64,000 nucleotides of DNA from Candidatus Kaelpia imicola. GTDB lineage: Bacteria; Omnitrophota; Gorgyraeia; Kaelpiales; Kaelpiaceae. The stretch spans positions 34,679 through 98,678 of the forward strand of contig JAVCCL010000026.1 of the NCBI GenBank assembly GCA_030765505.1. The letters run 5' to 3'. This document shows positions 1-64,000 of this stretch, one piece after another. The notes beneath the pieces were generated by a model, which was given only the letters and a program-made list of their open reading frames with translations, was not told the DNA's origin and searched no databases. A program made the position numbers and the translations under genes. The number at the start of each line of letters is the position of its first letter. Within the stretch, counting starts at the first letter, position 1.

Positions 1-162
1 CTTTAGAAATAGATACTATCTTATTATAAAACATTTTCGCTTAAGAGATTTGCCGTATTTAATCTTGTCGCTATTTTTTTATGATCTGCCGCGAGTATTT
101 TATTTGGCAACGGTTGATTATAAGATGGTAGAGAGATCTCTGGCTGATCTGAGTACTATGTT

Positions 163-936
163 ATGGAAAGAGAACTAATATTAAAGAACATAAAAAACCT
201 TAAAGAGTTAACCGTTCGTAATATACGTTTAAAATATGCCTCTACACTCTTAGGCGTAGCCTGGGCCGGTTTGATACCGCTTCTTCTTATGGGTGTGATA
301 GGCTTTGTTTTTATCAGAGTCTTTGGGGTCTCTAAGGAGAATTTCCATGTTTTTGTTCTTTCGGCTCTGATTCCCTGGCTCTATTTTTCCAACGTTATAG
401 TCGAATCTACAGAGGCATTTATGAGAGAAAAATCTATTATGAATCAGTTTGACTTTTCAAAGATCATCTATCCGCTATCCATTGTTCTTTCAAATACGGT
501 TGAGCATATAATAGCCATTCTCTTCCTATTGCCTGTATTTATCTTTTTTAATAAGGCCTTGATTTTTAAATTTCCATTACTGGTCTTACCGATTCTAATC
601 GCTGTAGTATTTGCAGCTGCATTATCTTTGATGGCGGCTATAGTAACTCTATATTTCAGAGATTTCCGGCATCTTCTTGGAGTTCTCTTAATGGCTCTCT
701 TCTGGCTTACCCCGGTTTTCTATTCGCCTTACATGGTTCCTGAGAATATAAGGTTCCTGATATTCTTAAATCCTTTAACATATTTTATCGAACTCTATAG
801 AGGTATATTTATTGCCGGCTACAACCCCTTTTTAAAGAATACATACCTCTATGTTTTAATAATAGGGGTTATCTCTGTTTTATTTGGATTCCTGTTATAC
901 AGAAAAACAGAGAGAGAGATATTGAAGAGGAATTAA
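163..936 (+). CDS. ABC-2 type transporter permease (Wzm/TagG/KpsM-like polysaccharide exporter)
   Basis: 257 aa with about six hydrophobic helices and an ABC-2 permease pattern. It sits immediately upstream of, and is start/stop coupled to, an ABC ATPase. Confidence 0.8.
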   Translation: MERELILKNIKNLKELTVRNIRLKYASTLLGVAWAGLIPLLLMGVIGFVFIRVFGVSKENFHVFVLSALIPWLYFSNVIVESTEAFMREKSIMNQFDFSKIIYPLSIVLSNTVEHIIAILFLLPVFIFFNKALIFKFPLLVLPILIAVVFAAALSLMAAIVTLYFRDFRHLLGVLLMALFWLTPVFYSPYMVPENIRFLIFLNPLTYFIELYRGIFIAGYNPFLKNTYLYVLIIGVISVLFGFLLYRKTEREILKRN

Positions 937-937
937 G

Positions 938-2827
938 ATGAGCGATACTATAGCAGCAATAAAGATGGAGGGGCTCTGTGAGTATTACAGGGTAAGGTTT
1001 TCCTATCCCGATAAGTCTGTTGATAGAGAGATAAAAGCTCTTGAGGATGTAAGCCTTGAAATCAAAAAAGGAGAGTCCGTAGCGCTGCTCGGCCCAAATG
1101 GGGCTGGAAAGACTACGTTGCTTAAGTCGATTGCGGGAATACTCAAGCCGGACTCTGGGACTATAAATGTGGAGGGTAGAGTGAGAGGTATCTTTGCTCT
1201 TGAGGCAGGATTTATCCCCGATCTTACAGGATATGAGAATCTTAAAATGGTACTCAAGCTTTATGAGATAGAGAATGAGGCTGTTCTAAGAAATATAGTT
1301 GAATTCTCTGAACTTGGAGATTTTATATATGCTCCTTTAAAGACTTATTCCCAGGGGATGTATCTACGTTTGGCATTCTCTCTGGCCATACATACAGATC
1401 CGGATATCTTGATAGTAGATGATATTCTAGCAGTCGGAGACTACCATTTTCAGCGGAAATGCGTAAAGAGAATAAAAGAGATTACAGACTCTGAAAAGAC
1501 AGTGATTATAGTGACCCATAATTTTGATTTAGCAGAACAGTTATGTTCAAAATGTATAGTTTTAGAGAAAGGTAAAATATTTGCAGAAGGTAATATAAGC
1601 GAGATGAGAAATATATTCTTTGAAATAGCAGGAGATCTCTGGGGCAGCGGTTATATCAAAAATAGAGATCTCAATGTCGTATTTAATAATGGGAAGATTA
1701 TCTTAAGATATAAAGGTACTCCTTTAACGGCTGATATGGGCGGTTTCTTGAGTTTTAGAAAAGATGGCGGTGTTCTCTATTCGACCGATTTTAAATGGGA
1801 CGTAAAAGAATACAAAGATAGATTGACGGCGTATGGGCTAAATAAAGAAGAGGAGATATGTAAGGTAGAGTTAGAGTTAAACCCTGAAGGTATAAACTAT
1901 ACTTTAGAGGGCAGATATCCAGAGCTTGAAATAAATTTTATGCTTAAAGATGTATATTTAGAAGCCCGGATGGATGATGATTCGATTGAGCTCCCTATAG
2001 TAGGAAGAGAACTTGCGAGAGAGTGGAAGAAGATAGCCGAGGCTAAGACAAACTATGTAAAACTGATACCCGAATCTGGCAAAGGATATCCCGAAGTATC
2101 TTTTATAGTTTACTCCGATAAAGAGGCAAAGATAGAGCTCTTCAACCATTATTTCAATACCTCTATGAGGATAGTACGGATTACAACATCTCAACCCCGC
2201 ATCAATATCTGCATGATATTGAATCCTGTTCAAAGAGGGGGAGCGGAAAATATCGACTTAAAAAGTAATGTAGTCTTAAAAGAGTTAATTAAGCTAATAA
2301 ACAGCAATCTGATGGAGCTGTGGAATATAGATACTCCTCTGTTAAAAGCGATTAACTTTATCTCTCATTTTCAAGAAGAGGTATTCGAAGATTTTAAATG
2401 CGAATTGTTAAATCAGTCAGATTTGTCAAATCTGCAAATGATAATAAAATTTTCTAAAATTGACGTCTCCCTGCTTTTGATAGTAAGCATAAACTCTTCG
2501 GGTTTAACTTTTAATTTTTCTTCTTTTACTCCCGGTGCTGCTGTCCATTTAACAGGTATAGGGTTTGTATTGGATTCAAGAGCAAAATACAGGTACTATA
2601 ATTCCGATATAATTGAAGGGGTGGTTGGAGAAGAGACCAGTGTACTGACAACGGACTCTCTGACGCTCTCTTCTTCAAAAGACAACATGCCGGAATTAAA
2701 ACTTACTTTAAACAACCCTACAAGTTTAGAGATTATAGAGGATTGGTATTATAAGAGTGCTACTAATTTAAATTTTTCGCCCCATTTAAGAGAGAATAGT
2801 TTTTCAATCAAAATAGCGGTATTATGA
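938..2827 (+). CDS. ABC transporter ATP-binding protein with ~400-aa C-terminal extension (Wzt/TagH-like)
   Basis: Walker A GPNGAGKTT, signature-like YSQGM, Walker B ILIVDD and H-loop VTHN in the first ~230 aa. The remaining ~400 aa is non-ATPase, as in O-antigen Wzt proteins whose C-terminal domain binds glycan caps. Confidence 0.85.
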   Translation: MSDTIAAIKMEGLCEYYRVRFSYPDKSVDREIKALEDVSLEIKKGESVALLGPNGAGKTTLLKSIAGILKPDSGTINVEGRVRGIFALEAGFIPDLTGYENLKMVLKLYEIENEAVLRNIVEFSELGDFIYAPLKTYSQGMYLRLAFSLAIHTDPDILIVDDILAVGDYHFQRKCVKRIKEITDSEKTVIIVTHNFDLAEQLCSKCIVLEKGKIFAEGNISEMRNIFFEIAGDLWGSGYIKNRDLNVVFNNGKIILRYKGTPLTADMGGFLSFRKDGGVLYSTDFKWDVKEYKDRLTAYGLNKEEEICKVELELNPEGINYTLEGRYPELEINFMLKDVYLEARMDDDSIELPIVGRELAREWKKIAEAKTNYVKLIPESGKGYPEVSFIVYSDKEAKIELFNHYFNTSMRIVRITTSQPRINICMILNPVQRGGAENIDLKSNVVLKELIKLINSNLMELWNIDTPLLKAINFISHFQEEVFEDFKCELLNQSDLSNLQMIIKFSKIDVSLLLIVSINSSGLTFNFSSFTPGAAVHLTGIGFVLDSRAKYRYYNSDIIEGVVGEETSVLTTDSLTLSSSKDNMPELKLTLNNPTSLEIIEDWYYKSATNLNFSPHLRENSFSIKIAVL

Positions 2828-3483
2828 AGAAGAACCATATAGAGAGAGATGGTATTAAACTGGAGTTTCTTTTAGGATATGCCGCCTTAAGCTATAGGAA
2901 TATTATACTAAGTAAAAGTTGTGGATTGTATTCCAGCATCTATCATAACAATACTTGGTATGATTCGCGCTTTGCAACATGGCAGATATTAGATTCAAAT
3001 AAGGAGAGTATATCTTTATACGGAGAGTGGGCAAATCTTCCTCACAGACAGAGCTGGGATTTTAAGTTCAAAGACGGTAAATTACATTGGACTCTAAGAT
3101 GGGAAAATTTGAGGGATTTAAGCTTAGATATGATCCAACAGAATTTTATGCTTATAGATGAATATACTGATTTTTTGGTCAAGGATTATGCTCAGGGTAA
3201 ATTTCCAGAATATTTCTCTAATTTTAAAGGCTTGCTTTGGGATAGAATCTGGTCTATGCCTCAACTGAAAGATAGCCAGATAACATTTAAATCGGCCAAT
3301 AGCTCTGTACCGAATTTAACCTGGATATCGGTTTTAACCAAAAAAGATACCTTATGTGTGATTGAGAATACAGGTTTTGAAGATTCAGCCAGAGTATTAC
3401 AATTACTTTTTGTAAATACAGAAGGCGGTCCAATCAAAGACAACTGTACCATATCGCTAGAGAGTGTGCTGAAAATTGATTAA
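2824..3483 (+). CDS. hypothetical protein
   Basis: 219-aa ORF. ATGA overlap with the upstream gene. No recognisable motif. Confidence 0.45.
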   Translation: MKKNHIERDGIKLEFLLGYAALSYRNIILSKSCGLYSSIYHNNTWYDSRFATWQILDSNKESISLYGEWANLPHRQSWDFKFKDGKLHWTLRWENLRDLSLDMIQQNFMLIDEYTDFLVKDYAQGKFPEYFSNFKGLLWDRIWSMPQLKDSQITFKSANSSVPNLTWISVLTKKDTLCVIENTGFEDSARVLQLLFVNTEGGPIKDNCTISLESVLKID

Positions 3484-4243
3484 GAGAGCCAAGCTTATTT
3501 TAAAAAAACTGCCATCTTTTTTAAAAGATAAGGGTATAATTATAACTTCTATTAAAATCTATGAGTATCTGCTCTTTAGAACTGCAGAGAGAAAAAAGAG
3601 AAAGGCAAAACCACTCTCAATCTTAAAAGATGATATTACGGTAATCACAAACTCAAAAGGTGTAAGTTTAATAGCAGGGGGAAGATTTATCACAAATAAT
3701 GTCGGGTTCCATAGCGCTATTAAAAATCTGGAAAAATGGCACGATTCAACACAGGCCGAATTTAAGTTTATAAAAAGAGCAGGTTCTCTTATTATCAAAG
3801 AGTGGTGGTGGAATCTGCCTCTTAAGTATAAATGGGTCTTTACTCTTAAAGAGAGAAGTATTCTTTGGAAAGGCTCGCTCATAGTCGAGAACTATATTAT
3901 GATTGAAGTGATAAAAACTGGTTTAATTGTTAATAATATTTATGACAGTCTGGTTCTGGGTAAGAAGAGTCTGGACTTACCTGAAAAGAGCCTTCAATGG
4001 CAGGAGATGGATAGGATCGGGAAAAGAACTCTCTTGACTCTAGGCGTTAAAGATAACCCTCTCAGCTTCCCGGATTTGAAATTCAAGATAATCAACTCGC
4101 TCTATCCCTGTAAGATGATAGTACAGAATACAGATAATTATCTTAACGGTAGGTTGCTGCAGATGATCATGGAAGATGAGAGAGAGTACAGGTCGGGCGA
4201 ATATGAGCTTTTTGAGTTGGAGATTTCGGTTATTAAGAAATGA
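3476..4243 (+). CDS. hypothetical protein (TTG start; possibly 3' part of a frameshifted gene with 2824..3483)
   Basis: 255-aa open frame with no in-frame ATG near its 5' end. Only a TTG at 3476 overlaps the previous stop. It is in a different frame from the upstream ORF. Confidence 0.4.
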   Translation: MIKRAKLILKKLPSFLKDKGIIITSIKIYEYLLFRTAERKKRKAKPLSILKDDITVITNSKGVSLIAGGRFITNNVGFHSAIKNLEKWHDSTQAEFKFIKRAGSLIIKEWWWNLPLKYKWVFTLKERSILWKGSLIVENYIMIEVIKTGLIVNNIYDSLVLGKKSLDLPEKSLQWQEMDRIGKRTLLTLGVKDNPLSFPDLKFKIINSLYPCKMIVQNTDNYLNGRLLQMIMEDEREYRSGEYELFELEISVIKK

Positions 4244-7200
4244 AAGTAGCGCTTCTAAATATGCCTTGGAAATGTCACGGACTCTGGGGGGTAAGAGCGG
4301 GTTCACGCTGGCCTCATCTAAGAGATCCAAATAATGAAAGAGATTATCTGCCTTATCCTTTTTTCTTGGGTTATGCAGCGGCATTATTAAAAAAGAATGG
4401 ATTCAGTGCGGTTCTCATAGATGCAATAGCAGAACAGATAGAGATGCCTGATTTCATAAGGGCTCTTGAGGAGGAGAGACCTGATCTGATAGTTGCCGAG
4501 ACATCAACTCCCTCTTTAGATTACGACCTCTCTCTTGCTCAAAGAATAAGAGATATCGCCCCTATTGCATTCTGCGGTCCGGAACAGAACATAAGAGATG
4601 TAGATTTTTTAAAGGAAAGAGATTTTATCGACTATGTCTTAATCGGCGAATATGAAAATATACTTCTCAGCCTGGCTTCTGCTTTAAGAGATAGGAGGCC
4701 GCTCTCTAAAGTAAAAGGTATAATTTATAGAGAGAACGGCAGAATAGTTAAAAACGGCCAGGCTGACTTAATAAAAGAATTAGATACCCTTCCCTGGCCT
4801 CAGAGAGAAGGTCTTTTTATGGAGCATTATGTCGATGCTCCCGGCGGTATGCCTCTACCGTCTGCCCAGATGTGGACATCGCGAGGCTGCCCCTTTAAAT
4901 GTATATTCTGTCTCTGGCCTCACATAATGTATCACGGTAATACTTACCGAATACGGGATATTTTCAATGTGGTAGATGAGATGGAGTATCTTATAAAAGA
5001 GAGATGTTTCAAATCCATATATATTGATGATGATACTGCAAACGTGAATAAAAAGTTTTTGATGGGAATTGCGGCTGAGATCAAAAGAAGGAAGTTGAAA
5101 TTCCCCTGGGCTATCATGGCCAGGCCAGACCTTATGGATAGAGAGTTACTCTTTAGTTTGCGCCAGGCAGGGTTATATAGCGTAAAATATGGGGTTGAGT
5201 CATCTTCTCAGAGGCTTATTAAAAACGCCAATAAGAATATGGATTTAAAATACGCGCTTAAGATGATCAGGCTAACCCACTCTTTGGGCATAAAGACACA
5301 TCTTACCTTCACTTTTGGACTACCTGGGGAGACAAAGAAGACAATAGAGAGGACGATAGACCTGGCTTGTGAACTAAACCCTTACTCGGTTCAGTTCTCT
5401 CTGACTACGCCATTCCCCGGGACAAGTTATTTTAAAAGTCTTAAAGAGAAGGGCTGGATTGAGCCGGATGATTGGAGTTCTTTTGACGGACATAAAGCCT
5501 CTATTGTAAATCTTACCGGTCTTAAGTCAGAGGAGCTGGAAAGGTCTCTGTTTAAGGCCTATAGAGTGTGGAATCAGAGTAAGAGAGACTCTCTGCTTAA
5601 GAAAACTAAAATCGAAGAGATAAAGTCATTTTGGAACTACCTCAATCTCTATGGTGTTAAATTTGCATTACAGAAAAAATCTTCTTACCTGCATGTAAAA
5701 CAGCAATTAAAGGCTGAAGAAGGCAGCAGACAACAGCAAGCCGAGAATAATGCTGTATTGAAAGGTATCTTGAGCGGCCATACCACTTATAGCGGTCCCA
5801 AAATAGCAGTTATAGATATAACCAATAAATGTAATTTAAACTGTATAGGCTGCTGGCTCTATTCACCCTATCTAAAAGGAGTAAAGAGAGAGAGATTAGA
5901 AGAAGAGCTGGATTTAAATACCATAAAAGATGTTGTTGATGAGCTCCATAAGGGAGGGGTAGAGGAGATACAGATCTCAGGCGGCGGAGAACCGCTGATT
6001 CACCCTGATCTTTTAAAAATCGTTAAATATATAAAGATAAAGAAGATACGCTTACACCTTGTGACTAACTTTACTCTCTTCAACAAAAAACTCATAGATG
6101 AACTCTTTAAACTCCGGATAGACTATATTACTATCAGTCTCTGGGCAGGAGATGCAAAGACCTACCTTAAGACACATCCAGGTTCAAAGCCTGATATGTT
6201 TGAGAAGATAGCCGTAAACATAGAATATTTGCTTAAGAGAAGAGAGGAGGATAGACCGATTGTCAAAATATATAATGTGATATCCAAGGTAAACTATCGT
6301 AACATTCCTCAAATGCTGGATTTTGCATTAGATAGAGGGGTAGACTATCTTGAGTTTCAGTTGATGGAGCCAATAGAAGGCAAGACAGAGCATCTGGTTG
6401 TTACAAAGAAAGAGGCTCTTGATATTAATGAGATGCTTATTCGGTTTAAAGATCGCAAAGATTATGTACCGGATTTTATATCAAATGAAGATCTTGAAGT
6501 TTTTGAGTTGTCTTCACATAAAAACGAGCTTAAGGATTTTGGTAGATTTTTAAAGAAGTTCAGAAAGGGGTTCAACCTCACTAACGGCATAAGGCTGGCA
6601 AGATGCCCTGACGGAAAGTACAGCGAAAAGAGAGTACCTTATCCGCCAAAAGATGTAAGACATATAAACTATTATTTTAATCGGGATATATGCAGAGGGT
6701 GCAAGCTGCATCAAAAATGCTATAAGGAGAATAGCGAGACACCGCTTGAAGTAGATCTTTTGACGGTTTTAGGAATTGAGACTTTTCTGAGGCGTGTAGA
6801 TTCAATATCCAAAGAACGCTTAAATTTAGATGGGGAGTTCGTAGATTCGCTGCCCTGTTATGTAGGATGGTATTTTACAAGGATAACCACCAGCGGTGAT
6901 GTTAAACCCTGCTGCAAGGCGGAGGATATAGTGCTTGGCAATATTAAAGAGAGCCGTTTTCAGGATATATTCTCATCCAGCTCTTACAATAGGTTCCGTT
7001 ATAACTGCAAGAATCTCTCTAAAAAAGAGGACTATTTCTCAACTATAGATTGCTACAGAGTCTGCGATAATCTCGGAATGAACCTAAATACCCATAGAGA
7101 GATATTGGATAATATTAGACTCAGAGACTATAGTTCTTCGGATGTTAAATACCATAAGAGAAGCATTGTAATACCGGCTAAAAGTTTTAAGTACGGTAAT

Positions 7201-9993
7201 CTCAATAGAGATAACAACTCTTTTGGTGATGAGATAGTTGTAGATGGAGGAGCTGGTTTTGGGTATGCAGAGTACAGTATAGAGATTTCAACTCCCGGAT
7301 TTTATGAACTCTATATTAGATATGCTTCCGAGATACCAAGACCTGTTGAGCTCAGGATAGACAATGAGTATCTTGGTAAAATCGCAAAAGCTACGACAGG
7401 CGGCTGGGAGAGAAAGTATCTTAAATATTCTAAAGAACTGGAGCATTATTTTGATGCAGGAATTCATAAGATAGAGATATACTCTTCTCTCTATATCCCG
7501 CACATAGAGAGATTTGAACTGAGAGTTAAAAACAGAGAGAGAGAGCTGCCTCTCTGTGACCCGTCAACGCTCTATGGTAAAAAAGCCCCCTTAGAAATAA
7601 TAAAGGAATCATTTAAAACGCATGGAGCAAGACTAACTTTAAAGAGAATTTTAAAATTCTTAAAACCCGGCAATCTTATCAGCAGCTACCTGGATATTAT
7701 AGGCATATTTGACTCAAAATATGCCTATAAGGGCCCTTTTCATGTCCAGATAGATCTGACCAACAACTGTAATAATGATTGTATAGGGTGCTGGTGTAAT
7801 TCACCTCTCCTGGAGGAGCAGAGAATGCCCTCTGAATTAAAAAAACAGTATATACCTTTCAATACTCTCAAAGGTGTTTTAAATGAGGTAAAAGAGGTGG
7901 GTGCAAAAGAGGTCTATTATTCCGGCGGCGGAGAGCCTTTCATGCATCCTGAGATAATGGAAGTCTTAGAATATACAAAAAGGTTGGGATTGATCTGTTA
8001 TGTAAACACAAATTTTACACTGCTTGACAAGAATAAGATTGATCGCCTGATAGCAATTGGAGTCGACCATCTGACAGTAAGTATTTGGGCTGGGAGTGCA
8101 GAGACTTACTCCGATACTCATCCTAATAAGAGCAAAGAGATATTCTATAAAATAAAAGAGAATCTGATATACCTTAACCGCAATAAGAATAGAGCTCCGC
8201 TGATAAAGCTTTATGAGGTAATATTCAACCTTAATTATCACGAGATAAAAGAGATGATCGATTTTGCGCGCAGCAGCTGCTGTGAATCCGTTGAATTTAC
8301 TCTTATAGATACTATCCCGGGTAAGACCGGCAGACTCTCTTTAAATAAGAGGGAGAGAGAAGAGCTTTACAGTAATTGCAGCGAAATATCCAAAGAGTTA
8401 GCTCCTAACTTCAATTACAGAGGAGTTCACCTCTTCAGGTTTGATCAGTTCATGAGAAGATTGAGCGAAGATGAAGCTGTTAGAGAGGCAAAGTATGACA
8501 GGAATATCATTGACTCAATGCCTTGCTATATCGGCTGGCTCTTTGCCCGAATACTTCCGGATGGCAATATCAACACCTGCTTGAAATCGCACAGGTTTCC
8601 TGTGGGTAATATCTACGAGGGGAGCTTCCGTGAAATCTGGAATTCACCCAGACAGATATACTGCAGAGAGAAGATGCTTTGCTATGAGAAAAAGGATCCT
8701 TTCTTTAAGATTATCGGTAATGATCCAGACATAGAAGAGGCAGGATGTTATAAGAGCTGCGATGATATAGGGCGTAATCTTCACATGCATAAGAAGATTA
8801 TGTCCTTAACAAAGCTGGAAAGATTAGTCTTGAGATTAATAGCCAAATATAAGAAGAAGAGCAGGATAAAAAGGAGAGACGGCCTTAAGGAGCTGAGTCA
8901 AGTTCAGATGGAAGATAAGGTAAGAGCAGGTATTATAACCTCCAGGAAGGCTTTTCAGGGGCCGGAGCATATTGTTATGGATTTAACCAACAGGTGTCAG
9001 TTGAGGTGTAACGGCTGCTGGCTCTACTCTCCTCTTCTTAAGACAAACAAGCCTTCGTCAGAATGGTTAAATAAGGAGATCCCGCTATATAGCGCTAAAA
9101 GCTTCATAAGAGAAGCAATAGCTATGGGGCTTAAGATAATACGTTTTACAGGCGGAGGAGAACCTCTGCTTTATAAAGGGGTCTTTGAATTGATTGAGAT
9201 AGCCAAGTCAAACGGTGTTAAGACCTGTCTTACGAGCAATTTTTACGGTTTAGATAAAGAGAGAGTGAAAAGGCTTGCAGATTTAAATCTGGATGAACTT
9301 GCTTTGAGTATCTGGGCCCCGGACCCCCAGACTTACGCTCTGCTGCATCCCGGGACAGAGAGAGAAGATTTTCTTAAGATAAAAGAGGGTATAGCCCTCT
9401 TTAACTCTATTAAGGCTAAAGATACCAAGGTTACAATAGCGAATGTCATTAGCAGCCAGAATTTTAAGAAGATAAAAGAGATGGTCGATTTTGCTTTAGA
9501 GACAAGGTCGGATGCTCTATATTTCACTCTCGTAGATACATTTAAGGGGGAGACCGATACCCTGCTTTTAAAAGAAGATCAGCTTGTGCAATTGAATTCT
9601 GATCTTAAAAGTATTCTCTCCTCTCTTAAAGATAATAGAATAGAGATAGAGAACCTTAATGGTTTTATTGAAAGGCTGAATTCAAATAATAGATTTGGTA
9701 ATTACGACAGAGAGAGGATCGATAGAGTTTCATGCTATGTCGGCTGGTATTTTCTGCGCATCTTGGCGGATGGTTCCGCTGTTCCATGCTGCAGGGGGGT
9801 AGATTATATTATGGGTAATATCAACATTTCATCGCTCTCTGATATCTGGTATTCCAGAAAGTATGATGGTTTTAGGCATAGAGCAAAGAATTTCAAAAAA
9901 GACCATCCTTTCTTTATGAAGATGGACTGCTATAAAGAGTGTGATAATTTTATGCATAACGAACAAGTCCATGAAAGAGTAAGCCGAAAATAG
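4240..9993 (+). CDS. giant multi-domain radical SAM protein: N-terminal B12-binding rSAM plus three tandem SPASM/twitch-type rSAM modules with embedded CBM-like domain
   Basis: 1917 aa. Four CxxxCxxC motifs at nt 4888-4911 (SRGCPFKCIFC), 5830-5853 (NKCNLNCIGC), 7768-7791 (NNCNNDCIGC) and 8995-9018 (NRCQLRCNGC). Each of the last three is followed by GGGEP and a Cys-rich CY(V/I)GW(Y/L)F...CC...CYxxC tail (nt 6856-7069, 8524-8763, 9733-9942). The N-terminus resembles cobalamin-binding domains of class B rSAMs. Residues ~990-1098 (nt ~7207-7533) carry a YxLxIRYAS...TGGW...IHKIEIY pattern, which is CBM6/35-like. Confidence 0.85.
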   Translation: MKVALLNMPWKCHGLWGVRAGSRWPHLRDPNNERDYLPYPFFLGYAAALLKKNGFSAVLIDAIAEQIEMPDFIRALEEERPDLIVAETSTPSLDYDLSLAQRIRDIAPIAFCGPEQNIRDVDFLKERDFIDYVLIGEYENILLSLASALRDRRPLSKVKGIIYRENGRIVKNGQADLIKELDTLPWPQREGLFMEHYVDAPGGMPLPSAQMWTSRGCPFKCIFCLWPHIMYHGNTYRIRDIFNVVDEMEYLIKERCFKSIYIDDDTANVNKKFLMGIAAEIKRRKLKFPWAIMARPDLMDRELLFSLRQAGLYSVKYGVESSSQRLIKNANKNMDLKYALKMIRLTHSLGIKTHLTFTFGLPGETKKTIERTIDLACELNPYSVQFSLTTPFPGTSYFKSLKEKGWIEPDDWSSFDGHKASIVNLTGLKSEELERSLFKAYRVWNQSKRDSLLKKTKIEEIKSFWNYLNLYGVKFALQKKSSYLHVKQQLKAEEGSRQQQAENNAVLKGILSGHTTYSGPKIAVIDITNKCNLNCIGCWLYSPYLKGVKRERLEEELDLNTIKDVVDELHKGGVEEIQISGGGEPLIHPDLLKIVKYIKIKKIRLHLVTNFTLFNKKLIDELFKLRIDYITISLWAGDAKTYLKTHPGSKPDMFEKIAVNIEYLLKRREEDRPIVKIYNVISKVNYRNIPQMLDFALDRGVDYLEFQLMEPIEGKTEHLVVTKKEALDINEMLIRFKDRKDYVPDFISNEDLEVFELSSHKNELKDFGRFLKKFRKGFNLTNGIRLARCPDGKYSEKRVPYPPKDVRHINYYFNRDICRGCKLHQKCYKENSETPLEVDLLTVLGIETFLRRVDSISKERLNLDGEFVDSLPCYVGWYFTRITTSGDVKPCCKAEDIVLGNIKESRFQDIFSSSSYNRFRYNCKNLSKKEDYFSTIDCYRVCDNLGMNLNTHREILDNIRLRDYSSSDVKYHKRSIVIPAKSFKYGNLNRDNNSFGDEIVVDGGAGFGYAEYSIEISTPGFYELYIRYASEIPRPVELRIDNEYLGKIAKATTGGWERKYLKYSKELEHYFDAGIHKIEIYSSLYIPHIERFELRVKNRERELPLCDPSTLYGKKAPLEIIKESFKTHGARLTLKRILKFLKPGNLISSYLDIIGIFDSKYAYKGPFHVQIDLTNNCNNDCIGCWCNSPLLEEQRMPSELKKQYIPFNTLKGVLNEVKEVGAKEVYYSGGGEPFMHPEIMEVLEYTKRLGLICYVNTNFTLLDKNKIDRLIAIGVDHLTVSIWAGSAETYSDTHPNKSKEIFYKIKENLIYLNRNKNRAPLIKLYEVIFNLNYHEIKEMIDFARSSCCESVEFTLIDTIPGKTGRLSLNKREREELYSNCSEISKELAPNFNYRGVHLFRFDQFMRRLSEDEAVREAKYDRNIIDSMPCYIGWLFARILPDGNINTCLKSHRFPVGNIYEGSFREIWNSPRQIYCREKMLCYEKKDPFFKIIGNDPDIEEAGCYKSCDDIGRNLHMHKKIMSLTKLERLVLRLIAKYKKKSRIKRRDGLKELSQVQMEDKVRAGIITSRKAFQGPEHIVMDLTNRCQLRCNGCWLYSPLLKTNKPSSEWLNKEIPLYSAKSFIREAIAMGLKIIRFTGGGEPLLYKGVFELIEIAKSNGVKTCLTSNFYGLDKERVKRLADLNLDELALSIWAPDPQTYALLHPGTEREDFLKIKEGIALFNSIKAKDTKVTIANVISSQNFKKIKEMVDFALETRSDALYFTLVDTFKGETDTLLLKEDQLVQLNSDLKSILSSLKDNRIEIENLNGFIERLNSNNRFGNYDRERIDRVSCYVGWYFLRILADGSAVPCCRGVDYIMGNINISSLSDIWYSRKYDGFRHRAKNFKKDHPFFMKMDCYKECDNFMHNEQVHERVSRK

Positions 9994-12900
9994 ATGGAGA
10001 CAGCTATTTTTCCTAATTATCTCATGGTTCAAACAGTTGCAGGCTGTAATGCTAGCTGTTATTTCTGCCCCTACCCCTATCTTAAAGGCAGGATAAAATC
10101 TCAAAAGATGGACTTTAAAATCTTCAGAAAAATAATCGATGAGTGTAAAGACTATAAGGATTTGAAAGTGGTGATGCCTTACCTAATGAACGAGCCCCTG
10201 CTTGATAGAGAGATAGATAAGAAGATAGTCTATATCAAAAAGAGGTTGCCCTGGAGCTCAGCTCATATCTTAACCAACGGCAGCCTTCTGGATGAAGATA
10301 TGAGTCTTAAGCTTATTGGGAGCGGTATAGATTGGGTTGGGTTTAGCCTGCACGGAATAACCGAAAATACTATCAAGAAGACTATGGGCTTGGATTTAGA
10401 GAGAGTCTTGGATAATATATCGAACTTTATAAAAATTGCCCAGAGAGATAGAAAAGATATAGCCGATTTTATAATGCTCACTCTCATAAAAAATGAGAGA
10501 TTATCAGAAAAGGAGCTTGAAGATGCAGTCAGTTTTTGGAAGAGAAAAGGCATTAAAAGAATAAGCAGATACTCTCACCCTATATCTAGAGCTGGCAATG
10601 TACCTCTGCTGAATAAAGTAAGAAATGAGAGACTGTATGGTTGTAACTCTATCTGGGCCGATAAGATGATCCATATTCTTTCAAATGGAGATGTAGTCCT
10701 CTGCTGCATGGATTGGAAGAGAGAGGCTCTGCTGGGTAATATTGAAAAAGATTCTCTCTATGATATCTGGCACTCAAAAAAATATAATAATTTAAGAAGT
10801 CAGATAGACGGGGAGACGGCGGCAGAGAAAGAACTGATATGCCTTAGGTGTGAATGCGCCCAGTCAGAACCCAGGAGAGAGAATAAGAAGATAACCTTGA
10901 TCATTCCTCCACCCTGGGGTGTTGAGAGGCCCCCTGTTGGTTTAGCTGTAATAGCCGAGGTATTAAGAGCATCTGGTTATAGGGTAAGAGTCATGGACTT
11001 AAATCTTAAGATTCATAACTCTGTAGATGAGGATGATAGAAAGTATTGGGGGATGGACTGCTCCCTTTACTTTAGAGATAAAAGATTCATCGACTCTCTA
11101 ATGGAGAAGTATGCTGATCTCTTCTCTGAAATAGAGGATGATTTTAAGAGCGACGATTCAGGTATAGCTGCATTCTCGGTACCTACAAATTCAATGTATC
11201 TAATGCTGAAGTGGATGATTGAGAAGATAAAATATAACCAATCTCGGAAGAAAATTATACTAGGGGGGATTTCGGTTACAGTAAAAGAGCAGAGAGACGA
11301 GCTTTTTGAGATTCTAGGCAATCTTAACTTGATAGATGCGGTAGTTCTTGGAGAAGGCGAAGATACCATTTTAAAGCTTGTTCATAAGTTATCCGGCAAC
11401 AGGTCTATAGTCGATGTCAAAAACACCGTTATAGTTCAAGACGGCAATTTTATAGAGACAGAACCCGGAAAGATAGAGAGCTTAGACAGAATCCCTTTTC
11501 CTAAATATGAAGGGTTTTTGCTTAAAGAGTATACAAAGAGTAACAGCATCTCTTTAGAGCTCTCCCGGGGCTGCATAGGCAGATGTAGTTTCTGCAGCTT
11601 TAAGATCTTAAGCTCTTCTTACAAAAGAAAATCTCCTAAAAGAGTAATAGCTGAGCTTAAGTATTATAAAAAAGAGTTAAAAAAAGAGTATTTCTCTATC
11701 GTGGACTCATCGATAAATGCTGATTTAAAATGGCTGGAAAGATTATCTGAACTGATAATAAAAGAGGATCTTAAGATAAAGCTTACAGCCCTTGCAATAC
11801 CGCGGGGAGATATGAACATGGGGCTGCTTAAAAAGATGAAGAGGGCAGGTTTCTATAGATTAGAGTATGGAGTAGAGAGCGGCTCCAGCAGAATACTTAA
11901 GCTTATGGGTAAGACGTTCTTGGCAGAAGACGCAAAAAGGGCTCTCTCTTTGACGAAGAGAGCAAATATAAAAAACGTACTCTACTTTATTGTCGGGTTT
12001 CCAACCGAGAGCAATGATGATTTTCAGAAGACACTTGATTTTATAGAATCGAATAAGACGAACATAGATTATGTTAAATCTGTAAATCCTCTCTTCCTGA
12101 TGGCCGGCTCAGAGATATTTGCAAACCCTGAAAAGTTTAATATCAGACTGCCTAACGAAAGTCCTGATATCAAATGGTTCATAGAAGGGGAGAATGATTT
12201 TGATCTTAGAATGGAGCGGGTTAAAAGAGTACATAGGCTTTTAAGAGAGTTAAACATCTCTTATACCACTGAAGCAACGGCTTTACCGGATGAAGAGAGT
12301 AAGGTCAAGAAGAAGGATATAGCTCTTGTTACAACAGCTCCCTGGGGCATCAATAATCCGCCTCTGGCGCTTGGATATCTGGCAGACTATCTTAGAAAAC
12401 ATAACTATGACCCCGCTGTATTTGATTTTAATATTGAATTTTACAACTCTATAGATAAAGAGTTGCAGCATCTCTGGCATGTTGAGAACAAGAACTTCTG
12501 GAGAGACAAAGAATGGTTTGATATTATCCTGAAGATCTTTGACAAAGATATAGATTTGGCCGTAAACAGAATAATAGAGAGCGGTGCTGAAGTCATAGGG
12601 TTCTCTGTGGTAGATCCTAAAGAACGGCTGACAATAGAATTTATAAAGAGAATAAAGGCAAAGGATAGCTCAAAAAAGATCATCTTGGGCGGCCCTGCTA
12701 CATTGACGGCACATTCAAGAAATATTTTTATAGATAACATCGCAGAGCATATAGATTTTTTTGTCGTTGGGGAAGGAGAGGAGACGCTCCTTGAGATAAT
12801 GAAAGACGGGAATTGCAAGGATATTTCTGGAGCAATAAGGATGGTTAATGATAAACCAACTGCATTAAAAGAGAGAGCGGTAATAAAAGATTTAAATAGT

Positions 12901-13929
12901 ATACCATACCCCGGCTATAGAGATTTTGATCTGAGTCTCTATCCGGGTGAGTCTCTTATTCTGGAGTGGTCCCGGGGCTGTATAGGAAGTTGTGCTTTCT
13001 GTATTAATCATGAGCTTATAAAAGGCTACCGTTCACGTTCTGCAGAGCATATCTTTGAAGAGTTAAGATATCACACGGATGTTAACGGTATAAGTAACTT
13101 TACTATCTGCGATCCGCTCTTAAATGGAAGCCCTCAAATTTTAGAGCGGCTTTGCGATAAGATCATAGAGAGTGGACTTAAAATAGAGTGGACAGGTGAG
13201 GTTATGCCTAGAAAGGATATGGAAATATCTACTCTTAAAAGGATGAGAGAGGCGGGGTGTGTTAAGCTTCAGGTTGGACTGGAGAGCGGTTCTGATAAAG
13301 TCTTAAAGAGGATGCGTAAGTTATACAACGTTAAGACAGCTGAAGATTTCTTGAGAAAAGCATCTCTTGCAGGTATGGAGACAGAACTTTTTGTCATGAT
13401 AGGTTTTCCATCTGAAGATGAGATTGAATTTCAGAAAACAGCAGATTTCTTTAGACGTAACAAAGAGTATATTAACACTATCAAATCGATAAATACTCTT
13501 CACCTTATAGCAGGTACGGATCTATATAAAAATTACTCTAAATTTAAAATAAAGCCTTTACCCGACGACAACTGGCACTATCTCTGGGAGACCGAAGACG
13601 GCAACAGTTATCCTTTAAGGAGAGAGAGGGGTGAGTCTCTTCTAAGGTTGGCAGAAGAGCTGGGTTTTAAAGTTATGGAGACAAACCTAGAGGAGGGTAA
13701 GCAGCAGAGAGAGAATAATGTCGATATCTCTAGGCTAGAGGTTCTTGTAAACAGAATTCAGTCTCTTCCTCGGGAGAGAAGAGATTTATCAGGTGAGGTT
13801 TTAATTCCAAGAAAGCGAATCTTAAAACTGCCTTACCTGGTTTTGATAGTTGTTCTAACTTTGGCAGCAGAGGTATATCTTTGGTTCTTGAGAAAAGCAA
13901 GGAGAATGATAATCTTTCCCGGAAGTTAA
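9994..13929 (+). CDS. giant tri-domain radical SAM protein: SPASM-type rSAM plus two B12-binding rSAM modules, C-terminal TM anchor
   Basis: 1311 aa. CxxxCxxC motifs at nt 10045-10068 (AGCNASCYFC), 11572-11595 (RGCIGRCSFC) and 12979-13002 (RGCIGSCAFC). There is a Cys-rich CCMDW...CLRCEC tail after module 1. B12-binding-like segments IIPPPWGVERPPVGLAVIAE and TTAPWGINNPPLALGYLADY precede modules 2 and 3. A hydrophobic helix LPYLVLIVVLTLAAEVYLWFL sits near the C-terminus. The start codon abuts the stop of the upstream mega-ORF. Confidence 0.85.
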   Translation: METAIFPNYLMVQTVAGCNASCYFCPYPYLKGRIKSQKMDFKIFRKIIDECKDYKDLKVVMPYLMNEPLLDREIDKKIVYIKKRLPWSSAHILTNGSLLDEDMSLKLIGSGIDWVGFSLHGITENTIKKTMGLDLERVLDNISNFIKIAQRDRKDIADFIMLTLIKNERLSEKELEDAVSFWKRKGIKRISRYSHPISRAGNVPLLNKVRNERLYGCNSIWADKMIHILSNGDVVLCCMDWKREALLGNIEKDSLYDIWHSKKYNNLRSQIDGETAAEKELICLRCECAQSEPRRENKKITLIIPPPWGVERPPVGLAVIAEVLRASGYRVRVMDLNLKIHNSVDEDDRKYWGMDCSLYFRDKRFIDSLMEKYADLFSEIEDDFKSDDSGIAAFSVPTNSMYLMLKWMIEKIKYNQSRKKIILGGISVTVKEQRDELFEILGNLNLIDAVVLGEGEDTILKLVHKLSGNRSIVDVKNTVIVQDGNFIETEPGKIESLDRIPFPKYEGFLLKEYTKSNSISLELSRGCIGRCSFCSFKILSSSYKRKSPKRVIAELKYYKKELKKEYFSIVDSSINADLKWLERLSELIIKEDLKIKLTALAIPRGDMNMGLLKKMKRAGFYRLEYGVESGSSRILKLMGKTFLAEDAKRALSLTKRANIKNVLYFIVGFPTESNDDFQKTLDFIESNKTNIDYVKSVNPLFLMAGSEIFANPEKFNIRLPNESPDIKWFIEGENDFDLRMERVKRVHRLLRELNISYTTEATALPDEESKVKKKDIALVTTAPWGINNPPLALGYLADYLRKHNYDPAVFDFNIEFYNSIDKELQHLWHVENKNFWRDKEWFDIILKIFDKDIDLAVNRIIESGAEVIGFSVVDPKERLTIEFIKRIKAKDSSKKIILGGPATLTAHSRNIFIDNIAEHIDFFVVGEGEETLLEIMKDGNCKDISGAIRMVNDKPTALKERAVIKDLNSIPYPGYRDFDLSLYPGESLILEWSRGCIGSCAFCINHELIKGYRSRSAEHIFEELRYHTDVNGISNFTICDPLLNGSPQILERLCDKIIESGLKIEWTGEVMPRKDMEISTLKRMREAGCVKLQVGLESGSDKVLKRMRKLYNVKTAEDFLRKASLAGMETELFVMIGFPSEDEIEFQKTADFFRRNKEYINTIKSINTLHLIAGTDLYKNYSKFKIKPLPDDNWHYLWETEDGNSYPLRRERGESLLRLAEELGFKVMETNLEEGKQQRENNVDISRLEVLVNRIQSLPRERRDLSGEVLIPRKRILKLPYLVLIVVLTLAAEVYLWFLRKARRMIIFPGS

Positions 13930-13932
13930 TAT

Positions 13933-15114
13933 ATGAAGATATTGATGCTGCATCCACATGACATCTTTCATTTAAGTGAGCCTTGGACGATAAGGATAAA
14001 ATCTATAGCTAAAGAGTTCAAGAGAGAAGGTCATGAAGTAAGAATAGCCTATTTCCCGCTTAACCATAAAAGTCTCAGGAATTCGCTCTTTAACTATAGC
14101 GGTATTGATATAATAACCTTGGACAGAAGAAGAGGTCTGGGGGTATTCTTTAAAAATATCAAAAGACTTATAAAAGAGGTTGAATGGGCAGATATCGTCC
14201 ATTTTCAAAAATGTTTTCACTACTGCTCTATTCCCGCTGTAATAGCAGCTTGGATAAAAAATAAACCTTTACATTATGATTGGGATGACTGGGAGACAAA
14301 AATATATTTTTACGGAAAACCGGCCTCTCCAGTTATAGGACTGTATATCTGGATGCTTGAAAGAGCGTTGCCGAAGTTTGTAGACTCTATCTCCCTCTCC
14401 AGCAGAAGGCTTGCCCAGCTCGCAACGGATAACTACGGTATATCCAAAAAGAGGATTACAGCTGCTCCTGTAGGTGCGGATTCAGATGAGTTCAAACCTG
14501 AGAATAGAGGAGAAGAGATAAGGAGAGAGTATCGCATCAATGGACCCATAGTCTTATACCTTGGTCAATTACACGGCGCCCAATATGCTGAACTGCTGAT
14601 TCATGCTGCAAAGATTGTTATCCAGTGGCATCCGACAACAATGTTCTTTATTGTCGGAGGGGGCTATAGGTTGGAAGAGCTCAAAAAGACGGCAAGAGAG
14701 TTCGGGCTCTCAGATAGGATCATATTTACCGGCTCTCTTCCTCATAGTCAGATGAGGAGATATACAGCAGCAGCCGATGTCTGTGTAGGCTGCTTCGCCA
14801 GAAATGATATTACAATGTGTAAGAGTCCTTTAAAACTTGCCGAATATCTCGCATCAGGCAAGGCTATAGTTGCAAGCAATGTGGGTGAGGTTAGAAATAT
14901 GGTCGGAGGAGTCGGTGTATTAGTAGAACCCGGCAATCATATTATCTTAGCAGGCGGAATAAGCGAACTTCTCTCTAGGCCGGATCTAAGAGCAAAGATG
15001 GGTGTCCTGGCAAGAAGAAGAGCGCTTGAAAGATATAACTGGAGCTGGAGCGCAGAGAACATTATGAGCATATACAGAAGAGTTCTTAAGGGTTATGAGC
15101 TTAAAAGATTATGA
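13933..15114 (+). CDS. glycosyltransferase family 1 (GT4-like)
   Basis: 393 aa with a GT-B architecture pattern. The C-terminal region (GSLPHS...EPGNHIILAGGISELL...) is typical of group 1 glycosyltransferases. Confidence 0.8.
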   Translation: MKILMLHPHDIFHLSEPWTIRIKSIAKEFKREGHEVRIAYFPLNHKSLRNSLFNYSGIDIITLDRRRGLGVFFKNIKRLIKEVEWADIVHFQKCFHYCSIPAVIAAWIKNKPLHYDWDDWETKIYFYGKPASPVIGLYIWMLERALPKFVDSISLSSRRLAQLATDNYGISKKRITAAPVGADSDEFKPENRGEEIRREYRINGPIVLYLGQLHGAQYAELLIHAAKIVIQWHPTTMFFIVGGGYRLEELKKTAREFGLSDRIIFTGSLPHSQMRRYTAAADVCVGCFARNDITMCKSPLKLAEYLASGKAIVASNVGEVRNMVGGVGVLVEPGNHIILAGGISELLSRPDLRAKMGVLARRRALERYNWSWSAENIMSIYRRVLKGYELKRL

Positions 15115-16192
15115 GCTGGTATTTATAACAAGAGAACCCCCTGAGCTTTCCGGAGCAAAGTACAGAGCTTATAATTTCACAAAGATATTAAAAGAGAGCG
15201 GGTATAGAGCCGAGGTTATATCCTACTCTGCAGACCTTGGAGCTTATTCGGGTATCTTAGAGCAGTATCTCTCAATAGCTGATAAGATAGGCTATAATTT
15301 AAAAGCCTATCTTAAGTTCAGGCAATACAAGAATCCTGTTTTTATAATTCAGCGCTTTAATTATCACTCTCTGGCTCCGCTATTGTTCTGTCTTAAAAAC
15401 AGGATAAAATTCGTATATGATATAGATGATTGGGAGTTTAGGGAGAATATCGATTATTTTAAAGGTCTATTTCCAAGATCAAAAGCAGAGTTTCTGTTCA
15501 GAAAGACAGCAAAGAGAGCGGCTCTCTGTATAAGCGGAAGCCATTATCTGCAAAACTATATAATTACCATTACACCAAAAAGCTATTACCTTGCTCCGGG
15601 AATAGATACTGAATTATTTAAACCTGAAATGGAGAAGGCTGCTTTAGCCAAAACTTTAGCCTGGGTGGGAACAATGTTCAGAGAGGAGGATTACATCAAT
15701 TTAAAGTATCTCTTCAAGATAATGAAAAATTTACCTCATCTTACACTTGAGGTAGTAGGAGACGGTCATTATAAGAATAAGATTGCAGCAGAGTCCAAGA
15801 GACTAGAGCTTAAAAATATCGTCTTTAGAGGCTGGATGGAGAGTTCCAGAATCCCTGAGTATCTCGAAAATATAAGCTTGGGATTATTTCCTCTTAAGGT
15901 GAAGAACAGATTTACAGAGGCTAAGTTTCCGGTAAAAGTACTGGAGTTTATGAGTAAAGGTATACCTACTGTTGCAACATCATTTGGTGAGGTTAAAAAT
16001 ATAATCAAAGATGGAGAGAACGGCTTACTTGCTGAAGATGAGAATGATTTTAAAGATAAGATAGAGATGGTATTAGAAGATAGCAGGTTATATTCCCGGA
16101 TCTCAAAATCGGCTAGGGAGAGTGTGATAGCAAACTATTCTGACCGCAGGCAGACTCAGAAGCTGATATCAATATTGGATAGAGAGCTATGA
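15095..16192 (+). CDS. glycosyltransferase family 1 (GT4-like)
   Basis: 365 aa. Carries a C-terminal EX7E-type motif region (FGEVKNIIKDGENGLLAEDEND) typical of retaining GT-B enzymes. Confidence 0.75.
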   Translation: MSLKDYELVFITREPPELSGAKYRAYNFTKILKESGYRAEVISYSADLGAYSGILEQYLSIADKIGYNLKAYLKFRQYKNPVFIIQRFNYHSLAPLLFCLKNRIKFVYDIDDWEFRENIDYFKGLFPRSKAEFLFRKTAKRAALCISGSHYLQNYIITITPKSYYLAPGIDTELFKPEMEKAALAKTLAWVGTMFREEDYINLKYLFKIMKNLPHLTLEVVGDGHYKNKIAAESKRLELKNIVFRGWMESSRIPEYLENISLGLFPLKVKNRFTEAKFPVKVLEFMSKGIPTVATSFGEVKNIIKDGENGLLAEDENDFKDKIEMVLEDSRLYSRISKSARESVIANYSDRRQTQKLISILDREL

Positions 16193-17661
16193 ATAAAAAG
16201 GTAGTTCTTATGAACTCTGTAGGTAAGGATGATATCGGACGCTTTATCATACACTCTCCTTCCAGGTGGTCTGAGGGTGTGGAGAGACTATCATCCTGGT
16301 TCTGTTATTATCCATGGGAGCTTGCTTATGCAACTGCCTTACTTAAGAAGAAGACCTCCTATAAAATCAAGCTCATAGATCCCTGCCTCGGGAGGTGGGA
16401 TAAAGAAGAGACTCTGAGCAATATCTTAGAAGAAGAGCCGGACTGGTTGATAGTAGAGAGTGCTACGCGGACAATATCTGAGAATCTCTGGGTCGGAAAG
16501 AACATAAAGAGAATAACTCAGACTAAGATAGTATTCGTTGGCCAACATGCTACTGCTTTTCCTCAAGACCTTATCTCCAGAGGTGTAGATTATGCGGCTA
16601 TCGGAGAGTATGAAGAGACATTACTTGAGTTGTTGGTAACCGAAGATAGTTCTATAGCCGGACTCTATCCAAATCAACGCAGGCCGTTAGTAGATATAAC
16701 AAAATTACCCTGGCCGGAAGATAGAGATCTAAAGAGAATCGAATATGGCAGCCCTGGCGAACCAAGTTCAGAATATCTTGAGATTCAGGCCTATGCCAGC
16801 CGCGGCTGCTACAGAGACTGTCCTTTCTGTGTCGCAAGAAACGTATATTACAACCAATCTAAGCAGAGATTTCGTAAGGTAGCTGATATTATATCTGAAA
16901 TAGAGTATCTAAAAAACAGCTATCCCCGGCTTGAGGGTATTTTTTTTGATGAAGAGTCTCATAACTCAAGCAAAGATTTTATCAGGGAATTAACATCAGC
17001 AATTATAAGTTCAGGATTGAATAGTTTAAAATACGAAGCTATGTGCGACCTGAGATTCCTGGATAGAGAGAGCATGGATTGTATGAAAAGAGCAGGATAT
17101 TACAAGGTTCGTTTCGGAATAGAGACGGCTTCTGAAGAGTTGGCCTTATCAATAGCCAAGCCTATCTCAGTTGATAAAACTCTCTCCACTTTAAGTTATG
17201 CTAAAGAGATAGGGCTAAAGACCTATACTACTTTTATGTTTGGTTTACCTGGTTCAAACGTTAAAAGGGATGGTCAGACAATAGATTTCATCTCCCGTAT
17301 CATAAAACAGGATTTAGTAGATAACATACAGATATCTCTGGCTACACCTCAACCGGGTACCCCTTTCTATAATTGGGCAAAAGAGAGAGACTTTATTACA
17401 GATAACGATCCTCACTCTTTTGACGGAGGAGGACCAGCTATTTTAAACTATCCCGATTATGGAAAAGAAGAGATAGAAGAATTATTGAAAATGGCTGTTA
17501 TAAAAAGAGACCACCTCTTCTTTATGAATAATCTCAGAAAGCATCCCTTTGGTTTTATAGTTAAACGTTACAAGCGTTACGGTTTGAAGTTGTTGATAGA
17601 GAAACTGTTAAGGCGTATTAAAACAGAGCTGCTTTACTTAAAGCTCTCCAAGAGAAGGTAA
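16189..17661 (+). CDS. B12-binding domain radical SAM protein
   Basis: 490 aa. The N-terminus is paralogous to the start of the 4240 gene (SRWS...YPWELAYATALLKKK...KLID). CxxxCxxC lies at nt 16806-16830 (RGCYRDCPFC). Confidence 0.85.
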   Translation: MNKKVVLMNSVGKDDIGRFIIHSPSRWSEGVERLSSWFCYYPWELAYATALLKKKTSYKIKLIDPCLGRWDKEETLSNILEEEPDWLIVESATRTISENLWVGKNIKRITQTKIVFVGQHATAFPQDLISRGVDYAAIGEYEETLLELLVTEDSSIAGLYPNQRRPLVDITKLPWPEDRDLKRIEYGSPGEPSSEYLEIQAYASRGCYRDCPFCVARNVYYNQSKQRFRKVADIISEIEYLKNSYPRLEGIFFDEESHNSSKDFIRELTSAIISSGLNSLKYEAMCDLRFLDRESMDCMKRAGYYKVRFGIETASEELALSIAKPISVDKTLSTLSYAKEIGLKTYTTFMFGLPGSNVKRDGQTIDFISRIIKQDLVDNIQISLATPQPGTPFYNWAKERDFITDNDPHSFDGGGPAILNYPDYGKEEIEELLKMAVIKRDHLFFMNNLRKHPFGFIVKRYKRYGLKLLIEKLLRRIKTELLYLKLSKRR

Positions 17662-17664
17662 TCT

Positions 17665-18600
17665 ATGGAAGAGACTATCTCAGTTGTAGTGGTAAATTAT
17701 AACAGGAGAGAGTATCTTTACAACTGTCTTAAATCAGTCTCAAACCAAAGCTATTGCAATATTGAGCTTATAGTTGTAGATAATGGCTCATCTGATGGTT
17801 CTATTGAGATGGTCGAAGGAGAATTTCCGGAAGTAAAGATAGTTAAAAATAGAGAGAATATATTTTTGGCAACCCCTTATAATCAGGGCATAAGATATTC
17901 TATAGCTTCTCTTATACTCTGTATGAATAATGACGTTATCTTGGAGAGGGATTATATCAAAGAGTCGGTTCCGGTTTTTAAAAAAGATAGACGTATAGGT
18001 TCTGTAGCCGGCAAGCTTATAAACCCAATCACAAAGCTTATAGACTCAACGGGTCAGATATTAACACGCGCCAGGCGCGGCTGTGAGAGAGGTTACAGAG
18101 AAGAAGATTCCGGTAACTATAGTGAAGGATATATCTGGGGAGTAGGAGGAGCGATTGCTTTTTACAGAAGAGAGATGTTAGAGGATATAGAGATAGAGAA
18201 TGAATATTTTGATCAAACCTACAAAGCCTATCTGGAAGATCTGGACCTAAATTGGCGAGGGAAGAAAAGAGGTTGGAAATCATATTTTAAACCCAGCGCT
18301 GTTGCTTTTCATTATCGGGGAGTAACGGGTTGGAGAGAGAGATCTCGTTTTGGGTTCTTAAACCTTAATAATGATCTAAAAGTACAGTATCTAAAGAATA
18401 GATACGCAACATTGATAAAGAATGAGACTCTGGGCGATTATATTAAGAACCTGCCTTACATCCTGCTCTACGATAGCTGCCTTCTGATTCTCTTGATTTC
18501 AATTAACCCCTTATGTATACTGTACCTCGTAAAAGATATCTCCTGGCTTAAGAGTGCTCTCAGGAGAAGGAGAACCATAAAAGAGAGATGGCTAAATTAA
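17665..18600 (+). CDS. glycosyltransferase family 2
   Basis: 311 aa. N-terminal VVVVNYNRREYL...IELIVVDNGSSDGS is the classic GT-A/GT2 signature. Confidence 0.8.
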   Translation: MEETISVVVVNYNRREYLYNCLKSVSNQSYCNIELIVVDNGSSDGSIEMVEGEFPEVKIVKNRENIFLATPYNQGIRYSIASLILCMNNDVILERDYIKESVPVFKKDRRIGSVAGKLINPITKLIDSTGQILTRARRGCERGYREEDSGNYSEGYIWGVGGAIAFYRREMLEDIEIENEYFDQTYKAYLEDLDLNWRGKKRGWKSYFKPSAVAFHYRGVTGWRERSRFGFLNLNNDLKVQYLKNRYATLIKNETLGDYIKNLPYILLYDSCLLILLISINPLCILYLVKDISWLKSALRRRRTIKERWLN

Positions 18601-19445
18601 CTATACCCCTGATAAAAGATAAGAAAGAGCAAAGAGAGAAGATCACAATGCTTACAGCCTATGATTATCCAACCGCAAGGTTGACAGAGAGAGCGGAGAT
18701 TGACATGGTTTTAGTAGGAGACTCTCTCGGTAATGTGATATTGGGGTATGATTCAACCCTTCCTGTAACTATGGATGAGATGCTGCATCATACAAAAGCA
18801 GTTCGAAGAGGAGCAAAGAATACTTTCCTGATAGCAGATATGCCTTTTATGTCTTATCAGGTCTCAAATGAAGAAGCGCTGCGTAACGGAGGAAGGTTTA
18901 TTAAAGAATCAGGAGCTGATGCTGTAAAGCTGGAAGGTGCAGAGATAGCGAAAGATAGGATAGAGACACTTATTAAAGCCGGCATACCTGTCCTGGGCCA
19001 CCTGGGTTTGACTCCTCAAACAGCCGCTATTTTAGGAGCTTATAAGGTTCAAGGCAGAGAGCTCTCTTCGGCAAAGAAGATATATAAAGAGAGTCTGCTT
19101 TTGGATAAACTGGGCTGCTTTGCTATTGTCTTAGAATGTGTTCCTCAACAGCTGGCAAAGATAATAACAGGGGCTCTATCAATCCCTACCATAGGTATCG
19201 GTGCAGGTAAAGATTGCGATGGTCAGGTTCTGGTAACGTATGATATGCTGGGAATAGGAGAAGGAGAGAAGAGAAAATTCGTAAGAGAGTATCTTAATTT
19301 AGAAGATGAGATATTAGAGGCGCTAAAGAGTTTTAAATCGGATGTCTTAAAGAGTTCTTTTCCATCTCAAGAGAACTCATTCAATATAGACAAAAATATT
19401 CTGGAAAAACTCAAAAAAGATATAGAGGTAGAGAAGGGTGATTAA
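18588..19445 (+). CDS. panB: 3-methyl-2-oxobutanoate hydroxymethyltransferase
   Basis: 285 aa. LTAYDYPTA...VGDSLGNV...MDEM motifs are characteristic of ketopantoate hydroxymethyltransferase. Confidence 0.9.
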   Translation: MAKLTIPLIKDKKEQREKITMLTAYDYPTARLTERAEIDMVLVGDSLGNVILGYDSTLPVTMDEMLHHTKAVRRGAKNTFLIADMPFMSYQVSNEEALRNGGRFIKESGADAVKLEGAEIAKDRIETLIKAGIPVLGHLGLTPQTAAILGAYKVQGRELSSAKKIYKESLLLDKLGCFAIVLECVPQQLAKIITGALSIPTIGIGAGKDCDGQVLVTYDMLGIGEGEKRKFVREYLNLEDEILEALKSFKSDVLKSSFPSQENSFNIDKNILEKLKKDIEVEKGD

Positions 19446-20631
19446 AAAAATAAAGAAGGTTTCAAAGGTTTTCTTTCTCTTTCTGAAGAGTATAGTCTAT
19501 AATTTTAACCAGGATAAATGCAAATTGCATGCAGCAGCACTCTCTTTTATTACCATTCTTACATTGATACCCTTTTTAGCCTTAATATTTGCGATATCAA
19601 AGGGGCTGGGTATTCAGAATTACTTCCAAGATATTGTCATTCATAAGATTGCACTGGGAAAACAGGATATCTTCCTCAAAATTCTGCAATATATAGAGAA
19701 TACCAATCTTAAGAATCTCGGGACCGCAGGCATCATTGTCTTGCTTCTTGCTATGATAAGGCTCTTAGGTTCAATAGAAGAGGTGTTTAACGCTGTATGG
19801 AATGTAGAGTCGGCTCGCAGAATAACAAGAAAGATATCTGACTATCTAACAATCGTAGTACTCTGTCCGATATTCGTATTTATGACTTTTACATTTACAG
19901 CAAGCTTGAGCTCCAATGCTCTTGTTCAGAGCCTGCTTCAGAATGACCTATTAAACAACGCCTACTTGTATTTTATTAGATTCCTGCCTTTTGTAAGCAT
20001 CTGGGTTGCACTATCAATATTCTATATGTTTATGCCGAATATTAAAGTAAACCTGACATCGGGAGTGATCTCTGGAGTAATAGCAGGTACAATATGGCAG
20101 ATATTCCAATGGGCCTATATTCAGTTTCAAATAGGGATTATCAAATATAATGCAATCTATGGGACCTTTGCCAGTGTTCCCATATTCATTGTCTGGATAT
20201 ATTTTAGCTGGGTAGTAATACTCTACGGGGCAGAGCTGGGTTTTGTATTTCAGAACCGGAAGAACCTTGAAGGTATTTCCAGAAAGGACGATGATTCATT
20301 GCTTGAGTTCAACGAGCTCTATAATTTCCTTAAACTTATTGTCAAAAGGTTTCAAGACGGAAAGTTCCCTCTTGATTACGAACTCATTCTTTCAGAGTTT
20401 AATCTTCAAAAGAGTAAGATAGTAAGGCTGATAAATTACCTCCAGCAGCATAAGATACTGAAAAGAAAAGAGAATGAGCTCTATTTTATAAAAAACCCCT
20501 GCAATGTAAAACTGACCGAGGTATTTCTGCCTCAAGAGATTCATTCAGACAACGAAAAAGCTGCTCAGATAATGCAGGGTATCTTAAAGAGAGAAGAGCT
20601 CCAAAACCATACTCTTACGGATATTATCTAA
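19438..20631 (+). CDS. YihY/BrkB family inner-membrane protein with C-terminal soluble extension
   Basis: 397 aa. CKLHAAALSFITILTLIPFLALIFAISKG plus about six TM helices match the YihY (RNase BN-like) family. There is a ~110-aa hydrophilic tail. Confidence 0.8.
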   Translation: MIKKIKKVSKVFFLFLKSIVYNFNQDKCKLHAAALSFITILTLIPFLALIFAISKGLGIQNYFQDIVIHKIALGKQDIFLKILQYIENTNLKNLGTAGIIVLLLAMIRLLGSIEEVFNAVWNVESARRITRKISDYLTIVVLCPIFVFMTFTFTASLSSNALVQSLLQNDLLNNAYLYFIRFLPFVSIWVALSIFYMFMPNIKVNLTSGVISGVIAGTIWQIFQWAYIQFQIGIIKYNAIYGTFASVPIFIVWIYFSWVVILYGAELGFVFQNRKNLEGISRKDDDSLLEFNELYNFLKLIVKRFQDGKFPLDYELILSEFNLQKSKIVRLINYLQQHKILKRKENELYFIKNPCNVKLTEVFLPQEIHSDNEKAAQIMQGILKREELQNHTLTDII

Positions 20632-20660
20632 GAACATCTTTATTTAAAAAGGAGCGGGCT

Positions 20661-21020
20661 ATGAAGAAAAAATCTTTAATCTTAACGGTAGCGGTCTTAT
20701 TTCTAACAATAAGCAATTCGCTTTACGGTTCCGATCTTGACGATGTTTTAAAAGGAGTTTTCTCGGCTGTATCGGAGCCGGCCAAAACCTATATCTTTAG
20801 TGCGGGTGAGAAAATATTCTCTAACATGGGAGAGGAGCTCTATTACTCCGGTTATGAGTATTCAGGTAATAGAAAGACGCTGCTGCTTACATATATAGAG
20901 AGCGGCAGTGCTATATTGATGAAATTTCCAGAACCGGATTTAATCATCGTCCGGGATATGAGATTCAAGATAGTTGAGTTCAACAACCAGCAGTTTAGAA
21001 TAGAGAAAGTATACCGTTAA
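20661..21020 (+). CDS. hypothetical secreted protein
   Basis: 119 aa with an N-terminal signal peptide. Strong RBS (AAAGGAG) upstream. Confidence 0.5.
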   Translation: MKKKSLILTVAVLFLTISNSLYGSDLDDVLKGVFSAVSEPAKTYIFSAGEKIFSNMGEELYYSGYEYSGNRKTLLLTYIESGSAILMKFPEPDLIIVRDMRFKIVEFNNQQFRIEKVYR

Positions 21021-21041
21021 GAAAAAAAAGGGGTTAAGTTT

Positions 21042-21197
21042 ATGGGATTTAAAGATTTGCCCGATATAATGAGGCTTGCTCAGGAAGCTAAAAAGGTTCA
21101 GAGAGAACAGGAAGAGATGCAGAGAAAACAGACTGAGGCACTAGAGAGAATAGAGCAGGCTCTTACGGAAATACTTCTAGAGTTAAGAGAGAGATGA
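21042..21197 (+). CDS. small coiled-coil protein (51 aa), N-terminus reminiscent of YbaB/EbfC
   Basis: Not in the ORF track because it is under 60 aa. An AAGGGG RBS lies 8 nt upstream. MGFKDLPDIMRLAQEAKKVQREQEEMQ resembles the YbaB N-terminus. Its stop overlaps the next start (ATGA). Confidence 0.3.
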   Translation: MGFKDLPDIMRLAQEAKKVQREQEEMQRKQTEALERIEQALTEILLELRER

Positions 21198-21982
21198 GTT
21201 TTCTTTTTAAAAAAACATTTCTTCTGTCAGGATTCTCATTGCTTCTCATTTCAGGCTGTACGGGGGTAAATTACAATATTCTTACCGGAAAAGAGAATCT
21301 TACTTTTATCTCAGAAGAGAGAGAGGTCAAGCTGGGAAAGAAAATATCCAAGCAAGTAGAAGAGGAGTATGAGATAATTCAGGACCCCAGAGTAAAAGAT
21401 ATTGTAAAGAAGGTAGGTTATAAAATAGTTGATAGCTGCGACAGAAAGGGAGTCGTATACTACTTCGAAGCTATCAAAAGAAAGAGAGACGAAGATAGAG
21501 AGGAGCCGAATGCTTTTGCCTTACCCGGGGGATATATCTATATAAACGACAAGCTTCTTGATCTGATCGGCTGGGAGAACGAAGATGAGATTGCTGCAGT
21601 ACTTGCTCATGAGATATCCCATATCGTTTTAAGGCACAACATTCTTAAACTTCAGGAAGTAATAGGTACTCAAGCTCTACTTATAATGGTGGGTACAAGT
21701 ACACCCGATGCACGTACTGCTAAAAACAGCCAAGTTGCCATGATATTGCTGCTTCTTGCTTACAGTAAAGAAAGAGAATTTGAGGCAGATAGATTGGCTT
21801 TAAAATATCTCCAGAAAGCTGATTTCAACCCCCAAGGAATGATATCTCTATTAAAGAAAATACAAAAATTTCAATTTGACTCACCAATAAAAAGATATTA
21901 TCTAAAAACACACCCTTATTTAGACGAAAGAATCGAACAAGTTCAAAAAGAACTTAAGATATATAACAATATTCTGTATTAA
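21194..21982 (+). CDS. M48 family zinc metallopeptidase lipoprotein
   Basis: 262 aa. Lipobox-like LLISGCTG. HEISH zinc-binding motif within AHEISHIVLRH, with a downstream E. Confidence 0.8.
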   Translation: MSFLFKKTFLLSGFSLLLISGCTGVNYNILTGKENLTFISEEREVKLGKKISKQVEEEYEIIQDPRVKDIVKKVGYKIVDSCDRKGVVYYFEAIKRKRDEDREEPNAFALPGGYIYINDKLLDLIGWENEDEIAAVLAHEISHIVLRHNILKLQEVIGTQALLIMVGTSTPDARTAKNSQVAMILLLLAYSKEREFEADRLALKYLQKADFNPQGMISLLKKIQKFQFDSPIKRYYLKTHPYLDERIEQVQKELKIYNNILY

Positions 21983-22105
21983 ATATTAATATCCACTCTT
22001 AAAAAATAGCATCCATCGTAGTTTTTTTAAAATCGCTTTTTTTGACAACCCATTATGTATGTGTTATCTTTATAACATAAGTTTATTGCTTATAATGGAG
22101 CGGGG

Positions 22106-23074
22106 ATGAAAAAAATACTGTCATTACATTTAACAGTCTTACTTTTATTTTCTGTTGTCTTATCCAGTATCGATACAGAGCAATCCCTTCCTTTAAGAAG
22201 AATTAAAAGCACCTCTTTTATTGAAGATATTATAGGCAGCCGCAATATCAAATTAGTAGGCTTAGATTTAGATTTTACGCTCTCGGAACCATGTGAACCA
22301 ATAACTATAGAAGTAATAGAGCAGCTCATAGCGCTTAACAAAGAAGAGGTTCATATCTGTATTATTACAGGAGCGCTTTTTAAAGTAGTTGAAAATAGAG
22401 TACTAAACCCGCTGCGCAATTTTATAGAAACAGAACAGGTAGATTTTGACTGGGAGAAATTCTACCTTTTTACCGAAACCGGCTCATCAGGTTATATCTT
22501 TAATTCATTAAGTGAAGAGAGAAGAATATTTCATAGAGAATTTGACCAAATGCAAAACGACGCTATAGATCAAGCCTGGGAAGATTTTAACTCCCGATAC
22601 GGAAAGGACAGTACAACTGATACCTACAGAACATCCGGAAAATCCACTGTTTACTTTAAAAGTACCGGGATAGAACCGATAACAGAATATGTAAATTTCC
22701 TAAGAGAAAAACTCCAAGGTCTTGATATCGAAATCACAGCAGGCGGAAACTTGGAGTCAATTGATCTTACCTGCTGCAATAAAGGTGAAGCTGTTTCTGT
22801 TATTCAATCTCTATTGGGATTAAGAAGCAACGAATTAATGCTGGTTGGGGACTCTTTTAAATATGAGTTTTCCAATGACAGACATATGGCAGCAAATGGA
22901 GCATTGGTATTCAATGTTGGGGAAAAAGCAGAAAACTTAGAAGGGGCTTATAACACAGGTGAGCTCTTTCCATATCTTGCAATGGGTCCTCAAAGAACAC
23001 TAGCACTACTGAGGGTTTTAGAAGACAGATTTACTAGTTTTAACAATATATTCCGCGATATACGGGAAGGTTAG
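22106..23074 (+). CDS. HAD-superfamily hydrolase-like protein with signal peptide
   Basis: 322 aa. DxDxT motif (GLDLDFTL) and a C-terminal GDSxxD-like LVGDSFKYEFSNDRH. N-terminal hydrophobic leader. Confidence 0.5.
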   Translation: MKKILSLHLTVLLLFSVVLSSIDTEQSLPLRRIKSTSFIEDIIGSRNIKLVGLDLDFTLSEPCEPITIEVIEQLIALNKEEVHICIITGALFKVVENRVLNPLRNFIETEQVDFDWEKFYLFTETGSSGYIFNSLSEERRIFHREFDQMQNDAIDQAWEDFNSRYGKDSTTDTYRTSGKSTVYFKSTGIEPITEYVNFLREKLQGLDIEITAGGNLESIDLTCCNKGEAVSVIQSLLGLRSNELMLVGDSFKYEFSNDRHMAANGALVFNVGEKAENLEGAYNTGELFPYLAMGPQRTLALLRVLEDRFTSFNNIFRDIREG

Positions 23075-23131
23075 CGCTCAACTTACTATAGAGAAATTCA
23101 ATACAACGACTGCAGAATAAAAATACATGGT

Positions 23132-23581
23132 ATGAACATGCCAAAACTTAATTCAAAGGGAAGCTTGCAATACGAAACAGGATTTCTGGCTATCAGCGTT
23201 TTTGATAATGAAGAAAAGATATTGGCCTATCACGTTATCTACCCAACTTCAAGAGGTTACCAAGTAGTAAAAAGCATAAGAAAAGATGCTGTTTTAAACT
23301 CTAGCTACACTGAATTAATTGCTAAGGCCAATGATGCATTTAGGATTGAGCCCTGCCTGACTGAACCAACAGATATGACAATACAACCTAGCAGCGCTAA
23401 TATCCTGCGCTCTTATCTTGCATTCTATTTTTATGAACGTTTCAACACACCAGGCGCAAGCAGGTTAGAGAAATTCATCAACGCAGTAGATAAACTGAAA
23501 GAGATGGTAGAGGAATCTTTTCTGAAAGAAGAAAATATTCCAGACCCTAGAACAATCGCAGACAGGCTTAATATACCCTAA
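23132..23581 (+). CDS. hypothetical protein
   Basis: 149-aa ORF with no recognisable motif. Confidence 0.45.
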   Translation: MNMPKLNSKGSLQYETGFLAISVFDNEEKILAYHVIYPTSRGYQVVKSIRKDAVLNSSYTELIAKANDAFRIEPCLTEPTDMTIQPSSANILRSYLAFYFYERFNTPGASRLEKFINAVDKLKEMVEESFLKEENIPDPRTIADRLNIP

Positions 23582-24028
23582 TGCAAGCCTAGACAAAGGC
23601 ACAGATTTCACTAATTATGGTAGATATTATTACCATATAGTAAAAAATTACCCCGGTGGAGTCCCGGCTTTAAGCAGAGTTTTAGATGAACTAATACAGG
23701 AAGACCGCTATTATGAAACAGCAAGAGTAAAAATTGCAGATTTTATACTTGGCTACATTGAGTCTAATTCTGAAAAATTTCTCAATGTAAAATTTCCATC
23801 TAATCGAGAAAGATTACGCTCGATATTAATGGATTTTGGCGAGGCCTTAGGTATAAATTACAAATTGTATATACGTGATTAAGCATTTTTTAGCTCTTCG
23901 GAAATTATTAATACCTAAAAAAATATCTAATATTTCAATTTAAACTTGACTGCTACAACCCCTAAGATGTAAATTAATACCATATAATTAGATAAGTTGC
24001 AAAAATAATTATTGCGGAGAAAACTTCT

Positions 24029-24184
24029 ATGACTACCAGGAAATACCACCTTATATTTGCCCAAATTAGCCTTATTTTAGCCTTAATTAACACATTTTTA
24101 GTATATATATTAAATTGCCCTTCCTTTGTGATGAGCGGCAATTATAATTACCGGCCAACGACAATTAAAATTCCCGAAAAATAG
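24029..24184 (+). pseudogene. 5' fragment/duplicate of the membrane-protein gene at 49905..50420
   Basis: The 51-aa ORF product MTTRKYHLIFAQISLILALINTFLVYILNCPSF aligns with residues 6-36 of the 49905 product (KRYHLIFAEIALILALVNTLLVSILNGPSY). Nucleotide similarity is visible (caccttatatttgc / ccttattttagc). It is truncated by a stop after 51 codons. Confidence 0.45.
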
Positions 24185-24228
24185 GCTGGAGATGGTAATC
24201 TATTTAGACTAAAGATAAGGAGGTCTAA

Positions 24229-24696
24229 ATGGTTATCGATCAACAGGTAAGGAGGTTGTTGTTACTCATGAAAAGTGAAAAAACTAAAGCAATAGCAGCG
24301 GCTGATTTTTTATATCGGCTGCAATATACAATTAATCAGCCGATAGAGAATATGCAGACAGATAATGGAAGTGAGTTTACCTGGCATTTTGACCGAACAG
24401 CAGATAGATTGAAAATAGATAGATATTTTTCCAGAGTTAAAACACCGAAAGATAACCCTGAAGCTGAGAGATTTAATCAAACTCTAAAATATGAGTGGTT
24501 ATATGATAACAATTTAGATTTAGATTGTGATAGATTTAATAGAGAGTTAACTGAATGGCTGATAGAATACAATTTCAACAGACCTCATGAAACTCTTGAT
24601 TACTTGACTCCTATGGAGCATATAGAAAACGAGTTGACTAAAATTAGAAGCCCTGTCAAAGTGTTACCTATGTGGTCAGCCAGAACATATTCTTGA
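24229..24696 (+). mobile_element. DDE transposase/integrase (rve-type) C-terminal fragment; IS remnant
   Basis: The 155-aa product contains TDNGSEF...PKDNPEAERFNQTLKYEW...YNFNRPHETLDYLTPME. This matches the C-terminal half of an IS3/IS481-type integrase catalytic core. The N-terminal HTH and the first catalytic D are absent, so it is truncated and non-functional. Confidence 0.7.
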
Positions 24697-24727
24697 TTTT
24701 TTCACCCTGTTGTGATATACAAGTGCT

Positions 24728-25012
24728 ATGCAAATCTCCAAAGATACTGTAACTCATACAGCTCATCTGGCCAGGTTATATTTAAACGATCGTGAGATAG
24801 AGCAGTACTTAAAACAGATAGAGGATATACTGAATTATATTGATAAATTAAAAGAGCTGGACGTTAAAAATATAGAACCTACCTTCCATGTCTTAGAGCT
24901 TAAAAACGTATTACGTAAAGATATTGAGAGACCGTCGCTTCCGGTAGAAGAGGTGCTTCAAAACGCTCCGGATAGAGAGGGTAACTCTTTCTCGGTGCCC
25001 AAAGTATATTAA
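24728..25012 (+). CDS. gatC: Asp-tRNA(Asn)/Glu-tRNA(Gln) amidotransferase subunit C
   Basis: 94 aa with a GatC-like pattern (VTHTAHLARLYLNDREIEQY...). Sits immediately upstream of gatA and gatB. Confidence 0.85.
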   Translation: MQISKDTVTHTAHLARLYLNDREIEQYLKQIEDILNYIDKLKELDVKNIEPTFHVLELKNVLRKDIERPSLPVEEVLQNAPDREGNSFSVPKVY

Positions 25013-26464
25013 ATGAACCTCACAGAACTCAGCGCATATAAGCTCAAAGACCTTATAGATAAAAAAGAGGTTAGGATAAAAGAGGTTGTTGAATCTTATT
25101 TAGAGAGAATAGAAGAGAGTGATAAGGATATAAACGCTTACATATCAATAGATAAAGAACGGGCTATTGAAGAAGCAGAGAGACTGGATAGGGATAACAG
25201 CGATCTGCCGCTTAAAGGGCTGCCTATTGCAATAAAAGATAATCTCTGTGTTAAAGATGAGCCTACGACTTGCGGTTCTAAAATATTAGAGGGTTTTAAG
25301 CCTCCTTACAGCGCGACAGTAATTGAAAATCTAAAAAATAATGGTGCGATACTCTTAGGAAAGACAAATATGGATGAGTTTGCCTTTGGTTCTTCCTGTG
25401 AGACTTCCTGCTATGGCGTTACGAAGAATCCTCATGATACCTCAAGAGTACCGGGCGGCTCTTCCGGAGGTTCCGCTGCAGCGGTTGGAGCTAAAGAGGC
25501 TCTTTGGGCGCTGGGAAGTGATACCGGCGGCTCAATACGCCAGCCTGCATCTCTATGCGGAGTGGTGGGACTAAAGCCTACCTACGGCAGGGTATCCCGT
25601 TACGGTTTGATAGCATTTGCATCCAGCCTGGATCAAGTCGGTCCTCTGGCAAAAGATGTTAAAGATACTGCCCTGCTTCTTGAGGCAATATCAGGTTATG
25701 ACCCGAGAGATTCGACCTCTTCCAATAAAGAGAGTCCAGAGTACAGTAAAAATTTAGAACCTGCTCTTAAAGGTATAAAGGTAGCGATAGCGGATGAATA
25801 TTTCCCTAAAGGAGTAGATGGTGAGATTAAAGATAGAATAGATAGAGTGCTGGAGCTATTAAAAAAAGAGGGGGCTACTGTAGATAGGATAAGCCTGCCT
25901 CATACCGAATATGCAGTAAGCACTTATTATATAATAGCTCCTTCTGAAGCAAGCTCAAACCTGGCCCGTTACGATGGGGTAGAGTACGGTTTGAGAGTCA
26001 AGAACGCAGACTGGATAGAGGGGGTAGCAAACCCAATGGTTAAGATGTATCTGGCAACAAAGTCAGAAGGCTTTGGAGAAGAGGTTAAGAGAAGGGTAAT
26101 ATTGGGAACATACTCATTATCAAGCGGATATTATGATGCCTACTACTTAAGAGCGGCCAAAGTAAGAACTCTTATAAAGAGAGATTTTCAGGAGGCTTTT
26201 AAGAGATATGACTGCATTATATCTCCAACCTCTCCTACAGCCGCTTTTAAGCTGGGAGAGAAGAGAGAAGATCCTCTTAAGATGTATCTATCTGATATCT
26301 TTACGATTCCAGCCAATCTGGCCGGAATACCAGCAATATCAATACCTGTAGGTAAAAACAGTGAGAATCTTCCCTTAGGTCTCCAGATAATGGCTGACTA
26401 TTTTCAGGAACAGAGATTATTGAATATAGCTTACGGGATAGAGAGAGCTTATAGCGGACTATGA
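25013..26464 (+). CDS. gatA: Glu-tRNA(Gln) amidotransferase subunit A
   Basis: 483 aa. Amidase signature GGSSGGSAAAV and the Ser-cisSer-Lys family pattern. Confidence 0.95.
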   Translation: MNLTELSAYKLKDLIDKKEVRIKEVVESYLERIEESDKDINAYISIDKERAIEEAERLDRDNSDLPLKGLPIAIKDNLCVKDEPTTCGSKILEGFKPPYSATVIENLKNNGAILLGKTNMDEFAFGSSCETSCYGVTKNPHDTSRVPGGSSGGSAAAVGAKEALWALGSDTGGSIRQPASLCGVVGLKPTYGRVSRYGLIAFASSLDQVGPLAKDVKDTALLLEAISGYDPRDSTSSNKESPEYSKNLEPALKGIKVAIADEYFPKGVDGEIKDRIDRVLELLKKEGATVDRISLPHTEYAVSTYYIIAPSEASSNLARYDGVEYGLRVKNADWIEGVANPMVKMYLATKSEGFGEEVKRRVILGTYSLSSGYYDAYYLRAAKVRTLIKRDFQEAFKRYDCIISPTSPTAAFKLGEKREDPLKMYLSDIFTIPANLAGIPAISIPVGKNSENLPLGLQIMADYFQEQRLLNIAYGIERAYSGL

Positions 26465-27885
26465 AATATAAGACTACGATAGGGCTTGAGATACATATCC
26501 ATCTTGGGAGTAAAACAAAGATATTCTGCTCTTGCTCTACAGCATATACAAAAGAGCCTAATACGCATACCTGCCCTGTCTGCCTTGGCCTTCCTGGGGC
26601 ACTCCCGGTCTTAAATGAGAGAGCCTTTCATTATGCTATAAAAGCTGCTCTGGCCTTAAACTGTAAAGTTTCTGAACATGTCAGTTTTGACAGAAAGAAC
26701 TACTACTATCCGGATCTACCCAAGAACTACCAAATATCTCAATATAGTTTTCCGGTGGGCAGAGCTGGAGTTTTGAATATTAACGGTAGAGATATCCGTA
26801 TCAACCGTGTCCATATGGAGGAGGATGCCGGGAAATTGATACACTCAGAAGATAATAAGAGAAGTTTCATCGATTACAACAGAACCGGAGTTCCGCTGAT
26901 AGAGATTGTAACCGAACCCGATATAGATTCACCTCAAGAAGCATATGACTTTCTTCAGGAGCTTAGAACTACGATACTCTATCTTGGTATATCTGATTGT
27001 AACATGGAAGAGGGGAGTTTAAGGTGTGATTCAAATATATCTCTATCTAAAGAGGATGCAAAAGAATTGGGAAGGAAGATAGAGTTAAAGAATATGAATA
27101 CATTCCGGGGTGTTAAAGAGGCCTTGGAATATGAGATAGAGAGGCAGAGAGCGGTGCTTGAAGACGGTAAAGAGGTTGTTCATGAGACCCGCCTCTGGGA
27201 TGAGAGCAGGCAGATGACGGCTGCGATGAGAAGCAAAGAGGATATCCATGATTACAGATACTTTCCTGAGCCTGACCTGGTTAAATATGAAATACCGGAA
27301 GAGCTGAAGAACAGCATTAAAGAAGAGCTGCCGGAGTTACCGCCGAAGAGAAGAGAGAGGTTTAAGAGCGAATACAGCTTGAATGATTACGACACTGAAT
27401 TACTGGTAAAAGATAAGAGTATTGGAGATTATTTCGAAGAGGTTTTAAAGAACTATGATAATCCCAAGCCGGCCTGCAATTTTATAACATCCGATATAAC
27501 AGGGGCGGTCAATGAGCGCGGAATAGATTTTAAAGACATAAAGCTTTCTGCTTTAAGTTGTGCTAAGCTGCTCAATATGATAAAGGATAAAAAGATATCA
27601 ATAAAGATAGCAAAAAGCATTCTGCCTGAACTTATAGAGAGAGAGCTTGACCCTCTGGTTATTATTGAAAAAAAGAATCTGATGCAGATAAATAGAGAAT
27701 CCGATATTCAAAATGTAATAGTCCAAGTCATAAGAGAAAACCCCGGGGCTGTTAGAGACTTTAAAAGCGGCAGGAGAGAGGCGATTAAATTTCTTATAGG
27801 ACAGATTATGAGGGTAACAGAAGGAAGAGCAAACCCTGGAATAGTTAATAAGCTGTTAAATCAGGAACTGGGAGGCCTAATATGA
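26461..27885 (+). CDS. gatB: Asp-tRNA(Asn)/Glu-tRNA(Gln) amidotransferase subunit B
   Basis: 474 aa. MKYKTTIGLEIHIHL...CPVCLGLPGALP is the canonical GatB N-terminus. Confidence 0.95.
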   Translation: MKYKTTIGLEIHIHLGSKTKIFCSCSTAYTKEPNTHTCPVCLGLPGALPVLNERAFHYAIKAALALNCKVSEHVSFDRKNYYYPDLPKNYQISQYSFPVGRAGVLNINGRDIRINRVHMEEDAGKLIHSEDNKRSFIDYNRTGVPLIEIVTEPDIDSPQEAYDFLQELRTTILYLGISDCNMEEGSLRCDSNISLSKEDAKELGRKIELKNMNTFRGVKEALEYEIERQRAVLEDGKEVVHETRLWDESRQMTAAMRSKEDIHDYRYFPEPDLVKYEIPEELKNSIKEELPELPPKRRERFKSEYSLNDYDTELLVKDKSIGDYFEEVLKNYDNPKPACNFITSDITGAVNERGIDFKDIKLSALSCAKLLNMIKDKKISIKIAKSILPELIERELDPLVIIEKKNLMQINRESDIQNVIVQVIRENPGAVRDFKSGRREAIKFLIGQIMRVTEGRANPGIVNKLLNQELGGLI

Positions 27886-29177
27886 AAAGAGTTCTATTGT
27901 TAATCGTTACCATGACAGTTATCTCGATAATCTCGTATAATATCTCAAGTTATTCGCTGGATATTGAGCTCAATGAACCAACCAGTAGTAACGATCAAGA
28001 CTTATATTCAAATCTTGAGGTATTCTCTGACGTTATAGCTCTCATTCAGCAAGAGTATGTAGAGGAAGAGCAGCCAAAAGATATGATCTACGGAGCACTT
28101 CAAGGGATGCTGGGAGCACTGGACCCTTATAGTCAGTTTTTAGAGCCTGACATCTATCAAGAGTTACGAGTAGAGACCGAAGGTGAGTTTGGAGGTATAG
28201 GGATAGTAATTGCCATAAAGACCGGAGTGCTTACGATAATATCGCCTCTTGAAGGTACGCCGGGATATGAAGCAGGGTTACAGGCCGGAGATAGGATAGT
28301 AAAAATAGCTGATGAGAGCACGAAGGGAATTACTCTTATGGAGGCTGTCAAAAAATTGCGGGGTAAACCCAAGACAGAGGTTGCTCTTACAGTACTAAGA
28401 GAGAGCGAACAGAGACTAATAGGGTTTAAAATCGTAAGGGATATTATAAAGATAGAGAGTGTTAAAGAGAATAAGATTATAAGTGACAATATAGGCTACA
28501 TTAAGATTCTTGAGTTTCAAGAGAACACATTGCCTGATTTCAAAAAAGCACTAAAGAGCCTTAAAGATAAAAAGATCGAAGGTCTGATAGTCGATTTAAG
28601 GAATAATCCCGGCGGACTTCTTGATGTAGCAGTAGCTATAACAAGTGAGTTTTTGCCTAAAGGGAAGCTGGTAGTTTATACCCAGGGTAGAAATGCTAAG
28701 CAGGATATGAAGTTTCACTCTATAGGGGGAAGTTTTTTAAAAGAGCCTCTGATTATTCTCATAAATAGAGGCAGCGCAAGCGGCTCTGAGATTTTTGCCG
28801 GGGCAATAAAGGATAATAACAGAGGGCTGATTGTAGGTCAGACTTCGTTCGGGAAAGCCTCCGTACAGACAATCATACCTTTAAAAGATAATTCAGCAGT
28901 GAGATTGACAACAGCTCATTATTATACTCCAAGTGGAAACTTGATACATGAAAAGGGAATAGAGCCCGACGTTAAAATAGATAGGAAGAGATTCGGGTCT
29001 TTATCTAAAGAGACTAAACCTGAGTTAGATACCGAAACTATGTTTGAGGATATCGAAGAAGGAAAAGAAGAGATATCGATTGAAGAGAAAAAAGATAAGC
29101 TGGATTTTGAGCTTGAACGAGCAATAGATATCATGAAGGGGTTGGTCAAGTATAATAAGATGCTCTCTGAATCTTAA
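27882..29177 (+). CDS. ctpA: carboxyl-terminal processing protease (S41 family) with PDZ domain
   Basis: 431 aa. Signal/TM leader, PDZ region (GGIGIVIAIK...GDRIVKI) and S41 core (LIVDLRNNPGG...NRGSASGSEIFAGA). Confidence 0.85.
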   Translation: MKRVLLLIVTMTVISIISYNISSYSLDIELNEPTSSNDQDLYSNLEVFSDVIALIQQEYVEEEQPKDMIYGALQGMLGALDPYSQFLEPDIYQELRVETEGEFGGIGIVIAIKTGVLTIISPLEGTPGYEAGLQAGDRIVKIADESTKGITLMEAVKKLRGKPKTEVALTVLRESEQRLIGFKIVRDIIKIESVKENKIISDNIGYIKILEFQENTLPDFKKALKSLKDKKIEGLIVDLRNNPGGLLDVAVAITSEFLPKGKLVVYTQGRNAKQDMKFHSIGGSFLKEPLIILINRGSASGSEIFAGAIKDNNRGLIVGQTSFGKASVQTIIPLKDNSAVRLTTAHYYTPSGNLIHEKGIEPDVKIDRKRFGSLSKETKPELDTETMFEDIEEGKEEISIEEKKDKLDFELERAIDIMKGLVKYNKMLSES

Positions 29178-30220
29178 TGAGACTCTCTTTAAAGCTATTA
29201 ATTGCGCTATCTGTTACAATCTCTCTTTTCTATTTTTTACCTCGGGACTATATCAGGAAGACAGAGAGAATCGAATCCTACTTAAAGAACTACTTAGGTT
29301 GTTTCGGTATTGACAGTTATGCATTAAAAAAAGAGTCTAGAGAGATTTATAAAAAATCCGGCTCCAAATATCTAATAGTAGAGAGAGAGTACGAAGTGCC
29401 TCCTGATTTCCCTTTCTATGCATTTCGGGAAGAGCTCAAGAGCATATTGGAAAAAGAAGGTTTTTTTATAGAAAGAGATAGAACGTATAGTGAAGCAGGG
29501 TATAGAATAATTTTTAAAAAACTACCGCTGTATATCATCAGATTGGTTAAGAAAGATAGAGGCTATCTGGCTATAGTTCTTGATGACTTTGGATATGACA
29601 ACAAGACTCTCCACTACTTAAAAGAGATAGCAATACCTTTAAACATATCGATACTTCCCAGTCTGAAATATTCAAAGAGTGTAAGCCTCACAGCCAGCAA
29701 AAACGGCCATGAAGTACTTCTCCACCTGCCGATGGAACCAGTTAAAAGTAAAAAGATAGAGAGACACCTTGAGAAAAGTACGATTAAAAGCACGACCCCG
29801 GATGAAAAGATAATAGAGGAGCTGCACGGTTTTCTGAATGAACTAAGAGATGTTAAAGGGGTAAATAACCACATGGGTTCATCTCTATGTAGAGACAGAG
29901 GGAAGATGACTGTTATTTTAAAGATTCTCAAAGAGCGGGATCTCTACTTTTTGGATAGCCGTGTGGTGTCAGACTCTAAAGGTCCGGAGGTAGCAGAAAA
30001 ACTGAATTTAAAATGTTTTCAAAGAGATGTTTTTATAGACAATATTGAAAACAGCGAATATATTGAAAAACAGATCAGAGAGGCGATACGTCTGGCAAAA
30101 CGGAAAGGTTTTGCAATAGCAATAGGCCATGACAGAGAGAGAACACTTAAGACCATATTAAGCATGTTAACCGAGATAAAAGAGGATACCTACCCGATTA
30201 AGTTATCGGAGTTAAGATGA
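29177..30220 (+). CDS. divergent polysaccharide deacetylase family protein (YibQ-like)
   Basis: 347 aa. LAIVLDDFGY...HEVLLHLPMEP closely parallels the YibQ family motif (AIVIDDFGY...HEVLIHLPM). Confidence 0.75.
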   Translation: MRLSLKLLIALSVTISLFYFLPRDYIRKTERIESYLKNYLGCFGIDSYALKKESREIYKKSGSKYLIVEREYEVPPDFPFYAFREELKSILEKEGFFIERDRTYSEAGYRIIFKKLPLYIIRLVKKDRGYLAIVLDDFGYDNKTLHYLKEIAIPLNISILPSLKYSKSVSLTASKNGHEVLLHLPMEPVKSKKIERHLEKSTIKSTTPDEKIIEELHGFLNELRDVKGVNNHMGSSLCRDRGKMTVILKILKERDLYFLDSRVVSDSKGPEVAEKLNLKCFQRDVFIDNIENSEYIEKQIREAIRLAKRKGFAIAIGHDRERTLKTILSMLTEIKEDTYPIKLSELR

Positions 30221-31215
30221 GAATACTGGGAATAGAGACCTCATGCGATGAGACTTCAATAGCCATTGTCAAAGACGGCAGTATTGTAGAATCAAATATT
30301 GTAGCTTCCAGCATAGAACTGCATAAAAAATATGGGGGAATAGTACCTGAGATAGCAACACGTCACCACGTAGAGGTAATACTTCCTGTCTTAAAAGAGG
30401 CGCTCTCTGAATCAGGGATAGAGTTATCCAAAATAGACGTTCTGGCCGTTACACAAGGGCCGGGATTAATAGGCTCGCTTATGGTGGGTATCACATTTGC
30501 AAAATCTATCGCCTATGCTCTGGGGCTACCGCTAATACCGGTAGACCATATTTTAGCCCATCTATATTCACCCTACCTAAATCAAGCAGGCATAGAGTTT
30601 CCTTACTTAGGTCTTGCTGTTTCAGGCGGCCATACAAGCCTATTTGTAGTTAATGGTTTTTGCGATTTTAGACTAATCGGAAAGACTAGAGACGATGCCT
30701 TGGGTGAATCCTTTGATAAGGTTGCTAAGATGCTTGGGCTCGGTTTCCCCGGAGGCCCAGAGGTAGAGAGAAGGGCAGAGAGGGCAAAAAAAAGAGATAC
30801 TATCTTTACCCCGCCGAAAATAAGAGATGGTTACGACTTAAGCTATAGCGGTCTTAAGACCGCAGTGCTCTACCATCTAAAGAGACAGGAGAGACTTGAA
30901 GATTCTGATATTGATGAAGTATGTTATGGATTTCAGAAAGCAGCTTTAGAATCCCTGCTTTTCAAGGTAGAGCAGGCTTTGGCTGATTTTAAACTCAAGA
31001 GGGTTCTTGCCGGCGGAGGGGTCACAGCTAATAGCAGACTAAGAGAGTTACTGAAAAAATTAGAGGCAGATGTATATCTGGCTGATAAAAAATATTCATC
31101 AGACAATGCAGGAATGGTTGCAGGTCTTGCCTATCGACTGTATAATAAAGACAGAGAGATAGGCTTTGATTTAAATTTTGAACCTTATTCGATATTTGGA
31201 GAGAGATGGACTTAG
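30217..31215 (+). CDS. tsaD: tRNA N6-adenosine threonylcarbamoyltransferase
   Basis: 332 aa. MRILGIETSCDETSIAIV is the canonical Kae1/TsaD N-terminus. SGGV motif present. Confidence 0.9.
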   Translation: MRILGIETSCDETSIAIVKDGSIVESNIVASSIELHKKYGGIVPEIATRHHVEVILPVLKEALSESGIELSKIDVLAVTQGPGLIGSLMVGITFAKSIAYALGLPLIPVDHILAHLYSPYLNQAGIEFPYLGLAVSGGHTSLFVVNGFCDFRLIGKTRDDALGESFDKVAKMLGLGFPGGPEVERRAERAKKRDTIFTPPKIRDGYDLSYSGLKTAVLYHLKRQERLEDSDIDEVCYGFQKAALESLLFKVEQALADFKLKRVLAGGGVTANSRLRELLKKLEADVYLADKKYSSDNAGMVAGLAYRLYNKDREIGFDLNFEPYSIFGERWT

Positions 31216-31859
31216 CCGATATTTTTAAAATCTTGCTGGCATTGATACTCTCAGGGTTGATTGGTCTTGAGAGAGAACGGCACGGAAGAGCTGCTGGTTT
31301 CAGAACCCATATGCTGGTTGGAATAGGCTCTGCTCTGATGATGATCACATCAATAAATATGCACAGACTCTACGGTGCTCCTGCAGACCCATCCAGGATA
31401 GCAGCACAGGTTATAAGCGGAATAGGTTTTCTGGGGGCAGGAACAATAATACGTTTTAAAGCCTCAATACGCGGTTTAACTACGGCAGCATCTCTCTGGG
31501 CTGTTGCCGGAATAGGGCTTGCAGTAGGTTCCGGCGGATACAGCTCAGCAATAGTAACAACTGCGATAATTCTAGGAGTTCTTTTTCTACTGCCTGACTT
31601 TGAAAGAAATATTTTAAGAAGCCCCACTTTTAAAACTCTACAGATAGAAGGTTCAAAAGACTTAAAAATACTTCAGGAGGTTAGACTGATACTGGCTGAA
31701 TACAAGAGTGAGATAAAAGATTTCAGCATCAAGACTCTATCTGATCAGGAAGATAGCTGCTTGATAGAGCTTAACCTAAAGATGCTGGATAGATATGCTG
31801 AAGATATTAAAAACGATCTCATTAGGATAGCGGGTATAAAATCAATAAATTGGATCTAA
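31206..31859 (+). CDS. MgtC/SapB family membrane protein
   Basis: 217 aa. GLERERHGRAAGFRTHMLVGIGSALMM is the MgtC family signature. Confidence 0.8.
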   Translation: MDLADIFKILLALILSGLIGLERERHGRAAGFRTHMLVGIGSALMMITSINMHRLYGAPADPSRIAAQVISGIGFLGAGTIIRFKASIRGLTTAASLWAVAGIGLAVGSGGYSSAIVTTAIILGVLFLLPDFERNILRSPTFKTLQIEGSKDLKILQEVRLILAEYKSEIKDFSIKTLSDQEDSCLIELNLKMLDRYAEDIKNDLIRIAGIKSINWI

Positions 31860-31871
31860 AGGAGGTGTAAT

Positions 31872-32381
31872 GTGGCTGTCAAAAAGAGAAGCAATGAGAA
31901 AATTTTAGAAATCAACGCTACGATGCAGGGTGAACTCACTTTTAAAGACCCTGTAAACCTTACCATAAACGGAAATTTCCAAGGTAAGCTTAATACGAAG
32001 GGTGCGCTTTTAGTAGGAAAAGATGCCTATGTAGGCGCAGAGATAATCGGCGAGGATATTACGATTGCAGGTAAGATAGACGGGAATATAGTTGCCCAGA
32101 AAAGATTGACTCTAATACCGCCTGCCAATGTTAAAGGTGAAATTAAGACCCCTATCTTAATCGTAGAGGAGGGAGCGACATTAAACGGTGAGTGCATTAT
32201 GAAGTCTGAGATAACAAAATTTTTGACGCTTGAAGAGATGGCAACCTATCTTAAGATTGACAGAGAGACTCTTCTTAATTGGGTAGAAGATAATAAAATA
32301 CCTGTCATGAGAGAAGGCTCTAAATACCTCTTTGACAGAAAAGAGGTTGAGAACTGGCTTTCAAAAGAGAAGGTTTCTTAA
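31872..32381 (+). CDS. bactofilin-like polymerising domain fused to excisionase-type HTH DNA-binding domain
   Basis: 169 aa. Residues ~20-110 carry a beta-helical bactofilin-like repeat (KGALLVGKDAYVGAEIIGEDITIAGKIDGNIVAQK). Residues ~118-169 carry LTLEEMATYLKIDRETLLNWVEDNKIPVMREGSKYLFDRKEVENWL, an HTH_17/excisionase-like pattern. Confidence 0.65.
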   Translation: MAVKKRSNEKILEINATMQGELTFKDPVNLTINGNFQGKLNTKGALLVGKDAYVGAEIIGEDITIAGKIDGNIVAQKRLTLIPPANVKGEIKTPILIVEEGATLNGECIMKSEITKFLTLEEMATYLKIDRETLLNWVEDNKIPVMREGSKYLFDRKEVENWLSKEKVS

Positions 32382-32392
32382 CTTGAAAAACA

Positions 32393-32746
32393 ATGGATAA
32401 GCTTTTAACTCTTAGCGAGTCAGCCGCATTTCTCGGAGTTAGAGACGAAGTATTTCAGGATCTGATAGATCAGTATAAGATCCCGCACTATAAGATTGCC
32501 GGTAAGTTTATCCGCTTCTCACAACAAGAGCTTGAAAAGTACAGAGATACAGTTAAAAAGGGCGGAGGAGATAAAGATAGCAATAAGAGGAATGCGGCAG
32601 AGATAGAGAAGATAAGAGAGATTGAATATAAGAGAGAGAGCCTCTCTCCTGCTGTAAAAATCTCAGAGTTTCTTAAATTCAATGATTTCTATATATTGAG
32701 TCTAATAATAATCATAATGCTGCTGTTCTATATAATAAAATTCTAA
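32393..32746 (+). CDS. excisionase-family HTH domain protein with C-terminal TM helix
   Basis: 117 aa. The N-terminal LTLSESAAFLGVRDEVFQDLIDQYKIPHYKIAGKFIRFSQQELEKY is paralogous to the C-terminus of the upstream gene. The C-terminus is hydrophobic (FYILSLIIIIMLLFYIIKF). Confidence 0.55.
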   Translation: MDKLLTLSESAAFLGVRDEVFQDLIDQYKIPHYKIAGKFIRFSQQELEKYRDTVKKGGGDKDSNKRNAAEIEKIREIEYKRESLSPAVKISEFLKFNDFYILSLIIIIMLLFYIIKF

Positions 32747-32783
32747 CTATGCTAAAAGCAGAAGTTTATGGTATAATTAAAAA

Positions 32784-34448
32784 ATGAAAAGGTTGAGAAT
32801 AAAAGTTGTTATTTTTATTATTTTATTCTCTGGTTTACTCCTTTCAAAGATTTTTCTTGCAGAAGCAGAAGAGGTCTATCCAGAGTGGAAAATAAAGCTT
32901 GCCTATACTTTAAGTGCAAAAGGCAGTGATATTAAAATCCATGACCCGGAGTTAGCTAAAGAGTATTATGCCCGTGCAAAGAGGTTGTACCCCTTGGCAG
33001 TATCAGGGAAAGAGGAGATGAAAGTTGTAAAGAGTATAAAGTTAGAGAAGATCGCAGCAGTAGAAGTAAAAGAGAAGGTTGAGGTTAAGCAGAAATCTGG
33101 GAAAACAGAAGAGAAAAGCAGTAGACCTGAACTGTTGGCAAGAGAGGAGAAGAGGCCGTTAATAGAGGTTACAAAGAGAGAAGAAAAGTCTCTGCCTAAA
33201 ATAACTAAACCTACAGAGAAAAAATATAAAACTGAAGAATACAGCGATTATCCAGAGAGTGCAATAATAGCAGAATTTAAAAGCGTAGATGCGCGTAAGG
33301 TCTATGGGGCTGAAAAATTAGGTCCGACAGTGAATACGCTGCTTGACCCTTACTACATGAAGCATAAGAACTTCAGGATTCCTTACTATAAAGACCGCGA
33401 AGGATTAAAGATCCATCCCTGGATAGGCGTAAGAGGCGAATATAAATACGATGAGCAGAGAGTAGGGATAGAGAGCTTAATGATGGAGGCTCAGGAGTTT
33501 AATCAGAGAAGAAATGACCAGATACGGGACTACATATCAATCAACAAGAAAGAGTACTACAGGGAAGAGGTAATCTTACATATCAGAGAATGGCTTCCAA
33601 AGTTTACTTTTATAAACCATGAGGAGATTGTAAAGAGAACATGGGAAGCCAAAAAAATATGGTCTTCAAACAATAATACCTATTACGATAATCGCAACAA
33701 AAGGTATTACCAGCTTGAATATACCATTCCACGTCTTAAAAGAATAGGCTATCTAAAGTTAAAGCTGCGCTATGGTGATGAGCTATCTTACAGAACAAAC
33801 GACCCTGCTGCATACCTGCCTTACGAGTCTCATCTGGTGGGATTTGAGACTTCTCCTCATATCTCACGTCTTGGCAGATTGAAGATAAAGTTTGAGTATG
33901 AATATTGGAATGGGGAATACAAACAGGCTCAGAATCAAGGCTGGTCTGAGAGGGATGCCTGGGGGAGAGACTACTTACTAGAGTTTGAACTCTATAACCA
34001 GAAAAAATTCTTAAGGATTACCCCGCATTTTAACTGGAAGAAGGAGCAGCACTCTCCAAGCCATGACACCTGGTGGACAAAGAAGACAGGTTTAAAGCTG
34101 CAGAAAAATATAAATGGAAAGCTAAGTTATACAACAGACTGGACATATATTGATTATACCAGGACAAAGAGTCCGGAGACCTCATCTGCGCAGACTATAT
34201 CTACCTCCTGCTGGACTTGGGAAAACGAAATGGAGATCGAACTATTGCGGGACCTTAAACTTATAGTCGGACTTGACTATGGAAACGGACTGGGCTTTAG
34301 CGGATTCGACAATATAACCGGCAGAGGTGAGCTGATGCTTAGAAAACCGGGATTAATAGATCTACGTTTCGGCTATAGATATACAGATTATATTAACGTT
34401 AATGATAATGTAGATACGGTCTACTTTAAATTAGGGTTATTCATATGA
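32784..34448 (+). CDS. secreted protein, probable outer-membrane beta-barrel with Lys/Glu-rich linker
   Basis: 554 aa. Signal peptide and a K/E-rich low-complexity segment. The C-terminal ~350 aa has alternating aromatic beta-strand patterns. Confidence 0.5.
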   Translation: MKRLRIKVVIFIILFSGLLLSKIFLAEAEEVYPEWKIKLAYTLSAKGSDIKIHDPELAKEYYARAKRLYPLAVSGKEEMKVVKSIKLEKIAAVEVKEKVEVKQKSGKTEEKSSRPELLAREEKRPLIEVTKREEKSLPKITKPTEKKYKTEEYSDYPESAIIAEFKSVDARKVYGAEKLGPTVNTLLDPYYMKHKNFRIPYYKDREGLKIHPWIGVRGEYKYDEQRVGIESLMMEAQEFNQRRNDQIRDYISINKKEYYREEVILHIREWLPKFTFINHEEIVKRTWEAKKIWSSNNNTYYDNRNKRYYQLEYTIPRLKRIGYLKLKLRYGDELSYRTNDPAAYLPYESHLVGFETSPHISRLGRLKIKFEYEYWNGEYKQAQNQGWSERDAWGRDYLLEFELYNQKKFLRITPHFNWKKEQHSPSHDTWWTKKTGLKLQKNINGKLSYTTDWTYIDYTRTKSPETSSAQTISTSCWTWENEMEIELLRDLKLIVGLDYGNGLGFSGFDNITGRGELMLRKPGLIDLRFGYRYTDYINVNDNVDTVYFKLGLFI

Positions 34449-35026
34449 AGAGAATACTGCAATTATTAATTTTAATACTGATGCTTAGGCAGCCTCAGCT
34501 ATTCTGTGAATATTTAAAGATTGCTGATTTTGACAGAGGCGAAAAACCCAACCTTATCAGCGGTGATTATGGTTCCTGGAATAGGACAGAGCGGGACAGA
34601 ACGCAGTTCTGCAATGAGGATCTTACCACTGACCCCCAAATAGTTTACGGCGGACGAGGCTGTAGTCTCTCTCTCTATTACGATGTTGATTCGCCCAACC
34701 CTCCGGTATATAACGGATTCTGGATGCGTCTTGAGAGAATAGATTTAACGGTTTGGAAATACCTCTCTTTTTATGTAAAAGGTGATGAAGAGCATGGCTA
34801 CACTTCAGCCTTTGAAGTCCAAATTAAAAATATTCAAGGGAAGCTTGCATCCTTTAATATTGAGGGTGTAACATCCAAGTGGCAGCAGATAATAATACCG
34901 TTGAATAAGATGAACGAGGAGGCTGATTTCTCAGAGGCTTACGAGATGGTTATAGTGTTTGACGAGAGAGACGCAACCCGAAAAGAGGGAAGAATATTCC
35001 TGGACGAATTTTGCCTTTACAGATAA
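34445..35026 (+). CDS. hypothetical secreted protein
   Basis: 193 aa. Signal peptide. ATGA overlap with the upstream gene. Confidence 0.5.
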   Translation: MKRILQLLILILMLRQPQLFCEYLKIADFDRGEKPNLISGDYGSWNRTERDRTQFCNEDLTTDPQIVYGGRGCSLSLYYDVDSPNPPVYNGFWMRLERIDLTVWKYLSFYVKGDEEHGYTSAFEVQIKNIQGKLASFNIEGVTSKWQQIIIPLNKMNEEADFSEAYEMVIVFDERDATRKEGRIFLDEFCLYR

Positions 35027-35063
35027 AGTTTAAAATGCTAACCTACTTAAAAATGAAGAAGTT

Positions 35064-35534
35064 ATGAAGCCTTTATTAGTCTCTATAATCCTATTAACTG
35101 TTCTATTTAATTTCGGGTGTGGAAAAAACTACAGAACAGAAACAATAATCAGAGAGGAGGCTTTCAACTATCAAAAAATCGGAAGAGATGCTCAGAGCAA
35201 GAATGATTGGAATAAAGCCGTAAATTATTACAAAAAAGCAACCTACCTTGATCCTTACAATGCAAAGATATACAATGATATGGCTGTTATATACGAAAAA
35301 CAGAAACTATATGCTCTTGCTGAGGGTAGCTATAAAAAAGCAATAGAGGTAGATAAAGATTTCCTGGCTTCTTACTTTAATCTTGGGCGCTTATATGAGA
35401 AAATGGAGATGGTAGATGATGCACTTTTCTATTATAAGCAGAGAGTGAGATTGGCTCAAGAAGAAGATGACCCCTGGGTTTGGAAAGCAAAAAGTAGAAT
35501 AGGGTATTACGAATCTATAAATTCGGAGAAATAG
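35064..35534 (+). CDS. TPR-repeat lipoprotein
   Basis: 156 aa. Signal peptide ending FNFGC. TPR-like AxxYYxKAxxLDPxxAxxYNxxAxxY repeats. Confidence 0.7.
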   Translation: MKPLLVSIILLTVLFNFGCGKNYRTETIIREEAFNYQKIGRDAQSKNDWNKAVNYYKKATYLDPYNAKIYNDMAVIYEKQKLYALAEGSYKKAIEVDKDFLASYFNLGRLYEKMEMVDDALFYYKQRVRLAQEEDDPWVWKAKSRIGYYESINSEK

Positions 35535-35537
35535 AGA

Positions 35538-36332
35538 ATGAGAATAATTAAGACCTGCCTGCTCTCTATGATAGCATTAATCTTGTTGAGCAACCTAAGC
35601 TTTGGCGGTGATGATTTTATAAAAGAGTCCAGAGTTTACAGAAAGAAAGGCTATGAAGCACAGCAGTCTGGAGATATAGAGATGGCTCTGGTATACTACA
35701 GAAAAGCCGCTGCGTTGGACCCATTCTATGCTATACCCCATAATGATACAGGAATAATATATGAGATGAAGGGCTACTTAAATAAGGCCCAGGAGGCATA
35801 TCTAAAAGCAATTCAGATAAATCCTGAATTTGCAGAAGCACATATGAATCTTGCTTTGTTATATGAGCGTATAAATGAGATAGATAAAGCCTTGCCGCAT
35901 TTTATCAAGAGGGTTGAGCTAGATAGTAAGAACAGTTCCTGGGCAAGGAGGGCTTGGCAGAAACTTTGGAAATATGCCCCAGAGCAAGCAAGAGAGGTAG
36001 AAGCCAGAGTATTGGCACGTGAAGTGGCAAACAGAATGCAGGAGCAGAAAGAGACAAAAAAAGTACTTGCAGCTAAACATTATCAAAAAGGTATCTACTA
36101 CCTTAAGAAAGATCTTTATGAGAATGCCTACAACGAACTGAAGCAGGCGGTAATACTATTTCCGGACAATGAAAGTTATCAGAAGAACTACAGGAAGGCA
36201 GAGAGAAAGCACATTGTAAACCGGATCAGTATCTACTGCAAAAACGGAAGCGACTATATTGAATCAGGCGATTATGTAAAAGCCAAGCAGGAGTTAGAGA
36301 AGATTATCGAGTTGGTTCCCAGGCAAAATTAA
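35538..36332 (+). CDS. TPR-repeat protein
   Basis: 264 aa. Signal peptide and multiple TPR motifs (ALVYYRKAAALDP..., AYLKAIQINPEFAEAHMNLALLY). Confidence 0.7.
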   Translation: MRIIKTCLLSMIALILLSNLSFGGDDFIKESRVYRKKGYEAQQSGDIEMALVYYRKAAALDPFYAIPHNDTGIIYEMKGYLNKAQEAYLKAIQINPEFAEAHMNLALLYERINEIDKALPHFIKRVELDSKNSSWARRAWQKLWKYAPEQAREVEARVLAREVANRMQEQKETKKVLAAKHYQKGIYYLKKDLYENAYNELKQAVILFPDNESYQKNYRKAERKHIVNRISIYCKNGSDYIESGDYVKAKQELEKIIELVPRQN

Positions 36333-36356
36333 TTCTGATCTCATCGTTGTTAAAAT

Positions 36357-38957
36357 ATGAATCCTAAAACAATCTACTTAATTGACGGCAGTAATTATAT
36401 TTATAGGGCTTATTATGCGTTGCCTATGCTATCAAATTCCAAAGGGCTTCCGACAAATGCTATCTACGGTTTCTTAAGCATGCTGAGAAAGATAATAAAA
36501 GAGAAAAGTCCTGATTATATTGCGGTTGCATTTGACCATAAAAAACCAAGCTTCAGAAAAGATATCTATAAAGACTATAAGGCAACAAGGAGACCTACGC
36601 CGGAGGACTTGATAAGGCAGTTTCCAGCGCTAAAAGATGTTCTTAGAGCTTATAGGATAACTCTTTTTGAGATAGAAGGGTACGAAGCAGACGACATATT
36701 GGTAACGCTGGCAAAAAAAGCCAAAAGAGAAGGGCTGAAGTCTTACATAGTAAGCTCTGATAAAGATGTTATTCAGGCAATAGATGATAGTATAGAGGTG
36801 TATGAGCCCAAGAAAGATATCTACCTCGACGTAGATACAGTCAAAAAAGTCTATTCTATAACACCGGATATGTTTGCAGACTTTCTGGCTCTAAGAGGTG
36901 ATAAGACAGATAATATTCCTGGTGTTCCGGGAATCGGTGAGATAGCAGCTCAAAAATTGATATCTCGGTACGGTTCAGTAGAAGAGTTGCTGAAAAAGAC
37001 AGAGAGCCTGCCTGAGAAAACAAAAGAGATCATAAGAGAAAACAGAGATCAGCTTCTGCTGAGCAAAAAGCTCACTCTTCTTAAAAGTGATCTCGATTTT
37101 AAAGTAGATTTTAAGGCTATGGAGAAGACTATGCCTTGTTATGAAGAGTTGATACCTCAGCTTGAAAAGTTAGAGTTTAACAATCTGACAAAAGAGCTTC
37201 TTCTATCAGTAGATCCCTTGCGGCTGCCTGAATATAAGGAGATTAAAGATAATAGAGGGTTGTCGGCCTTGATTAAGAGTATAGAGTCTGAGAGATGTTT
37301 TAGTTTCTATATGGCGAAGGGAGAGAAGGAGGAGGTGGCCTATCTTTTAATATCCACGGCAAAATCTATATCAGTCATACCTCAAAACTTAATCAAAGAA
37401 AACAGAGAGAGTTTAAACAGTGTTTTTTCTGATTCCAGGATTGAAAAAATATCTTACGGGATGAAAGAGCTGTCCAAACAACTTAAAGATTATAATATCT
37501 CACTCAGAAGCCCCGGATTTGATGTCAGGATAGTCTCTTATCTGCTTAATCCATCCTGGCAAAAATATGAGTTGTTTAAGATAGTATTGAACTATCTTAA
37601 GAATGCTACCAACCTCTCAGCTCTTTTAATAAATACCGAGCAGAAAGGATATGATATTCTCAAAAAAAACATAGCAATAGTATATACGCTTAGAGAGCTC
37701 TATTCTCACTTAAAGAAAAGAATAAAAGAACTTGGTCTTAATAAACTATATTATGAAATAGAAGAACCGTTGATATTCTTACTTTCAAAGATGGAAGAGA
37801 GGGGTATAAATATAGACAGAGAGTACTTGGAGAACCTGCTTGAGGATTATAACAAGAGGTTATCTTCAATCACCAATGATATCTATGAAATAGCAGGAGA
37901 GAGATTTAATCTCAACTCTCCCAAACAACTTCGGGAAATTCTATATGATAAGCTCAATTTAAAGCCGGTCAAAAAGGGAAAGACCGGACCTTCAACAGAT
38001 GAAGAGTCGCTGCAGAAACTTAAATATCTCCATCCAATAGCAGAGCATATCCTTAAATTTCGTGAGCTGAGCAAAATAAGAAGCACTTACATAGAAGGGT
38101 TGCTTAAAAATATATCCGATGACGGCAAAATACATACTTCATTCAATCAGGCTATCACGCAGACAGGGCGCTTAAGTTGTTCTAAACCAAACCTGCAAAA
38201 TATCCCAATACGTTCTGACCTAGGTAAACAGATACGAGCTGCATTTATACCGCTTAAAGGTTATCTCTTCATATCTGCAGACTATTCTCAAATTGAACTA
38301 AGAATACTTGCCCATCTCTCAGGGGACGAAAATCTGATAAGATGTTTTAAGGAGAATAAGGATATCCACAAGCAGACTGCCTCGTTGATATTTGAAGCAG
38401 CAGAGAAGAATGTCACACCTAAGATGCGCTCTATGGCCAAGACAGTAAATTTTGGTATCATATACGGAATCTCTCCTTATGGGCTTTCAAAACAACTAAA
38501 TGCCAGTATTGACGAAGCTTCTGATTTTATAGATGCCTATTTTAAGCTCTATCCCGGCGTTAGAAGGTATATTCAGCGTGAGATAAAAAAAGCTCGCAAA
38601 TCCAACTCTACAGAGACGCTATTTAAAAGAATACGTTATATACCGGAAATAAACTCGGATATTGTCAATATACGCGAATTTGGGGAGAGAGTAGCGATAA
38701 ATACCCCTATTCAGGGTAGTTCGGCCGATCTCATAAAGAAAGTTATGTTAAAGATCCAAGAAAAAATAGATGGAGAGAGAGTAGATGCCAGACTTCTTCT
38801 TCAGATACATGATGAATTACTCTATGAAGTCAGAGAAGAGGATTTAGAGAGAGCTTATAATATCATACAAGATAGCATGGAAAACATTCTCACTCTCGAT
38901 ATCCCGTTAAAAGTAAACATATCAACAGGCTCTACCTGGCTGGAGCTTAAAGGCTGA
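36357..38957 (+). CDS. polA: DNA polymerase I
   Basis: 866 aa. 5'-3' exonuclease N-terminus (LIDGSNYIYRAYYA). Polymerase motifs RRxAKxVNFGIIYG and QIHDELLYEV. Confidence 0.95.
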   Translation: MNPKTIYLIDGSNYIYRAYYALPMLSNSKGLPTNAIYGFLSMLRKIIKEKSPDYIAVAFDHKKPSFRKDIYKDYKATRRPTPEDLIRQFPALKDVLRAYRITLFEIEGYEADDILVTLAKKAKREGLKSYIVSSDKDVIQAIDDSIEVYEPKKDIYLDVDTVKKVYSITPDMFADFLALRGDKTDNIPGVPGIGEIAAQKLISRYGSVEELLKKTESLPEKTKEIIRENRDQLLLSKKLTLLKSDLDFKVDFKAMEKTMPCYEELIPQLEKLEFNNLTKELLLSVDPLRLPEYKEIKDNRGLSALIKSIESERCFSFYMAKGEKEEVAYLLISTAKSISVIPQNLIKENRESLNSVFSDSRIEKISYGMKELSKQLKDYNISLRSPGFDVRIVSYLLNPSWQKYELFKIVLNYLKNATNLSALLINTEQKGYDILKKNIAIVYTLRELYSHLKKRIKELGLNKLYYEIEEPLIFLLSKMEERGINIDREYLENLLEDYNKRLSSITNDIYEIAGERFNLNSPKQLREILYDKLNLKPVKKGKTGPSTDEESLQKLKYLHPIAEHILKFRELSKIRSTYIEGLLKNISDDGKIHTSFNQAITQTGRLSCSKPNLQNIPIRSDLGKQIRAAFIPLKGYLFISADYSQIELRILAHLSGDENLIRCFKENKDIHKQTASLIFEAAEKNVTPKMRSMAKTVNFGIIYGISPYGLSKQLNASIDEASDFIDAYFKLYPGVRRYIQREIKKARKSNSTETLFKRIRYIPEINSDIVNIREFGERVAINTPIQGSSADLIKKVMLKIQEKIDGERVDARLLLQIHDELLYEVREEDLERAYNIIQDSMENILTLDIPLKVNISTGSTWLELKG

Positions 38958-38973
38958 ATCTGAAGGGAAAAAT

Positions 38974-40380
38974 ATGTCTAAAAGATTAAAGGTATTATTT
39001 GTTTCAACAGAGGTCACGCCTTATGCCAAGGCAGGCGGATTAGCAGATATAGCAGGAGCACTTCCACCGGTTCTCAAAGAGATGGGCCTGGATATCAGGG
39101 TAATCATGCCTAAATATAAAGGAATAGATATAGAAGCAGATCAAACCTTGCTAAACAACTCTGTTCCGCTTTACTTTATAGAGAATGACAGTTATTACAA
39201 AAGAGAGTATATTTACTCTACGCCCGAAGGTGACTACCCCGACAATATGGAGCGGTTTGCTTATTTCTGTAAAGAGATACTTAAAAGAATCAAGAGAGAA
39301 GGGTTTAAACCGGATATAATCCACGCCAACGACTGGGAGACAGCCCTTATACCTGTATATCTTAAAACAACTTATAAAGATGATGAATTTTTTAAAGATG
39401 TAAAGACTGTATTTACAATCCACAATCTTGCCTATCAGGGAATATTTCAGGCTTCTGAGTGGGATAAAACGGAATTGAATCCTGATATATTCAACCTTCA
39501 GGGGCTTGAATACTATAAAAAGATAAACCTTATGAAAGGAGCACTCATATTTGCAGACTATATCACAACGGTAAGCCCTAGATATGCAGAAGAGATACAG
39601 GGCGATGAGTATGGATTTGGGCTTCAGAATGTATTAAGCTCACGTAAAGAGAGTATCAGCGGTATAATAAACGGTATTGATTACTTATACTGGGATTCAG
39701 AGAATGACTCCCAGATACCCCAAAATTTTACCATCAACTCCCTGAATAAAAAACCTATCAACAAACAGCACATTCAAACAGAGATGGGAATGGAGATAGG
39801 CCGAGACATCCCGCTAATAGCTGCAATAGGCAGGTTAACAGATCAGAAAGGCTGGGATTTAATAGTCGAATCAATAGATAAAATATGTGAAAAAGACCTC
39901 CAGTTGATAGTTTTAGGTGAAGGAGAGAAAAAGTATCAAGATATAATGACGGAAATATCCAAAAAATATCCTCTTAAGACTTCAATAAATATAAAATTTG
40001 ACCTTGCTCTGGCAAAAAAGATATATGCAGCAGCCGATATATTTCTCATGCCTTCTAAATTTGAGCCCTGCGGCTTAGGTCAACTTATAAGCTATAGGTA
40101 TGCAACTCTACCTCTGGGGAGAGAGACCGGGGGGCTGGCTGATACCATAACTGATTACACAAAAGATAAGGCTCATGGAACAGGATTCCTCTTTAAGAAC
40201 TATAAAAGCAAAGATCTTGTTGATGCTATAGAGAGAGCATTGGATGTCTATAGAGACCGCAGAGCATGGAGAAATATTCAGAAAAGAGTAGTAAAAGCTG
40301 ATTACTCCTGGAAACATTCAGCCAAGGATTATAAAAATCTTTACAAAAATGTAATAAAAAGCTTGAAAAGAGATGTCTAA
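38974..40380 (+). CDS. glgA: glycogen synthase (ADP-glucose type)
   Basis: 468 aa. N-terminal KVLFVSTEVTPYAKAGGLADIAGALP (KxGGL motif) and the GT5 architecture. Confidence 0.9.
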   Translation: MSKRLKVLFVSTEVTPYAKAGGLADIAGALPPVLKEMGLDIRVIMPKYKGIDIEADQTLLNNSVPLYFIENDSYYKREYIYSTPEGDYPDNMERFAYFCKEILKRIKREGFKPDIIHANDWETALIPVYLKTTYKDDEFFKDVKTVFTIHNLAYQGIFQASEWDKTELNPDIFNLQGLEYYKKINLMKGALIFADYITTVSPRYAEEIQGDEYGFGLQNVLSSRKESISGIINGIDYLYWDSENDSQIPQNFTINSLNKKPINKQHIQTEMGMEIGRDIPLIAAIGRLTDQKGWDLIVESIDKICEKDLQLIVLGEGEKKYQDIMTEISKKYPLKTSINIKFDLALAKKIYAAADIFLMPSKFEPCGLGQLISYRYATLPLGRETGGLADTITDYTKDKAHGTGFLFKNYKSKDLVDAIERALDVYRDRRAWRNIQKRVVKADYSWKHSAKDYKNLYKNVIKSLKRDV

Positions 40381-40972
40381 ATCAGGTAAAATTATAATAG
40401 CAATAACTGGTGAAATAGGGGCAGGTAAATCTACCTACACAGAAGAGTTTGAAAAACATGGCGCCTGTCCAGTTTATACAGATGCAATAACACATGAGAT
40501 TCTAAAACTTGATGAAGTCAAATCCCTAATCAAGAAAGGTTTTGGAAAGAGTCTGTTTCAAAATAATGGAATTAATCCTAAAAAGCTGGCAAATAGAGCA
40601 TTTAAGAACAGAACCGATTGGCAAAAGCTTATTGATATAACTCACCCTTATATATTAAAAAAAACTAAAGAGATAATAACTAAAAGTACATCTGACTATT
40701 GTGTAGTTGACGCACCGCTGCTCTTTGAATCTAAATTTGATAAAAATTCTGATTTTGTAATACTTATCAAGGCTGATGCTAAGTTAAGGAAAGAACGGCT
40801 TAAAGGCAGAATGGACTGGAAAGAGGTCAAGAGAAGAACCTCTTACCTTATTCCAATAGAGGAGAAAGAAAGGTTAGCAGATATTGTAATAGAGAATAAC
40901 TCAAAAGAGAAAAGGAAGGTGAAAGAAAATGTTGAAAAAATCTTCAGAAGAATCAAAAGCAAAAGAGGCTAA
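40373..40972 (+). CDS. coaE: dephospho-CoA kinase
   Basis: 199 aa. P-loop [11 protein letters not shown] and the CoaE family pattern. Confidence 0.85.
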
Positions 40973-42341
40973 ACAGTCTGATAAAAAAGAGGAACAAAAA
41001 CAAGAGAATGAGAACAGAGAGATTCAAAGCAAAGAGAGAAAGCTCTCCCCCAGAAACAGCAATATGGATATAGCACAGCTGCAGCACATGGGAATGCAAA
41101 ACCTTTTTAGCCTGGCAAAAGATTTAAGGGTAAACGGGATATCGGGCCTTAAAAAACAGGATCTGATATTTAAGATTATAAAGACAAAGGCTATGAGGGA
41201 AGGCGAAGTCTCCGGCGAAGGCGTGCTTGAAGTATTGCCGGATGGATTCGGTTTCTTAAGATCTCCTAATTACAGTTATCTTCCTTCACCTGACGATATT
41301 TACATCTCTCCTTCTCAAATAAGAAGGTTTAGTCTTAGAACCGGTGATACTATAGCCGGTCAGGTCCGTCCGCCTAAAGACGGAGAGAAATATTTTGCCC
41401 TTCTTAAAGTAGAAGGGATAAACCATGCGAATGCCGATGATAATACTTATAGGATACCATTTGATAACCTTACTCCATTATATCCGAATGAACGATTTCT
41501 GCTTGAGACTAAGTCTACCGAGATAACAACGCGGATTATCGACTTAATTGCTCCCATAGGAAAAGGTCAGCGTGGATTAATAGTAGCACCGCCTTATAGT
41601 GGAAAGACGATAATCTTACAGAAGATAGCCAATGCAATAAGCGCAAACTATTCCGATGCAATCTCCATTGTATTATTAATAGGGGAGAGGCCTGAAGAGG
41701 TTACTGATATGGAACGCTCTGTGAAGGGTGAGGTGATAGGCTCAACTTTCGATGAGCCGGCAGAACGTCATATTCAGGTTGCAGAGATCGTAATGGAGAA
41801 AGCCAAGAGACTTGTTGAATCCGGAAAAGACGCTGTGATATTGCTCGACAGTATGACTCGTTTAGCTCGTGCGTATAATACAGTAGCGCCTCATAGCGGA
41901 AAGGTTTTAACCGGCGGTATCGATTCCGGAGCTCTGGATAGACCCAAGAAGTTCTTTGGTGCGGCAAGAAATATCGAAGGAGGAGGTTCTTTGACAATAC
42001 TTGCAACCTCACTTGTCGATACGGGGAGCAGGATGGATGATGTCATCTTCGAAGAGTTCAAAGGAACCGGAAATATGGAACTACAGCTGGACAGGAACCT
42101 ATTCCAGAAGAGAATCTACCCTGCGATAGATATCAGGAGATCCGCTACAAGACGTGAAGAGCTGCTTCTCGACCCTGATGAGTTGAAAAGAATCTGGGTT
42201 TTAAGGCGGGTATTACATGATGTGAACAATGAAGAGGCAATGAAAACGCTGATGGCCAAGATGAATAAAGCTAAAAACAATGTTGAATTCCTCTTAGGGC
42301 TGGATATCGAAGCTGTAGAATCATCCGAACCTACCCTATAA
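40929..42341 (+). CDS. rho: transcription termination factor Rho (with ~45-aa Lys/Glu-rich N-terminal extension if the 40929 start is used)
   Basis: The Rho N-terminal domain ([12 protein letters not shown]) and RecA-like ATPase core (APPYSGKT..., [25 protein letters not shown]) are unmistakable. An alternative start at Met46 (nt 41064) would remove the extension. Confidence 0.95.
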
Positions 42342-42353
42342 AAGGAGCCAGAT

Positions 42354-42998
42354 ATGAAAGATATTACAAGAGACCATTTTACGGAAGAGGATCCCTGGAG
42401 AATATTCAGAATAATGAGTGAGTTTGTTGACGGGTTTGAAACCCTCTCTCAGGTTAAGAGAGGAGTCTCTATTTTTGGTTCTGCCAGAATAAAACCGAGA
42501 AGTAAATATTATAAACTGGCTGAAGAGACTGCTTATCTATTTACAAAGAGAGGCTACTCTATAGTAACCGGTGCCGGTCCGGGTATAATGGAGGCAGCCA
42601 ATAAAGGGGCGTCTAAAGCAGGGGGGGCATCCATTGGCTTGAATATCTTACTTCCCAGTCAGCAAAAATGCAATAAATACGTAACAACACCCATTGAATT
42701 CAGATACTTTTTCTGCCGTAAGGTTATGTTTGCAAAATATTCTAAAGCTGTTCTTATCTTCCCAGGAGGATACGGTACCCTGGATGAACTTTTTGAATTT
42801 TTAGCGTTAATTCAAACTGAAAGAATAGATAAGTTTCCTGTGATACTCATATCTAAAGAGTTCTGGGGCGGTCTAATAGACTGGATGAAAGAGAGACTGC
42901 TGAGTAAAAATATGATAGAGAAGAATGATTTAGCTATCTTCCATATCGTTGAGAATGGGGAAGAAGCGTTTAAGATAGTTAAAGATTTTTATAAGTAA
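42354..42998 (+). CDS. LOG family protein (cytokinin riboside 5'-monophosphate phosphoribohydrolase-like)
   Basis: 214 aa. GSARIKPRSKYY...TGAGPGIMEAANKGA...PGGYGTLDELFE matches the TIGR00730/LOG pattern. Confidence 0.85.
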   Translation: MKDITRDHFTEEDPWRIFRIMSEFVDGFETLSQVKRGVSIFGSARIKPRSKYYKLAEETAYLFTKRGYSIVTGAGPGIMEAANKGASKAGGASIGLNILLPSQQKCNKYVTTPIEFRYFFCRKVMFAKYSKAVLIFPGGYGTLDELFEFLALIQTERIDKFPVILISKEFWGGLIDWMKERLLSKNMIEKNDLAIFHIVENGEEAFKIVKDFYK

Positions 42999-43099
42999 TC
43001 TCCTGTCCTGTAATTCTAATAACATAAACTCTTTATTTACAGCTATTTAGTGTCTGTTGTGTAACTTTATAATAGTTTTAATAAAACTTTTGTTATAGT

Positions 43100-43128
43100 T
43101 TGACATTTTGTTGCTTATGTGGTATAAA
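43100..43128 (+). promoter_or_regulatory. sigma70-like promoter (TTGACA-17 nt-TATAAA) upstream of the 43145 gene
   Basis: TTGACA at 43100-43105, a 17-nt spacer, and TATAAA at 43123-43128. The ORF track's TTG start at 43100 is this -35 hexamer. Confidence 0.4.
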
Positions 43129-43144
43129 TATTACAGGCAGAAAG

Positions 43145-46100
43145 ATGAAGAGAGAGAAGGTAATAAAAATTGCCATAGGGAAAGCACTTTTAAGCATAAC
43201 ACTTCTAATCTTTACATCTGCAGGGATCTCCAATGCCCAGGTAGTATTTGATGCGGGAGGATTTGGAGGTGGGAATATAACCCTTCCGGCTGCAAGCCCA
43301 GTAGAACAGTTGTGGGAAAAATTGGAAATAACTCCTTTTGAGTTTGGAGATAAACTTGATAAAATTCAATTCGAAATATACTTGATCGCAAATAACCCTC
43401 TATCAATTATTTCTCCTGTTAACCGTCTAAATGAAATCAATACCATACTAACTGATTGGGTCAACATATTTAATACTTGTGACGTTAGTGCCGATTCAAT
43501 TATACCATTGCAGGGCACTATCCATGATACTCTAAAAAAAATGGAGCGGGTGGAGATAGAGCTTGGTACCCCAATAGACGAAATTGCAGAGATATTAAAA
43601 ATTAGAGAACAAGAATTAGAGTTGTTATATTTCGTACCGCGTGATTCAGATTTTTATAAGACCCAAGTATTAGATTATACCGCAACTATCTCAAAGCAGA
43701 TTGATGGATGGAAAGAAGTATTTGAAAATTCCGGATTTGCAGTAGACGTTTTCAGCGATTTACAAGAAGACATAGCAAAGATACAAAATAAATTATCGGG
43801 TCCATTAATTTCAGCACATGTCCCGGTCACGTACGGAGGAATATTAGTTTTACCTTTTGAAGACTTGCTAAAATCTTCTGATACATCTCTTAGAGAGTTT
43901 TTTGCCGAAACCTATATACGCAATGTAACAGAGGAAATACCTCAGTATATTGAGGATTTAGGTATAGCTTTGGAAAAAGCCGAAGCTAATCCTTTGCTTT
44001 TTAAAAATTTTGATGCGCCTAAAGTTTTTAGCCACTTAACAGACATTCATAAAAACCTTGAAGGCTTGAATAAAAACGGATTTCTACAAATAGCAAATGA
44101 AACAATGGGAGCATTCCAAAATTTGATACCTCTCGATGAACAAATAAATAGACTGCAAATACAGATTGAAGCGGTCTCAAGCATTGCACAAGATGGTAAC
44201 ATCAATAAAATCGAACCGTCTACAGATTTAGAACAAGAGCTCGAAATTCTGAAAGCAAAAAGAGCGGATGTATATCTTGAGTTTTTAGTCAAGTTTTCAT
44301 CTTTAACAGAAAGGAATCATGAATATATCCAAGATAAAACAGACGAATTACAACTTGAAAAAGAACTACTCAGCAGTGCTCCTATTAGGAATATGCCTTC
44401 TGAAGACGCTGAAGCTATAAGGAATGCCATGGAAGAGGCGGCAACAAAAAAGGATTTCCTTAAAAGTATTGATGGTCTAATTTTACAAACGTTAAGGTCA
44501 ATTACAGAAATGATAGGTTCTATTATATCAGAAATAATTATAGAAAATGACTCTTATTATGAGGAAAAAACGGCTATTATTTCTACGACAATCTCAAACC
44601 TTAAGACGATAGAACCGTATCTACTTTATGAAGAAGCTAAATCTATCAATAGTGCGATTGAAAACTTAAAACAAGTGCAGCAGCAGCTCGTTAATTTCTA
44701 CAACAATACAATTCAACAAGAAGCAAATGTACCGCAGACATCTCAATTATATACCAAAACATATCTTGATGTTATTAGAACAACGGAAACATCAGGGTTA
44801 GAACGAAGCATTGAAAGAGTAGACCAGTACTTAGATAGCCAATTGAAATATATGGAAGATGAACTACAAAGGAACATCAAACAGAGGGATAGTTTAGCCC
44901 TTCTTCCCAATAATATGCTTCCCGATGATAGGGAATGGATTGAAAAAAGTATACAAGATTTAGAAGCAAAGATTGAGCTCTTATCAGAAAGTATTACGCT
45001 AATGAAGCAAACGATTGAACCTCAATCAAGGACATCCAGCTTAGATCCTGCAGTTGCACCATCTAATAATTCTGAATTACCCTTCTCGCTACCTGTACCA
45101 TCGGGTGTCAAAAAAGCGGAGCAAATTTTCCTTAATAATCCTGAATCATCTTCACCACCTGATAACAATACCCCCTTTAGCTTACTTAAAGATACTAGTC
45201 TAGCCTCTGAACCTCAATCAAGGACATCCGGCTTAGATACTGCAGCTGCACCATCTAATAACACTGTACCACCTTCACTATCTGGCAGCATTACCCTTCC
45301 AGTAATAAATTCGTTAATAAAAAGTGTCTCTTCTAATTTTACAGAAATAGGGCCGGAACCAGGAATTGCTACTCTATCAGCGGGAAATATTGAAACTACT
45401 ACTTATGAGAGTTTAAGTGAAGAAGAAAGAGTTTTCGTAGACAGCATGCTAGGGGTACTAAGAACAGAAGATCCGCAGGTCATTGCAGAAACAATATGGA
45501 GAGCATTACGTGATAGCGGTGGTAATCGTTGCTTTATGATGGACATTATTATGACATTACCTGCCGAAGGAGATATTGGAAACGATCCTAAGTATCAAGA
45601 GTTTATGTCTACAATACGTTCACTTGATGCAAAGCTTCTTCAAGAAGAATTAAGTGAAATGCCGGAACAGATAGATCGACTATTAGAGAATGAGATTAAA
45701 GAGGATTTAGGTGAAGTTAGACAAGAAGTGGCAGGTACGTCAGAAAATCTTGCAAAGTTGGCGATAGAGATAGGGGAAGAGCATCCCGGTGCAAGGGTTA
45801 CAGCAGATGGAATAGTTGTTGCTCCGATATGGATATCTAAAAATACTGGCCGAGAGATAATATCTATTAAAATCGACGGCAAAATTGTTAACTATACCAT
45901 CAGTAAATTTAAAGAAACAATTAGTCATATAAGCCAGGCTCTAGAAGTATCGGAAGAAGTACTGCATAAGCTCTTAGGTAATATTATCGAGAAAGGCGAA
46001 GGCGTCTATGATGTTATATGGATTACTTTAGATAACGGTAAAACAGTACATTACGTAAGACGCAGTGATACCATCGTCTATATTAACTCAACCAACCCGG

Positions 46101-46342
46101 CAGAAATTGCAAAGGAAATTATAAAGAAAGTGTTTATAAAGCGCCCCGATGCATCAAGCGCAGTGGTAAACAGAATATTTTTGTTCATGGTTATAGCAGG
46201 CTTAATATGTATAGGATTTGGAGTAACACTAGCGGTCTGCATAGCCAAAGCACAGATTAAGAGGTCAGAGTATCTCCCTCCCGCGTTGAGAGTAAAAAAA
46301 TCCTTCCAGCACAACTACGCAGCTAATTGGAAAACAAGGTAG
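43145..46342 (+). CDS. large secreted/surface coiled-coil protein with C-terminal TM anchor
   Basis: The start is revised to ATG 43145 (MKREKV...), which gives a clean signal peptide (LLSITLLIFTSAGISNAQ). There are more than 900 aa of heptad-rich sequence. A C-terminal hydrophobic helix (IFLFMVIAGLICIGFGVTLAVCIA) is followed by basic residues. Confidence 0.7.
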   Translation: MKREKVIKIAIGKALLSITLLIFTSAGISNAQVVFDAGGFGGGNITLPAASPVEQLWEKLEITPFEFGDKLDKIQFEIYLIANNPLSIISPVNRLNEINTILTDWVNIFNTCDVSADSIIPLQGTIHDTLKKMERVEIELGTPIDEIAEILKIREQELELLYFVPRDSDFYKTQVLDYTATISKQIDGWKEVFENSGFAVDVFSDLQEDIAKIQNKLSGPLISAHVPVTYGGILVLPFEDLLKSSDTSLREFFAETYIRNVTEEIPQYIEDLGIALEKAEANPLLFKNFDAPKVFSHLTDIHKNLEGLNKNGFLQIANETMGAFQNLIPLDEQINRLQIQIEAVSSIAQDGNINKIEPSTDLEQELEILKAKRADVYLEFLVKFSSLTERNHEYIQDKTDELQLEKELLSSAPIRNMPSEDAEAIRNAMEEAATKKDFLKSIDGLILQTLRSITEMIGSIISEIIIENDSYYEEKTAIISTTISNLKTIEPYLLYEEAKSINSAIENLKQVQQQLVNFYNNTIQQEANVPQTSQLYTKTYLDVIRTTETSGLERSIERVDQYLDSQLKYMEDELQRNIKQRDSLALLPNNMLPDDREWIEKSIQDLEAKIELLSESITLMKQTIEPQSRTSSLDPAVAPSNNSELPFSLPVPSGVKKAEQIFLNNPESSSPPDNNTPFSLLKDTSLASEPQSRTSGLDTAAAPSNNTVPPSLSGSITLPVINSLIKSVSSNFTEIGPEPGIATLSAGNIETTTYESLSEEERVFVDSMLGVLRTEDPQVIAETIWRALRDSGGNRCFMMDIIMTLPAEGDIGNDPKYQEFMSTIRSLDAKLLQEELSEMPEQIDRLLENEIKEDLGEVRQEVAGTSENLAKLAIEIGEEHPGARVTADGIVVAPIWISKNTGREIISIKIDGKIVNYTISKFKETISHISQALEVSEEVLHKLLGNIIEKGEGVYDVIWITLDNGKTVHYVRRSDTIVYINSTNPAEIAKEIIKKVFIKRPDASSAVVNRIFLFMVIAGLICIGFGVTLAVCIAKAQIKRSEYLPPALRVKKSFQHNYAANWKTR
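45017..45261 (+). repeat. two copies of a 53-nt near-identical direct repeat spaced 192 nt apart (64-aa period) inside the 43145 gene
   Basis: Copy 1 at 45017-45069 and copy 2 at 45209-45261 differ at 3 of 53 nt. They encode EPQSRTS(S/G)LD(P/T)A(V/A)APSNN. The flanking sequence between copies is far more diverged. Confidence 0.6.
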
Positions 46343-46420
46343 GGATTTTAAAATAATTCTCTTGTCTTTTCATCACCTTCATTAATATAATATACAAAAT
46401 TATAAACAAGGAGGTTGTAG

Positions 46421-46960
46421 ATGAAGAGAGTCTTAGTAGGTATTGTGTTAGCTATCATAGTAACAGTATCTTTACCGGTCTATGCCGGCTGGAATGCAAA
46501 AAGCTCATCAGATGCAGTAGAAGAGGCTGAATTAACGGTTAAGAAGTTCAAAGAGTCTGACTCTGTAATGGATAGATTCTTTGATAAAGCATACGGCTAT
46601 GCTATATTCCCAACTGTCGGAAAAGGCGGCATGGGAATAGGAGCAGCGTACGGCAAAGGTACGGTCTATGAACAAGGTAAGATAATAGGTTCAACAACCT
46701 TAAAACAGCTCAGCATAGGTTTTCAACTCGGAGGTCAGGCATATAGTGAGATAATATTTTTTAAAGATAGACGTGACCTTGAAAATTTCAAAAGCGGTAA
46801 CTTTGAACTCGGTGCAACAGCTTCTGCAGTTGCTGTAACAGCCGGAGCATCAGCTGACGCAGACTACAGTGACGGAGTTGCCGTATTTACCCTTCCCAAA
46901 GGCGGATTGATGTATGAGGCAACGGTTGCAGGGCAGAAGTTTACTTATACAGAAGAGTAA
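46421..46960 (+). CDS. SYLF/Ysc84 (DUF500) lipid-binding domain protein
   Basis: 179 aa. Signal peptide. AIFPTVGKGGMGIGAAYGKG...FQLGGQA pattern typical of the Ysc84/SYLF domain. Confidence 0.7.
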   Translation: MKRVLVGIVLAIIVTVSLPVYAGWNAKSSSDAVEEAELTVKKFKESDSVMDRFFDKAYGYAIFPTVGKGGMGIGAAYGKGTVYEQGKIIGSTTLKQLSIGFQLGGQAYSEIIFFKDRRDLENFKSGNFELGATASAVAVTAGASADADYSDGVAVFTLPKGGLMYEATVAGQKFTYTEE

Positions 46961-46989
46961 AGTTTAAAGTTAATAAAAGGAGATGGAAT

Positions 46990-47340
46990 ATGAAAAAGGT
47001 AATCATAGCTTTGTTAATTTTCTTATTGTTTCTTTCGCTAAACTCTCTTGCAGGACCATTTGATACCTGGGATGAAGAGGCAAATGTCACAGCTCAGTTT
47101 GTAAGAAAAATTCTGGGCGGAGATAGCTTTGATGAGTCTTTAAAACTTGATTACCCCGGAAGCACAATTAACTGGGGAGGAAGGATATCAACAACAGATA
47201 AGTTTGGAGGAGCAACGTATATAGTATATTGTGAGATAGTAGAACCTCAAAAGGACCCTACATACTACTATTATGAAGTTGCATTCTCACCGGTAAATGA
47301 TAATCCTCAGCTGCTACAGAAATACAATATCGGCTATTGA
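46990..47340 (+). CDS. hypothetical secreted protein
   Basis: 116 aa. Signal peptide. Good RBS (AAAGGAG). Confidence 0.5.
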   Translation: MKKVIIALLIFLLFLSLNSLAGPFDTWDEEANVTAQFVRKILGGDSFDESLKLDYPGSTINWGGRISTTDKFGGATYIVYCEIVEPQKDPTYYYYEVAFSPVNDNPQLLQKYNIGY

Positions 47341-47344
47341 TATA

Positions 47345-49606
47345 TTAAGTCTTTTTTTCAACCGCTATCTCAGACTCTGATAATCTGCCTATTCTTATCT
47401 TTTTAACTAGAAAGGGCATTACAAAGAGAGCCGTTAAAGAGGCGAATATCGAACCCACAAGAATTGCAAGTCCGAAACGCTGGGTAGGTGGGAAGCTTGA
47501 GAAAGAGAATATTCCAAAACCGATTGAGATAACAAACATAGCCGTTAAGATAGGCTGCCAGAGATGGTCTTTGACTCTATCCCAATTTTTAAGCCGCTGA
47601 AAAGCTTTTATCATATGTATCATTGCATCTATCCCTATGGCTATTGCAATATTTGAAGCCGGAGCCGATATAATATCCAAAGGAATCCTATAAAGCCCAA
47701 TAAGCCCTAATATTGATACAGGAAGGATGGCAACGCTTAGGGTAAGGGCAAGTGTTATTCTGAAAGAGCGTGATATCATAAGGCCTATTACTGCAAACAA
47801 GAGTACTAATTTGCCAAGCCCGTTAATAAGACTGATAGCAACAAGCTTGGCCAGATGGCCCTGGAGACTGTATATTCCGCCTATTATTTCGGGAGCGAAA
47901 CCCTGAGCATAGACAAGCTCTTTTATCTCAGCTATTATCTCTAATCTAGAGCGGACCCTATAGGACTCGGTCATTCGGAGCATGAAGAGACCATACTTGC
48001 CGTCAGAGGATATAAAGCTCTTTGCAATTGCATCACACTCGGGTTTCTTGAGAACGCTTATTAAGGCGTCCATCGATATCACAGAGACAAGGAAACCTAA
48101 AGGAGTCTTACGTGCCTGAGCAAGTAATACAGGAAGGGATAAGACAGAACCAACCGAACGGTGCTGTTCCAGAACCTCCTGCAGCCTCCAGAGATCTTTA
48201 AAAGTCTTCTGAGAGACTATCTTCTCGTCTGATTGAGATTTAACAACAATTATAAGCGGAGAGCTGCCTCCATTGCGGTCTATATAACCCAAACCGTTTC
48301 TTATCTCGCTTCCTTCTGCAAAATAGGAGAGCAGACTGGGATCAGAATCAATAGAGAAGAGTCCCGGTAGGACCATAATAGAGATAACAACGATAATAGT
48401 TATAATATAACTTCTCTTTCTGTTTAAAAAGCCGTAGATATTACTTTGAATAACTTCAATCTTAGGCTTACTCTGAGCCATTCTTTTCTGTTTCTGGACG
48501 CTGGATGCCTTTAAAAATGCAGGGTAGATGGTATAGGCAGCAAGAATTGCCATCAAGGTTCCTATTGCACCAGATGCTCCCAGGTCTCTTAAAGGTTTTG
48601 CCTGAACAAATATAAGACTTATAAAACCAAGCAGCGTTGTGAACATGCCCCAGAAAGAAGGCGGGAATGTAAGTATCAAAGCTTCAACTACCGGGGTAAA
48701 CGACGGCAGAGAGCTGTCATCCTGTTTTTTCTTGAAGAATAACTTTAAAGGAAAGCCCCAGAGTCTCGGACGAGGAATTAGAGGGGTCGGAGCATAGCAG
48801 GCACTCTTCCAGCTATAGGTTAGGAATATAATGTGTGATAGAGTAAGAATACATATTATAGTACCCAGATTAGCTGTAAGTATTCCAATCGGAATGCCTA
48901 AAAAATCTGTAAGCATGAAAGTCCAGATGCAGGCATTGAGGCAGGTTATGAGAGTACCAAAAAAGGCTCCTTTTGAACGGAATAGAGCCAGTATTATGAG
49001 CCCAAAGACTAAGATTGCTACAGTAGAGAATACCTTTATATCTCTAAGCAAGCTTCTTCTTATAAGTTCAACTATGTAGGGCATACCTGATACACGAAGC
49101 TTAAAATCCTGATCCTCAAACTGATAGACTATATCTTCGATGAATGGAACCATTAGATCGGAGACATCTTCGTCTAGAAGTACAATCAGGTTTGTGGACT
49201 TCATATCGTCTGATAAGACCAATCGTTTCCACATCGGGCTTTTAAGAGCGTCTTCAAAATCGTTGGGTCCATGCGTCAAACTACTTACCCCTGAGACACC
49301 ATCTAAACCCAGCAAGGATTCACTTAAATCAGCTATCTTTTCCTGATAGAGAGAAGAATTGATATCTCCAGTTGCGCTTATAATAACCATGCCGTCGTTT
49401 CTGACGAAAAGTTTGGATATCTTTTTCTCATACTGAAACTGAGGATCTTCGCTGGAGAAGAAGAAATCATCGGTAACTTCGGGCACTAAGCTTACAAAGT
49501 TAATCAAGATGGTGAGGCCAAGAAGTGTTACAATAACTGCCGCCCAAACCTGAGGATTAAGCAGTCCGGTTATATTTTTAATCTTTAGAGAGAACCTTGA
49601 TAACAT
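47345..49606 (-). CDS. MMPL/RND superfamily exporter (12 TM, two SSD-like halves)
   Basis: 753 aa on the minus strand. Two repeated six-helix bundles, each preceded by a large periplasmic loop. The pattern matches MMPL/HpnN-like RND transporters. Confidence 0.8.
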   Translation of the reverse strand: MLSRFSLKIKNITGLLNPQVWAAVIVTLLGLTILINFVSLVPEVTDDFFFSSEDPQFQYEKKISKLFVRNDGMVIISATGDINSSLYQEKIADLSESLLGLDGVSGVSSLTHGPNDFEDALKSPMWKRLVLSDDMKSTNLIVLLDEDVSDLMVPFIEDIVYQFEDQDFKLRVSGMPYIVELIRRSLLRDIKVFSTVAILVFGLIILALFRSKGAFFGTLITCLNACIWTFMLTDFLGIPIGILTANLGTIICILTLSHIIFLTYSWKSACYAPTPLIPRPRLWGFPLKLFFKKKQDDSSLPSFTPVVEALILTFPPSFWGMFTTLLGFISLIFVQAKPLRDLGASGAIGTLMAILAAYTIYPAFLKASSVQKQKRMAQSKPKIEVIQSNIYGFLNRKRSYIITIIVVISIMVLPGLFSIDSDPSLLSYFAEGSEIRNGLGYIDRNGGSSPLIIVVKSQSDEKIVSQKTFKDLWRLQEVLEQHRSVGSVLSLPVLLAQARKTPLGFLVSVISMDALISVLKKPECDAIAKSFISSDGKYGLFMLRMTESYRVRSRLEIIAEIKELVYAQGFAPEIIGGIYSLQGHLAKLVAISLINGLGKLVLLFAVIGLMISRSFRITLALTLSVAILPVSILGLIGLYRIPLDIISAPASNIAIAIGIDAMIHMIKAFQRLKNWDRVKDHLWQPILTAMFVISIGFGIFSFSSFPPTQRFGLAILVGSIFASLTALFVMPFLVKKIRIGRLSESEIAVEKKT

Positions 49607-49904
49607 AACAGCTAATTATATATGGATAGAAAGACTTTCGCCAGCTGTTTTATTCTGGTCTCCAAATTGACAGCAAATGTTAAAAGGTGTTGAAATCCTT
49701 CCGTAATATATAATCCTGATGATTACAGAAGTACTCTCCTTGTCAGAAAGCATAGGTAGACCGACCCTGATTAAAAATAGCCTGCATAAAACAGTTGCTA
49801 ATTTAGACTTGCCTACCTATACGTTAAAGATATAAAATATTTTACATAATGCAGTATAGAAGCTGCATAAAAGATATAGATTAATAACAGACAACCTCTG
49901 GGGA

Positions 49905-50420
49905 TTGTTTATTATGAGCCCAAAGAGATATCATCTTATATTTGCTGAGATAGCCCTTATTTTAGCTCTGGTTAATACTTTACTGGTATCTATACTGAAT
50001 GGCCCCTCTTATTTAAAGTCATGCCTGAATAAGCCCAAAAATCCCGTTATCCTGCTTTTTATACCTACATTAGGTATTATTTTCGCCTTAATTGTCATAA
50101 TAGGCTGGATAAAACGACATTATTACAGGGGTTTTGAAACTAAATCTGATTTTATAAAATACGGTGCCATAAAAGGATTTCTACTGCCGATTACAACACT
50201 CTTAGGAGGAAGCGTTGTTGCCCATTCAGTCTCTATATTCTACGTGTTGAACAACAGCTTAACCCCCGGAATCTGGACTGTTATAATACGTTGGTCAGAA
50301 TTCTATCTTTATCTTCTGCCAACCGTTATCTTTTCTCCTTTATTGATTATCTTTATTGCAACCGGAGCATTAATTGAAAAAAGAGCATATCATGAAAAAA
50401 GGAGCGAGAAGAATAACTAA
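49905..50420 (+). CDS. polytopic membrane protein, unknown function
   Basis: 171 aa with four predicted TM helices. A 5' paralogous fragment lies at 24029-24184. Confidence 0.55.
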   Translation: MFIMSPKRYHLIFAEIALILALVNTLLVSILNGPSYLKSCLNKPKNPVILLFIPTLGIIFALIVIIGWIKRHYYRGFETKSDFIKYGAIKGFLLPITTLLGGSVVAHSVSIFYVLNNSLTPGIWTVIIRWSEFYLYLLPTVIFSPLLIIFIATGALIEKRAYHEKRSEKNN

Positions 50421-50587
50421 AGAGAATAAGATTGAAATCTTTAAGATTAAAATTAGGAGTAGTTGTGTTGCTGTATGTAACAACCATCTGACAGAAGGTG
50501 TAAGTCGCATTCAGGCACTTGAGAGAATACATAAAGCTCTTAAGAGAAAAAAGAGAGCAGTTTAATGCAAAAGGAGGTTAAGTTAAA

Positions 50588-50938
50588 ATGAAGATTGGGT
50601 TGTTAATAATTCTATCCCTTATAGTTGTGTTCTGCTTTTTTGCCGAAGCAGATGAATATGATCATCTTTACACAAATGGCTACCTTAACGGCAGAACATT
50701 TGATTATGAAACAGACGATTGGGAAGGAGATGAGTGGTCTTATGAGAATGACGTCTACATGTTTGGATTGATAGACGGGCTCTTCTGGACAAACTATAAT
50801 ACTATGATTAGGTTGTATCCCGAAACCTATTATCCAAACAGGGAAGATATAGCAGATAAAGCAAGACAGTACTATATCAATACTCCTTCGCGAAAAGATA
50901 GACCAATAGTAGAGTTAATGCTTAGTGGCTGTAATTGA
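50588..50938 (+). CDS. hypothetical secreted protein
   Basis: 116 aa. Signal peptide. Strong RBS (AAAGGAGG). Confidence 0.5.
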   Translation: MKIGLLIILSLIVVFCFFAEADEYDHLYTNGYLNGRTFDYETDDWEGDEWSYENDVYMFGLIDGLFWTNYNTMIRLYPETYYPNREDIADKARQYYINTPSRKDRPIVELMLSGCN

Positions 50939-51068
50939 ATAAGGTTGCTGCTTATAGTTTTAATAGTAATCTTGTCAAGATGTACTTGTTAAAGTCTTGG
51001 TGTGTGGATATTATATACTATATCTTTCCAGATAATAAATTACTTCAATAAGCAGAAAGGAGAATCTT

Positions 51069-51548
51069 ATGAAAAGAGAGTTGGTAACGTTAAAGACAAG
51101 CGAAGGAGAGATCAAAATTAAACTTATGAGTAATGCTGCGCCTAAAGCATCCGAGAACTTTCTGGGTCTTGCAAAAAAAGGTTATTATGATGGAGTCATA
51201 TTCCATAGGATTATAAAAGGCTTTATGATTCAGGGAGGAGACCCTGCAGGAACGGGAGGCGGCGGAGAGTCAATATGGGGTAAGCCTTTTGAAGACGAAG
51301 TAACTGAAGAAGTAGTATTTAACAAGCCCGGCTTAGTTGCAATGGCAAATTCCGGATCTAATACCAACGGCAGCCAGTTTTTTATAACAACCGCTCCAAC
51401 TCCCTGGCTTAATATGAACCATACTATCTTTGGTGAGGTCGTTGAAGGCTATGATGTAGTTCAAAAATTAGAAGAATCAGCTACTGATAGTCAAGATATG
51501 CCCATAGAAGAGAAAAAGATATTAGAGGTTGAAGTAAAGGCTGAGTAA
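51069..51548 (+). CDS. ppiB: peptidyl-prolyl cis-trans isomerase, cyclophilin type
   Basis: 159 aa. FHRIIKGFMIQGGDP and MANSGSNTNGSQFFIT are cyclophilin signatures. Confidence 0.9.
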   Translation: MKRELVTLKTSEGEIKIKLMSNAAPKASENFLGLAKKGYYDGVIFHRIIKGFMIQGGDPAGTGGGGESIWGKPFEDEVTEEVVFNKPGLVAMANSGSNTNGSQFFITTAPTPWLNMNHTIFGEVVEGYDVVQKLEESATDSQDMPIEEKKILEVEVKAE

Positions 51549-51569
51549 TAAAACAATACAGGGAGAGAT

Positions 51570-52019
51570 TTGAAGAAGACACATATTGTCTTAATCATAG
51601 CCATTCTGTTTAACATATCATCTTTTGCCCCAGGAGAAACTCAAAAAAGAAAAGAGATAATAGGGGGGATGTGTGAATACAGGCTATACTCCGGAAAAAT
51701 TAGAGTCTTAGATATCAAAAAGACTGAACGTTCAAAATTACAGGCCAGAATGTACGGCGGGCCAGAATATGAAGGTTATGAGATAAACTACAATTTTATT
51801 TCTGATGAGACGATAGAGGAAGGGTTTGCAAGGGAGTGGATAGAAAGAGAGCAGATTTTCAGATTCTTCAACTCCTGGCTTCCATCAGAGAAATATATAG
51901 TGACTCACGATATAGAGGTAGGAAGAATCTATCCTGCAGAGATGATGGTGATACAGAAAGGCACCTGTACGCCGGTTCTTGTTGAAATAGAGGGCTGGGA
52001 GAGAAATATAAGCTACTGA
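51570..52019 (+). CDS. hypothetical secreted protein
   Basis: 149 aa with a signal peptide. Confidence 0.5.
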   Translation: MKKTHIVLIIAILFNISSFAPGETQKRKEIIGGMCEYRLYSGKIRVLDIKKTERSKLQARMYGGPEYEGYEINYNFISDETIEEGFAREWIEREQIFRFFNSWLPSEKYIVTHDIEVGRIYPAEMMVIQKGTCTPVLVEIEGWERNISY

Positions 52020-52225
52020 AAATACTCTTTAGATTGGCCATTCGAATTAATCCTATTTAAAAAACATATATACAAACGGTGTATTTATCTTTTACAGTAA
52101 GATTCTTATTTCCAATACTTTAGAACACATCTCTACCATTAATTTCTAATACAATTTGCAACATTATTTAACATATGATATATTTAGTTAAAGGGGTTTT
52201 GAACTATACACAATGAAGACCAAAT

Positions 52226-53092
52226 ATGAATAAGGTAAATATTGCAATTACAACAATGCTGATTTTTCTGCTTCTAAGCTGCACTGCCAATGCCAGACGA
52301 ATCAAAACACCCTTATCGCTACCTTTAGCTGCATTCTTTCAATCAGATAATTTTATTCTAGAGCAGTGGGATAATCTTGACCAAGGCATTAGCTTTGAAG
52401 TAGGGGGTGATTACAGCATAATCTCTGCCGAAATAAAAAGAGTTGGCAGCTGGATAATATTCAATATTGTAGGATTATCTGCAGAGGAACTAACATTTGA
52501 GATTCAGGATTTTATAGCTGAAAACTTAGAGAGCTCTCTTCTTGAACGCCAAACCTCTGTCGTGGTTATTCCTACTGTAACAAGTAGAAACCTGCTAATG
52601 GAAGATAGAGCCAGCATATTCAGTTTATCGCTTAAAGAGCTGAGTATGATTATTAATGACCTCAATAACGAGGGGGATGGTTCAGGATTTCTCCTGCTTA
52701 AGCCGGAGAAGAGGAATGTTTTACATGATTTAGCAATATTCTTAGATGAAGAGTTAACATTGATCAGCAACAGAAGTGAAAGAGAAGAGATATTGAGCGC
52801 CCTTTCCAGCAGTAAAGAAAATTTGCTTGGAATCTTAAAGGAGATGTATGATAGATATCAGGACGTAGACCTATCTTCTGAATATATATCAGTTGGCCAT
52901 ATAGCTATGCCTAATGAGAGAATAGACAGAAAGATCGAATGTATAAGAGAAGCTATATATCTACTAAAGACAGATATCTCAAATCTAATCTATAGAATAT
53001 TCTATTTTAGATATATGCAGCGGAGATTCAGAATAACAGATTCAGGAACTATAATTTGGAATGGCCAGACATCCTCAGGCAGTTTAAATTAG
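52226..53092 (+). CDS. hypothetical secreted protein
   Basis: 288 aa. Signal peptide with a lipobox-like LLLSC. Confidence 0.5.
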   Translation: MNKVNIAITTMLIFLLLSCTANARRIKTPLSLPLAAFFQSDNFILEQWDNLDQGISFEVGGDYSIISAEIKRVGSWIIFNIVGLSAEELTFEIQDFIAENLESSLLERQTSVVVIPTVTSRNLLMEDRASIFSLSLKELSMIINDLNNEGDGSGFLLLKPEKRNVLHDLAIFLDEELTLISNRSEREEILSALSSSKENLLGILKEMYDRYQDVDLSSEYISVGHIAMPNERIDRKIECIREAIYLLKTDISNLIYRIFYFRYMQRRFRITDSGTIIWNGQTSSGSLN

Positions 53093-53227
53093 AATCTCCC
53101 CATTTTCTTTTAAAGTTAAACCCACCTTAAAACAGAGCTATACTTATAGACTTTTTGCTTTAAATTGAAAATGATAATCAATAGTGTTATAATCCAAAAA
53201 ATGATAAACTAAAAAAGAGAGGTAAAT

Positions 53228-53722
53228 ATGGCTAATTTTTCTTTTGATGTTGTTTCTGAGGTTGATCTTCAAGAAGCAGATAATGCAATAAATCAGGCCA
53301 AAAAAGAATTATTCAGGCGTTACGATTTTAAAAACAGTAAATCTTCTATCGAATTTGATCGCAAAGAGAAAAAGATAACCTTAACAGCAGATGATGACTA
53401 TAAATTACGTGCTCTTAAAGATATTCTCTCAGCAGGTATGGCTAATAGGAAGATATCTATTAAATCTCTTAAATTTAACGACTCTGAGAAAGCATCTGGA
53501 ATGAGTCTTCGTCAAACAGTAGATATCTGTACAGGTATCGAGAAGGAAAAAGCGAAAGAACTTGTTGTCGGAATAAAGAAGCTGAAATTAAAAGTGCAGA
53601 CTCAGATAGAAGGAGAGAAGCTGAGAGTTAGCTCTCCCAAAAAAGATGATTTACAGGCGGTCATTGAGTATCTTAAGAATTTAGATTTCTCCCTACCTCT
53701 TAGTTTCTGTAATTATCGTTAA
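53228..53722 (+). CDS. yajQ: YajQ family nucleotide (c-di-GMP)-binding protein
   Basis: 164 aa. MANFSFDVVSEVDLQEADNAINQAKKEL...RYDFK is the UPF0234/YajQ signature. Confidence 0.85.
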   Translation: MANFSFDVVSEVDLQEADNAINQAKKELFRRYDFKNSKSSIEFDRKEKKITLTADDDYKLRALKDILSAGMANRKISIKSLKFNDSEKASGMSLRQTVDICTGIEKEKAKELVVGIKKLKLKVQTQIEGEKLRVSSPKKDDLQAVIEYLKNLDFSLPLSFCNYR

Positions 53723-53945
53723 GGTAGCATTTATGCTGTCAAGCAAAAGAAATATAGACCACACCCGTAGTATGCAACAACTGTAAAATCACCATATATT
53801 CAAGTATCACCTCTCGCTTGACAAGTATAACTTCATAGTAGTAAACTATTTACACCATGCGGCAAGGTAGTTACAGTGTAAAATCTGGATAAAATAAATA
53901 AAAGCAGCCCAAGAAGGGTTATTTTTATCTTAAAGGAGGTGAAAC

Positions 53946-54194
53946 ATGGCAAAATTAAACGCAAAAGCTCTCGGCCTCAGCTTAGGTATTATTTGGGCGG
54001 TTGCTGCATTTATTATGGGAATTCTTGCAATGACCTTCGGATATGGAGGAATTTTTGTCAAAGCATTAGGCTCTCTTTATATAGGCTATGAAGCAACATT
54101 AAAGGGGAGTATAATCGGTGCTATCTGGGGCTTTATTGATGCTGGAATTTGTGGAATTATTATAGCCTGGCTGTACAATAAGCTGGCAAAGTAA
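53946..54194 (+). CDS. small membrane protein (two TM helices)
   Basis: 82 aa. Glycine-rich hydrophobic helices. Strong RBS (AAAGGAGGTG). Confidence 0.5.
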   Translation: MAKLNAKALGLSLGIIWAVAAFIMGILAMTFGYGGIFVKALGSLYIGYEATLKGSIIGAIWGFIDAGICGIIIAWLYNKLAK

Positions 54195-54512
54195 AACAGA
54201 GAGCAATATAAAAAAAGGAAGTAAACATGGAAACCTCATCCTGTTGTTTGTTTTTTCTCTACTGCATAGTATAATTACGGAAAGATTACTAGAATAGTTT
54301 TAAAAAATAATTTTAAATGTTTTATTTTCTATTAAGAATAGTACTCATTTATCTCTTTTTTCGTTTCATCTTTAAGGTTATCTTCTTCTTTGTCAATCTT
54401 AATAAAGACAGGTCTGGCATTTATCAAAAAAAGAGAGATGATAGATTCAACGATAAGAATATAGTAGACGTCGAATCCAAAGAGATGGAATAAGAAAAAG
54501 AGAGATGAAAAG

Positions 54513-54848
54513 ATGAACATACTGGTTAGAAATCTATCACGGGATACAAACGAAGTAGAACTTAAAAAACTATTTTCACCGTTTGGTAAGATAGCATCAT
54601 TCAATATAGTAGTCGACGGAGCAACAGGGGAATCCAAAGGGTTTGGATTCGTCGATATGCCTAATAAAGAAGAAGCAGTTGCAGCCATAAAACAGTTGGA
54701 CGGTGAAACTCTTAAAGGTGAAAAGATAAGGGTTAAGACGACTAAGAGAATCAATACCGCTACTAAAAATAAGATGATAAGGCGTTATAAGAATTACAAA
54801 TTAAATAGTAGCTCAGGGAGCTCAAAGCAGGCAAAGAGACTCAGGTAG
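54513..54848 (+). CDS. RRM-domain RNA-binding protein
   Basis: 111 aa. RNP2-like ILVRNL and RNP1-like KGFGFVDM, followed by a basic tail. Confidence 0.8.
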   Translation: MNILVRNLSRDTNEVELKKLFSPFGKIASFNIVVDGATGESKGFGFVDMPNKEEAVAAIKQLDGETLKGEKIRVKTTKRINTATKNKMIRRYKNYKLNSSSGSSKQAKRLR

Positions 54849-54859
54849 TACATTTTCCT

Positions 54860-56251
54860 ATGAAGTCTAATAAAAAAATAGCACTACAGACAGATACCCA
54901 AATCCCGCCTGATTTTGATTACAATAGAGAATTTAAAAAAGCTTTCAGCCTGATGGAAAACAGCGATAAGAATATTTTTGTAACAGGTAAAGCCGGTACC
55001 GGGAAATCTACACTCTTAGAATATTTTAGAATAAATACCGATAAGAGAATCGTTGTATTAGCGCCAACAGGGGTAGCGGCTATTAAAATTAGAGGTCAGA
55101 CAATACACTCTTTCTTCAGATTTCCGCCGCGGCTAATTCAAAAGCAGCATATTAAGAAGCTGCGTAACAAGAATCTAATAAAGAATATAGACGTAATAGT
55201 GATAGATGAAGCATCAATGCTGCGAGCCGACCTATTGGACGCTATTGACTACTCCTTAAGATTAAATAGAGCTAATGATATACCTTTTGGCGGCGTTCAA
55301 TTGATAATCTTCGGAGACCTCTTTCAACTACCGCCGGTGGTTGAATCTGAGGCCAAAGATCTAATGACCGATATCTATAAGAGTCCCTATTTTTTCAGTG
55401 CAAAAGTATTTAAAGAGATCGATTTAGAATACATTGAGCTAAAAAAAATCTATAGACAGAGAGATAATGATTTTATAGAGCTGCTCAACAGAATACGGGT
55501 AAAGAAGGCCACAAAGGGAGATCTTGATTTTCTAAACAGACGCTTAGATTACAACATAAAAAATAATTCTACTGGTATAGTCACCCTGACAACCACGAAT
55601 AACCAGGCAAAAAATATCAATATCAGCTACTTAAATGAAATTAACTATAGAGAATATCAATACGACGCAGAGATAAGTTCTAAATTCAAGGAATCATCTT
55701 ACCCTGTAGAGGCCAAACTGAGGTTAAAAAAAGGAGCTCAGGTGATGCTGGTTAGAAATGACTCTCTTAAAAGATGGGTCAACGGAACGATTGCTGAAAT
55801 AGTAGGCTTAACTCAATCAGATATAAAAGTAGCTATAGATGGAGAGATACATAAAGTTCATAGAGTATCATGGGAAAAGATAGAGTACAGCTACAACTCT
55901 TTAGATGACAAAATAGAAGAGGAGATTGTGGGTTCATTTGAACAATACCCGATCAAATTAGCCTGGGCTATAACGATTCATAAAAGCCAGGGCCAAACAT
56001 TTAATGACGTTATTATAGATATGGGCTTCGGTGCTTTTACACACGGACAGACCTACGTAGCGCTTAGCCGCTGCAGGACCCTAGAGGGAATACTGCTTAA
56101 GAGCCCCATAACTCATAGTGATATTATCTTTGATGACAGAGTCTATCAATTCCAAAAATCGTTTAAAAATGAAAAAGGAGAACTAAAAAAATATGCCGAA
56201 CCAGAAAAGAAGAAAAGATGTAAGAAATCTTGCGATTATAGCGCACGTTGA
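54860..56251 (+). CDS. Pif1/RecD-like AAA+ DNA helicase
   Basis: 463 aa. Walker A GKAGTGKST, Walker B VIVIDEASML, and the C-terminal WAITIHKSQGQTF...VALSRC motif of the Pif1/RecD/TraA family. Confidence 0.75.
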   Translation: MKSNKKIALQTDTQIPPDFDYNREFKKAFSLMENSDKNIFVTGKAGTGKSTLLEYFRINTDKRIVVLAPTGVAAIKIRGQTIHSFFRFPPRLIQKQHIKKLRNKNLIKNIDVIVIDEASMLRADLLDAIDYSLRLNRANDIPFGGVQLIIFGDLFQLPPVVESEAKDLMTDIYKSPYFFSAKVFKEIDLEYIELKKIYRQRDNDFIELLNRIRVKKATKGDLDFLNRRLDYNIKNNSTGIVTLTTTNNQAKNINISYLNEINYREYQYDAEISSKFKESSYPVEAKLRLKKGAQVMLVRNDSLKRWVNGTIAEIVGLTQSDIKVAIDGEIHKVHRVSWEKIEYSYNSLDDKIEEEIVGSFEQYPIKLAWAITIHKSQGQTFNDVIIDMGFGAFTHGQTYVALSRCRTLEGILLKSPITHSDIIFDDRVYQFQKSFKNEKGELKKYAEPEKKKRCKKSCDYSAR

Positions 56252-58028
56252 CCACGGGAAGACTACCTTAATAGATGCACTTCTCAAATATACGGGCGCC
56301 TATGATTTTAAAGAGGGTGAGGTTGCTGTAATGGACTCAAATCCTCTTGAGAAAGAGAGAGGTATTACCATTTTCTCTAAAAACGCTTCCCTGCAATATA
56401 AAGGGGTACAATTCAACATTGTCGATACACCCGGGCATGCTGATTTCGGCAGTGAGGTCGAGCGTATTCTTAAGATGGTTGACGGCGTGCTTCTTCTTGT
56501 TGACGCTTTTGAAGGACCTATGCCGCAGACTAAATTTGTTTTGAAGAAGTCACTCCAGCTGCATTTAAAACCAATACTTGTGATAAATAAGCTTGATCGT
56601 CTCCATGCCCGTCCGGATGAAGTAGCAGATATGACATTTGATCTTTTCTGTGAGCTGAACGCAACTGACGAACAGCTTGATTTTCCGGTTATTTATGCCT
56701 CAGGTAAGGATGGTTACGCGACTCTTGATCTTAATGAGCCCAGAGACTCTATGAAGCCTCTCCTGGAGACTATCCTGCATAGAGTACTACCGCCGATAGC
56801 TAACCCTGATCTGCCTTTTCAGATGCTGGTTACAATGCTTGATTATGACTCTTATGTTGGACGAATTGCTATCGGGCGGGTTTTTCACGGGTCTATCTCT
56901 GTCGGGGATCCTATGGCGCTTGTGAAACGTGATGAAACTATTACAAAAGGTAAAGCAACTAAGATTATGAAGTATCGCGGCCTAAACCGTATTGAGGCCG
57001 ATAAGGCTGCAGCAGGAGATATTATATCTATTTCCGGGATAGAGGATGTAGAGGTTGGAGAGACACTCGCGTCTATTGATAAGCCGAAAGGATTGCCTAC
57101 CATCAAGATAGATGAACCTACAATCTCTATGAATTTTTCTCATAATACAAGCCCTCTCGCGGGTAAGGATGGAGGTAGATTCCTAACATCACGGCATATA
57201 CGGGAGCGTCTTGAGCATGAGGCTATGATTAATGTCGGCATCAACGTCGAAGAGGTTGCGGGAACTGAGCGGTTGAAGGTTTCATGCCGCGGTGAACTGC
57301 ATCTTGCTATTCTTATTGAAACAATGCGCCGTGAAGGGTATGAGATGGAAGTCTCAAGACCCCAGGTTATTTTGAAGAAGATGGGCGGTCAGACGCTTGA
57401 ACCTGTTGAAGAGGTAATAATCGAGGTAGAAGATGAGTATCAGGGTGTTATTATGCAGGCGCTTGGAGTTCGCAAAGCTCAAATACGCAACCTAAAGACA
57501 ACATCAACAGGTGCTATCCGTATGGAATTTGTTATTGCCTCAAGAGCGTTAATTGGGTTTAGAAGCGGGTTTCTTATGATGACCCGAGGCAATGGTATCA
57601 TGTACCAAAATTTTCTTGAATATCAAACCTATAAAGGAGAACTGCCCAGCCGTCAAAGCGGCGTTCTCATTTCACACGGATACGGCGATGCAGTGGCATA
57701 TGCGCTTTATAATTTACAGGCACGCGGGGAGATCCTTGTTAAACCAGGAGAGAAACTATATCAGGGGATGATCGTCGGCGTAAACAACAAAGGAGCCGAT
57801 ATTGTTGTAAACGTTTTACGTGGAAAAAAATTAACCAATATGCGTGCCTCAGGAAAGGATGACGCAATTGTACTTATACCTCCGCGTCAAATTACTATTG
57901 AGTTTGCTCTTGAGTTTATTGAGGACGATGAGTTGGTTGAGATAACCCCCAAACATATAAGGCTCAGGAAATTGCTTTTAACGGAAGTAGATCGCAAACG
58001 GATAAACCGTAGTGCAGAACAAAAATAA
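56193..58028 (+). CDS. typA: translational GTPase TypA/BipA
   Basis: 611 aa. RNLAIIAHVDHGKTTL, DTPGHADF, NKLD G-motifs and the BipA C-terminal domain. The start overlaps the upstream gene by ~59 nt. Confidence 0.95.
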   Translation: MPNQKRRKDVRNLAIIAHVDHGKTTLIDALLKYTGAYDFKEGEVAVMDSNPLEKERGITIFSKNASLQYKGVQFNIVDTPGHADFGSEVERILKMVDGVLLLVDAFEGPMPQTKFVLKKSLQLHLKPILVINKLDRLHARPDEVADMTFDLFCELNATDEQLDFPVIYASGKDGYATLDLNEPRDSMKPLLETILHRVLPPIANPDLPFQMLVTMLDYDSYVGRIAIGRVFHGSISVGDPMALVKRDETITKGKATKIMKYRGLNRIEADKAAAGDIISISGIEDVEVGETLASIDKPKGLPTIKIDEPTISMNFSHNTSPLAGKDGGRFLTSRHIRERLEHEAMINVGINVEEVAGTERLKVSCRGELHLAILIETMRREGYEMEVSRPQVILKKMGGQTLEPVEEVIIEVEDEYQGVIMQALGVRKAQIRNLKTTSTGAIRMEFVIASRALIGFRSGFLMMTRGNGIMYQNFLEYQTYKGELPSRQSGVLISHGYGDAVAYALYNLQARGEILVKPGEKLYQGMIVGVNNKGADIVVNVLRGKKLTNMRASGKDDAIVLIPPRQITIEFALEFIEDDELVEITPKHIRLRKLLLTEVDRKRINRSAEQK

Positions 58029-58062
58029 TATTACATTAAAGGTATTGTAAGGTTGGCATTAA

Positions 58063-59826
58063 ATGATAAATTGTAGAAAACTATTACTTCTGAATGTTTT
58101 ATTTATTTTAGTGCTGGCCGTCTTTATAAATTCAAATAACCTTCTGTTTGTATTTATTAAATTTTTATACATTTTATTTTTGCCCGGGGGACTATTACTC
58201 TGTTTTACCAGAAAAGAGGAGGAGACATTTCTAGCGTTTATCTTTAAAGCTTTTTCGGTTAACCTAATTTATCTTATAATTTTTACAGCGTTGATAAAAT
58301 TTGTCTATCCCCCTTTAATGCTCAGTAAACTCTATCTGATAAACATAATTTGTTCCGTGGCTTTTCTATTTTTCCTTCCGAAAATCCGTCTCAGGGTTAT
58401 TCGTATATCAAAATCAGATATAAAAATACTTATTGTAAGTACCTTTTTTCTGTTTTTATTCATATTCTTGTTTAAGAATTACTTATTTTCCAGATTGGAA
58501 GATATGGGTTCTGTGGTTTACAGCAACTATACATATCATTTTGAAGAAGATAAAATTCAACCGCAGTCCCGCACGTTTGGAAGCGTCTGGAAGAAAAAAG
58601 ATCAGACATATTTTCTCGAGAGTAGAAAAACAGGAAAGATTTATTTTCAAAGTCCGCAACAAGAAAGGTCTATCTGTATCACTTTGGCAATAAAAGGTAA
58701 TGTTGGCAGCAGCGTTGCTCTTAGATGGAATGGGGAACCTTTGGGCGATTTTGTTGTCAAACCATTTAAGTACGAGGGGGGTGCACCTTTTTTGAAAAAT
58801 TATGTTAAATTTGCTAAACGCGGTGTTATCTTCTTTGAGTATACACTAGAGAATATGAGTAAAATAAATGTTTTAGAAATTAACTCTACGCAGAGCGATA
58901 TTTATTGTGAAGCAAGCAGTGAAAAAAAACTTTCCTCTGCTTCAAAATTCCTCTCTGCATATACACTATTTGATTTAATGGAGGTTTATACTTTTAGCAA
59001 GGAATATTTAGAAAGAAACCGAACTGCAGCAGCACAGCCCTTTTTGCATTACTACATAGGAAGCATCGGTTTTCTTTTTTTTGGGATGTCTTATAAAACA
59101 CTAGTATTTATATTTTTAGGTGAATTATTTCTTATCTTTTTGGCAATACAGTCGTTGATAAAGCGAGAGAAAGCATCATTTTTCATAGGTCTTGTTTGTT
59201 TGACGCTTCTCTTTCTATATCTTAAAGATTATGTTTATACATGGACTTTTATTTTATTAGACCCTATATACGTTTTAAATTTTCTTCTGTTTATATATTT
59301 TTTATTAAAAAGAGAGTTCTTTTGGTGCGGGGTATATCTGTTTTTAATGTCATTAGTAAGGTTTCCCGGGTATTTCCTGGGGGCAGGATATTTATTTCTC
59401 TATTCAATATTTTTTGTAAAACGCAACATTGAACAGAGAAAGATTATAAACAGAATCTTTGCTTATACTTTTGTCGGAGCAGTTTTCTTCAACGTTATTT
59501 ATCCATCCATAATACACGGATTTTCAAATTGGTTCAATGTTCTGTATTTTGAAAATATCGGGGAAGAGCACTATAGTAAAGACTATGTATTTTCATTTGA
59601 TAATTTTTTTAATTTCTTTAAAAACATTTTCTGCTATACGTTTTTTACGCCATTTTTAATATTATTTCGAAGAGACAAGCTCGCATCTTTTTTGATTTTA
59701 AGTATAATTCCCTACAGCTTGATTTTGGCAACAGTTGAAAACGCTCAGCTTTATTATATGTTTCCAATAGTATCTATCTGGTTAATCGGAGGAATGAAAA
59801 TCTTAAATCCCGAAAAAAGGAAATGA
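58063..59826 (+). CDS. large polytopic membrane protein (possible GT-C-like glycosyltransferase or glycan polymerase)
   Basis: 587 aa. About 5 N-terminal and 8 C-terminal TM helices flank a ~150-aa soluble region. There is a 4-nt overlap with the downstream B12-rSAM gene. Confidence 0.5.
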   Translation: MINCRKLLLLNVLFILVLAVFINSNNLLFVFIKFLYILFLPGGLLLCFTRKEEETFLAFIFKAFSVNLIYLIIFTALIKFVYPPLMLSKLYLINIICSVAFLFFLPKIRLRVIRISKSDIKILIVSTFFLFLFIFLFKNYLFSRLEDMGSVVYSNYTYHFEEDKIQPQSRTFGSVWKKKDQTYFLESRKTGKIYFQSPQQERSICITLAIKGNVGSSVALRWNGEPLGDFVVKPFKYEGGAPFLKNYVKFAKRGVIFFEYTLENMSKINVLEINSTQSDIYCEASSEKKLSSASKFLSAYTLFDLMEVYTFSKEYLERNRTAAAQPFLHYYIGSIGFLFFGMSYKTLVFIFLGELFLIFLAIQSLIKREKASFFIGLVCLTLLFLYLKDYVYTWTFILLDPIYVLNFLLFIYFLLKREFFWCGVYLFLMSLVRFPGYFLGAGYLFLYSIFFVKRNIEQRKIINRIFAYTFVGAVFFNVIYPSIIHGFSNWFNVLYFENIGEEHYSKDYVFSFDNFFNFFKNIFCYTFFTPFLILFRRDKLASFLILSIIPYSLILATVENAQLYYMFPIVSIWLIGGMKILNPEKRK

Positions 59827-61217
59827 AAATACTGCTAATCAACCCGTTTACAGAGGGAAGGATAGTATATGGAGGTCTATCGCCCTTTTCTCCATTTTTA
59901 CCGCCGCTGGGACTCTGCTATTTAGCCTCTTTTTTAGAGAAGAACGGCTACGCTGTTAAAATTTTGGATTTAAATATTTTAAGTAATATCAATATCATTG
60001 ATTCTATCAATTTATTTGATCCGGATATCATCGGCGTTACATCGACAACCGTAGCTTTTAATTCTGCAAAAAAACTTTTACAGATTATAAAAACAAGCTT
60101 TCCGGACAAAATCACTGTACTGGGAGGACCTCATATAAGTGTTTTACCCTCGGAAGCTATGGCTGAGTGTCCGGATATAGATATCGGTGTCATTGGTGAA
60201 GGGGAGGTTACGTTTTGTGAACTCTCTAATGCTATAAGCAATAAACATGACCTTGGTTTGTGCAAAGGAATTATTTTTAGAAAAAATAACACTACGGTAA
60301 GGACAGGTTCCATGCCGCTAATCGATAATCTTGATATATTACCTTTACCGGCCCGACATCTTTTGAATGATTTTAATAAATATCATCACCATTTCTTAAG
60401 AGGAGGAAAGAAAATCTCCTCTATGATCACAAGCAGGGGGTGCCCTTATGCATGCACATTCTGTGATCAAACGGTTTTTGGCAGAGAGGTAAGAGGGCAT
60501 AGCCCGGGCTATATATGCGAAGAGATTAAAATGTTAAAAAGAGATTTCAATATAGATTTTATCTCCTTTGAAGATGATAGTTTCAATTACAGCAGCAAAA
60601 GATTAAGAAATATCTGCCAGGAAATAATAAAAGAAAACTTAAATATTTTCTGGGGATGCAGCATACGAATAGACACTATCGACAGAGAAGACGTACAGCT
60701 CATGAAGAGGGCAGGTTGCAATAAGATTTATATAGGAATAGAGACGCTGAACAATAGAATTCGTAAATTAATAAATAAACAGACAGAAGACAGTCTGTTA
60801 ATGGAAAAGATAAAAATTGTTAGGGATTTCGATATAAAAATTAATGCATCATTTATGATAGGATTTCCGACAGAGACAGAGAAGGAGATAGCAGAAACAA
60901 TAGATAGGGCAATAAGACTACCTGTTGACGGAGAAATTTTCTGTCTCTATACACCTTACCCCGGAACTCCGTTACGAAAATTAGCTAAAGAGAATGGTGT
61001 AGTGAGCAGTGATTGGAATACCTATTCTAATCATCTCAGTACTAATGCCTTTTATCCGAACAATATAGATGTAAAGATATTAAATAAATTGCTTTTTTCA
61101 GCATACAAAAAATTTTACTTCAGTTTTAAGTTTCTCAGAAAAAATTGTTATAACACGCGTATTCTTAGACAGTTAATAAAATATTTACTTAGAGAACGGC
61201 TTAAGAGTGCATATTGA
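59823..61217 (+). CDS. B12-binding domain radical SAM protein
   Basis: 464 aa. N-terminal cobalamin-binding-like domain (MKILLINP...LGLCYLASFLEKNGYAVKILD). CxxxCxxC at nt 60441-60464 (RGCPYACTFC). Confidence 0.85.
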   Translation: MKILLINPFTEGRIVYGGLSPFSPFLPPLGLCYLASFLEKNGYAVKILDLNILSNINIIDSINLFDPDIIGVTSTTVAFNSAKKLLQIIKTSFPDKITVLGGPHISVLPSEAMAECPDIDIGVIGEGEVTFCELSNAISNKHDLGLCKGIIFRKNNTTVRTGSMPLIDNLDILPLPARHLLNDFNKYHHHFLRGGKKISSMITSRGCPYACTFCDQTVFGREVRGHSPGYICEEIKMLKRDFNIDFISFEDDSFNYSSKRLRNICQEIIKENLNIFWGCSIRIDTIDREDVQLMKRAGCNKIYIGIETLNNRIRKLINKQTEDSLLMEKIKIVRDFDIKINASFMIGFPTETEKEIAETIDRAIRLPVDGEIFCLYTPYPGTPLRKLAKENGVVSSDWNTYSNHLSTNAFYPNNIDVKILNKLLFSAYKKFYFSFKFLRKNCYNTRILRQLIKYLLRERLKSAY

Positions 61218-61461
61218 CTTACTGAAATATTAAAAACATGAATATAATAAAACTCCCGAAACTTTTATCTGTTTAAACAAAATCTTTATGCAACGGCTTT
61301 TGTATATTCTGATCATATAAGGCTGCAAAAAAATATTTGCACCTTCAAAGAACTTTTAATCTCAAAGTGTCCAAAATATGTTACACTACTTAATCTCTGC
61401 ATTATTTGCAATTCTCTTAACTGTATGGCATACTTTATAAAGAGGGGATTTTTACGCAAAT

Positions 61462-62565
61462 ATGAATAAAACAAAGGCGATAGGTATTACTTTATCTATA
61501 TTGGGGATTATCTTATTTATTCCTAATCTTGCAGATGCCAGGAGAATAAGAAACAGCTTAGATACACCAGAAATACGTGAATTATTACCTCTTATTGTAG
61601 AAGCAATTACAAACCAGGACAAAGAAGGGCTCAGTGCTCTTATTAATAGGGACTCTGCTATTAGTAGTAAGAACTGTTGGAATAATCTATTAAGCAATTT
61701 AGATAAAGATAGCTGGAAAGCAGAGACATACCGTGCACTTGCAATTACATCTAACTGTATCGGGGAATACAGAAATTCTGTTGAATATAGCAAACAGGCC
61801 GCAGAAGAATTTAAAAGCTTGGATATGATTGAAGATGCAGGAGATAGTCTTAAACAGGCCTCTACCATATTGAAACAGAACCTCTCCTGTTACGATGAAG
61901 CAATAGATCTGTGGATAGAATCTGCTGAGTGCTATAGGCAGGCAGAAAATTATTTGGAAGCGGGTAAAGTGTACTCTTGGGCTATAGACATTACTCTTAA
62001 TAATGTAACAAAATACAATGATGATTCACAGTGGCTCTTTGATACTTACCTTGCTTGTGCTGAATGCTTTAAGAAGGCAGGAAGCTATAAGAAGGCATCA
62101 GGGAAATATGATTCTGCAGCATATTTTGCATCTCAAAAACTGTATGATTTTGAATTATCCATACGTTATAACGCCAAATCAGCAGAATGTGCTTTAGGAG
62201 CAGCGGAACAATTCCTGGTTGAAGATAAACTGCAAGATGCACTGTTAATGTTTAGAAAAGCTGTCAAAAAATATAACCTTGCTGCAGCATTGTCAATAAC
62301 AAAGCTAAACAATAAAGCTGGCTCTGCGCTTTACAATAGCCTTATAGGTGAGACCTATTTTAAAATAGCTGAACTACATAATAAAATGGAAGAAACAGCG
62401 CTTGAAAAAGAAGCATGGAAAAAGGCAGCCAATCATTATAAAATTGCAATACGGATGTACTGCTTATCAAATAACAGATCTTTAGCAGAAGAGTTCAAGC
62501 TAAAAGTAGCTCTGAAATTTGAAAATGTAGGCATGTTCGAAAAAGCTGCGGAATTCTATGATTAA
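61462..62565 (+). CDS. secreted TPR/SNAP-like helical-repeat protein
   Basis: 367 aa. Signal peptide. Repeated AxEC(Y/F)(R/K)(Q/K)A helical hairpins. Confidence 0.5.
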   Translation: MNKTKAIGITLSILGIILFIPNLADARRIRNSLDTPEIRELLPLIVEAITNQDKEGLSALINRDSAISSKNCWNNLLSNLDKDSWKAETYRALAITSNCIGEYRNSVEYSKQAAEEFKSLDMIEDAGDSLKQASTILKQNLSCYDEAIDLWIESAECYRQAENYLEAGKVYSWAIDITLNNVTKYNDDSQWLFDTYLACAECFKKAGSYKKASGKYDSAAYFASQKLYDFELSIRYNAKSAECALGAAEQFLVEDKLQDALLMFRKAVKKYNLAAALSITKLNNKAGSALYNSLIGETYFKIAELHNKMEETALEKEAWKKAANHYKIAIRMYCLSNNRSLAEEFKLKVALKFENVGMFEKAAEFYD

Positions 62566-62879
62566 AGAGATCGTTTATATAAATGCGCTATAATTTTAAC
62601 AACATAATAGAGGGAGTAAGGTAAAAATAACAAGCTTTTTATTTAAATTTATATTGATTGCAATAATTTTAGATTTATTTTTCATTCCTAATCTCATTCA
62701 ATTTAATTTAATAAAAGAATAAACGCTCCTATACAAATAGAGATAAACAAATTCAAAAATTTTATCTTGACGCTGCCTATAGATAGCGTAAGATAAAAGA
62801 ATACTTTGGGTAAATCCTAATTCAAAAAGGAAAAGAGGGGCTGTAAAAAAATAAGACTGTTTTGAAAAAAAGGAATGGT

Positions 62880-64000
62880 ATGATTATGAAAAAACTATTA
62901 TTTACCCTCGCGGTAGTTTTTTATGCACTATCTCTATTCGGATTTAAAGCTTCGGCCTATGTGATCCCTTATCAGGATACCAGGGCAAGGGCATTTTATG
63001 TCTTTGGTCTCGAAGGTAATAATTTAGCCGGCGCAGAAGACAACAGGATGGAGATTGTTATTGATATACCGTCTGATGAACTATCCAGCGTGGTTATAGA
63101 GGTATACGACCCCGACACAGGAAATTTCTTTGACTGGCGGGAACCTATCTATGAAGTAAACTTTAAACCTACTCTTAACGAATGGAATACTACTTGCAGA
63201 TTTGAATTTTACGGTAGGGAGCTTCTTGATTCGGTTGAGCTTAACCTTTCGCGAGAGTGGGACAGAAAATGGTATCGATTCGGCCCTTACGACAAAAATC
63301 AGGGTGAAAAAGTTGATAAATATTACCGTTTTCGACTTGTTGCTACCGGAATTAGCGGAAGCGACCAGAACCTTTTCAAGATCCGAATATCTCCCGAAAG
63401 TGCCCAAAGCTACTCAGAAAAAGTTAAAATCCGCCTGCACCCAAAGGAAGGTAAAGAGATGTTTTTTTATCCCCAAATTCCAGCTGGAACTAAGAATGTA
63501 GTAATTGAAAACTACGACCTTGATATTGACGGCGGCACTAGCACTTTTGCCTCAGATGCCAGAAAAAGAGGACATAAGATAAGTGTTTCTGAGAGCGGCC
63601 AGTGGAGTCAGACAGTTGTTCCGGTATATTCCGATACTGGAGGCAGCATGGTATATACCATTACCAAAGGTACTCAAAGATATTCAAATGTAGCAATACA
63701 GATGAAGACCGATAAGGGAGAATCTATCCCTATATATTTCAAAAAAGGTACTTATAGAGTAGTAAAAAAAGTTGTGGCTCCAGTAAAACCGAAACCGGCT
63801 CCGAAACCGACTCTGAAACCTATTCTAGAGAAGAAAACTCAATGTAATAAATTTACTTTTGATGCCACCAAATCTTATGATCTCGATAAGAAGGAACTTA
63901 ATTTTCTCTGGGACTTTGGTGACGGTACCACCAGCACAGAACCTGTTATAACTCATATATATGAAAAGGGCGGGGAATATACAGTAACGCTTACTGTTAG
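62880..64000 (+). CDS. secreted protein with C-terminal PKD domain (3'-partial, runs off window)
   Basis: Open frame with no stop from ATG 62880/62886 to the window end. Missing from the ORF track because no stop is reached. Signal peptide MKKLLFTLAVVFYALSLFGFKASA. The last ~60 aa read FDATKSYDLDKKELNFLWDFGDGTTSTEPVITHIYEKGGEYTVTLTV, the PKD-domain consensus (WDFGDG...H.Y...G.Y.V.LTV). Confidence 0.6.
   Translation, partial: MIMKKLLFTLAVVFYALSLFGFKASAYVIPYQDTRARAFYVFGLEGNNLAGAEDNRMEIVIDIPSDELSSVVIEVYDPDTGNFFDWREPIYEVNFKPTLNEWNTTCRFEFYGRELLDSVELNLSREWDRKWYRFGPYDKNQGEKVDKYYRFRLVATGISGSDQNLFKIRISPESAQSYSEKVKIRLHPKEGKEMFFYPQIPAGTKNVVIENYDLDIDGGTSTFASDARKRGHKISVSESGQWSQTVVPVYSDTGGSMVYTITKGTQRYSNVAIQMKTDKGESIPIYFKKGTYRVVKKVVAPVKPKPAPKPTLKPILEKKTQCNKFTFDATKSYDLDKKELNFLWDFGDGTTSTEPVITHIYEKGGEYTVTLTV

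Follow-up and report, generated by a model that had tools for sequence, protein, structure and literature searches.

A conserved Omnitrophota gene cluster joining an O-antigen-type ABC transporter, glycosyltransferases and multi-module radical-SAM proteins

Some radical-SAM (rSAM) enzymes act on sugars by abstracting hydrogen from a glycoside whose aglycone is already in place. Among them, GenK and GenD1 carry out the C-methylation of gentamicin. HpnJ takes part in the production of BHT cyclitol ether (PMC12324291), and AprD4 is a sugar diol dehydratase in which no cobalamin is bound (PMC12931638). In the ABC-dependent O-antigen pathway of Escherichia coli O8/O9a (WbdABCD with Wzm/Wzt) the polymer is modified in the cytoplasm and then recognised for export, and cap-dependent export has been established for O9a (PMC3482155). 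Our literature search retrieved no published case of an rSAM enzyme that modifies a polysaccharide. Here we analyse a gene cluster of the Omnitrophota through which a lipid-linked surface sugar polymer is probably made, remodelled by eight rSAM modules and exported by an O-antigen-type ABC transporter.

Gene order and conservation

The cluster lies in a window of 64,000 nucleotides (the whole stretch of DNA that was analysed) from Candidatus Kaelpia imicola (Omnitrophota). An ORF check recovered ten tightly packed genes between positions 163 and 18600, all on the plus strand, to which all operon coordinates below refer. The co-directional ten-gene operon of the initial annotation was thereby confirmed; the ends it had proposed were not, as the packing runs beyond both. 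Neighbouring genes overlap by up to 20 nt or are separated by at most 3 nt. Downstream of 18600, panB and a BrkB/YihY gene continue the tight packing as far as 20631. Upstream, an open frame cut by the window edge (2..178, plus strand) corresponds to the 3' end of a GT2 glycosyltransferase gene: it shares its last 16 nt with the beginning of the permease gene, and over 52 aa its product has 46% identity with the C-terminal end of the GT2 that immediately precedes the permease in Candidatus Saelkia (L001).

The gene order of Saelkia is the same throughout, and the core module (ABC-2 permease, ATPase with extension, multi-rSAM, B12-rSAM, GT4/GT1 and GT2) was found in six further Omnitrophota-type loci. 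The synteny sought in relatives is thus there, and this is a genuine gene cluster conserved across the Omnitrophota. Specifically, the core is present at L002/3, L004, L087, L089 and the P0032 place; L090 begins at a contig end, where only a multi-rSAM gene, a B12-rSAM gene and two GT-B genes are visible. The window holds no initiating phosphoglycosyl transferase (PF00953), NDP-sugar synthesis gene, ligase or chain terminator, and such genes were seen only in related loci. A PF00953 WecA-type transferase occurs at L002/3, L004, L087 and the P0032 place, a Wzy_C (WaaL-family) gene at L087 and the P0032 place, and PMT_2 GT-C genes at L002/3 and L004. Relatives of the giant rSAM proteins were searched for contexts devoid of glycan genes, with the result that glycosyltransferases occurred in all ten contexts inspected and the ABC-2 pair in six of them. 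Lipid-synthesis genes were found in none of the ten, where WecA-type, WaaL-family and NDP-sugar genes do occur.

The operon encodes a GT4-family (GT-B) glycosyltransferase (13933..15114; 393 aa; Pfam Glycos_transf_1 and Glyco_transf_4) that shares 50% identity with its counterpart in L087 and is also highly conserved in L002 and L004. It is followed by a GT1-type (GT-B) enzyme (15095..16192; 365 aa; Glycos_transf_1), 35% identical to the L087 counterpart, and, at the end of the ten genes, by a GT2 (17665..18600; 311 aa; Glycos_transf_2) with one C-terminal hydrophobic segment and 36% identity to a GT2 in L087.

The transporter and a shared undescribed domain

The permease (163..936; 257 aa) is of the ABC-2 type (Wzm/TagG/KpsM class). 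It matches Pfam ABC2_membrane with 53 bits (cut-off 26.9) and has about 5-6 hydrophobic segments by hydropathy; its best NCBIfam matches, galactan Wzm/RfbD and KpsM, fall far under the equivalog cut-offs. The next gene encodes an ABC ATPase of 629 aa (938-2827; Pfam ABC_tran) whose nucleotide-binding domain (NBD) spans residues 1-235 (938..1642). The best NCBIfam matches of the NBD are TagH (160 bits; equivalog cut-off 320) and Wzt/RfbE, and its closest solved structure is Aquifex aeolicus Wzt (8dku/6oih, E 1e-53), followed by TagH/TarH and then by mycobacterial RfbE and KpsT. The Wzt alignment ends at the NBD, and the carbohydrate-binding domain of Wzt is absent from the fold matches of the modelled ATPase C-terminus. 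A Wzt carbohydrate-binding module was therefore rejected for this region. Of the initial interpretation, the glycan export cluster stands and the Wzt-type C-terminal module does not, since sequence and fold searches revealed a different, undescribed family in its place.

This family, here called the X domain, was delineated with an iterated HMM started from the two hypothetical proteins encoded after the ATPase, which are paralogues of 219 aa (2824..3483) and 255 aa (3476..4243; domain at aa 51-232, E 3e-44). Both proteins, together with ATPase residues 242-418 (1661..2191; E 8e-25), are copies of a single undescribed domain of ~185 aa. The two hypothetical proteins are thus more than bystanders, being free-standing versions of the domain that follows the NBD. 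The first has no Pfam or NCBIfam match, the second belongs to no Pfam family, and the X domain itself has no sequence-level match to any Pfam family or PDB entry. It is rare, with 662 representatives among 1.84 billion proteins, and every named member belongs to the Omnitrophota. In other genomes, ATPases of this type carry 2-8 fused copies (86 of the 146 top representatives) and rSAM enzymes 1-3; 88 of 120 homologues of the most conserved rSAM unit described below (B12A) have the domain in cis. Tandem arrays on ABC ATPases reach about 8-9 copies, and the second stand-alone protein aligns to X copies inside rSAM proteins of L002 and L004.

An AF2 model of the first stand-alone protein is all-beta (pLDDT 91.9) and gave 60 Foldseek matches at E<=1e-3 (best E 5.7e-7), mostly to carbohydrate-active proteins. 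The top matches were aldose 1-epimerase, GH36, GH94, GH38, OpgD and the supersandwich domain of YidC P1; the last has this fold without an established sugar role. In most matches the aligned part is an accessory domain without catalytic function, from a glycoside hydrolase, phosphorylase or lyase, and the true enzymes among the top ones are the aldose 1-epimerases 3nre and 3dcd. A separate AF2 model of the ATPase C-terminus gave the same matches, so that this region, which might have proved a known non-carbohydrate domain, is predicted to adopt a fold characteristic of carbohydrate-active proteins. On these predicted models the X domain resembles a galactose-mutarotase-like sandwich, at about 10% identity and TM 0.5-0.7. 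The residues that hardly vary are G, S, A, W, W, Y, W, P and N; a conserved acid/base (His/Glu) pair is not among them. As modelled, the domain most likely binds a glycan chain, the ATPase copy being the candidate glycan-recognition module of the transporter, and arrays of up to eight copies suggest binding along the chain rather than to a terminal cap. A second all-beta domain, preceded by a helix, is predicted at the ATPase C-terminus (aa ~469-628; 2342..2821; AF2 pLDDT ~74 from an alignment of just 5 sequences). It gave no X-domain HMM match and has only 5 homologues among 5.8 billion proteins.

Radical-SAM proteins

Pfam searches identified four Radical_SAM stretches, three SPASM domains and B12-binding in mega-rSAM 1 (4240-9993; 1917 aa), and three Radical_SAM, one SPASM and B12-binding in mega-rSAM 2 (9994-13929; 1311 aa). 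The eight rSAM modules of the operon comprise four of B12 type and four of SPASM type, and CxxxCxxC is intact in all eight. Together with a separate B12-rSAM gene at 59823-61217 they make up the nine rSAM domains that had been counted in the window. An origin of the giant fusions as assembly artefacts was rejected: they are genuine because seven further full-length relatives (1913-1954 aa) come from separate contigs.

The first unit of mega-rSAM 1, the B12-type rSAM B12A (aa 1-450; 4240..5589; CxxxCxxC at aa 217), is the most conserved unit of the system, with 43-57% identity in 120 of 120 homologues, fusions included. Its best NCBIfam match is HpnJ (245 bits; cut-off 577) and its best PDB profile match AprD4 (6fd2, 2.9e-35). 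Judged by these profiles, its nearest characterised relatives are both sugar-acting. B12A is fused to GT2 and GT1 in P0103 and P0108-P0120 and to an ABC ATPase in P0021 (1900 aa), and L089 encodes a GT1 fused to a B12-type rSAM. These fusions, and the glycosyltransferase neighbours in relatives, bear out the initial assignment of the rSAMs to an ABC-2 (Wzm/Wzt-type)-dependent glycan cluster. A B12A relative (40% identical) also occurs in the cultured Psychromonas sp. SA13A, next to Glf, Gmd, an RmlD-like gene, a GT2 and two Glyco_trans_1_2 genes.

Unit 2 (5755..7104; CxxxCxxC at aa 531; Pfam Radical_SAM, SPASM) is of the rSAM/SPASM type with a Cys-rich insertion. It is followed by an insert (aa ~975-1105; 7162..7554) that is kept in eight full-length orthologues and in P0079 and P0080. 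At E<10 its PDB profile matches number six, every one a CBM35/CBM6-type module (best 0.037), and one member of the insert family matches Pfam CBM_6 (0.027); this weak signal is suggestive only of a possible CBM6/CBM35-like beta-sandwich. Unit 3 (rSAM/SPASM; 7690..8874; CxxxCxxC at aa 1177) is the best conserved SPASM unit, 47-49% identical to L002 and L004. The three separate SPASM genes of L087 all match it best, and its own best PDB match is PqqE (2.9e-6). Unit 4 (8917..9993; CxxxCxxC at aa 1586) is likewise rSAM/SPASM.

Mega-rSAM 2 begins with an rSAM/SPASM unit (aa 1-300; 9994..10893; CxxxCxxC at aa 18), followed by two B12-type units (aa ~301-780 and ~781-1270; 10894..13803; CxxxCxxC at aa 527 and 996). 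The latter match the class-B rSAM families TIGR03975, TIGR04072, PhpK and MJ0865 in NCBIfam, all under cut-off, and share 30-34% identity with the lone B12-rSAM genes located after the big rSAM gene in L002, L004 and L087. The protein ends in a putative membrane tail (13807..13929), a single hydrophobic helix (segment aa 1274-1301) with a conserved acidic residue and the end IIFPGS, which is kept in Saelkia. The stand-alone B12-type rSAM (16189..17661; 490 aa; CxxxCxxC at aa 207; Pfam B12-binding, Radical_SAM) has HpnJ as its best NCBIfam match (128 bits, under cut-off) and is 62% identical to its Saelkia orthologue.

Proposed pathway, alternatives and known systems

In the pathway that we propose, the sugars of the polymer would be remodelled by the rSAM modules before leaving the cytoplasm, with mega-rSAM 2 anchored to the membrane through its C-terminal helix. 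Deoxygenation/dehydration, ring rearrangement, epimerisation, oxidation and C-methylation of sugar carbons are candidate radical reactions; C-methylation of the polymer is an assumption. The X domain, with its galactose-mutarotase-like fold and conserved Trp/Tyr, would be the most likely binder of the glycan chain: free copies may hand the chain to the rSAM proteins, and the ATPase-linked copy may pick the (modified) chain for export, as a functional analogue and not a homologue of the Wzt carbohydrate-binding module. The glycan reading is well supported by synteny, by the fold of the X domain, by the fusions of B12A to GT2/GT1 and to the ATPase, and by the sugar-acting HpnJ and AprD4. Since the cluster, including individual glycosyltransferases, is kept across distant Omnitrophota, a conserved polymer of the cell envelope is a more likely product than a hypervariable O antigen. 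Against the glycan reading, SPASM-type rSAM enzymes mostly modify peptides, and eight radical sites far exceed the tailoring needs of any glycan known to us.

A closer analogy with O9a, in which B12-rSAMs C-methylate the non-reducing terminus or backbone and the ATPase C-terminal domain reads this cap and sets chain length as in WbdD/Wzt, is unlikely. The NBD closest to Wzt with a binding-type domain after it, the class-B methyltransferase families (TIGR03975, PhpK, MJ0865) matched under cut-off by mega-rSAM 2, and the O9a precedent for cap-dependent export (PMC3482155) are in its favour. However, the domain is not the Wzt module, nor is that module among the fold matches; 2-8 copies on ATPases and further ones on rSAM proteins better fit chain binding or substrate hand-over; HpnJ and AprD4, nearest to the most conserved rSAM, are not methyltransferases; and a Pfam search of the operon proteins found no WbdD-like coiled-coil ruler, kinase or methyltransferase. 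We give still less weight, within the same glycan pathway, to a catalytic X domain (epimerase/mutarotase-like or phosphorylase-type) in place of one for binding and hand-over. Aldose 1-epimerases do rank among the top fold matches, but the missing His/Glu pair, the long tandem arrays on ABC ATPases, which are typical of binding modules, and the prevalence of accessory domains among the matches make it very improbable.

The product could instead be a glycolipid whose acyl or isoprenoid chains are methylated, cyclised or cross-linked by the rSAMs (compare hopanoids, ladderanes and tetraethers) and which the ABC-2 transporter flips, a quite improbable reading. ABC-2 transporters also carry lipid-linked substrates, mega-rSAM 2 appears membrane-anchored by hydropathy, the window lacks a PF00953 enzyme, and there are sub-threshold NCBIfam matches to HpnJ, HpnR, rSAM_ladder_B12 and the tetraether synthase Tes. 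Those matches, however, lie far under the cut-offs and come from the core that rSAM enzymes have in common. The ten contexts hold glycan rather than lipid-synthesis genes, B12A is fused to glycosyltransferases, and the shared X domain has a carbohydrate-enzyme fold in tandem arrays that suit a polymer. Least probable of all is a peptide or small membrane protein (RiPP-like or a glycopeptide) that is rSAM-modified, decorated by glycosyltransferases and exported. SPASM and TIGR03975-type B12 rSAM enzymes are typical RiPP maturases, and in a distant relative (L005/6) PqqD, an rSAM/SPASM gene and a peptide-type ABC exporter adjoin a GT2-B12A-GT1 fusion, an arrangement at odds with a glycan. Likewise, homologues of the mega-rSAM 2 tail occur as separate 38-39-aa ORFs ending in FPGG, after the B12-rSAM in L003 and after the last SPASM gene in L087, and could be read as substrate peptides. 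In Kaelpia, Saelkia and L004, however, the tail is the enzyme's own covalent C-terminus and resembles a membrane helix, which fits an anchor. No operon protein matched PqqD/RRE in the domain searches, there is no intergenic room for a precursor gene, the transporter is ABC-2/Wzt-type rather than a peptide exporter, and WecA-type and WaaL-family genes are neighbours in relatives.

Compared with known systems, the locus shares with the wall teichoic acid exporter TagGH/TarGH an NBD whose top NCBIfam match is TagH, also its second-best solved group. However, the score is half the equivalog cut-off (160 against 320 bits), no TagB/TagF-type glycerophosphotransferase was found here, and the host belongs to the Omnitrophota, regarded as a Gram-negative phylum. 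With RiPP systems (PqqE/PqqD, sactipeptide and proteusin maturases) it shares SPASM auxiliary-cluster domains, the best solved match of a SPASM unit being PqqE, and class-B-like rSAM modules, but it has a Wzt-class transporter and glycan-gene neighbours in place of an RRE/PqqD domain, precursor gene or peptidase. The X domain shares its predicted fold with the galactose mutarotase-like supersandwich domains (aldose 1-epimerase; accessory domains of GH36/GH38/GH94/GH97, polysaccharide lyases and OpgD; YidC P1), at a query-normalised TM of 0.6-0.69. It differs in its ~10% identity without Pfam or PDB sequence membership, in its length (about 185 aa, against about 290 aa in aldose 1-epimerase) without the conserved catalytic pair, and in its cytoplasmic setting, joined to an ABC ATPase or rSAM, a context undescribed for the fold.

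HpnJ, AprD4 and GenK/GenD1 are, like the enzymes proposed here, sugar-acting rSAM proteins, and the first and second are nearest to B12A. Unlike them, B12A scores under the family cut-offs and is thus not an orthologue, the presumed substrate is a lipid-linked polymer rather than an antibiotic or hopanoid head group, and the enzymes are concatenated into polypeptides of 1300-1900 aa with a dedicated accessory domain and exporter. The O-antigen pathway of E. coli O8/O9a is alike in the ABC-2 permease adjoining an NBD with a C-terminal extension, in the Wzt affinity of that NBD (6oih, 8dku; E 1e-53), in the cytoplasmic glycosyltransferases of the operon, in the WecA-type and WaaL-family genes adjoining related loci and, as proposed, in cytoplasmic modification followed by recognition for export (PMC3482155). 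In contrast, the Kaelpia operon is without a WbdD-type terminator and carries a ~185-aa extension of predicted galactose-mutarotase-like fold instead of the Wzt module, a domain that is multiplied on ATPases and present on the tailoring enzymes as well. The cluster is phylum-wide rather than serotype-variable, and its eight rSAM tailoring modules are unprecedented for such a pathway.

Gene content and conservation of the operon

All ten open reading frames that the initial annotation had assigned to an ABC-transporter-dependent glycan operon at 163-18600 were present as described, and all lie on the + strand. They encode an ABC-2 permease (163-936, 257 aa, Pfam ABC2_membrane), an ABC ATPase (938-2827, 629 aa, ABC_tran), two hypothetical proteins with no Pfam domain, hyp1 (2824-3483, 219 aa) and hyp2 (3476-4243, 255 aa), and two giant radical SAM (rSAM) proteins, mega-rSAM 1 (4240-9993, 1917 aa, four Radical_SAM, three SPASM and a B12-binding domain) and mega-rSAM 2 (9994-13929, 1311 aa, three Radical_SAM, one SPASM and a B12-binding domain). 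These are followed by the glycosyltransferases GT4 (13933-15114, 393 aa, Glycos_transf_1/Glyco_transf_4) and GT1 (15095-16192, 365 aa, Glycos_transf_1), a stand-alone B12-rSAM (16189-17661, 490 aa, B12-binding and Radical_SAM) and a GT2 (17665-18600, 311 aa, Glycos_transf_2). Neighbouring genes overlap by up to 20 nt or are at most 3 nt apart, with 1 nt between the permease and ATPase genes. The limits originally drawn did not hold, since the string extends beyond both ends. Window positions 2-178 are the 3' end of a further GT2 gene that overlaps the permease start, and beyond 18600 the tight packing runs on through panB (18588-19445, 372 bits to Pantoate_transf), which starts 13 nt within the GT2 gene, and a BrkB/YihY membrane protein gene (19438-20631), which overlaps panB by 8 nt. 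This GT2-panB-BrkB order is also kept in Ca. Saelkia (locus L001, 24638-25787). The BrkB gene could be envelope-related, because YhjD of Escherichia coli, a member of the same family, has been linked to lipid A export. Scans for promoters and terminators gave signals no better than those in shuffled sequence.

Downstream of the BrkB gene, the rest of the window is housekeeping (gatA/gatB, ctpA, tsaD, polA, glgA, coaE, rho). This region also holds a 155-aa ORF with an integrase core domain (rve_3) only (24229-24696, +), about 3.6 kb beyond the end of the string and probably an IS remnant, as well as a 169-aa protein (31872-32381, +) with an unusual combination of a bactofilin and a C-terminal HTH_17 DNA-binding domain. 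Three ORFs of 322 aa (22106-23074, +), 554 aa (32784-34448, +) and 1080 aa (43100-46342, +) had no Pfam match at E<=1e-4.

Mega-rSAM 1 has an identical counterpart in Ca. Kaelpia imicola, an Omnitrophota MAG that comes from Ace Lake in Antarctica, and the paper describing this MAG does not mention the operon (PMC8542988). Seven further full-length relatives (1913-1954 aa, 60-82% identity) were found in other assemblies, so that the giant fusions are real and an assembly artefact was rejected. The operon is also conserved and syntenic in related genomes, a point raised by the initial annotation. Gene order in Ca. Saelkia tenebricola is identical: GT2, permease, ATPase (620 aa), two hypothetical proteins (226 and 252 aa), two rSAM proteins (1928 and 1310 aa), GT4, GT1, B12-rSAM, GT2, panB and BrkB. 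A core of ABC-2 permease, ATPase with a long extension, multi-rSAM, B12-rSAM, GT4/GT1 and GT2 is kept in more distant Omnitrophota-type loci (L002/3, L004, L087, L089 and the surroundings of P0032, a mega-rSAM 1 homologue); L090 begins at a contig end, and rSAM and GT-B genes alone are visible there. The core is adjoined by a WecA/MraY-type transferase (PF00953) in L002/3, L004, L087 and the P0032 surroundings, and by a Wzy_C (WaaL-family) gene in the last two. Further genes diagnostic of glycan synthesis in these loci encode PMT_2 GT-C enzymes (L002/3 and L004), an NDP-sugar epimerase/dehydratase, a DegT aminotransferase and a carbamoyltransferase. Three SPASM units that are separate genes in L087 are concatenated in Kaelpia. 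The Kaelpia and L087 GT4 share 50% identity, a level that is unusually high for an O-antigen-type locus. That the glycosyltransferases are conserved in such distant lineages points to an envelope polymer that is itself conserved.

In each of the four loci with a WecA-type gene, this gene is followed by one for a flavoprotein of about 430 aa (Amino_oxidase and NAD_binding_8). In L002 (7910-9220), L004 (3810-5117) and L087 (5209-6501) the flavoprotein gene lies immediately upstream of the ABC-2 permease, whereas in the P0032 surroundings the cluster has both genes at its far end. The windows of Kaelpia and Saelkia lack this flavoprotein, which could act as a sugar oxidase or as a mutase resembling Glf.

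Radical SAM modules and their wider distribution

The CxxxCxxC motif is intact in all eight rSAM units of the operon; the window has a ninth rSAM domain, correctly counted in the initial annotation, in a separate gene (59823-61217). Four units are of the B12 type, namely mega-rSAM 1 aa 1-450 (hereafter B12A), mega-rSAM 2 aa ~301-780 and ~781-1270, and the 490-aa protein. Each combines the CxxxCxxC core with an N-terminal B12-binding-type Rossmann domain (PF02310, PF04055 and motifs), the PF02310 match in mega-rSAM 1 being weak (35 bits). Every NCBIfam score of the rSAM units falls under the curated cut-off, including TIGR03975 (236 bits with two units summed, cut-off 282) and the best family match of B12A, HpnJ (245 bits, cut-off 577). 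HpnJ produces the BHT cyclitol ether (PMC12324291); a hopanoid pathway was rejected on this score, far under the cut-off, and on the lack of SHC or HpnH neighbours. The best solved relative of B12A is AprD4 (2.9e-35), annotated as a radical SAM diol-dehydratase with a role in apramycin biosynthesis. Since AprD4 has a related Rossmann-type domain that does not bind cobalamin (PMC12931638), methylation is only one of several options and is not to be assumed. The two B12 units in mega-rSAM 2 bear a greater resemblance to class-B methyltransferases, again at scores under cut-off. Stretches matching SPASM (PF13186) number three in mega-rSAM 1 and one in mega-rSAM 2, and the resemblance of the SPASM units to PqqE and other maturases is generic only.

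B12A is the most conserved element, with 43-57% identity across all 120 mega-rSAM 1 homologues. It is fused to GT2 and GT1, with or without TPR or methyltransferase domains, in P0103 and P0108-P0120, to an ABC ATPase in P0021, and to copies of the X domain, described in the next section, in most of the remaining homologues; L089 also encodes a fusion of a GT1 with a B12-type rSAM. For an insert within mega-rSAM 1 (aa ~975-1105), the PDB profile matches were weak (E 0.037-0.54), though all six are of CBM6/CBM35 type, and one of seven members matched Pfam CBM_6 (E 0.027). The C-terminus of mega-rSAM 2 is a hydrophobic helix followed by IIFPGS (13807-13929) and is conserved in Saelkia. Its homologues include free ORFs of 38-39 aa (L003 14222-14338, L087 17329-17448), so that this module is a free ORF in some genomes and a B12-rSAM tail in others, with positive charge on both flanks. 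The common pattern is basic residues, a hydrophobic helix containing Asp/Glu, basic residues and a C-terminal [IF]FPG[GS]. We read the tail and its free homologues as membrane anchors.

A satellite module at 58063-61217 (+) comprises a 587-aa polytopic membrane protein without a Pfam match, which has a large loop at aa ~145-330 and about nine hydrophobic segments and whose gene end overlaps the start of the ninth rSAM gene. The latter encodes a 464-aa B12-type protein. Because its best match (243 bits) is a 479-aa B12-rSAM in the extended glycan cluster of L002, the module may share the pathway of the operon, possibly as a GT-C-like periplasmic step.

Among the matches listed in a search of genome contigs with B12A, most were distant B12-rSAM genes (26-35% identity) without the system, and the informative loci were L007, L008, L013 and a few others. 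Psychromonas sp. SA13A, a cultured gammaproteobacterium, carries two B12A relatives (40% identity; L008 1012-15296, NZ_WTKU01000006.1). Each of these B12-rSAM genes (~615 aa; 6598-8457 and 11600-13438) is paired with a Glyco_trans_1_2 gene (~630 aa), and the surrounding genes, among them Glf, Gmd, an RmlD-like reductase and GT2, make up a polysaccharide cluster of classical type. SA13A thus offers a tractable organism for a genetic test of the conserved B12-type rSAM/glycosyltransferase pair. The same cluster has LuxE/LuxC-like acyl-activation genes, and its true Glf occupies a position similar to that of the Omnitrophota flavoprotein. In a Woesearchaeota MAG (DPANN, GCA_049700835.1), an unbroken run of seven rSAM genes, some encoding multi-domain proteins (953, 1481 and 893 aa), leads into a GT2 and a GT1 gene (L088 5819-24446). 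The arrangement appears to be an archaeal equivalent of the rSAM-rich glycan cluster, and no ABC-2 transporter was found within the 24 kb read. At L005/L006 (3857-14305), the fusion P0109 (GT2-B12A-GT1-TPR) lies beside an rSAM/SPASM gene, a PqqD gene and a GT1, together with a peptide-type ABC exporter (ABC_membrane and ABC_tran) and then PAPS reductase and sulfatase genes. Here the family may have branched off towards a glycopeptide-type system.

A domain shared by the exporter and the tailoring enzymes

The permease scored 53 bits against PF01061 (cut-off 26.9). The nucleotide-binding domain (NBD) of the ATPase has Aquifex aeolicus Wzt as its best PDB match (E 1e-53), followed by TagH/TarH, mycobacterial RfbE and KpsT, and its NCBIfam matches to TagH and Wzt/RfbE are both under the equivalog cut-offs. 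By sequence it is thus placed as a member of the Wzt/TagH/KpsT clade and not as an orthologue. The Wzt-type C-terminal carbohydrate-binding module (CBM) expected by the initial annotation was not borne out: alignment to full-length Wzt (8dku) stops at residue 241, the NBD end, and no Wzt carbohydrate-binding domain was among the top 50 Foldseek matches of a model of the ATPase C-terminus. Given the closeness of the NBD to A. aeolicus Wzt and an alignment that ends with it, the exporter motor is Wzt-class, whereas the putative recognition module of the exporter has no relation to the Wzt CBM.

In place of that module, profile comparisons show a new domain of about 185 aa, here called X, which the ATPase tail (aa 242-418, HMM E 8e-25) shares with hyp1 and hyp2, themselves paralogues. 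Direct BLAST of the ATPase C-terminus against the hypothetical proteins was marginal only, and the link required iterated HMMs. The second half of the ATPase C-terminus had no HMM match and gave a shallow MSA and a moderate model. X copies number five in a 1352-aa ATPase and two in a 1398-aa rSAM protein of L004, and three in a 1900-aa ATPase-rSAM fusion of L002. The domain occurs in cis in 88 of the 120 mega-rSAM 1 homologues; exceptions include the Kaelpia/Saelkia type, in which it is supplied as two free proteins. No Pfam family or PDB sequence match was found. Among 1.84 billion representative proteins, only 662 members were recovered by profile search, mostly with 2-9 tandem copies, and the best 146 of these comprise 86 ABC ATPases (2-8 copies), 14 rSAM proteins and 46 proteins with the X domain alone. 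All named members are from Omnitrophota. X is an unannotated family confined to the rSAM/ABC system and a common module joining the exporter to the tailoring enzymes, and it provides a clear rule for finding similar clusters.

An AlphaFold2 model of hyp1 (pLDDT 91.9, pTM 0.87, 18 strands) gave 60 Foldseek matches to the PDB at E<=1e-3, nearly all of them galactose-mutarotase-like supersandwich structures. They include aldose 1-epimerases, accessory domains of GH36, GH38, GH94, GH97 and polysaccharide lyases, OpgD, cyclic glucan synthase and the YidC P1 domain. The same matches came from the model of the ATPase C-terminus, which was built separately and is of lower confidence (pLDDT 74). X is thus predicted to adopt this fold, at low sequence identity to the matches. 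Its nearly invariant columns are G34, S48, A51, W53, W78, Y114, W139, P163 and N182. A catalytic role is disfavoured by this pattern: aldose 1-epimerases use a catalytic His/Glu, whereas the nearly invariant residues of X (Trp, Tyr, Asn, Ser, Ala, Pro and Gly) hold no acid/base pair, and binding is therefore more likely. We favour a carbohydrate-binding module on the strength of the modelled fold, and the tandem arrays argue for a polymeric ligand.

Proposed pathway and comparison with known systems

In the mechanism that we favour, glycosyltransferases would build a lipid-linked glycan at the cytoplasmic face of the membrane, membrane-tethered rSAM modules would remodel it, and X domains would hold the chain and transfer it between these enzymes and the exporter of Wzt class. 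Its chemistry, its final acceptor and the ligand of X are what we infer. A bolder form of this proposal, somewhat less probable than its alternatives combined, is an envelope polysaccharide conserved throughout the Omnitrophota. Once polymerised, its backbone would be altered at up to eight or more rSAM active sites, through deoxygenation, ring rearrangement, C-alkylation or the formation of C-C/C-O cross-links, and X, as a cytoplasmic family of carbohydrate-recognition domains, would physically hand the growing chain from the rSAM proteins to the ABC exporter.

The terminal C-methyl cap favoured by the initial annotation is possible, but the X domain is no Wzt CBM and methylation is one candidate reaction among several. 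Any terminating modification would have the rSAM modules as its only candidates in the operon, where Pfam detected no kinase or class-I methyltransferase domain of a WbdD-like chain terminator. A peptide substrate, as in RiPP-like pathways, would accord with the SPASM/twitch auxiliary cluster domains (PF13186), the PqqD context of L005/6 and the free FPGG-ending homologues of the mega-rSAM 2 tail. This is weakened by the lack of an RRE, PqqD (PF05402) matching no operon protein and occurring in distant L005/6 only, by the lack of intergenic room for a precursor gene in the window, and by the Wzt-class exporter. Also weak is modification of a lipid tail, for which sub-threshold family matches speak and nothing else, and against which stands the presence of a lipid-synthesis gene in none of ten contexts.

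The literature searched on rSAM enzymes with Wzt, O-antigen, polysaccharide or Omnitrophota yielded no account of such an rSAM-rich Wzm/Wzt cluster or of the X domain. A 2026 preprint on Omnitrophota giant proteins places radical SAM and GT1 in one 'sugar metabolism' Pfam module of its catalogue and contains no analysis of such a cluster. The probable pathway is thus of a familiar, ABC-dependent kind, and what is new in it is the family of putative recognition domains and a set of rSAM tailoring enzymes without precedent. To our knowledge, rSAM chemistry on sugars is known for small molecules only, such as aminoglycosides and hopanoid head groups. If the proposal is true, this would be the first rSAM-tailored polysaccharide, and tailoring by an rSAM battery would open a new field of glycan chemistry. 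Omnitrophota are a widespread anaerobic phylum of ultra-small bacteria, and such a polymer could account for unusual, possibly very recalcitrant, cell-surface material in them.

Teichoic-acid export by TagGH differs from the operon on two counts: the NBD scores 160 bits against a TagH equivalog cut-off of 320, and no glycerophosphotransferase domain of a TagB/TagF polymerase was detected with Pfam, so that a teichoic-acid pathway was rejected. Neither an initiating transferase (WecA/PF00953 or Bac_transf) nor a ligase (WaaL/Wzy_C) was found among the scanned ORFs of the window. The closest likeness is to Wzm/Wzt systems, which also place an ABC-2 permease gene beside that of a Wzt/TagH/KpsT-clade NBD. 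In E. coli O9a, the Wzt CBM reads a methyl-phosphate cap (PMC3482155). On the other hand, the operon ATPase carries in place of this CBM the X domain, whose predicted fold is different and whose sequence matches nothing in Pfam or the PDB. Hand-over mediated by X would thus amount to more than another O-antigen cluster, being a coupling principle new to ABC-dependent glycan export.

Follow-up and report, generated by a model that had tools for sequence, protein, structure and literature searches.

The stretch of DNA analysed, referred to here as the window, comprises 64,000 nucleotides of Candidatus Kaelpia imicola, an uncultured anaerobe, and includes a tightly packed operon with the gene order Wzm, Wzt, X, X, rSAM, rSAM, GT4, GT4, rSAM, GT2 (Table 1). 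This overlapping operon spans nucleotides 163 to 19445 and has no gap of the size of a precursor gene.

Table 1. Genes, modules and residues of the operon, with positions in the window.
Feature	Position	Strand	Remarks
ABC-2 permease	163..936	+	Best named matches galactan Wzm/RfbD and KpsM, both under cutoffs
Wzt/TagH-like ABC ATPase	938..2827	+	389-aa C-terminal extension with one domain X copy (aa 239-422)
hypA	2824..3483	+	Free-standing domain X, predicted galactose-mutarotase-like beta-supersandwich fold (AF2, Foldseek)
hypB	3476..4243	+	Paralogous domain X copy, aa 48-254
Four-module radical SAM host protein	4240..9993	+	1917 aa; Pfam Radical_SAM x4, SPASM x3, B12-binding
Module 1	4240..5619	+	B12-binding radical SAM; nearest named family HpnJ, match below HpnJ cutoff
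Module 2	5752..7134	+	Radical SAM/SPASM
CBM35/CBM6-like beta-sandwich domain	7153..7533	+	aa 972-1098 of the 1917-aa protein
R1034	7339-7341	+	Key conserved residue, Arg-Pro motif
W1056	7405-7407	+	Key conserved residue, TGGW
H1088	7501-7503	+	Key conserved residue
Module 3	7717..8709	+	Radical SAM/SPASM; immediately 3' of CBM-like domain
Module 4	8932..9990	+	Radical SAM/SPASM
Second multi-module radical SAM protein	9994..13929	+	1311 aa; one SPASM-type, two B12-type modules
GT4a glycosyltransferase (GT4)	13933..15114	+	
Second GT4 glycosyltransferase	15095..16192	+	
Stand-alone B12-binding radical SAM protein	16189..17661	+	
GT2 glycosyltransferase	17665..18600	+	

When compared with NCBIfam, the permease matched galactan Wzm best (8.7e-15) and also KpsM, and the ATPase matched TagH (6e-47) and galactan Wzt (3.5e-44), all of them far under the curated cutoffs. 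These best matches are glycopolymer exporters and the GT4, GT4 and GT2 genes follow, in agreement with the Wzm/Wzt and glycosyltransferase context that an earlier note on this DNA had described. The C-terminal extension of the Wzt-type ATPase had zero matches among the Pfam families, Wzt_C included. Domain X is found on three proteins, this ATPase, hypA and hypB, and the AF2 model of hypA (pLDDT 91.9) predicts a galactose-mutarotase-like fold, a type characteristic of sugar enzymes. A hypothetical protein of Candidatus Kaelpia imicola has the same sequence as the hypA product (100% identity).

The 1917-aa host protein includes four CX3CX2C radical SAM motifs, at amino acids 217, 531, 1177 and 1586. 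Module 2, the SPASM end of which lies at about amino acid 945, differs from modules 3 and 4 by an additional Cys-rich insert of ~110 aa. A hydropathy scan detected no transmembrane or signal-like segments in the protein, which is therefore probably cytoplasmic. The Candidatus Kaelpia (Omnitrophota) cluster has up to about seven radical SAM modules, and related Omnitrophota loci carry more than 10 tandem radical SAM paralogues.

Between the SPASM end of module 2 and module 3 the host protein carries a CBM-like domain, matched by the family HMM at amino acids 972-1098 (E=1.4e-43). The segment proposed in the earlier note, nucleotides 7207-7533, is indeed embedded between radical SAM modules 2 and 3 and in frame with the ORF; its end is exact, but its start lies 54 nucleotides too late and leaves out strand 1 (SIVIP) and the loop with the conserved A980, G986, N987 and N989. 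The AF2 model of the domain (pLDDT 95.5, pTM 0.88) is a beta-sandwich, and in a Foldseek search of the PDB its best 50 matches were exclusively CBM35, CBM6 or CBM36, the top match being 2W1W (E=2.4e-8, TM 0.74). The CBM35 structures 2W1W, 2VZP, 2W47 and 2W46 were all found with a probability of 1.00 and TM values of 0.68-0.75, so that the modelled jelly roll can be superposed on solved CBM35 modules. The segment is thus predicted to be a folded beta-jelly-roll module of ~125 aa.

An exhaustive HMMER search with the domain returned 349 relatives at E≤1e-3, 34 of them at E≤1e-10; word-indexed homologue searches, run with the domain and also with an alignment of the rSAM subfamily, came back empty, which in view of these 349 relatives reflects limited sensitivity and not absence. 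A family profile built from 58 sequences matched in the PDB the CBM35 modules 2W47/2W1W (E=2.5e-10) and 2VZP (E=3.7e-10), while its similarity to solved CBM6 modules was marginal (1UXZ, E=0.057). Of the sequence motifs that had been taken as hallmarks of CBM6/CBM35, RYA...RP and TGGW align with their equivalents in the CBM35 modules 2W47 and 2VZP, and the profile search and the AF2 and Foldseek comparison, on which the earlier note had staked its assignment, both return CBM35 and CBM6. CBM35 is a CAZy family, with the Pfam entries PF16990 and PF18099. The query domain alone matched neither the CBM_6 nor the CBM_35 model of Pfam, the latter not even at E≤10; CBM_6 was matched by 17 of the 58 family members (best E=3.6e-8) and CBM_35 (PF16990) by 10 (best E=2e-5). 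A chance motif match, with no such domain present, could be argued from the single sequence, which in Pfam found Endotoxin_C alone (E=0.059) and in the PDB gave E=0.14-1.3 (0.22-1.3 for solved CBM35 modules). This explanation is ruled out to the point of being vanishingly improbable by the profile similarity, the number of homologues, the confidence of the model and the exclusive CBM35/6/36 fold matches, and because of the first three of these the resemblance is far beyond chance. The domain is a member of an unclassified branch within the CBM6/CBM35 superfamily.

A residue census covered 95 family domains from three unrelated architectures. Near-invariant in them are R1034-P1035, W1056, P1087-H1088, Y1028-A1029 and G986-N987, and among the near-invariant residues N987, N989, D1002-G-G, R1034, W1056 and H1088 are surface or loop residues dispensable for the fold. 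By alignment of sequences, not superposition on a liganded structure, the near-invariant residues map to regions A and C and the basic Arg, which define the ligand site of CBM35/6 modules (PMC9843283; PMC12464755). In CBM35 and CBM6 the aromatic residue (Trp) of region A stacks on the sugar (PMC9843283); W1056 of TGGW is aligned to the Trp that 2W47 and 2VZP have in their TGAW/TGTW motifs, and the position is occupied by Trp in 79 of the 95 copies and by another aromatic residue in 14 more. The Asn of region C has been described as invariant and critical (PMC9843283), but at the position of H1088 a His is found in 91 of the 95 copies. In 76 out of 96 pairwise family alignments this His stands opposite N122 in the PNVD motif of 2W1W. 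Since the C-terminal strand of the query itself is misaligned to a 2W1W fragment (hmmalign, free-end global alignment), the equivalence of H1088 is one of motif correspondence, taken together with these 76/96 alignments and with the Ala135/Asp137 spacing described in PMC9843283.

The structural Ca2+ site of CBM35/6 modules consists of a Glu-x-Glu in strand 1 and an Asp two residues past region C (PMC9843283). In the query these ligand positions hold P979-A-K981 and E1090. All three positions are variable in the rSAM-linked subgroup, and the PSCyt-type relatives keep the ligands E, E and D in 26-28 of 29 copies. As aligned, the branch appears to retain the stacking Trp (W1056) and the Arg-Pro (R1034) and to have exchanged the binding-site Asn for an invariant His (H1088), with apparent loss of the structural calcium ligands in the radical-SAM-linked subgroup. 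The sugar- and calcium-binding residues whose conservation had been left for inspection are therefore kept in part: the Trp and the Arg are present, the Asn and the structural calcium ligands are not. Between orthologues the conservation of the domain is 77% as compared to 79-89% for the catalytic modules (L001) and 52% as compared to 57-69% (P0001), which suggests that it is conserved as strongly as they are.

The position of the domain in proteins is variable, namely N-terminal, internal, C-terminal or tandem, the latter arrangement being found in L003. In other genomes, at L008 and L011, the GT4a orthologue carries the CBM-like domain; in L016 and L019 it is fused to an orthologue of radical SAM module 3, and in L020 a module 1 orthologue is fused to the GT2 orthologue. 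Elsewhere the family is fused to GT4 (P0022), to GT-C (PMT_2) and to GH63-like/MGH1-like GH enzymes, and 29 of the 150 best relatives of the domain lie in planctomycete PSCyt/PSD1 proteins, which are not known to have a sugar function. The cluster is widespread in Omnitrophota and is kept in at least five other lineages, across phyla; two metagenome scans added L046 as the sole further locus. Many orthologous clusters (L005-L007, L009, L010, L012 and L014) function without the CBM-like domain, which can therefore be considered accessory. The distribution of its fusions suggests that enzymes of this cluster acquired it repeatedly, in independent events. Literature searches found nothing relevant on radical SAM enzymes that carry a CBM or on a Kaelpia-type cluster.

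The glycan substrate that the earlier note had deduced from the domain is a plausible inference because of the gene fusions of the domain or of radical SAM modules with GT4 and GT2, and also because a galactose-mutarotase-like fold is predicted on the Wzt ATPase and on two neighboring proteins. With moderate confidence, we consider substrate tethering the most likely function: in the cytoplasm the domain would hold on to the glycan through the canonical loop site, in the service of the adjacent radical SAM tailoring. We infer carbohydrate binding by the domain, the identity of its sugar as one of the nascent glycan, and the following order of events. The GT4, GT4 and GT2 enzymes would make a nascent, probably lipid-linked, glycan or glycolipid; the domain would bind one of its sugars in the canonical loop site, with W1056 stacking on it and R1034 and the invariant H1088, in place of the Asn, completing the site; the tethered glycan would be held beside the radical SAM active sites during tailoring, and the Wzm/Wzt-type ABC transporter would export the product. 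Taken together this suggests an enzyme system in which a sugar polymer or glycolipid is modified prior to its export. Substrate recognition through a carbohydrate-binding domain on Wzt is well established (PMC13018209).

Several observations speak against tethering: the change of the region C Asn to His, the replacement of the structural calcium ligands Glu-x-Glu and Asp by Pro-Ala-Lys and Glu, the failure of the Pfam CBM models to score the query, the accessory character of the domain and the share of PSCyt/PSD1 proteins among its best relatives. SPASM radical SAM enzymes, in addition, are best known as peptide maturases. A re-purposed CBM35 fold could instead bind something other than a sugar, be it a peptide or protein in the manner of RiPP systems, a partner enzyme in a complex of several radical SAM proteins, or, by way of the invariant His, a metal or cofactor. 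The His and the lost calcium site would agree with this, as would the peptide maturases among the best NCBIfam matches, the frequency of the family in PSCyt/PSD1 cytochrome-domain proteins and the atypical binding known for CBM6/35-like folds that do not have the signature residues (PMC9843283). However, the domain still has the stacking Trp and the Arg, its direct fusions are with glycosyltransferases and with a glycoside-hydrolase-like enzyme, the transporter is of a glycopolymer-exporting type and the overlapping operon leaves no space for a precursor-peptide gene, and we regard a non-sugar ligand as unlikely. The RiPP reading in particular ranks low in view of the operon structure and of the glycosyltransferase fusions.

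Still less probable is a ligand-free structural spacer or relic that merely separates modules 2 and 3: while the clusters that do without the domain and its varying position could be read in this way, the near-invariance of fold-dispensable surface and loop residues, a conservation that equals that of the catalytic modules and the repeated independent recruitment to enzymes of one cluster argue against it. Going beyond the tethering role of the single domain, it is conceivable, though we hold it to be rather doubtful, that the product of the Kaelpia-type cluster is a glycan or glycolipid of a new class, which radical SAM enzymes tailor and an ABC transporter exports, with the His-variant CBM35-like domain and domain X recruiting the substrate. 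Both sugar-type beta-sandwich modules would then serve the radical SAM enzymes, the glycosyltransferase and the Wzt ATPase in this way, and would play for carbohydrates the part that RiPP recognition elements (RRE) play for peptides.

The closest of the known systems are the uronate-binding CBM35 modules, Rhe-CBM35 of C. thermocellum (2W1W/2W47) and Chi-CBM35 of A. orientalis CsxA (2VZP/2VZQ), which share with the domain the beta-jelly-roll (TM 0.71-0.75), a significant profile similarity and the motifs Y-x-L-x-x-RYA...RP and TG-x-W, that is, the stacking Trp and the basic Arg. They differ from it in having PN[V/I]D where the family has PHI[E/D]; the query copy is not scored by the Pfam CBM_35 model, is devoid of structural Ca ligands and gives no indication of a Ca at the ligand site. 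Their hosts are secreted glycoside hydrolases, esterases and lyases, whereas here the host is a putatively cytoplasmic radical SAM enzyme. The CBM6 modules CmCBM6-2 (1UXZ), Aga16B-CBM6 (2CDP) and ZgLamC-CBM6 (5FUI) have the same fold (Foldseek E about 1e-7, TM 0.72-0.75) but only marginal profile similarity, and the Asn to His change sets the domain apart from them as well. In concept and in its presumed cellular location the domain matches the C-terminal carbohydrate-binding domain of O-antigen Wzt ABC ATPases: both are beta-sandwich modules of the cytoplasm that are fused to biosynthesis or export machinery, and each would recognize a nascent lipid-linked glycan before export (PMC13018209); it belongs, however, to another fold family and its host is an enzyme, not a transporter. 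In the Kaelpia cluster the Wzt extension has yet another fold, that of the mutarotase-like domain X.

The RREs of radical SAM/SPASM peptide maturases have a winged-helix fold and bind leader peptides. The CBM-like domain resembles them as an accessory, non-catalytic recruitment domain of variable position, sometimes encoded separately, on radical SAM/SPASM enzymes, but it is a CBM-type beta-sandwich in a glycosyltransferase cluster with no visible precursor peptide. Radical SAM/SPASM enzymes with unidentified substrates are very numerous, and work on them usually stalls at the identification of the substrate. A conserved module of sugar-binding type that swaps between radical SAM modules and the glycosyltransferase of the operon offers a testable handle on it, and the 125-aa module, once isolated, could serve as a bait for the glycan. 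The domain would carry the CBM6/35 superfamily into a cytoplasmic, biosynthetic setting, through a His-for-Asn branch that is defined here and is missed by the current Pfam models. Omnitrophota is a phylum known almost solely from metagenomes, and in it the Kaelpia-type cluster may specify an unusual cell-surface polymer.

The CBM-like domain of the 1917-aa radical SAM (rSAM) protein belongs securely to the CBM6/35 superfamily, as the earlier note had proposed from a sequence pattern. The query alone gave weak matches: its only Pfam hit was Endotoxin_C (E=0.059), with neither CBM_6 nor CBM_35 matched, and in the PDB phmmer matched a xanthan lyase CBM (E=0.14) and CBM35 modules (E=0.22-1.3). 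When 1.84 billion representative proteins were searched exhaustively with HMMER, 349 relatives scored E<=1e-3 and 34 of these E<=1e-10, the matched span always being residues 972-1098. The profile of A1, a 58-sequence alignment of the domain, matched in the PDB the CBM35 structures 2W47 and 2W1W (E=2.5e-10) and 2VZP (3.7e-10), and the CBM6 structure 1UXZ at just 0.057; individual members of A1 hit CBM_6 (17 of 58, best E=3.6e-8) or CBM_35 (10 of 58) in Pfam. The AlphaFold2 model from A1 is an eight-strand beta-sandwich (mean pLDDT 95.5, pTM 0.88), and all of its best 50 Foldseek matches in the PDB were CBM35, CBM6 or CBM36 (TM 0.62-0.79). Chance resemblance is thereby refuted. Both the profile search and the structure prediction led to CBM modules, contrary to the outcome that the earlier note had named as refuting its proposal.

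The host protein includes one B12-binding, four Radical_SAM and three SPASM domains by Pfam, and four CX3CX2C cluster motifs at residues 217, 531, 1177 and 1586. The domain lies, as previously described, between rSAM modules 2 and 3: the SPASM region of module 2 ends near residue 945, and module 3 comes after the domain. The segment quoted in the earlier note is the exact translation of 7207-7533, but its start was placed too late, leaving out strand 1 and one conserved loop (Table). In a hydropathy scan the protein showed neither TM-like nor signal-like segments, which together with its Fe-S chemistry suggests a cytoplasmic location. Relative to modules 3 and 4, module 2 contains an additional stretch of about 110 aa that is rich in Cys (CPDGK...CRGCKLHQKC) and might form a further metal or Fe-S site; its sole Pfam match, DDE_Tnp_1_6, was weak and judged spurious. 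A word-indexed protein search retrieved neither the 1917-aa protein nor any relative of the domain. Since the database searched contains the neighbor hypA from the same MAG at 100% identity, the 1917-aa protein is either absent or truncated there or was overlooked by the word index.

Features of the cluster in the window, in gene order, and of the adjoining region
Feature	Coordinates	Strand	Remarks
ABC-2 permease			first in the run
ABC ATPase (Wzt), 629 aa	938-2827		domain X at aa 239-422, on the C-terminal extension
hypA	2824-3483		domain X; no match in Pfam or NCBIfam
hypB	3476-4243		domain X; no match in Pfam or NCBIfam
1917-aa rSAM protein	4240-9993	+	four modules
Module 2 insert	6436-6765		aa 733-842
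CBM-like domain	7153-7533	+	aa 972-1098
Three-module rSAM protein, 1311 aa			after the 1917-aa protein
GT4a, first GT4 glycosyltransferase	13933-15114	+	
Second GT4 glycosyltransferase			
B12-rSAM protein			after the two GT4 genes
GT2 glycosyltransferase			after the B12-rSAM gene
panB			overlaps the GT2 gene
155-aa ORF	24229-24696		integrase core (rve_3)

In CBM35/6 modules the binding site includes a sugar-stacking Trp in region A, an invariant Asn in region C at the base of the site and a basic Arg close to region E, and the structural Ca2+ is held by a Glu-x-Glu of strand 1 and an Asp two residues past region C (PMC9843283); for a glucuronate-bound CBM35, Trp, Arg, Ca2+, Tyr and Asn are listed (PMC12464755). 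Among 95 full-length copies of the domain from three unrelated architectures (19 radical SAM, 29 planctomycete PSCyt/PSD1 and 47 other proteins), W1056, R1034-P1035, Y1028-A1029 and G986-N987 are conserved almost without exception. His (H1088) occupies the position of the Asn in 91 of the 95, the motif being PHI(D/E) vs PN(V/I)D, and 76 of 96 pairwise alignments place this His opposite N122 of 2W1W; residues were assigned to the binding site by sequence alignment. The Ca ligands E, E and D are retained in 26-28 of the 29 PSCyt copies and lost in the radical SAM group, where the query has P979-A-K981 and E1090; N989, F995 and D1002-G-G are particular to that group. The conservation that the earlier note had suggested checking is therefore partial, the Trp and Arg being kept. 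As judged from the alignments, the domain represents a distinct CBM6/35 branch in which His replaces Asn, without a Pfam model.

The neighboring hypA matches a hypothetical protein of Candidatus Kaelpia imicola at 100% identity. Candidatus Kaelpia imicola is an Omnitrophota MAG from the anoxic Ace Lake, considered an obligate fermenter by inference (PMC8542988). The genes between 163 and 19445 abut or overlap one another. Of the surroundings claimed previously, the glycosyltransferases are present as two GT4 genes and a GT2 gene; the transporter comes closest to named exporters of glycopolymers (galactan Wzm, KpsM, TagH, galactan Wzt), with all scores under the curated cutoffs. The rve_3 ORF, which follows the cluster downstream at a distance of a few kb, probably represents what is left of an IS or transposase.

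A second accessory domain of about 200 aa, named domain X, is found as three paralogous copies in the window. Related loci include three copies on Wzt, two at the N-terminus of large rSAM proteins, and one at the C-terminus of a B12-rSAM protein, a place where the related protein P0010 has the CBM-like domain instead; the loci listed for domain X besides the window are L009, L010, L025, L026 and L005-L014. Its sequence has no match in Pfam, NCBIfam or the PDB. In Foldseek its AlphaFold2 model (pLDDT 91.9) matched the galactose-mutarotase-like supersandwich, and also the YidC P1 domain. Aldose epimerases have this supersandwich, as do GH36, GH94 and GH116 in their N-terminal domains. Wzt is known to use a carbohydrate-binding domain as a means of recognizing substrate (PMC13018209), and the fold of domain X on Wzt gives independent support to a glycan substrate.

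When a single genome of each GTDB species was scanned, 45 loci were identified, the majority in Omnitrophota, with Wallbacteria, Cloacimonadota, Desulfatiglandales, Myxococcota and Thermoanaerobaculia also represented. The cluster is kept across these loci and the CBM-like domain is not conserved along with it. The domain lies within rSAM proteins in L001-L004 (in tandem in L003), forms the C-terminus of the GT4a orthologue in L008 and L011, and is absent from L005-L007, L009, L010, L012 and L014 among the loci compared. L016 and L019 have GT4a and the module 3 orthologue in a single polypeptide (query residues 1150-1531, E=2.5e-135), and L020 has the module 1 orthologue joined to GT2. With the domain directly upstream of module 3 in the window, and domain-GT4a and GT4a-module 3 fusions elsewhere, no other evidence obtained here speaks as strongly for the three acting on one shared, glycan-containing substrate. 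The glycosyltransferase-rSAM fusions come from Wallbacteria, Desulfatiglandales and Kofleriaceae MAGs, that of L020 lying at 18395-20950 of its locus, and we know of no earlier description of such an architecture.

The best 150 of the 349 relatives include 20 rSAM proteins, which hold 14 of the 15 top ranks, and 29 PSCyt/PSD1 proteins; among the remainder are fusions to GT4, GT-C (PMT_2), an MGH1-like glycoside hydrolase and an arylsulfotransferase. In the 29 (P0006, P0016, P0024 and others), which are planctomycete-type cytochrome-domain proteins, the His-variant CBM35-like domain lies between PSCyt2 (DUF1549) and PSD1 (DUF1553), often in tandem copies with intact Ca ligands.

We favor, with moderate confidence, the explanation that the domain is a glycan-tethering module. 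It would anchor the multi-module enzyme on the growing glycan, on the cytoplasmic side of the membrane, and tethering would let the four active sites reach the substrate repeatedly prior to export by Wzm/Wzt. Module 1 is B12-type and among named families comes closest to HpnJ, which acts on sugars, at a score under that family's cutoff; the other three modules are SPASM-type. Our results establish the fold, the homology, the conservation of the site, the fusions and the synteny; binding, the ligand and the chemistry are what we infer here. That the domain was instead re-purposed for non-sugar binding or docking seems rather unlikely; points in its favor are that His replaces Asn, that the Ca site is lost, that SPASM enzymes are biased to peptides and that PSCyt proteins are among the relatives.

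It is still less probable that the domain is a spacer or a relic, a proposal that its conservation speaks against. The domain is 77% identical to that of L001 and 52% to that of P0001 (1927 aa, identical architecture), both being full-length orthologues, vs 79-89% and 57-69% for the catalytic modules, which is evidence against a decaying spacer.

In full-text literature searches, neither a radical SAM enzyme carrying a CBM nor this cluster turned up. The fold and superfamily are already known; new are a branch that has His instead of Asn, the cytoplasmic radical SAM enzyme that hosts it, and the way it is exchanged with glycosyltransferases within one conserved cluster. The Omnitrophota clusters L006, L010, L014 and L026 include 6-10 or more rSAM paralogues in a row, each of about 330-370 aa, a tandem expansion of unusual size that lies downstream of the match at approximately 11-21 kb in locus coordinates.

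Follow-up and report, generated by a model that had tools for sequence, protein, structure and literature searches.

What does a bactofilin do with a domain of a type usually associated with DNA, and why should the same domain recur on a membrane-anchored protein encoded by the next gene? Bactofilins are widespread scaffolds, but only in a handful of model species is it known which clients they serve and how they attach to the membrane. The pair considered here belongs to the Omnitrophota, a phylum of ultra-small, largely uncultured bacteria, for the cell biology of which there are, to our knowledge, almost no molecular data. It lies in a 64-kb stretch of DNA (the window) from Candidatus Kaelpia imicola, in which a first-pass annotation had noted a bactofilin domain fused to a MerR/excisionase-like helix-turn-helix (HTH) domain (gene A), followed by a gene for a membrane protein carrying the same HTH (gene B), and had proposed a device for positioning or tethering a chromosome or plasmid. 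Our analysis indicates that A-B looks like an undescribed membrane-tethered cytoskeletal module, the HTH domains of which probably no longer read DNA. A search of the literature found no paper describing the module.

The A and B proteins and their genes

The ORFs of A and B were both present on the plus strand, where the first-pass annotation had placed them. The features of the locus are as follows.

31206 to 31859, plus strand: mgtC-family membrane protein gene, directly 5' of gene A (PF02308, E = 5e-41)
31860 to 31865, plus strand: Shine-Dalgarno-like AGGAGG, 6 nt 5' of the GTG of gene A (read from the sequence)
31872 to 32381, plus strand: gene A, bactofilin-winged HTH fusion of 169 amino acids (ORF; Pfam Bactofilin and HTH_17; AF2)
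31902 to 32195, plus strand: bactofilin beta-helical polymerization domain of A, aa 11 to 108 (PF04519; PDB profile matches; Foldseek)
32220 to 32366, plus strand: excisionase/MerR-type winged HTH of A, aa 117 to 165, acidic (PF12728; TIGR01764; Foldseek; charge and column statistics)
32393 to 32746, plus strand: gene B, tail-anchored winged HTH membrane protein of 117 amino acids (ORF; HTH_17; B-type gene after A in 81/81 loci)
32402 to 32545, plus strand: winged HTH of B, aa 4 to 51, homologous to the HTH of A (PF12728; BLASTP; hhalign)
32546 to 32647, plus strand: variable linker of B, aa 52 to 85, mostly disordered (AF2 pLDDT; length and charge statistics)
32648 to 32695, plus strand: juxtamembrane helix of B, aa 86 to 101, with the E-F-x-x-F-N-D-F-Y-I motif (alignment; AF2)
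32684 to 32740, plus strand: C-terminal transmembrane (TM) helix of B, aa 98 to 116 (AF2; hydrophobic C terminus in 81/81 homologs)

The GTG start of gene A is backed by homologs starting with MA[VIL]KK, and the product of gene B is 100% identical to a Candidatus Kaelpia imicola protein. In the window, 12 nt separate mgtC from A and 11 nt separate A from B (start to stop), and a long codirectional array surrounds both genes. Scans around the locus returned promoter-like sites at ∼1.6 standard deviations above the shuffle mean, which is near chance for AT-rich DNA, and terminator-like sites at the shuffle mean, so that no operon boundaries were obtained. Neither repeats or centromere-like arrays nor Rfam families were found at the locus.

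Residues 11 to 108 of A matched the Pfam family Bactofilin (PF04519) with 78.1 bits against a cutoff of 27.9 (E = 6e-22), and the core gave profile matches to Caulobacter BacA (2n3d, E = 4e-11) and to ThBac (6ria, E = 2e-9). The AF2 model of A (mean pLDDT of 85) comprises a beta-helix (aa 11 to 110) and a winged HTH (wHTH; aa 117 to 168). Its bactofilin core is predicted to be all beta, with block-mean pLDDT values of 84 to 96 over aa 11 to 110, and was superimposed by Foldseek on BacA 2n3d with a TM score of 0.82 and an rmsd of 2.0 Å, the Thermus bactofilin also being matched. Exchange of BacA F130 or ThBac F105 for Arg blocks polymerization (PMC12448750; title of the 6ria entry). These residues align with L104 of A, and since this position is hydrophobic in 83 of 83 A proteins (57 Leu, 18 Phe, 5 Ile, and 3 Met), the polymerizing core of A looks intact from its sequence.

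The N terminus of A departs from the usual pattern. The membrane-targeting peptide of bactofilins, MFSKQAKS, depends critically on F2, K4, and K7, and N-terminal sequences of this MFSKxxK type are typical of most bactofilins, without being universal (PMC12448750). When this canonical peptide was sought in the N termini of A, Phe was found at position 2 in 0 of 74 proteins, and an aromatic residue anywhere in positions 2 to 8 occurred in 3 of the 74; any membrane contact of A would therefore need a partner. A starts with a short polybasic stretch (at least two Lys or Arg residues in positions 2 to 8 in 73/74), followed by an acidic one, and the polybasic N terminus might itself lend weak electrostatic affinity for the membrane or for DNA.

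Both proteins carry an HTH of the same class. The Pfam family HTH_17 (PF12728; cutoff, 27 bits) matched aa 117 to 165 of A with 48.7 bits (E = 9e-13) and aa 4 to 51 of B with 33.3 bits (E = 6e-8), and the TIGR01764 "excise" model (cutoff, 28.8 bits) matched them with 50.0 and 29.9 bits, respectively. The two HTHs share 30% identity (BLASTP, E = 4e-8), hhalign paired their family alignments with a probability of 98%, and AF2 gave both the secondary structure of a winged helix (beta-alpha1-alpha2-beta-beta-alpha3). Foldseek matched the A HTH to BldC (rmsd of 1.7 Å), RacA, pSK1 Par, and Xis-type proteins, with overall rmsd values of 1.0 to 3 Å; the proteins closest to the wHTH in structure all bind DNA. 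DUF4004 (PF13171) was unlisted for both HTH segments even at E values of up to 10, and the XRE-type HTH model gave no significant match to the HTH of B. Matches to the MADS Mad1 model NF047737 were subthreshold (42.2 and 29.7 bits against a cutoff of 80), and PADLOC, run for the MADS system, returned mad1 alone, at 28.8 and 20.4 bits, with no partner genes. Bactofilin filaments are nonpolar, so that the C-terminal HTHs of A would form two-fold-related pairs at every second subunit interface. Such paired HTHs along an A filament would resemble a polymerized MerR-type dimer.

According to profiles and the AF2 model, B consists of an N-terminal HTH, presumably cytoplasmic, a basic stretch ahead of the membrane, and one TM helix. 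The linker is modeled with pLDDT values below 50 at aa 58 to 80, and the B family has a mean charge of about +2.6 over aa 52 to 95. A helix at aa 86 to 96 (block-mean pLDDT of ∼67 to 84) leads into the TM helix, along which the values rise to 93 to 95. E92, F93, N97, D98, F99, Y100, and I101 are invariant in the B-family alignment, and an FNDFY-type motif is present in 74 of 81 B homologs. The TM helix spans aa 98 to 116 and the protein ends one residue later, leaving no periplasmic domain; inspection of B revealed no extracytoplasmic sensor domain and identified no cleavage site. The FNDFY-TM tail was also sought in other architectures, by a phmmer search with the C-terminal 58 amino acids of B against a representative library of 1.84 billion proteins. 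Apart from one member of the family, this retrieved a single repetitive junk protein; it was uninformative, a single short query being too insensitive.

The charge of the A HTH was anticorrelated with that of the B linker (Spearman rho of −0.28), with a naive P value of 0.011 that is confounded and uncorrected for phylogeny, and charge covariation between the A HTH and the B HTH was not found. The anticorrelation was set aside as a sign of A-B contact, being weak and confounded by phylogeny.

The architecture read in the first pass therefore stands: the N-terminal part of A matches bactofilin profiles and is predicted to form a beta-helix, its C-terminal domain is an HTH of the MerR/excisionase-like type with a predicted winged fold, and this HTH is repeated on the product of the next gene, which ends in a TM helix.

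Distribution and gene order

A profile search with A returned 3,173 related clusters at 90% identity, and a relative is present in at least 560 GTDB species genomes. Bactofilin and HTH_17 occur together in each of the 75 full-length homologs, even where identity falls to 42%; the architecture stems neither from a chance joining of genes nor from faulty assembly. A B-type gene (wHTH, FNDFY motif, C-terminal TM helix) follows A in 81 of the 81 loci with downstream DNA, across which the median A-A identity is 51%. The wider search for the fused architecture that the first-pass annotation had suggested supports its grouping of gene A with gene B.

When the fusion was sought in other phyla, the best 120 profile matches all belonged to the same A family. 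One of them is labeled "Dehalococcoidia"; because its gene order is of the Omnitrophota type (BatD-TPR-MgtC-A-B-PDZ-HAMP-TPR-PolA), the label is probably a binning error. A-B is apparently a chromosomal core gene pair of the Omnitrophota, present in every sampled member.

The usual setting of the pair is ctpA-tsaD-mgtC-A-B, and the array gatB-ctpA-tsaD-mgtC-A-B is syntenic across the phylum, this conserved housekeeping synteny being seen in at least 79 loci. Of the 79 loci in which the DNA before A is long enough, 64 have mgtC upstream of A (68 loci gave a match in all). The mgtC gene is lacking in 12 loci, in 11 of which A directly follows tsaD, and it still adjoins A where the upstream context differs, as in one lineage in which BatD-TPR replaces that context. 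Hence, mgtC is a frequent, nonobligatory companion of the pair. The ctpA gene and a PF04748 deacetylase gene among the neighbors of A-B hint weakly at roles in the envelope or in morphogenesis.

Downstream of B, the window contains genes for proteins of 554 and 193 amino acids, two TPR protein genes, and PolA. The location of the pair directly upstream of an outer membrane/TPR cluster, noted in the first pass, is only weakly borne out: the 554- and 193-amino-acid products, which come first, gave no Pfam match, and the two TPR genes follow them. Downstream genes vary among the loci, the 554-amino-acid gene being kept in 5 of 67 and the 193-amino-acid gene in 1 of 67. We rejected a functional tie of A-B to these two lineage-specific genes, and the link of the pair to the downstream cluster is incidental.

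No fused A homolog was found in 72,556 plasmids or in 50,697 phage records. Since the pair sits in a conserved chromosomal housekeeping array and has no such plasmid or phage homolog, the proposed role in plasmid positioning is excluded in practice.

DNA-contact residues and candidate functions

The net charge of the A HTH averages −3 (range, −9 to +1; n = 83 sequences); the corresponding segments of lambda Xis and BldC come to ∼+5 and ∼+4, respectively (counted by hand). Conserved acidic residues of A are E136, E148, and D155. In BldC, the exchange R30A abolishes DNA binding, and RacA uses the equivalent Arg (PMC5859096); Thr27 of BldC makes a phosphate contact, Trp31 touches the DNA backbone, and R47/R48 are wing residues for the minor groove. 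The equivalent of Arg30 is Glu or Asp in 67 of 83 A proteins (81%) and Asn in the A protein of the window; the equivalents of K26 (Ser, Asn, or Glu) and K33 (Asn, Ser, Asp, or Glu) are not basic either. Of 80 B proteins, only 28 have a basic residue at the R30 position, which is Asp in the B protein of the window; the recognition helix of B opens with three acidic positions, and its Thr27 equivalent is Glu or Asp in 67/80. With this acidic A HTH, the loss of the base-reading Arg, and the acidic helix of B, the wHTHs look degenerate for DNA reading, and the DNA-binding function assumed in the first pass becomes doubtful for both proteins.

The wings give a mixed picture. Arg41 of B, the equivalent of BldC R48, is invariant (80/80), and K/R34 and K/R43 are further conserved basic residues in or near the B wing. 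In A, such residues are K142, K/R147, R/K/H153, and R/K156, of which position 153 is Arg, Lys, or His in 62 of 83 sequences and Leu in the window protein; Trp137, which corresponds to BldC Trp31, is invariant. Because these wing residues and Trp137 are conserved, wing-mediated or low-specificity DNA binding by A or B, boosted by the avidity of a polymer, would be possible.

In the explanation that we tentatively favor, A forms bactofilin filaments and B is their RodZ-like adaptor to the membrane. A would polymerize through its bactofilin beta-helix. B would be a tail-anchored inner membrane protein with its whole functional part, i.e., the wHTH, the basic flexible linker, and the aromatic juxtamembrane helix, in the cytoplasm, and by binding A it would couple the filaments to the cytoplasmic membrane. 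Contact between the two might be made through the paired wHTH domains, the conserved juxtamembrane motif, or both, and the wHTH domains would have exchanged DNA reading for protein-protein or scaffold binding. In favor of this explanation are the A-B adjacency in 81/81 loci, the phylum-wide core status of the pair, the apparently intact polymerizing core, the lack of the canonical targeting peptide, and the degenerate look of the wHTHs, with RodZ, BacR, and the BacA client PbpC as precedents. The DNA-binding structural relatives of the wHTH, the conserved basic residues in or near the wings, and the polybasic N terminus of A speak against it.

A somewhat unlikely alternative is a nucleoid-membrane tether or segregation scaffold, in which the wHTH arrays on A filaments bind chromosomal DNA while B holds the same or similar sites at the membrane, in the manner of RacA/DivIVA, pSK1 Par, or BacNOP-ParB, except that here the polymer itself would carry the DNA-binding domain. 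Consistent with it, the wHTH fold is nearest to BldC, RacA, Xis/RdfS, and the centromere-binding domain of pSK1 Par, the basic wing residues (invariant R41 of B included) and W137 are kept, and polymer avidity could offset a weak affinity of the monomer. Excisionase-type wHTHs also tend toward head-to-tail filaments on DNA, as in BldC (PMC5859096), and bactofilins are known to organize ParABS in Myxococcus (PMC5703909). The acidic recognition helices of both families, the negative A HTH, and the replacement of the base-reading Arg (by Asn in window A and Asp in window B) argue against it. Further points against it are that neither repeat arrays nor centromere-like elements mark the locus, that the 64-kb window has no parA or parB, and that the plasmid collection contains no homologs. 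The tethering device of the first-pass annotation thus keeps the structural kinship of the wHTHs with proteins that anchor or partition DNA, among them RacA, pSK1 Par, and BldC, whereas its DNA-binding step is in doubt. That A filaments bind DNA directly through their fused wHTH arrays and, with B, tether the nucleoid to the membrane or partition it there strikes us as unlikely, and we put no higher the prospect that such filaments form a ParABS-independent, NTPase-less chromosome-organizing cytoskeleton universal to the Omnitrophota.

We consider decidedly improbable a switch modeled on Bacillus subtilis BacR, in which one or both wHTH proteins would be transcription factors sequestered by the polymer or the membrane, with autoregulation or an envelope stress response as the output. 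BacR, an HTH protein encoded beside the bactofilin genes for BacE and BacF, binds both bactofilins and is recruited by them to the membrane; it loses DNA binding when bound to them and shuttles between membrane and nucleoid (PMC13649987). In the same study, BacR bound DNA without apparent sequence preference, so that an atypical HTH can act on DNA (PMC13649987). However, neither HTH studied here matches DUF4004, the DNA-reading residues are missing, and the gaps of 12 and 11 nt in the window leave no room for a promoter or operator in genes that lie inside a codirectional array. Furthermore, B is permanently anchored in the membrane, with neither an extracytoplasmic sensor domain nor an identified cleavage site.

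There is little chance that inherited gene order alone makes neighbors of A and B, with A working independently as a bactofilin to which a domain has been added and B as a small membrane protein unrelated to it. The entire gatB-ctpA-tsaD-mgtC-A-B array is syntenic, so that order by itself proves no functional link, but A-B adjacency is kept in 81/81 loci while the flanks vary (loss of mgtC, BatD-TPR upstream, different downstream genes), and A and B contain homologous domains of one diverged, acidic-helix type. The "excise" match and the subthreshold Mad1 matches prompt the idea of a mobile-element or defense role, be it as an excisionase (a recombination directionality factor), in the partitioning of a plasmid or phage, or as a MADS-like component. 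Synteny and distribution effectively refute this idea: no integrase or other mobile-element gene adjoins A-B (an rve_3 fragment 7 kb upstream comes closest), the pair belongs to the core genome of at least 560 species, the plasmid and phage collections contain no fused homolog, and Mad1 scores 42 against 80 bits with no other MADS genes.

The Omnitrophota have a phylum-wide, apparently core bactofilin in which the targeting peptide is replaced by a folded wHTH and which always has a membrane-anchored copy of that domain alongside. If B proves to be the anchor, the pair would represent a new mode of bactofilin membrane attachment and, after RodZ, the second case of an HTH fold taken over to link a cytoskeleton to another structure. 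Should the HTHs turn out to bind DNA, A would be the first polymer of the cytoskeleton to carry a DNA-binding array of its own. Whichever holds, there is a testable way into Omnitrophota cell biology, and the proteins are small (117 to 169 amino acids) and easily expressed.

Comparison with known systems

With the canonical bactofilins (Caulobacter BacA, Thermus ThBac, and Helicobacter pylori CcmA), A has in common the beta-helical DUF583 core and the hydrophobic residue at the F130/F105 position. Canonical members usually have an MFSK-type targeting peptide and a disordered tail, whereas A has no such peptide and ends in a folded winged HTH, and its gene is always accompanied by one for a membrane-anchored wHTH protein. 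A client of Caulobacter BacA, PbpC, docks via a short conserved cytoplasmic peptide (PMC12448750).

RacA and pSK1 Par resemble A in carrying a MerR/excisionase-like wHTH on a self-associating scaffold (5i41/5i44 and 8csh). Their scaffolds are coiled coils, and they have basic recognition helices, a base-reading Arg, and defined DNA sites; A, in contrast, combines a beta-helix with an acidic recognition helix. The A HTH is matched most closely, in both sequence and structure (rmsd of 1.6 to 1.8 Å), by BldC, the lambda and Pukovnik Xis proteins, and RdfS, which are small, basic, and DNA bound; Arg30, Lys26, and Lys33 of BldC are not kept in A or B. BldC assembles head to tail via a hydrophobic face that includes the conserved Trp (PMC5859096). 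The BacNOP bactofilins of Myxococcus xanthus, which organize ParABS (PMC5703909), are tied to the chromosome via the separate proteins ParB and PadC, and A-B has no par genes nearby.

BacR (YhbD) is, like the HTHs of A and B, genetically linked to a bactofilin. It is a separate soluble DUF4004 protein of ∼210 amino acids from the Bacillota, whereas here the HTH is fused to the bactofilin itself and a second copy is membrane anchored.

The layout of B matches that of RodZ, in which a positively charged linker next to the membrane joins a cytoplasmic N-terminal HTH to one TM helix, and the HTH of which binds MreB and itself rather than DNA (PMC6946637). The analogy is architectural only: the RodZ HTH is of another class (XRE) and RodZ has a periplasmic C-terminal domain, whereas B has an HTH_17 domain and a TM helix at its extreme C terminus, so that B is RodZ-like in layout and no member of the RodZ family. 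While the partner of RodZ is MreB, the presumed partner of B is a bactofilin bearing a copy of B's own HTH.

Domains, folds and neighbourhood of the A and B genes

The module consists of two tightly spaced ORFs, opposite which the minus strand carries only short ORFs (56 and 64 aa):

31872-32381, plus strand: gene A, bactofilin-winged HTH fusion; ORF of 169 aa with a GTG start and AGGAGG 6 nt upstream
32393-32746, plus strand: gene B, tail-anchored winged HTH membrane protein; ORF of 117 aa

The first-pass annotation had described a bactofilin domain fused to an excisionase-type HTH and followed by an HTH-TM paralog, and this description held. In the A protein, Pfam assigns residues 11 to 108 to Bactofilin (PF04519; E 6e-22, 78 bits, cut-off 27.9) and residues 117 to 165 to HTH_17 (PF12728; E 9e-13), and HTH_17 recurs in residues 4 to 51 of B (E 6e-8); NCBIfam places both HTHs in the excisionase family (TIGR01764). 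The AF2 model of A (mean pLDDT 85, 74-sequence alignment) comprises a predicted beta-helix (residues 11 to 110), a short linker of lower confidence, and a winged HTH (residues 117 to 168). Foldseek matched the core of this model to Caulobacter BacA (2n3d; TM 0.82, rmsd 2.0 Å) and to the Thermus bactofilin, and its HTH to BldC (rmsd ∼1.7 Å), RacA, Pukovnik Xis, RdfS, and the DNA-binding domain of pSK1 Par. B is predicted by AF2 to contain a winged HTH (residues 1 to 57), a disordered stretch (58 to 80), a helix (86 to 96), and a terminal TM helix (98 to 116). At 30% identity (E 4e-8; hhalign probability 98%), the two HTHs are, by sequence, homologous.

Neighbourhoods were compared across 84 loci. 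A B-type gene came next after A in all 81 loci extending beyond A, and its products carry HTH_17, a variable linker, a motif of the FNDFY type in 74/81, and in 81/81 a hydrophobic helix at the C terminus. Upstream of A lies tsaD (74/79 loci), with ctpA and gatB farther upstream; an mgtC-family gene separates tsaD from A in 64 of these 79 loci and was matched in 68 loci overall. Of the 12 loci that lack it, 11 have A directly after tsaD. In one lineage BatD-TPR replaces the usual upstream context, and mgtC, A, and B are still adjacent. From these counts, the invariant unit is A-B, and mgtC is a frequent companion. Downstream of B the genes differ by locus (AIRC/LarB-type, PDZ-HAMP, or T2SS-ATPase). 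The significance first attached to the outer-membrane/TPR cluster downstream was not borne out: of the genes after B in the window, that for the 554-aa protein is kept in 5/67 loci and that for the 193-aa protein in 1/67, all close relatives, so that the cluster is incidental. No parA, parB, mreB, or ftsZ lies within the 64-kb window, and no Rfam families or repeat arrays were found at the A-B locus.

Several features adjoin the pair. The mgtC-family gene (31206-31859 in the window) occurs in two length classes, a short one of ∼140 to 165 aa with the TM domain only and a long one of ∼216 to 237 aa with a C-terminal extension, to which the window's copy belongs. Since it stays beside A-B where the upstream context changes, the three genes together suggest a three-part membrane module in most lineages. 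In one Omnitrophota lineage (L085, positions 5556-5922; also L086), A and B are separated by a 368-nt palindrome-rich noncoding insert (for example, CCTGCCTACCGGCAGGCAGG and ACAATTTACG...CGTAAATTGT), possibly a structured RNA or an element of the MITE/REP type. Neither the 554-aa protein, whose N terminus resembles a signal peptide, nor the 193-aa protein (32784-35026, plus strand) has a match in Pfam or NCBIfam, and their genes seem to form an insertion, specific to the lineage, that separates B from the commoner TPR-TPR-PolA genes. A perfect extended −10 element by consensus match only (TGgTATAAT, 32769-32777) stops 6 nt short of the ATG (32784) that starts the 554-aa gene, suggesting that this gene may have its own promoter, in a transcription unit apart from A-B, and possibly a leaderless mRNA.

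Polymerization and DNA-reading residues

Mutation of F130 in BacA blocks polymerization (PMC12448750), as does that of F105 in ThBac (structure entry 6ria). Both residues align with L104 of A, a position that is L, F, I, or M in 83/83 family members, and no part of A is better conserved than the bactofilin domain (median pairwise identity 0.60, versus 0.45 for the HTH); on these grounds A likely polymerizes. The canonical membrane-targeting peptide of bactofilins, N-terminal MFSKQAKS with critical residues F2, K4, and K7 (PMC12448750), is absent from A: none of 74 A proteins has Phe at position 2, and three have an aromatic residue anywhere in positions 2 to 8. The A N terminus instead is polybasic over a short patch, after which acidic residues follow.

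In structures of its complexes with DNA, BldC reads bases through Arg30 and Lys26 of its recognition helix, contacts phosphates through Thr27, Thr29, Lys33, and Trp31, and reaches the minor groove with wing residues His46, Arg47, and Arg48; the R30A exchange abolishes binding, and RacA relies on the equivalent Arg (PMC5859096).

Residues of A and B at positions equivalent to BldC contacts (A family aligned to BldC with HMMER; columns counted in 83 A-family and 80 B-family sequences)
Arg30: A, E/D 67/83, N in the window; B, basic 28/80, acidic 31/80, D in the window
Lys26: A, S/N/E; B, E/K/D
Lys33: A, N/S/D/E; B, D/E/N/A
Thr27: A, variable; B, E/D 67/80
Arg48 (wing): A, R/K/H 62/83; B, Arg41 invariant 80/80

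Net charge averages −3 over the A HTHs (range −9 to +1) and is close to zero for the B HTH, compared with ∼+5 and ∼+4 for the aligned stretches of lambda Xis and BldC (counted by hand). The fold is of the DNA-binding type, as first proposed, and its nearest matches are DNA-binding proteins, but the residues point otherwise: with the base-reading positions lost and the A HTH acidic, canonical sequence-specific reading by either HTH is unlikely. Weak or wing-mediated contact could still occur, because compatible residues are kept (invariant Trp137, K142, K/R147, and R/K156 in A; a basic wing in B).

Distribution, and other genes of the window

B is 100% identical to a Candidatus Kaelpia imicola protein (Omnitrophota MAG). 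The first search returned 75 full-length A homologues, with identities down to 42%, both Pfam domains in 75/75, and, where named, Omnitrophota MAGs as their source. A profile search gave 3173 clusters of relatives at 90% identity, and, with each GTDB species represented by one genome, a scan found a relative in at least 560 genomes; no fused homologue occurred among the plasmid and phage records searched. Many MAG records with the Omnitrophota-type module are titled "uncultured Planctomycetia" (L005, L006, L009, and other loci), including proteins 85 to 91% identical to the Kaelpia protein, and one homologue (P0108), with synteny typical of Omnitrophota, is named "Dehalococcoidia bacterium." Given this identity and synteny, these names are probably mislabels or binning errors, and the true source Omnitrophota.

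A full-text search found no literature pairing "bactofilin" with "excisionase" or "Omnitrophota," a large bactofilin survey does not mention DNA-binding fusions (PMC12448750), and public annotations read "polymer-forming cytoskeletal protein" or "excisionase family DNA binding protein," nothing more. New here is a bactofilin with a fused winged HTH and an obligate membrane-anchored winged HTH partner, core to the whole phylum. The module is real, conserved, and uncharacterized; it is open to direct tests with small proteins, and its mechanism is what we infer below.

Elsewhere in the window, 4240-13929 (plus strand) encodes two giant concatenated radical-SAM proteins, one of 1917 aa (four Radical_SAM stretches, three SPASM domains, and a B12-binding domain) and one of 1311 aa (three Radical_SAM stretches, a B12-binding domain, and a SPASM domain); fusions this large are unusual. 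Their cluster also holds an ABC-2 exporter (163-2827), GT1/GT4/GT2 glycosyltransferases, and a further B12-rSAM gene (16189-17661). A 155-aa ORF with an rve_3 integrase-core domain (24229-24696, plus strand), just upstream of gatA and ∼7 kb from A-B, is a transposase fragment or small IS remnant. Two large plus-strand ORFs, of 1080 aa (43100-46342, TTG start) and 587 aa (58063-59826), matched nothing in Pfam at E values up to 1e-5.

A proposed membrane-tethered scaffold and its alternatives

The strict pairing of A and B, the lack of a membrane-targeting peptide in A, HTHs that are acidic and degenerate for DNA reading, the basic B linker, and the extremely conserved B juxtamembrane helix (E-F-x-x-F-N-D-F-Y-I) suggest a two-part bactofilin scaffold tethered to the membrane, with B as its putative adaptor or anchor. 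The two proteins could meet HTH to HTH, HTH to linker, or at the juxtamembrane helix; A HTH and B linker charges are weakly anticorrelated (rho −0.28), a value that ignores phylogeny and deserves little weight. The neighbouring ctpA and PF04748 deacetylase genes hint weakly at envelope functions. Omnitrophota reportedly keep the canonical dcw/FtsZ set (PMC12283558), which makes an accessory organizer a likelier role for the module than that of the divisome itself.

The nucleoid tether at the membrane proposed in the first-pass annotation is plausible, though less probable than the scaffold: the HTH fold is closest to DNA-anchoring or partition proteins, and avidity of the polymer could rescue weak binding, against which stand the lost DNA-reading residues. 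A regulatory switch like that of the B. subtilis HTH protein BacR is possible but quite unlikely, as it fits poorly with the absence of both operator space and DNA-reading residues. That the adjacency is merely inherited is less likely again, since A and B stay together where both flanks change. An excisionase, mobile-element, or defence role is effectively excluded by the conserved synteny, the lack of plasmid or phage fused homologues, and a defence-system scan.

A tethered scaffold would have parallels in known systems. The gene for BacR lies with those for the bactofilins BacE and BacF, and its product binds both and is brought to the membrane by them (PMC13649987). A short conserved peptide on the cytoplasmic side mediates recruitment of the client PbpC by Caulobacter BacA (PMC12448750). 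Like RodZ, B is laid out with a cytoplasmic HTH at its N terminus, then a juxtamembrane linker of positive charge, and one TM helix; the RodZ HTH binds not DNA but the MreB cytoskeleton (PMC6946637).
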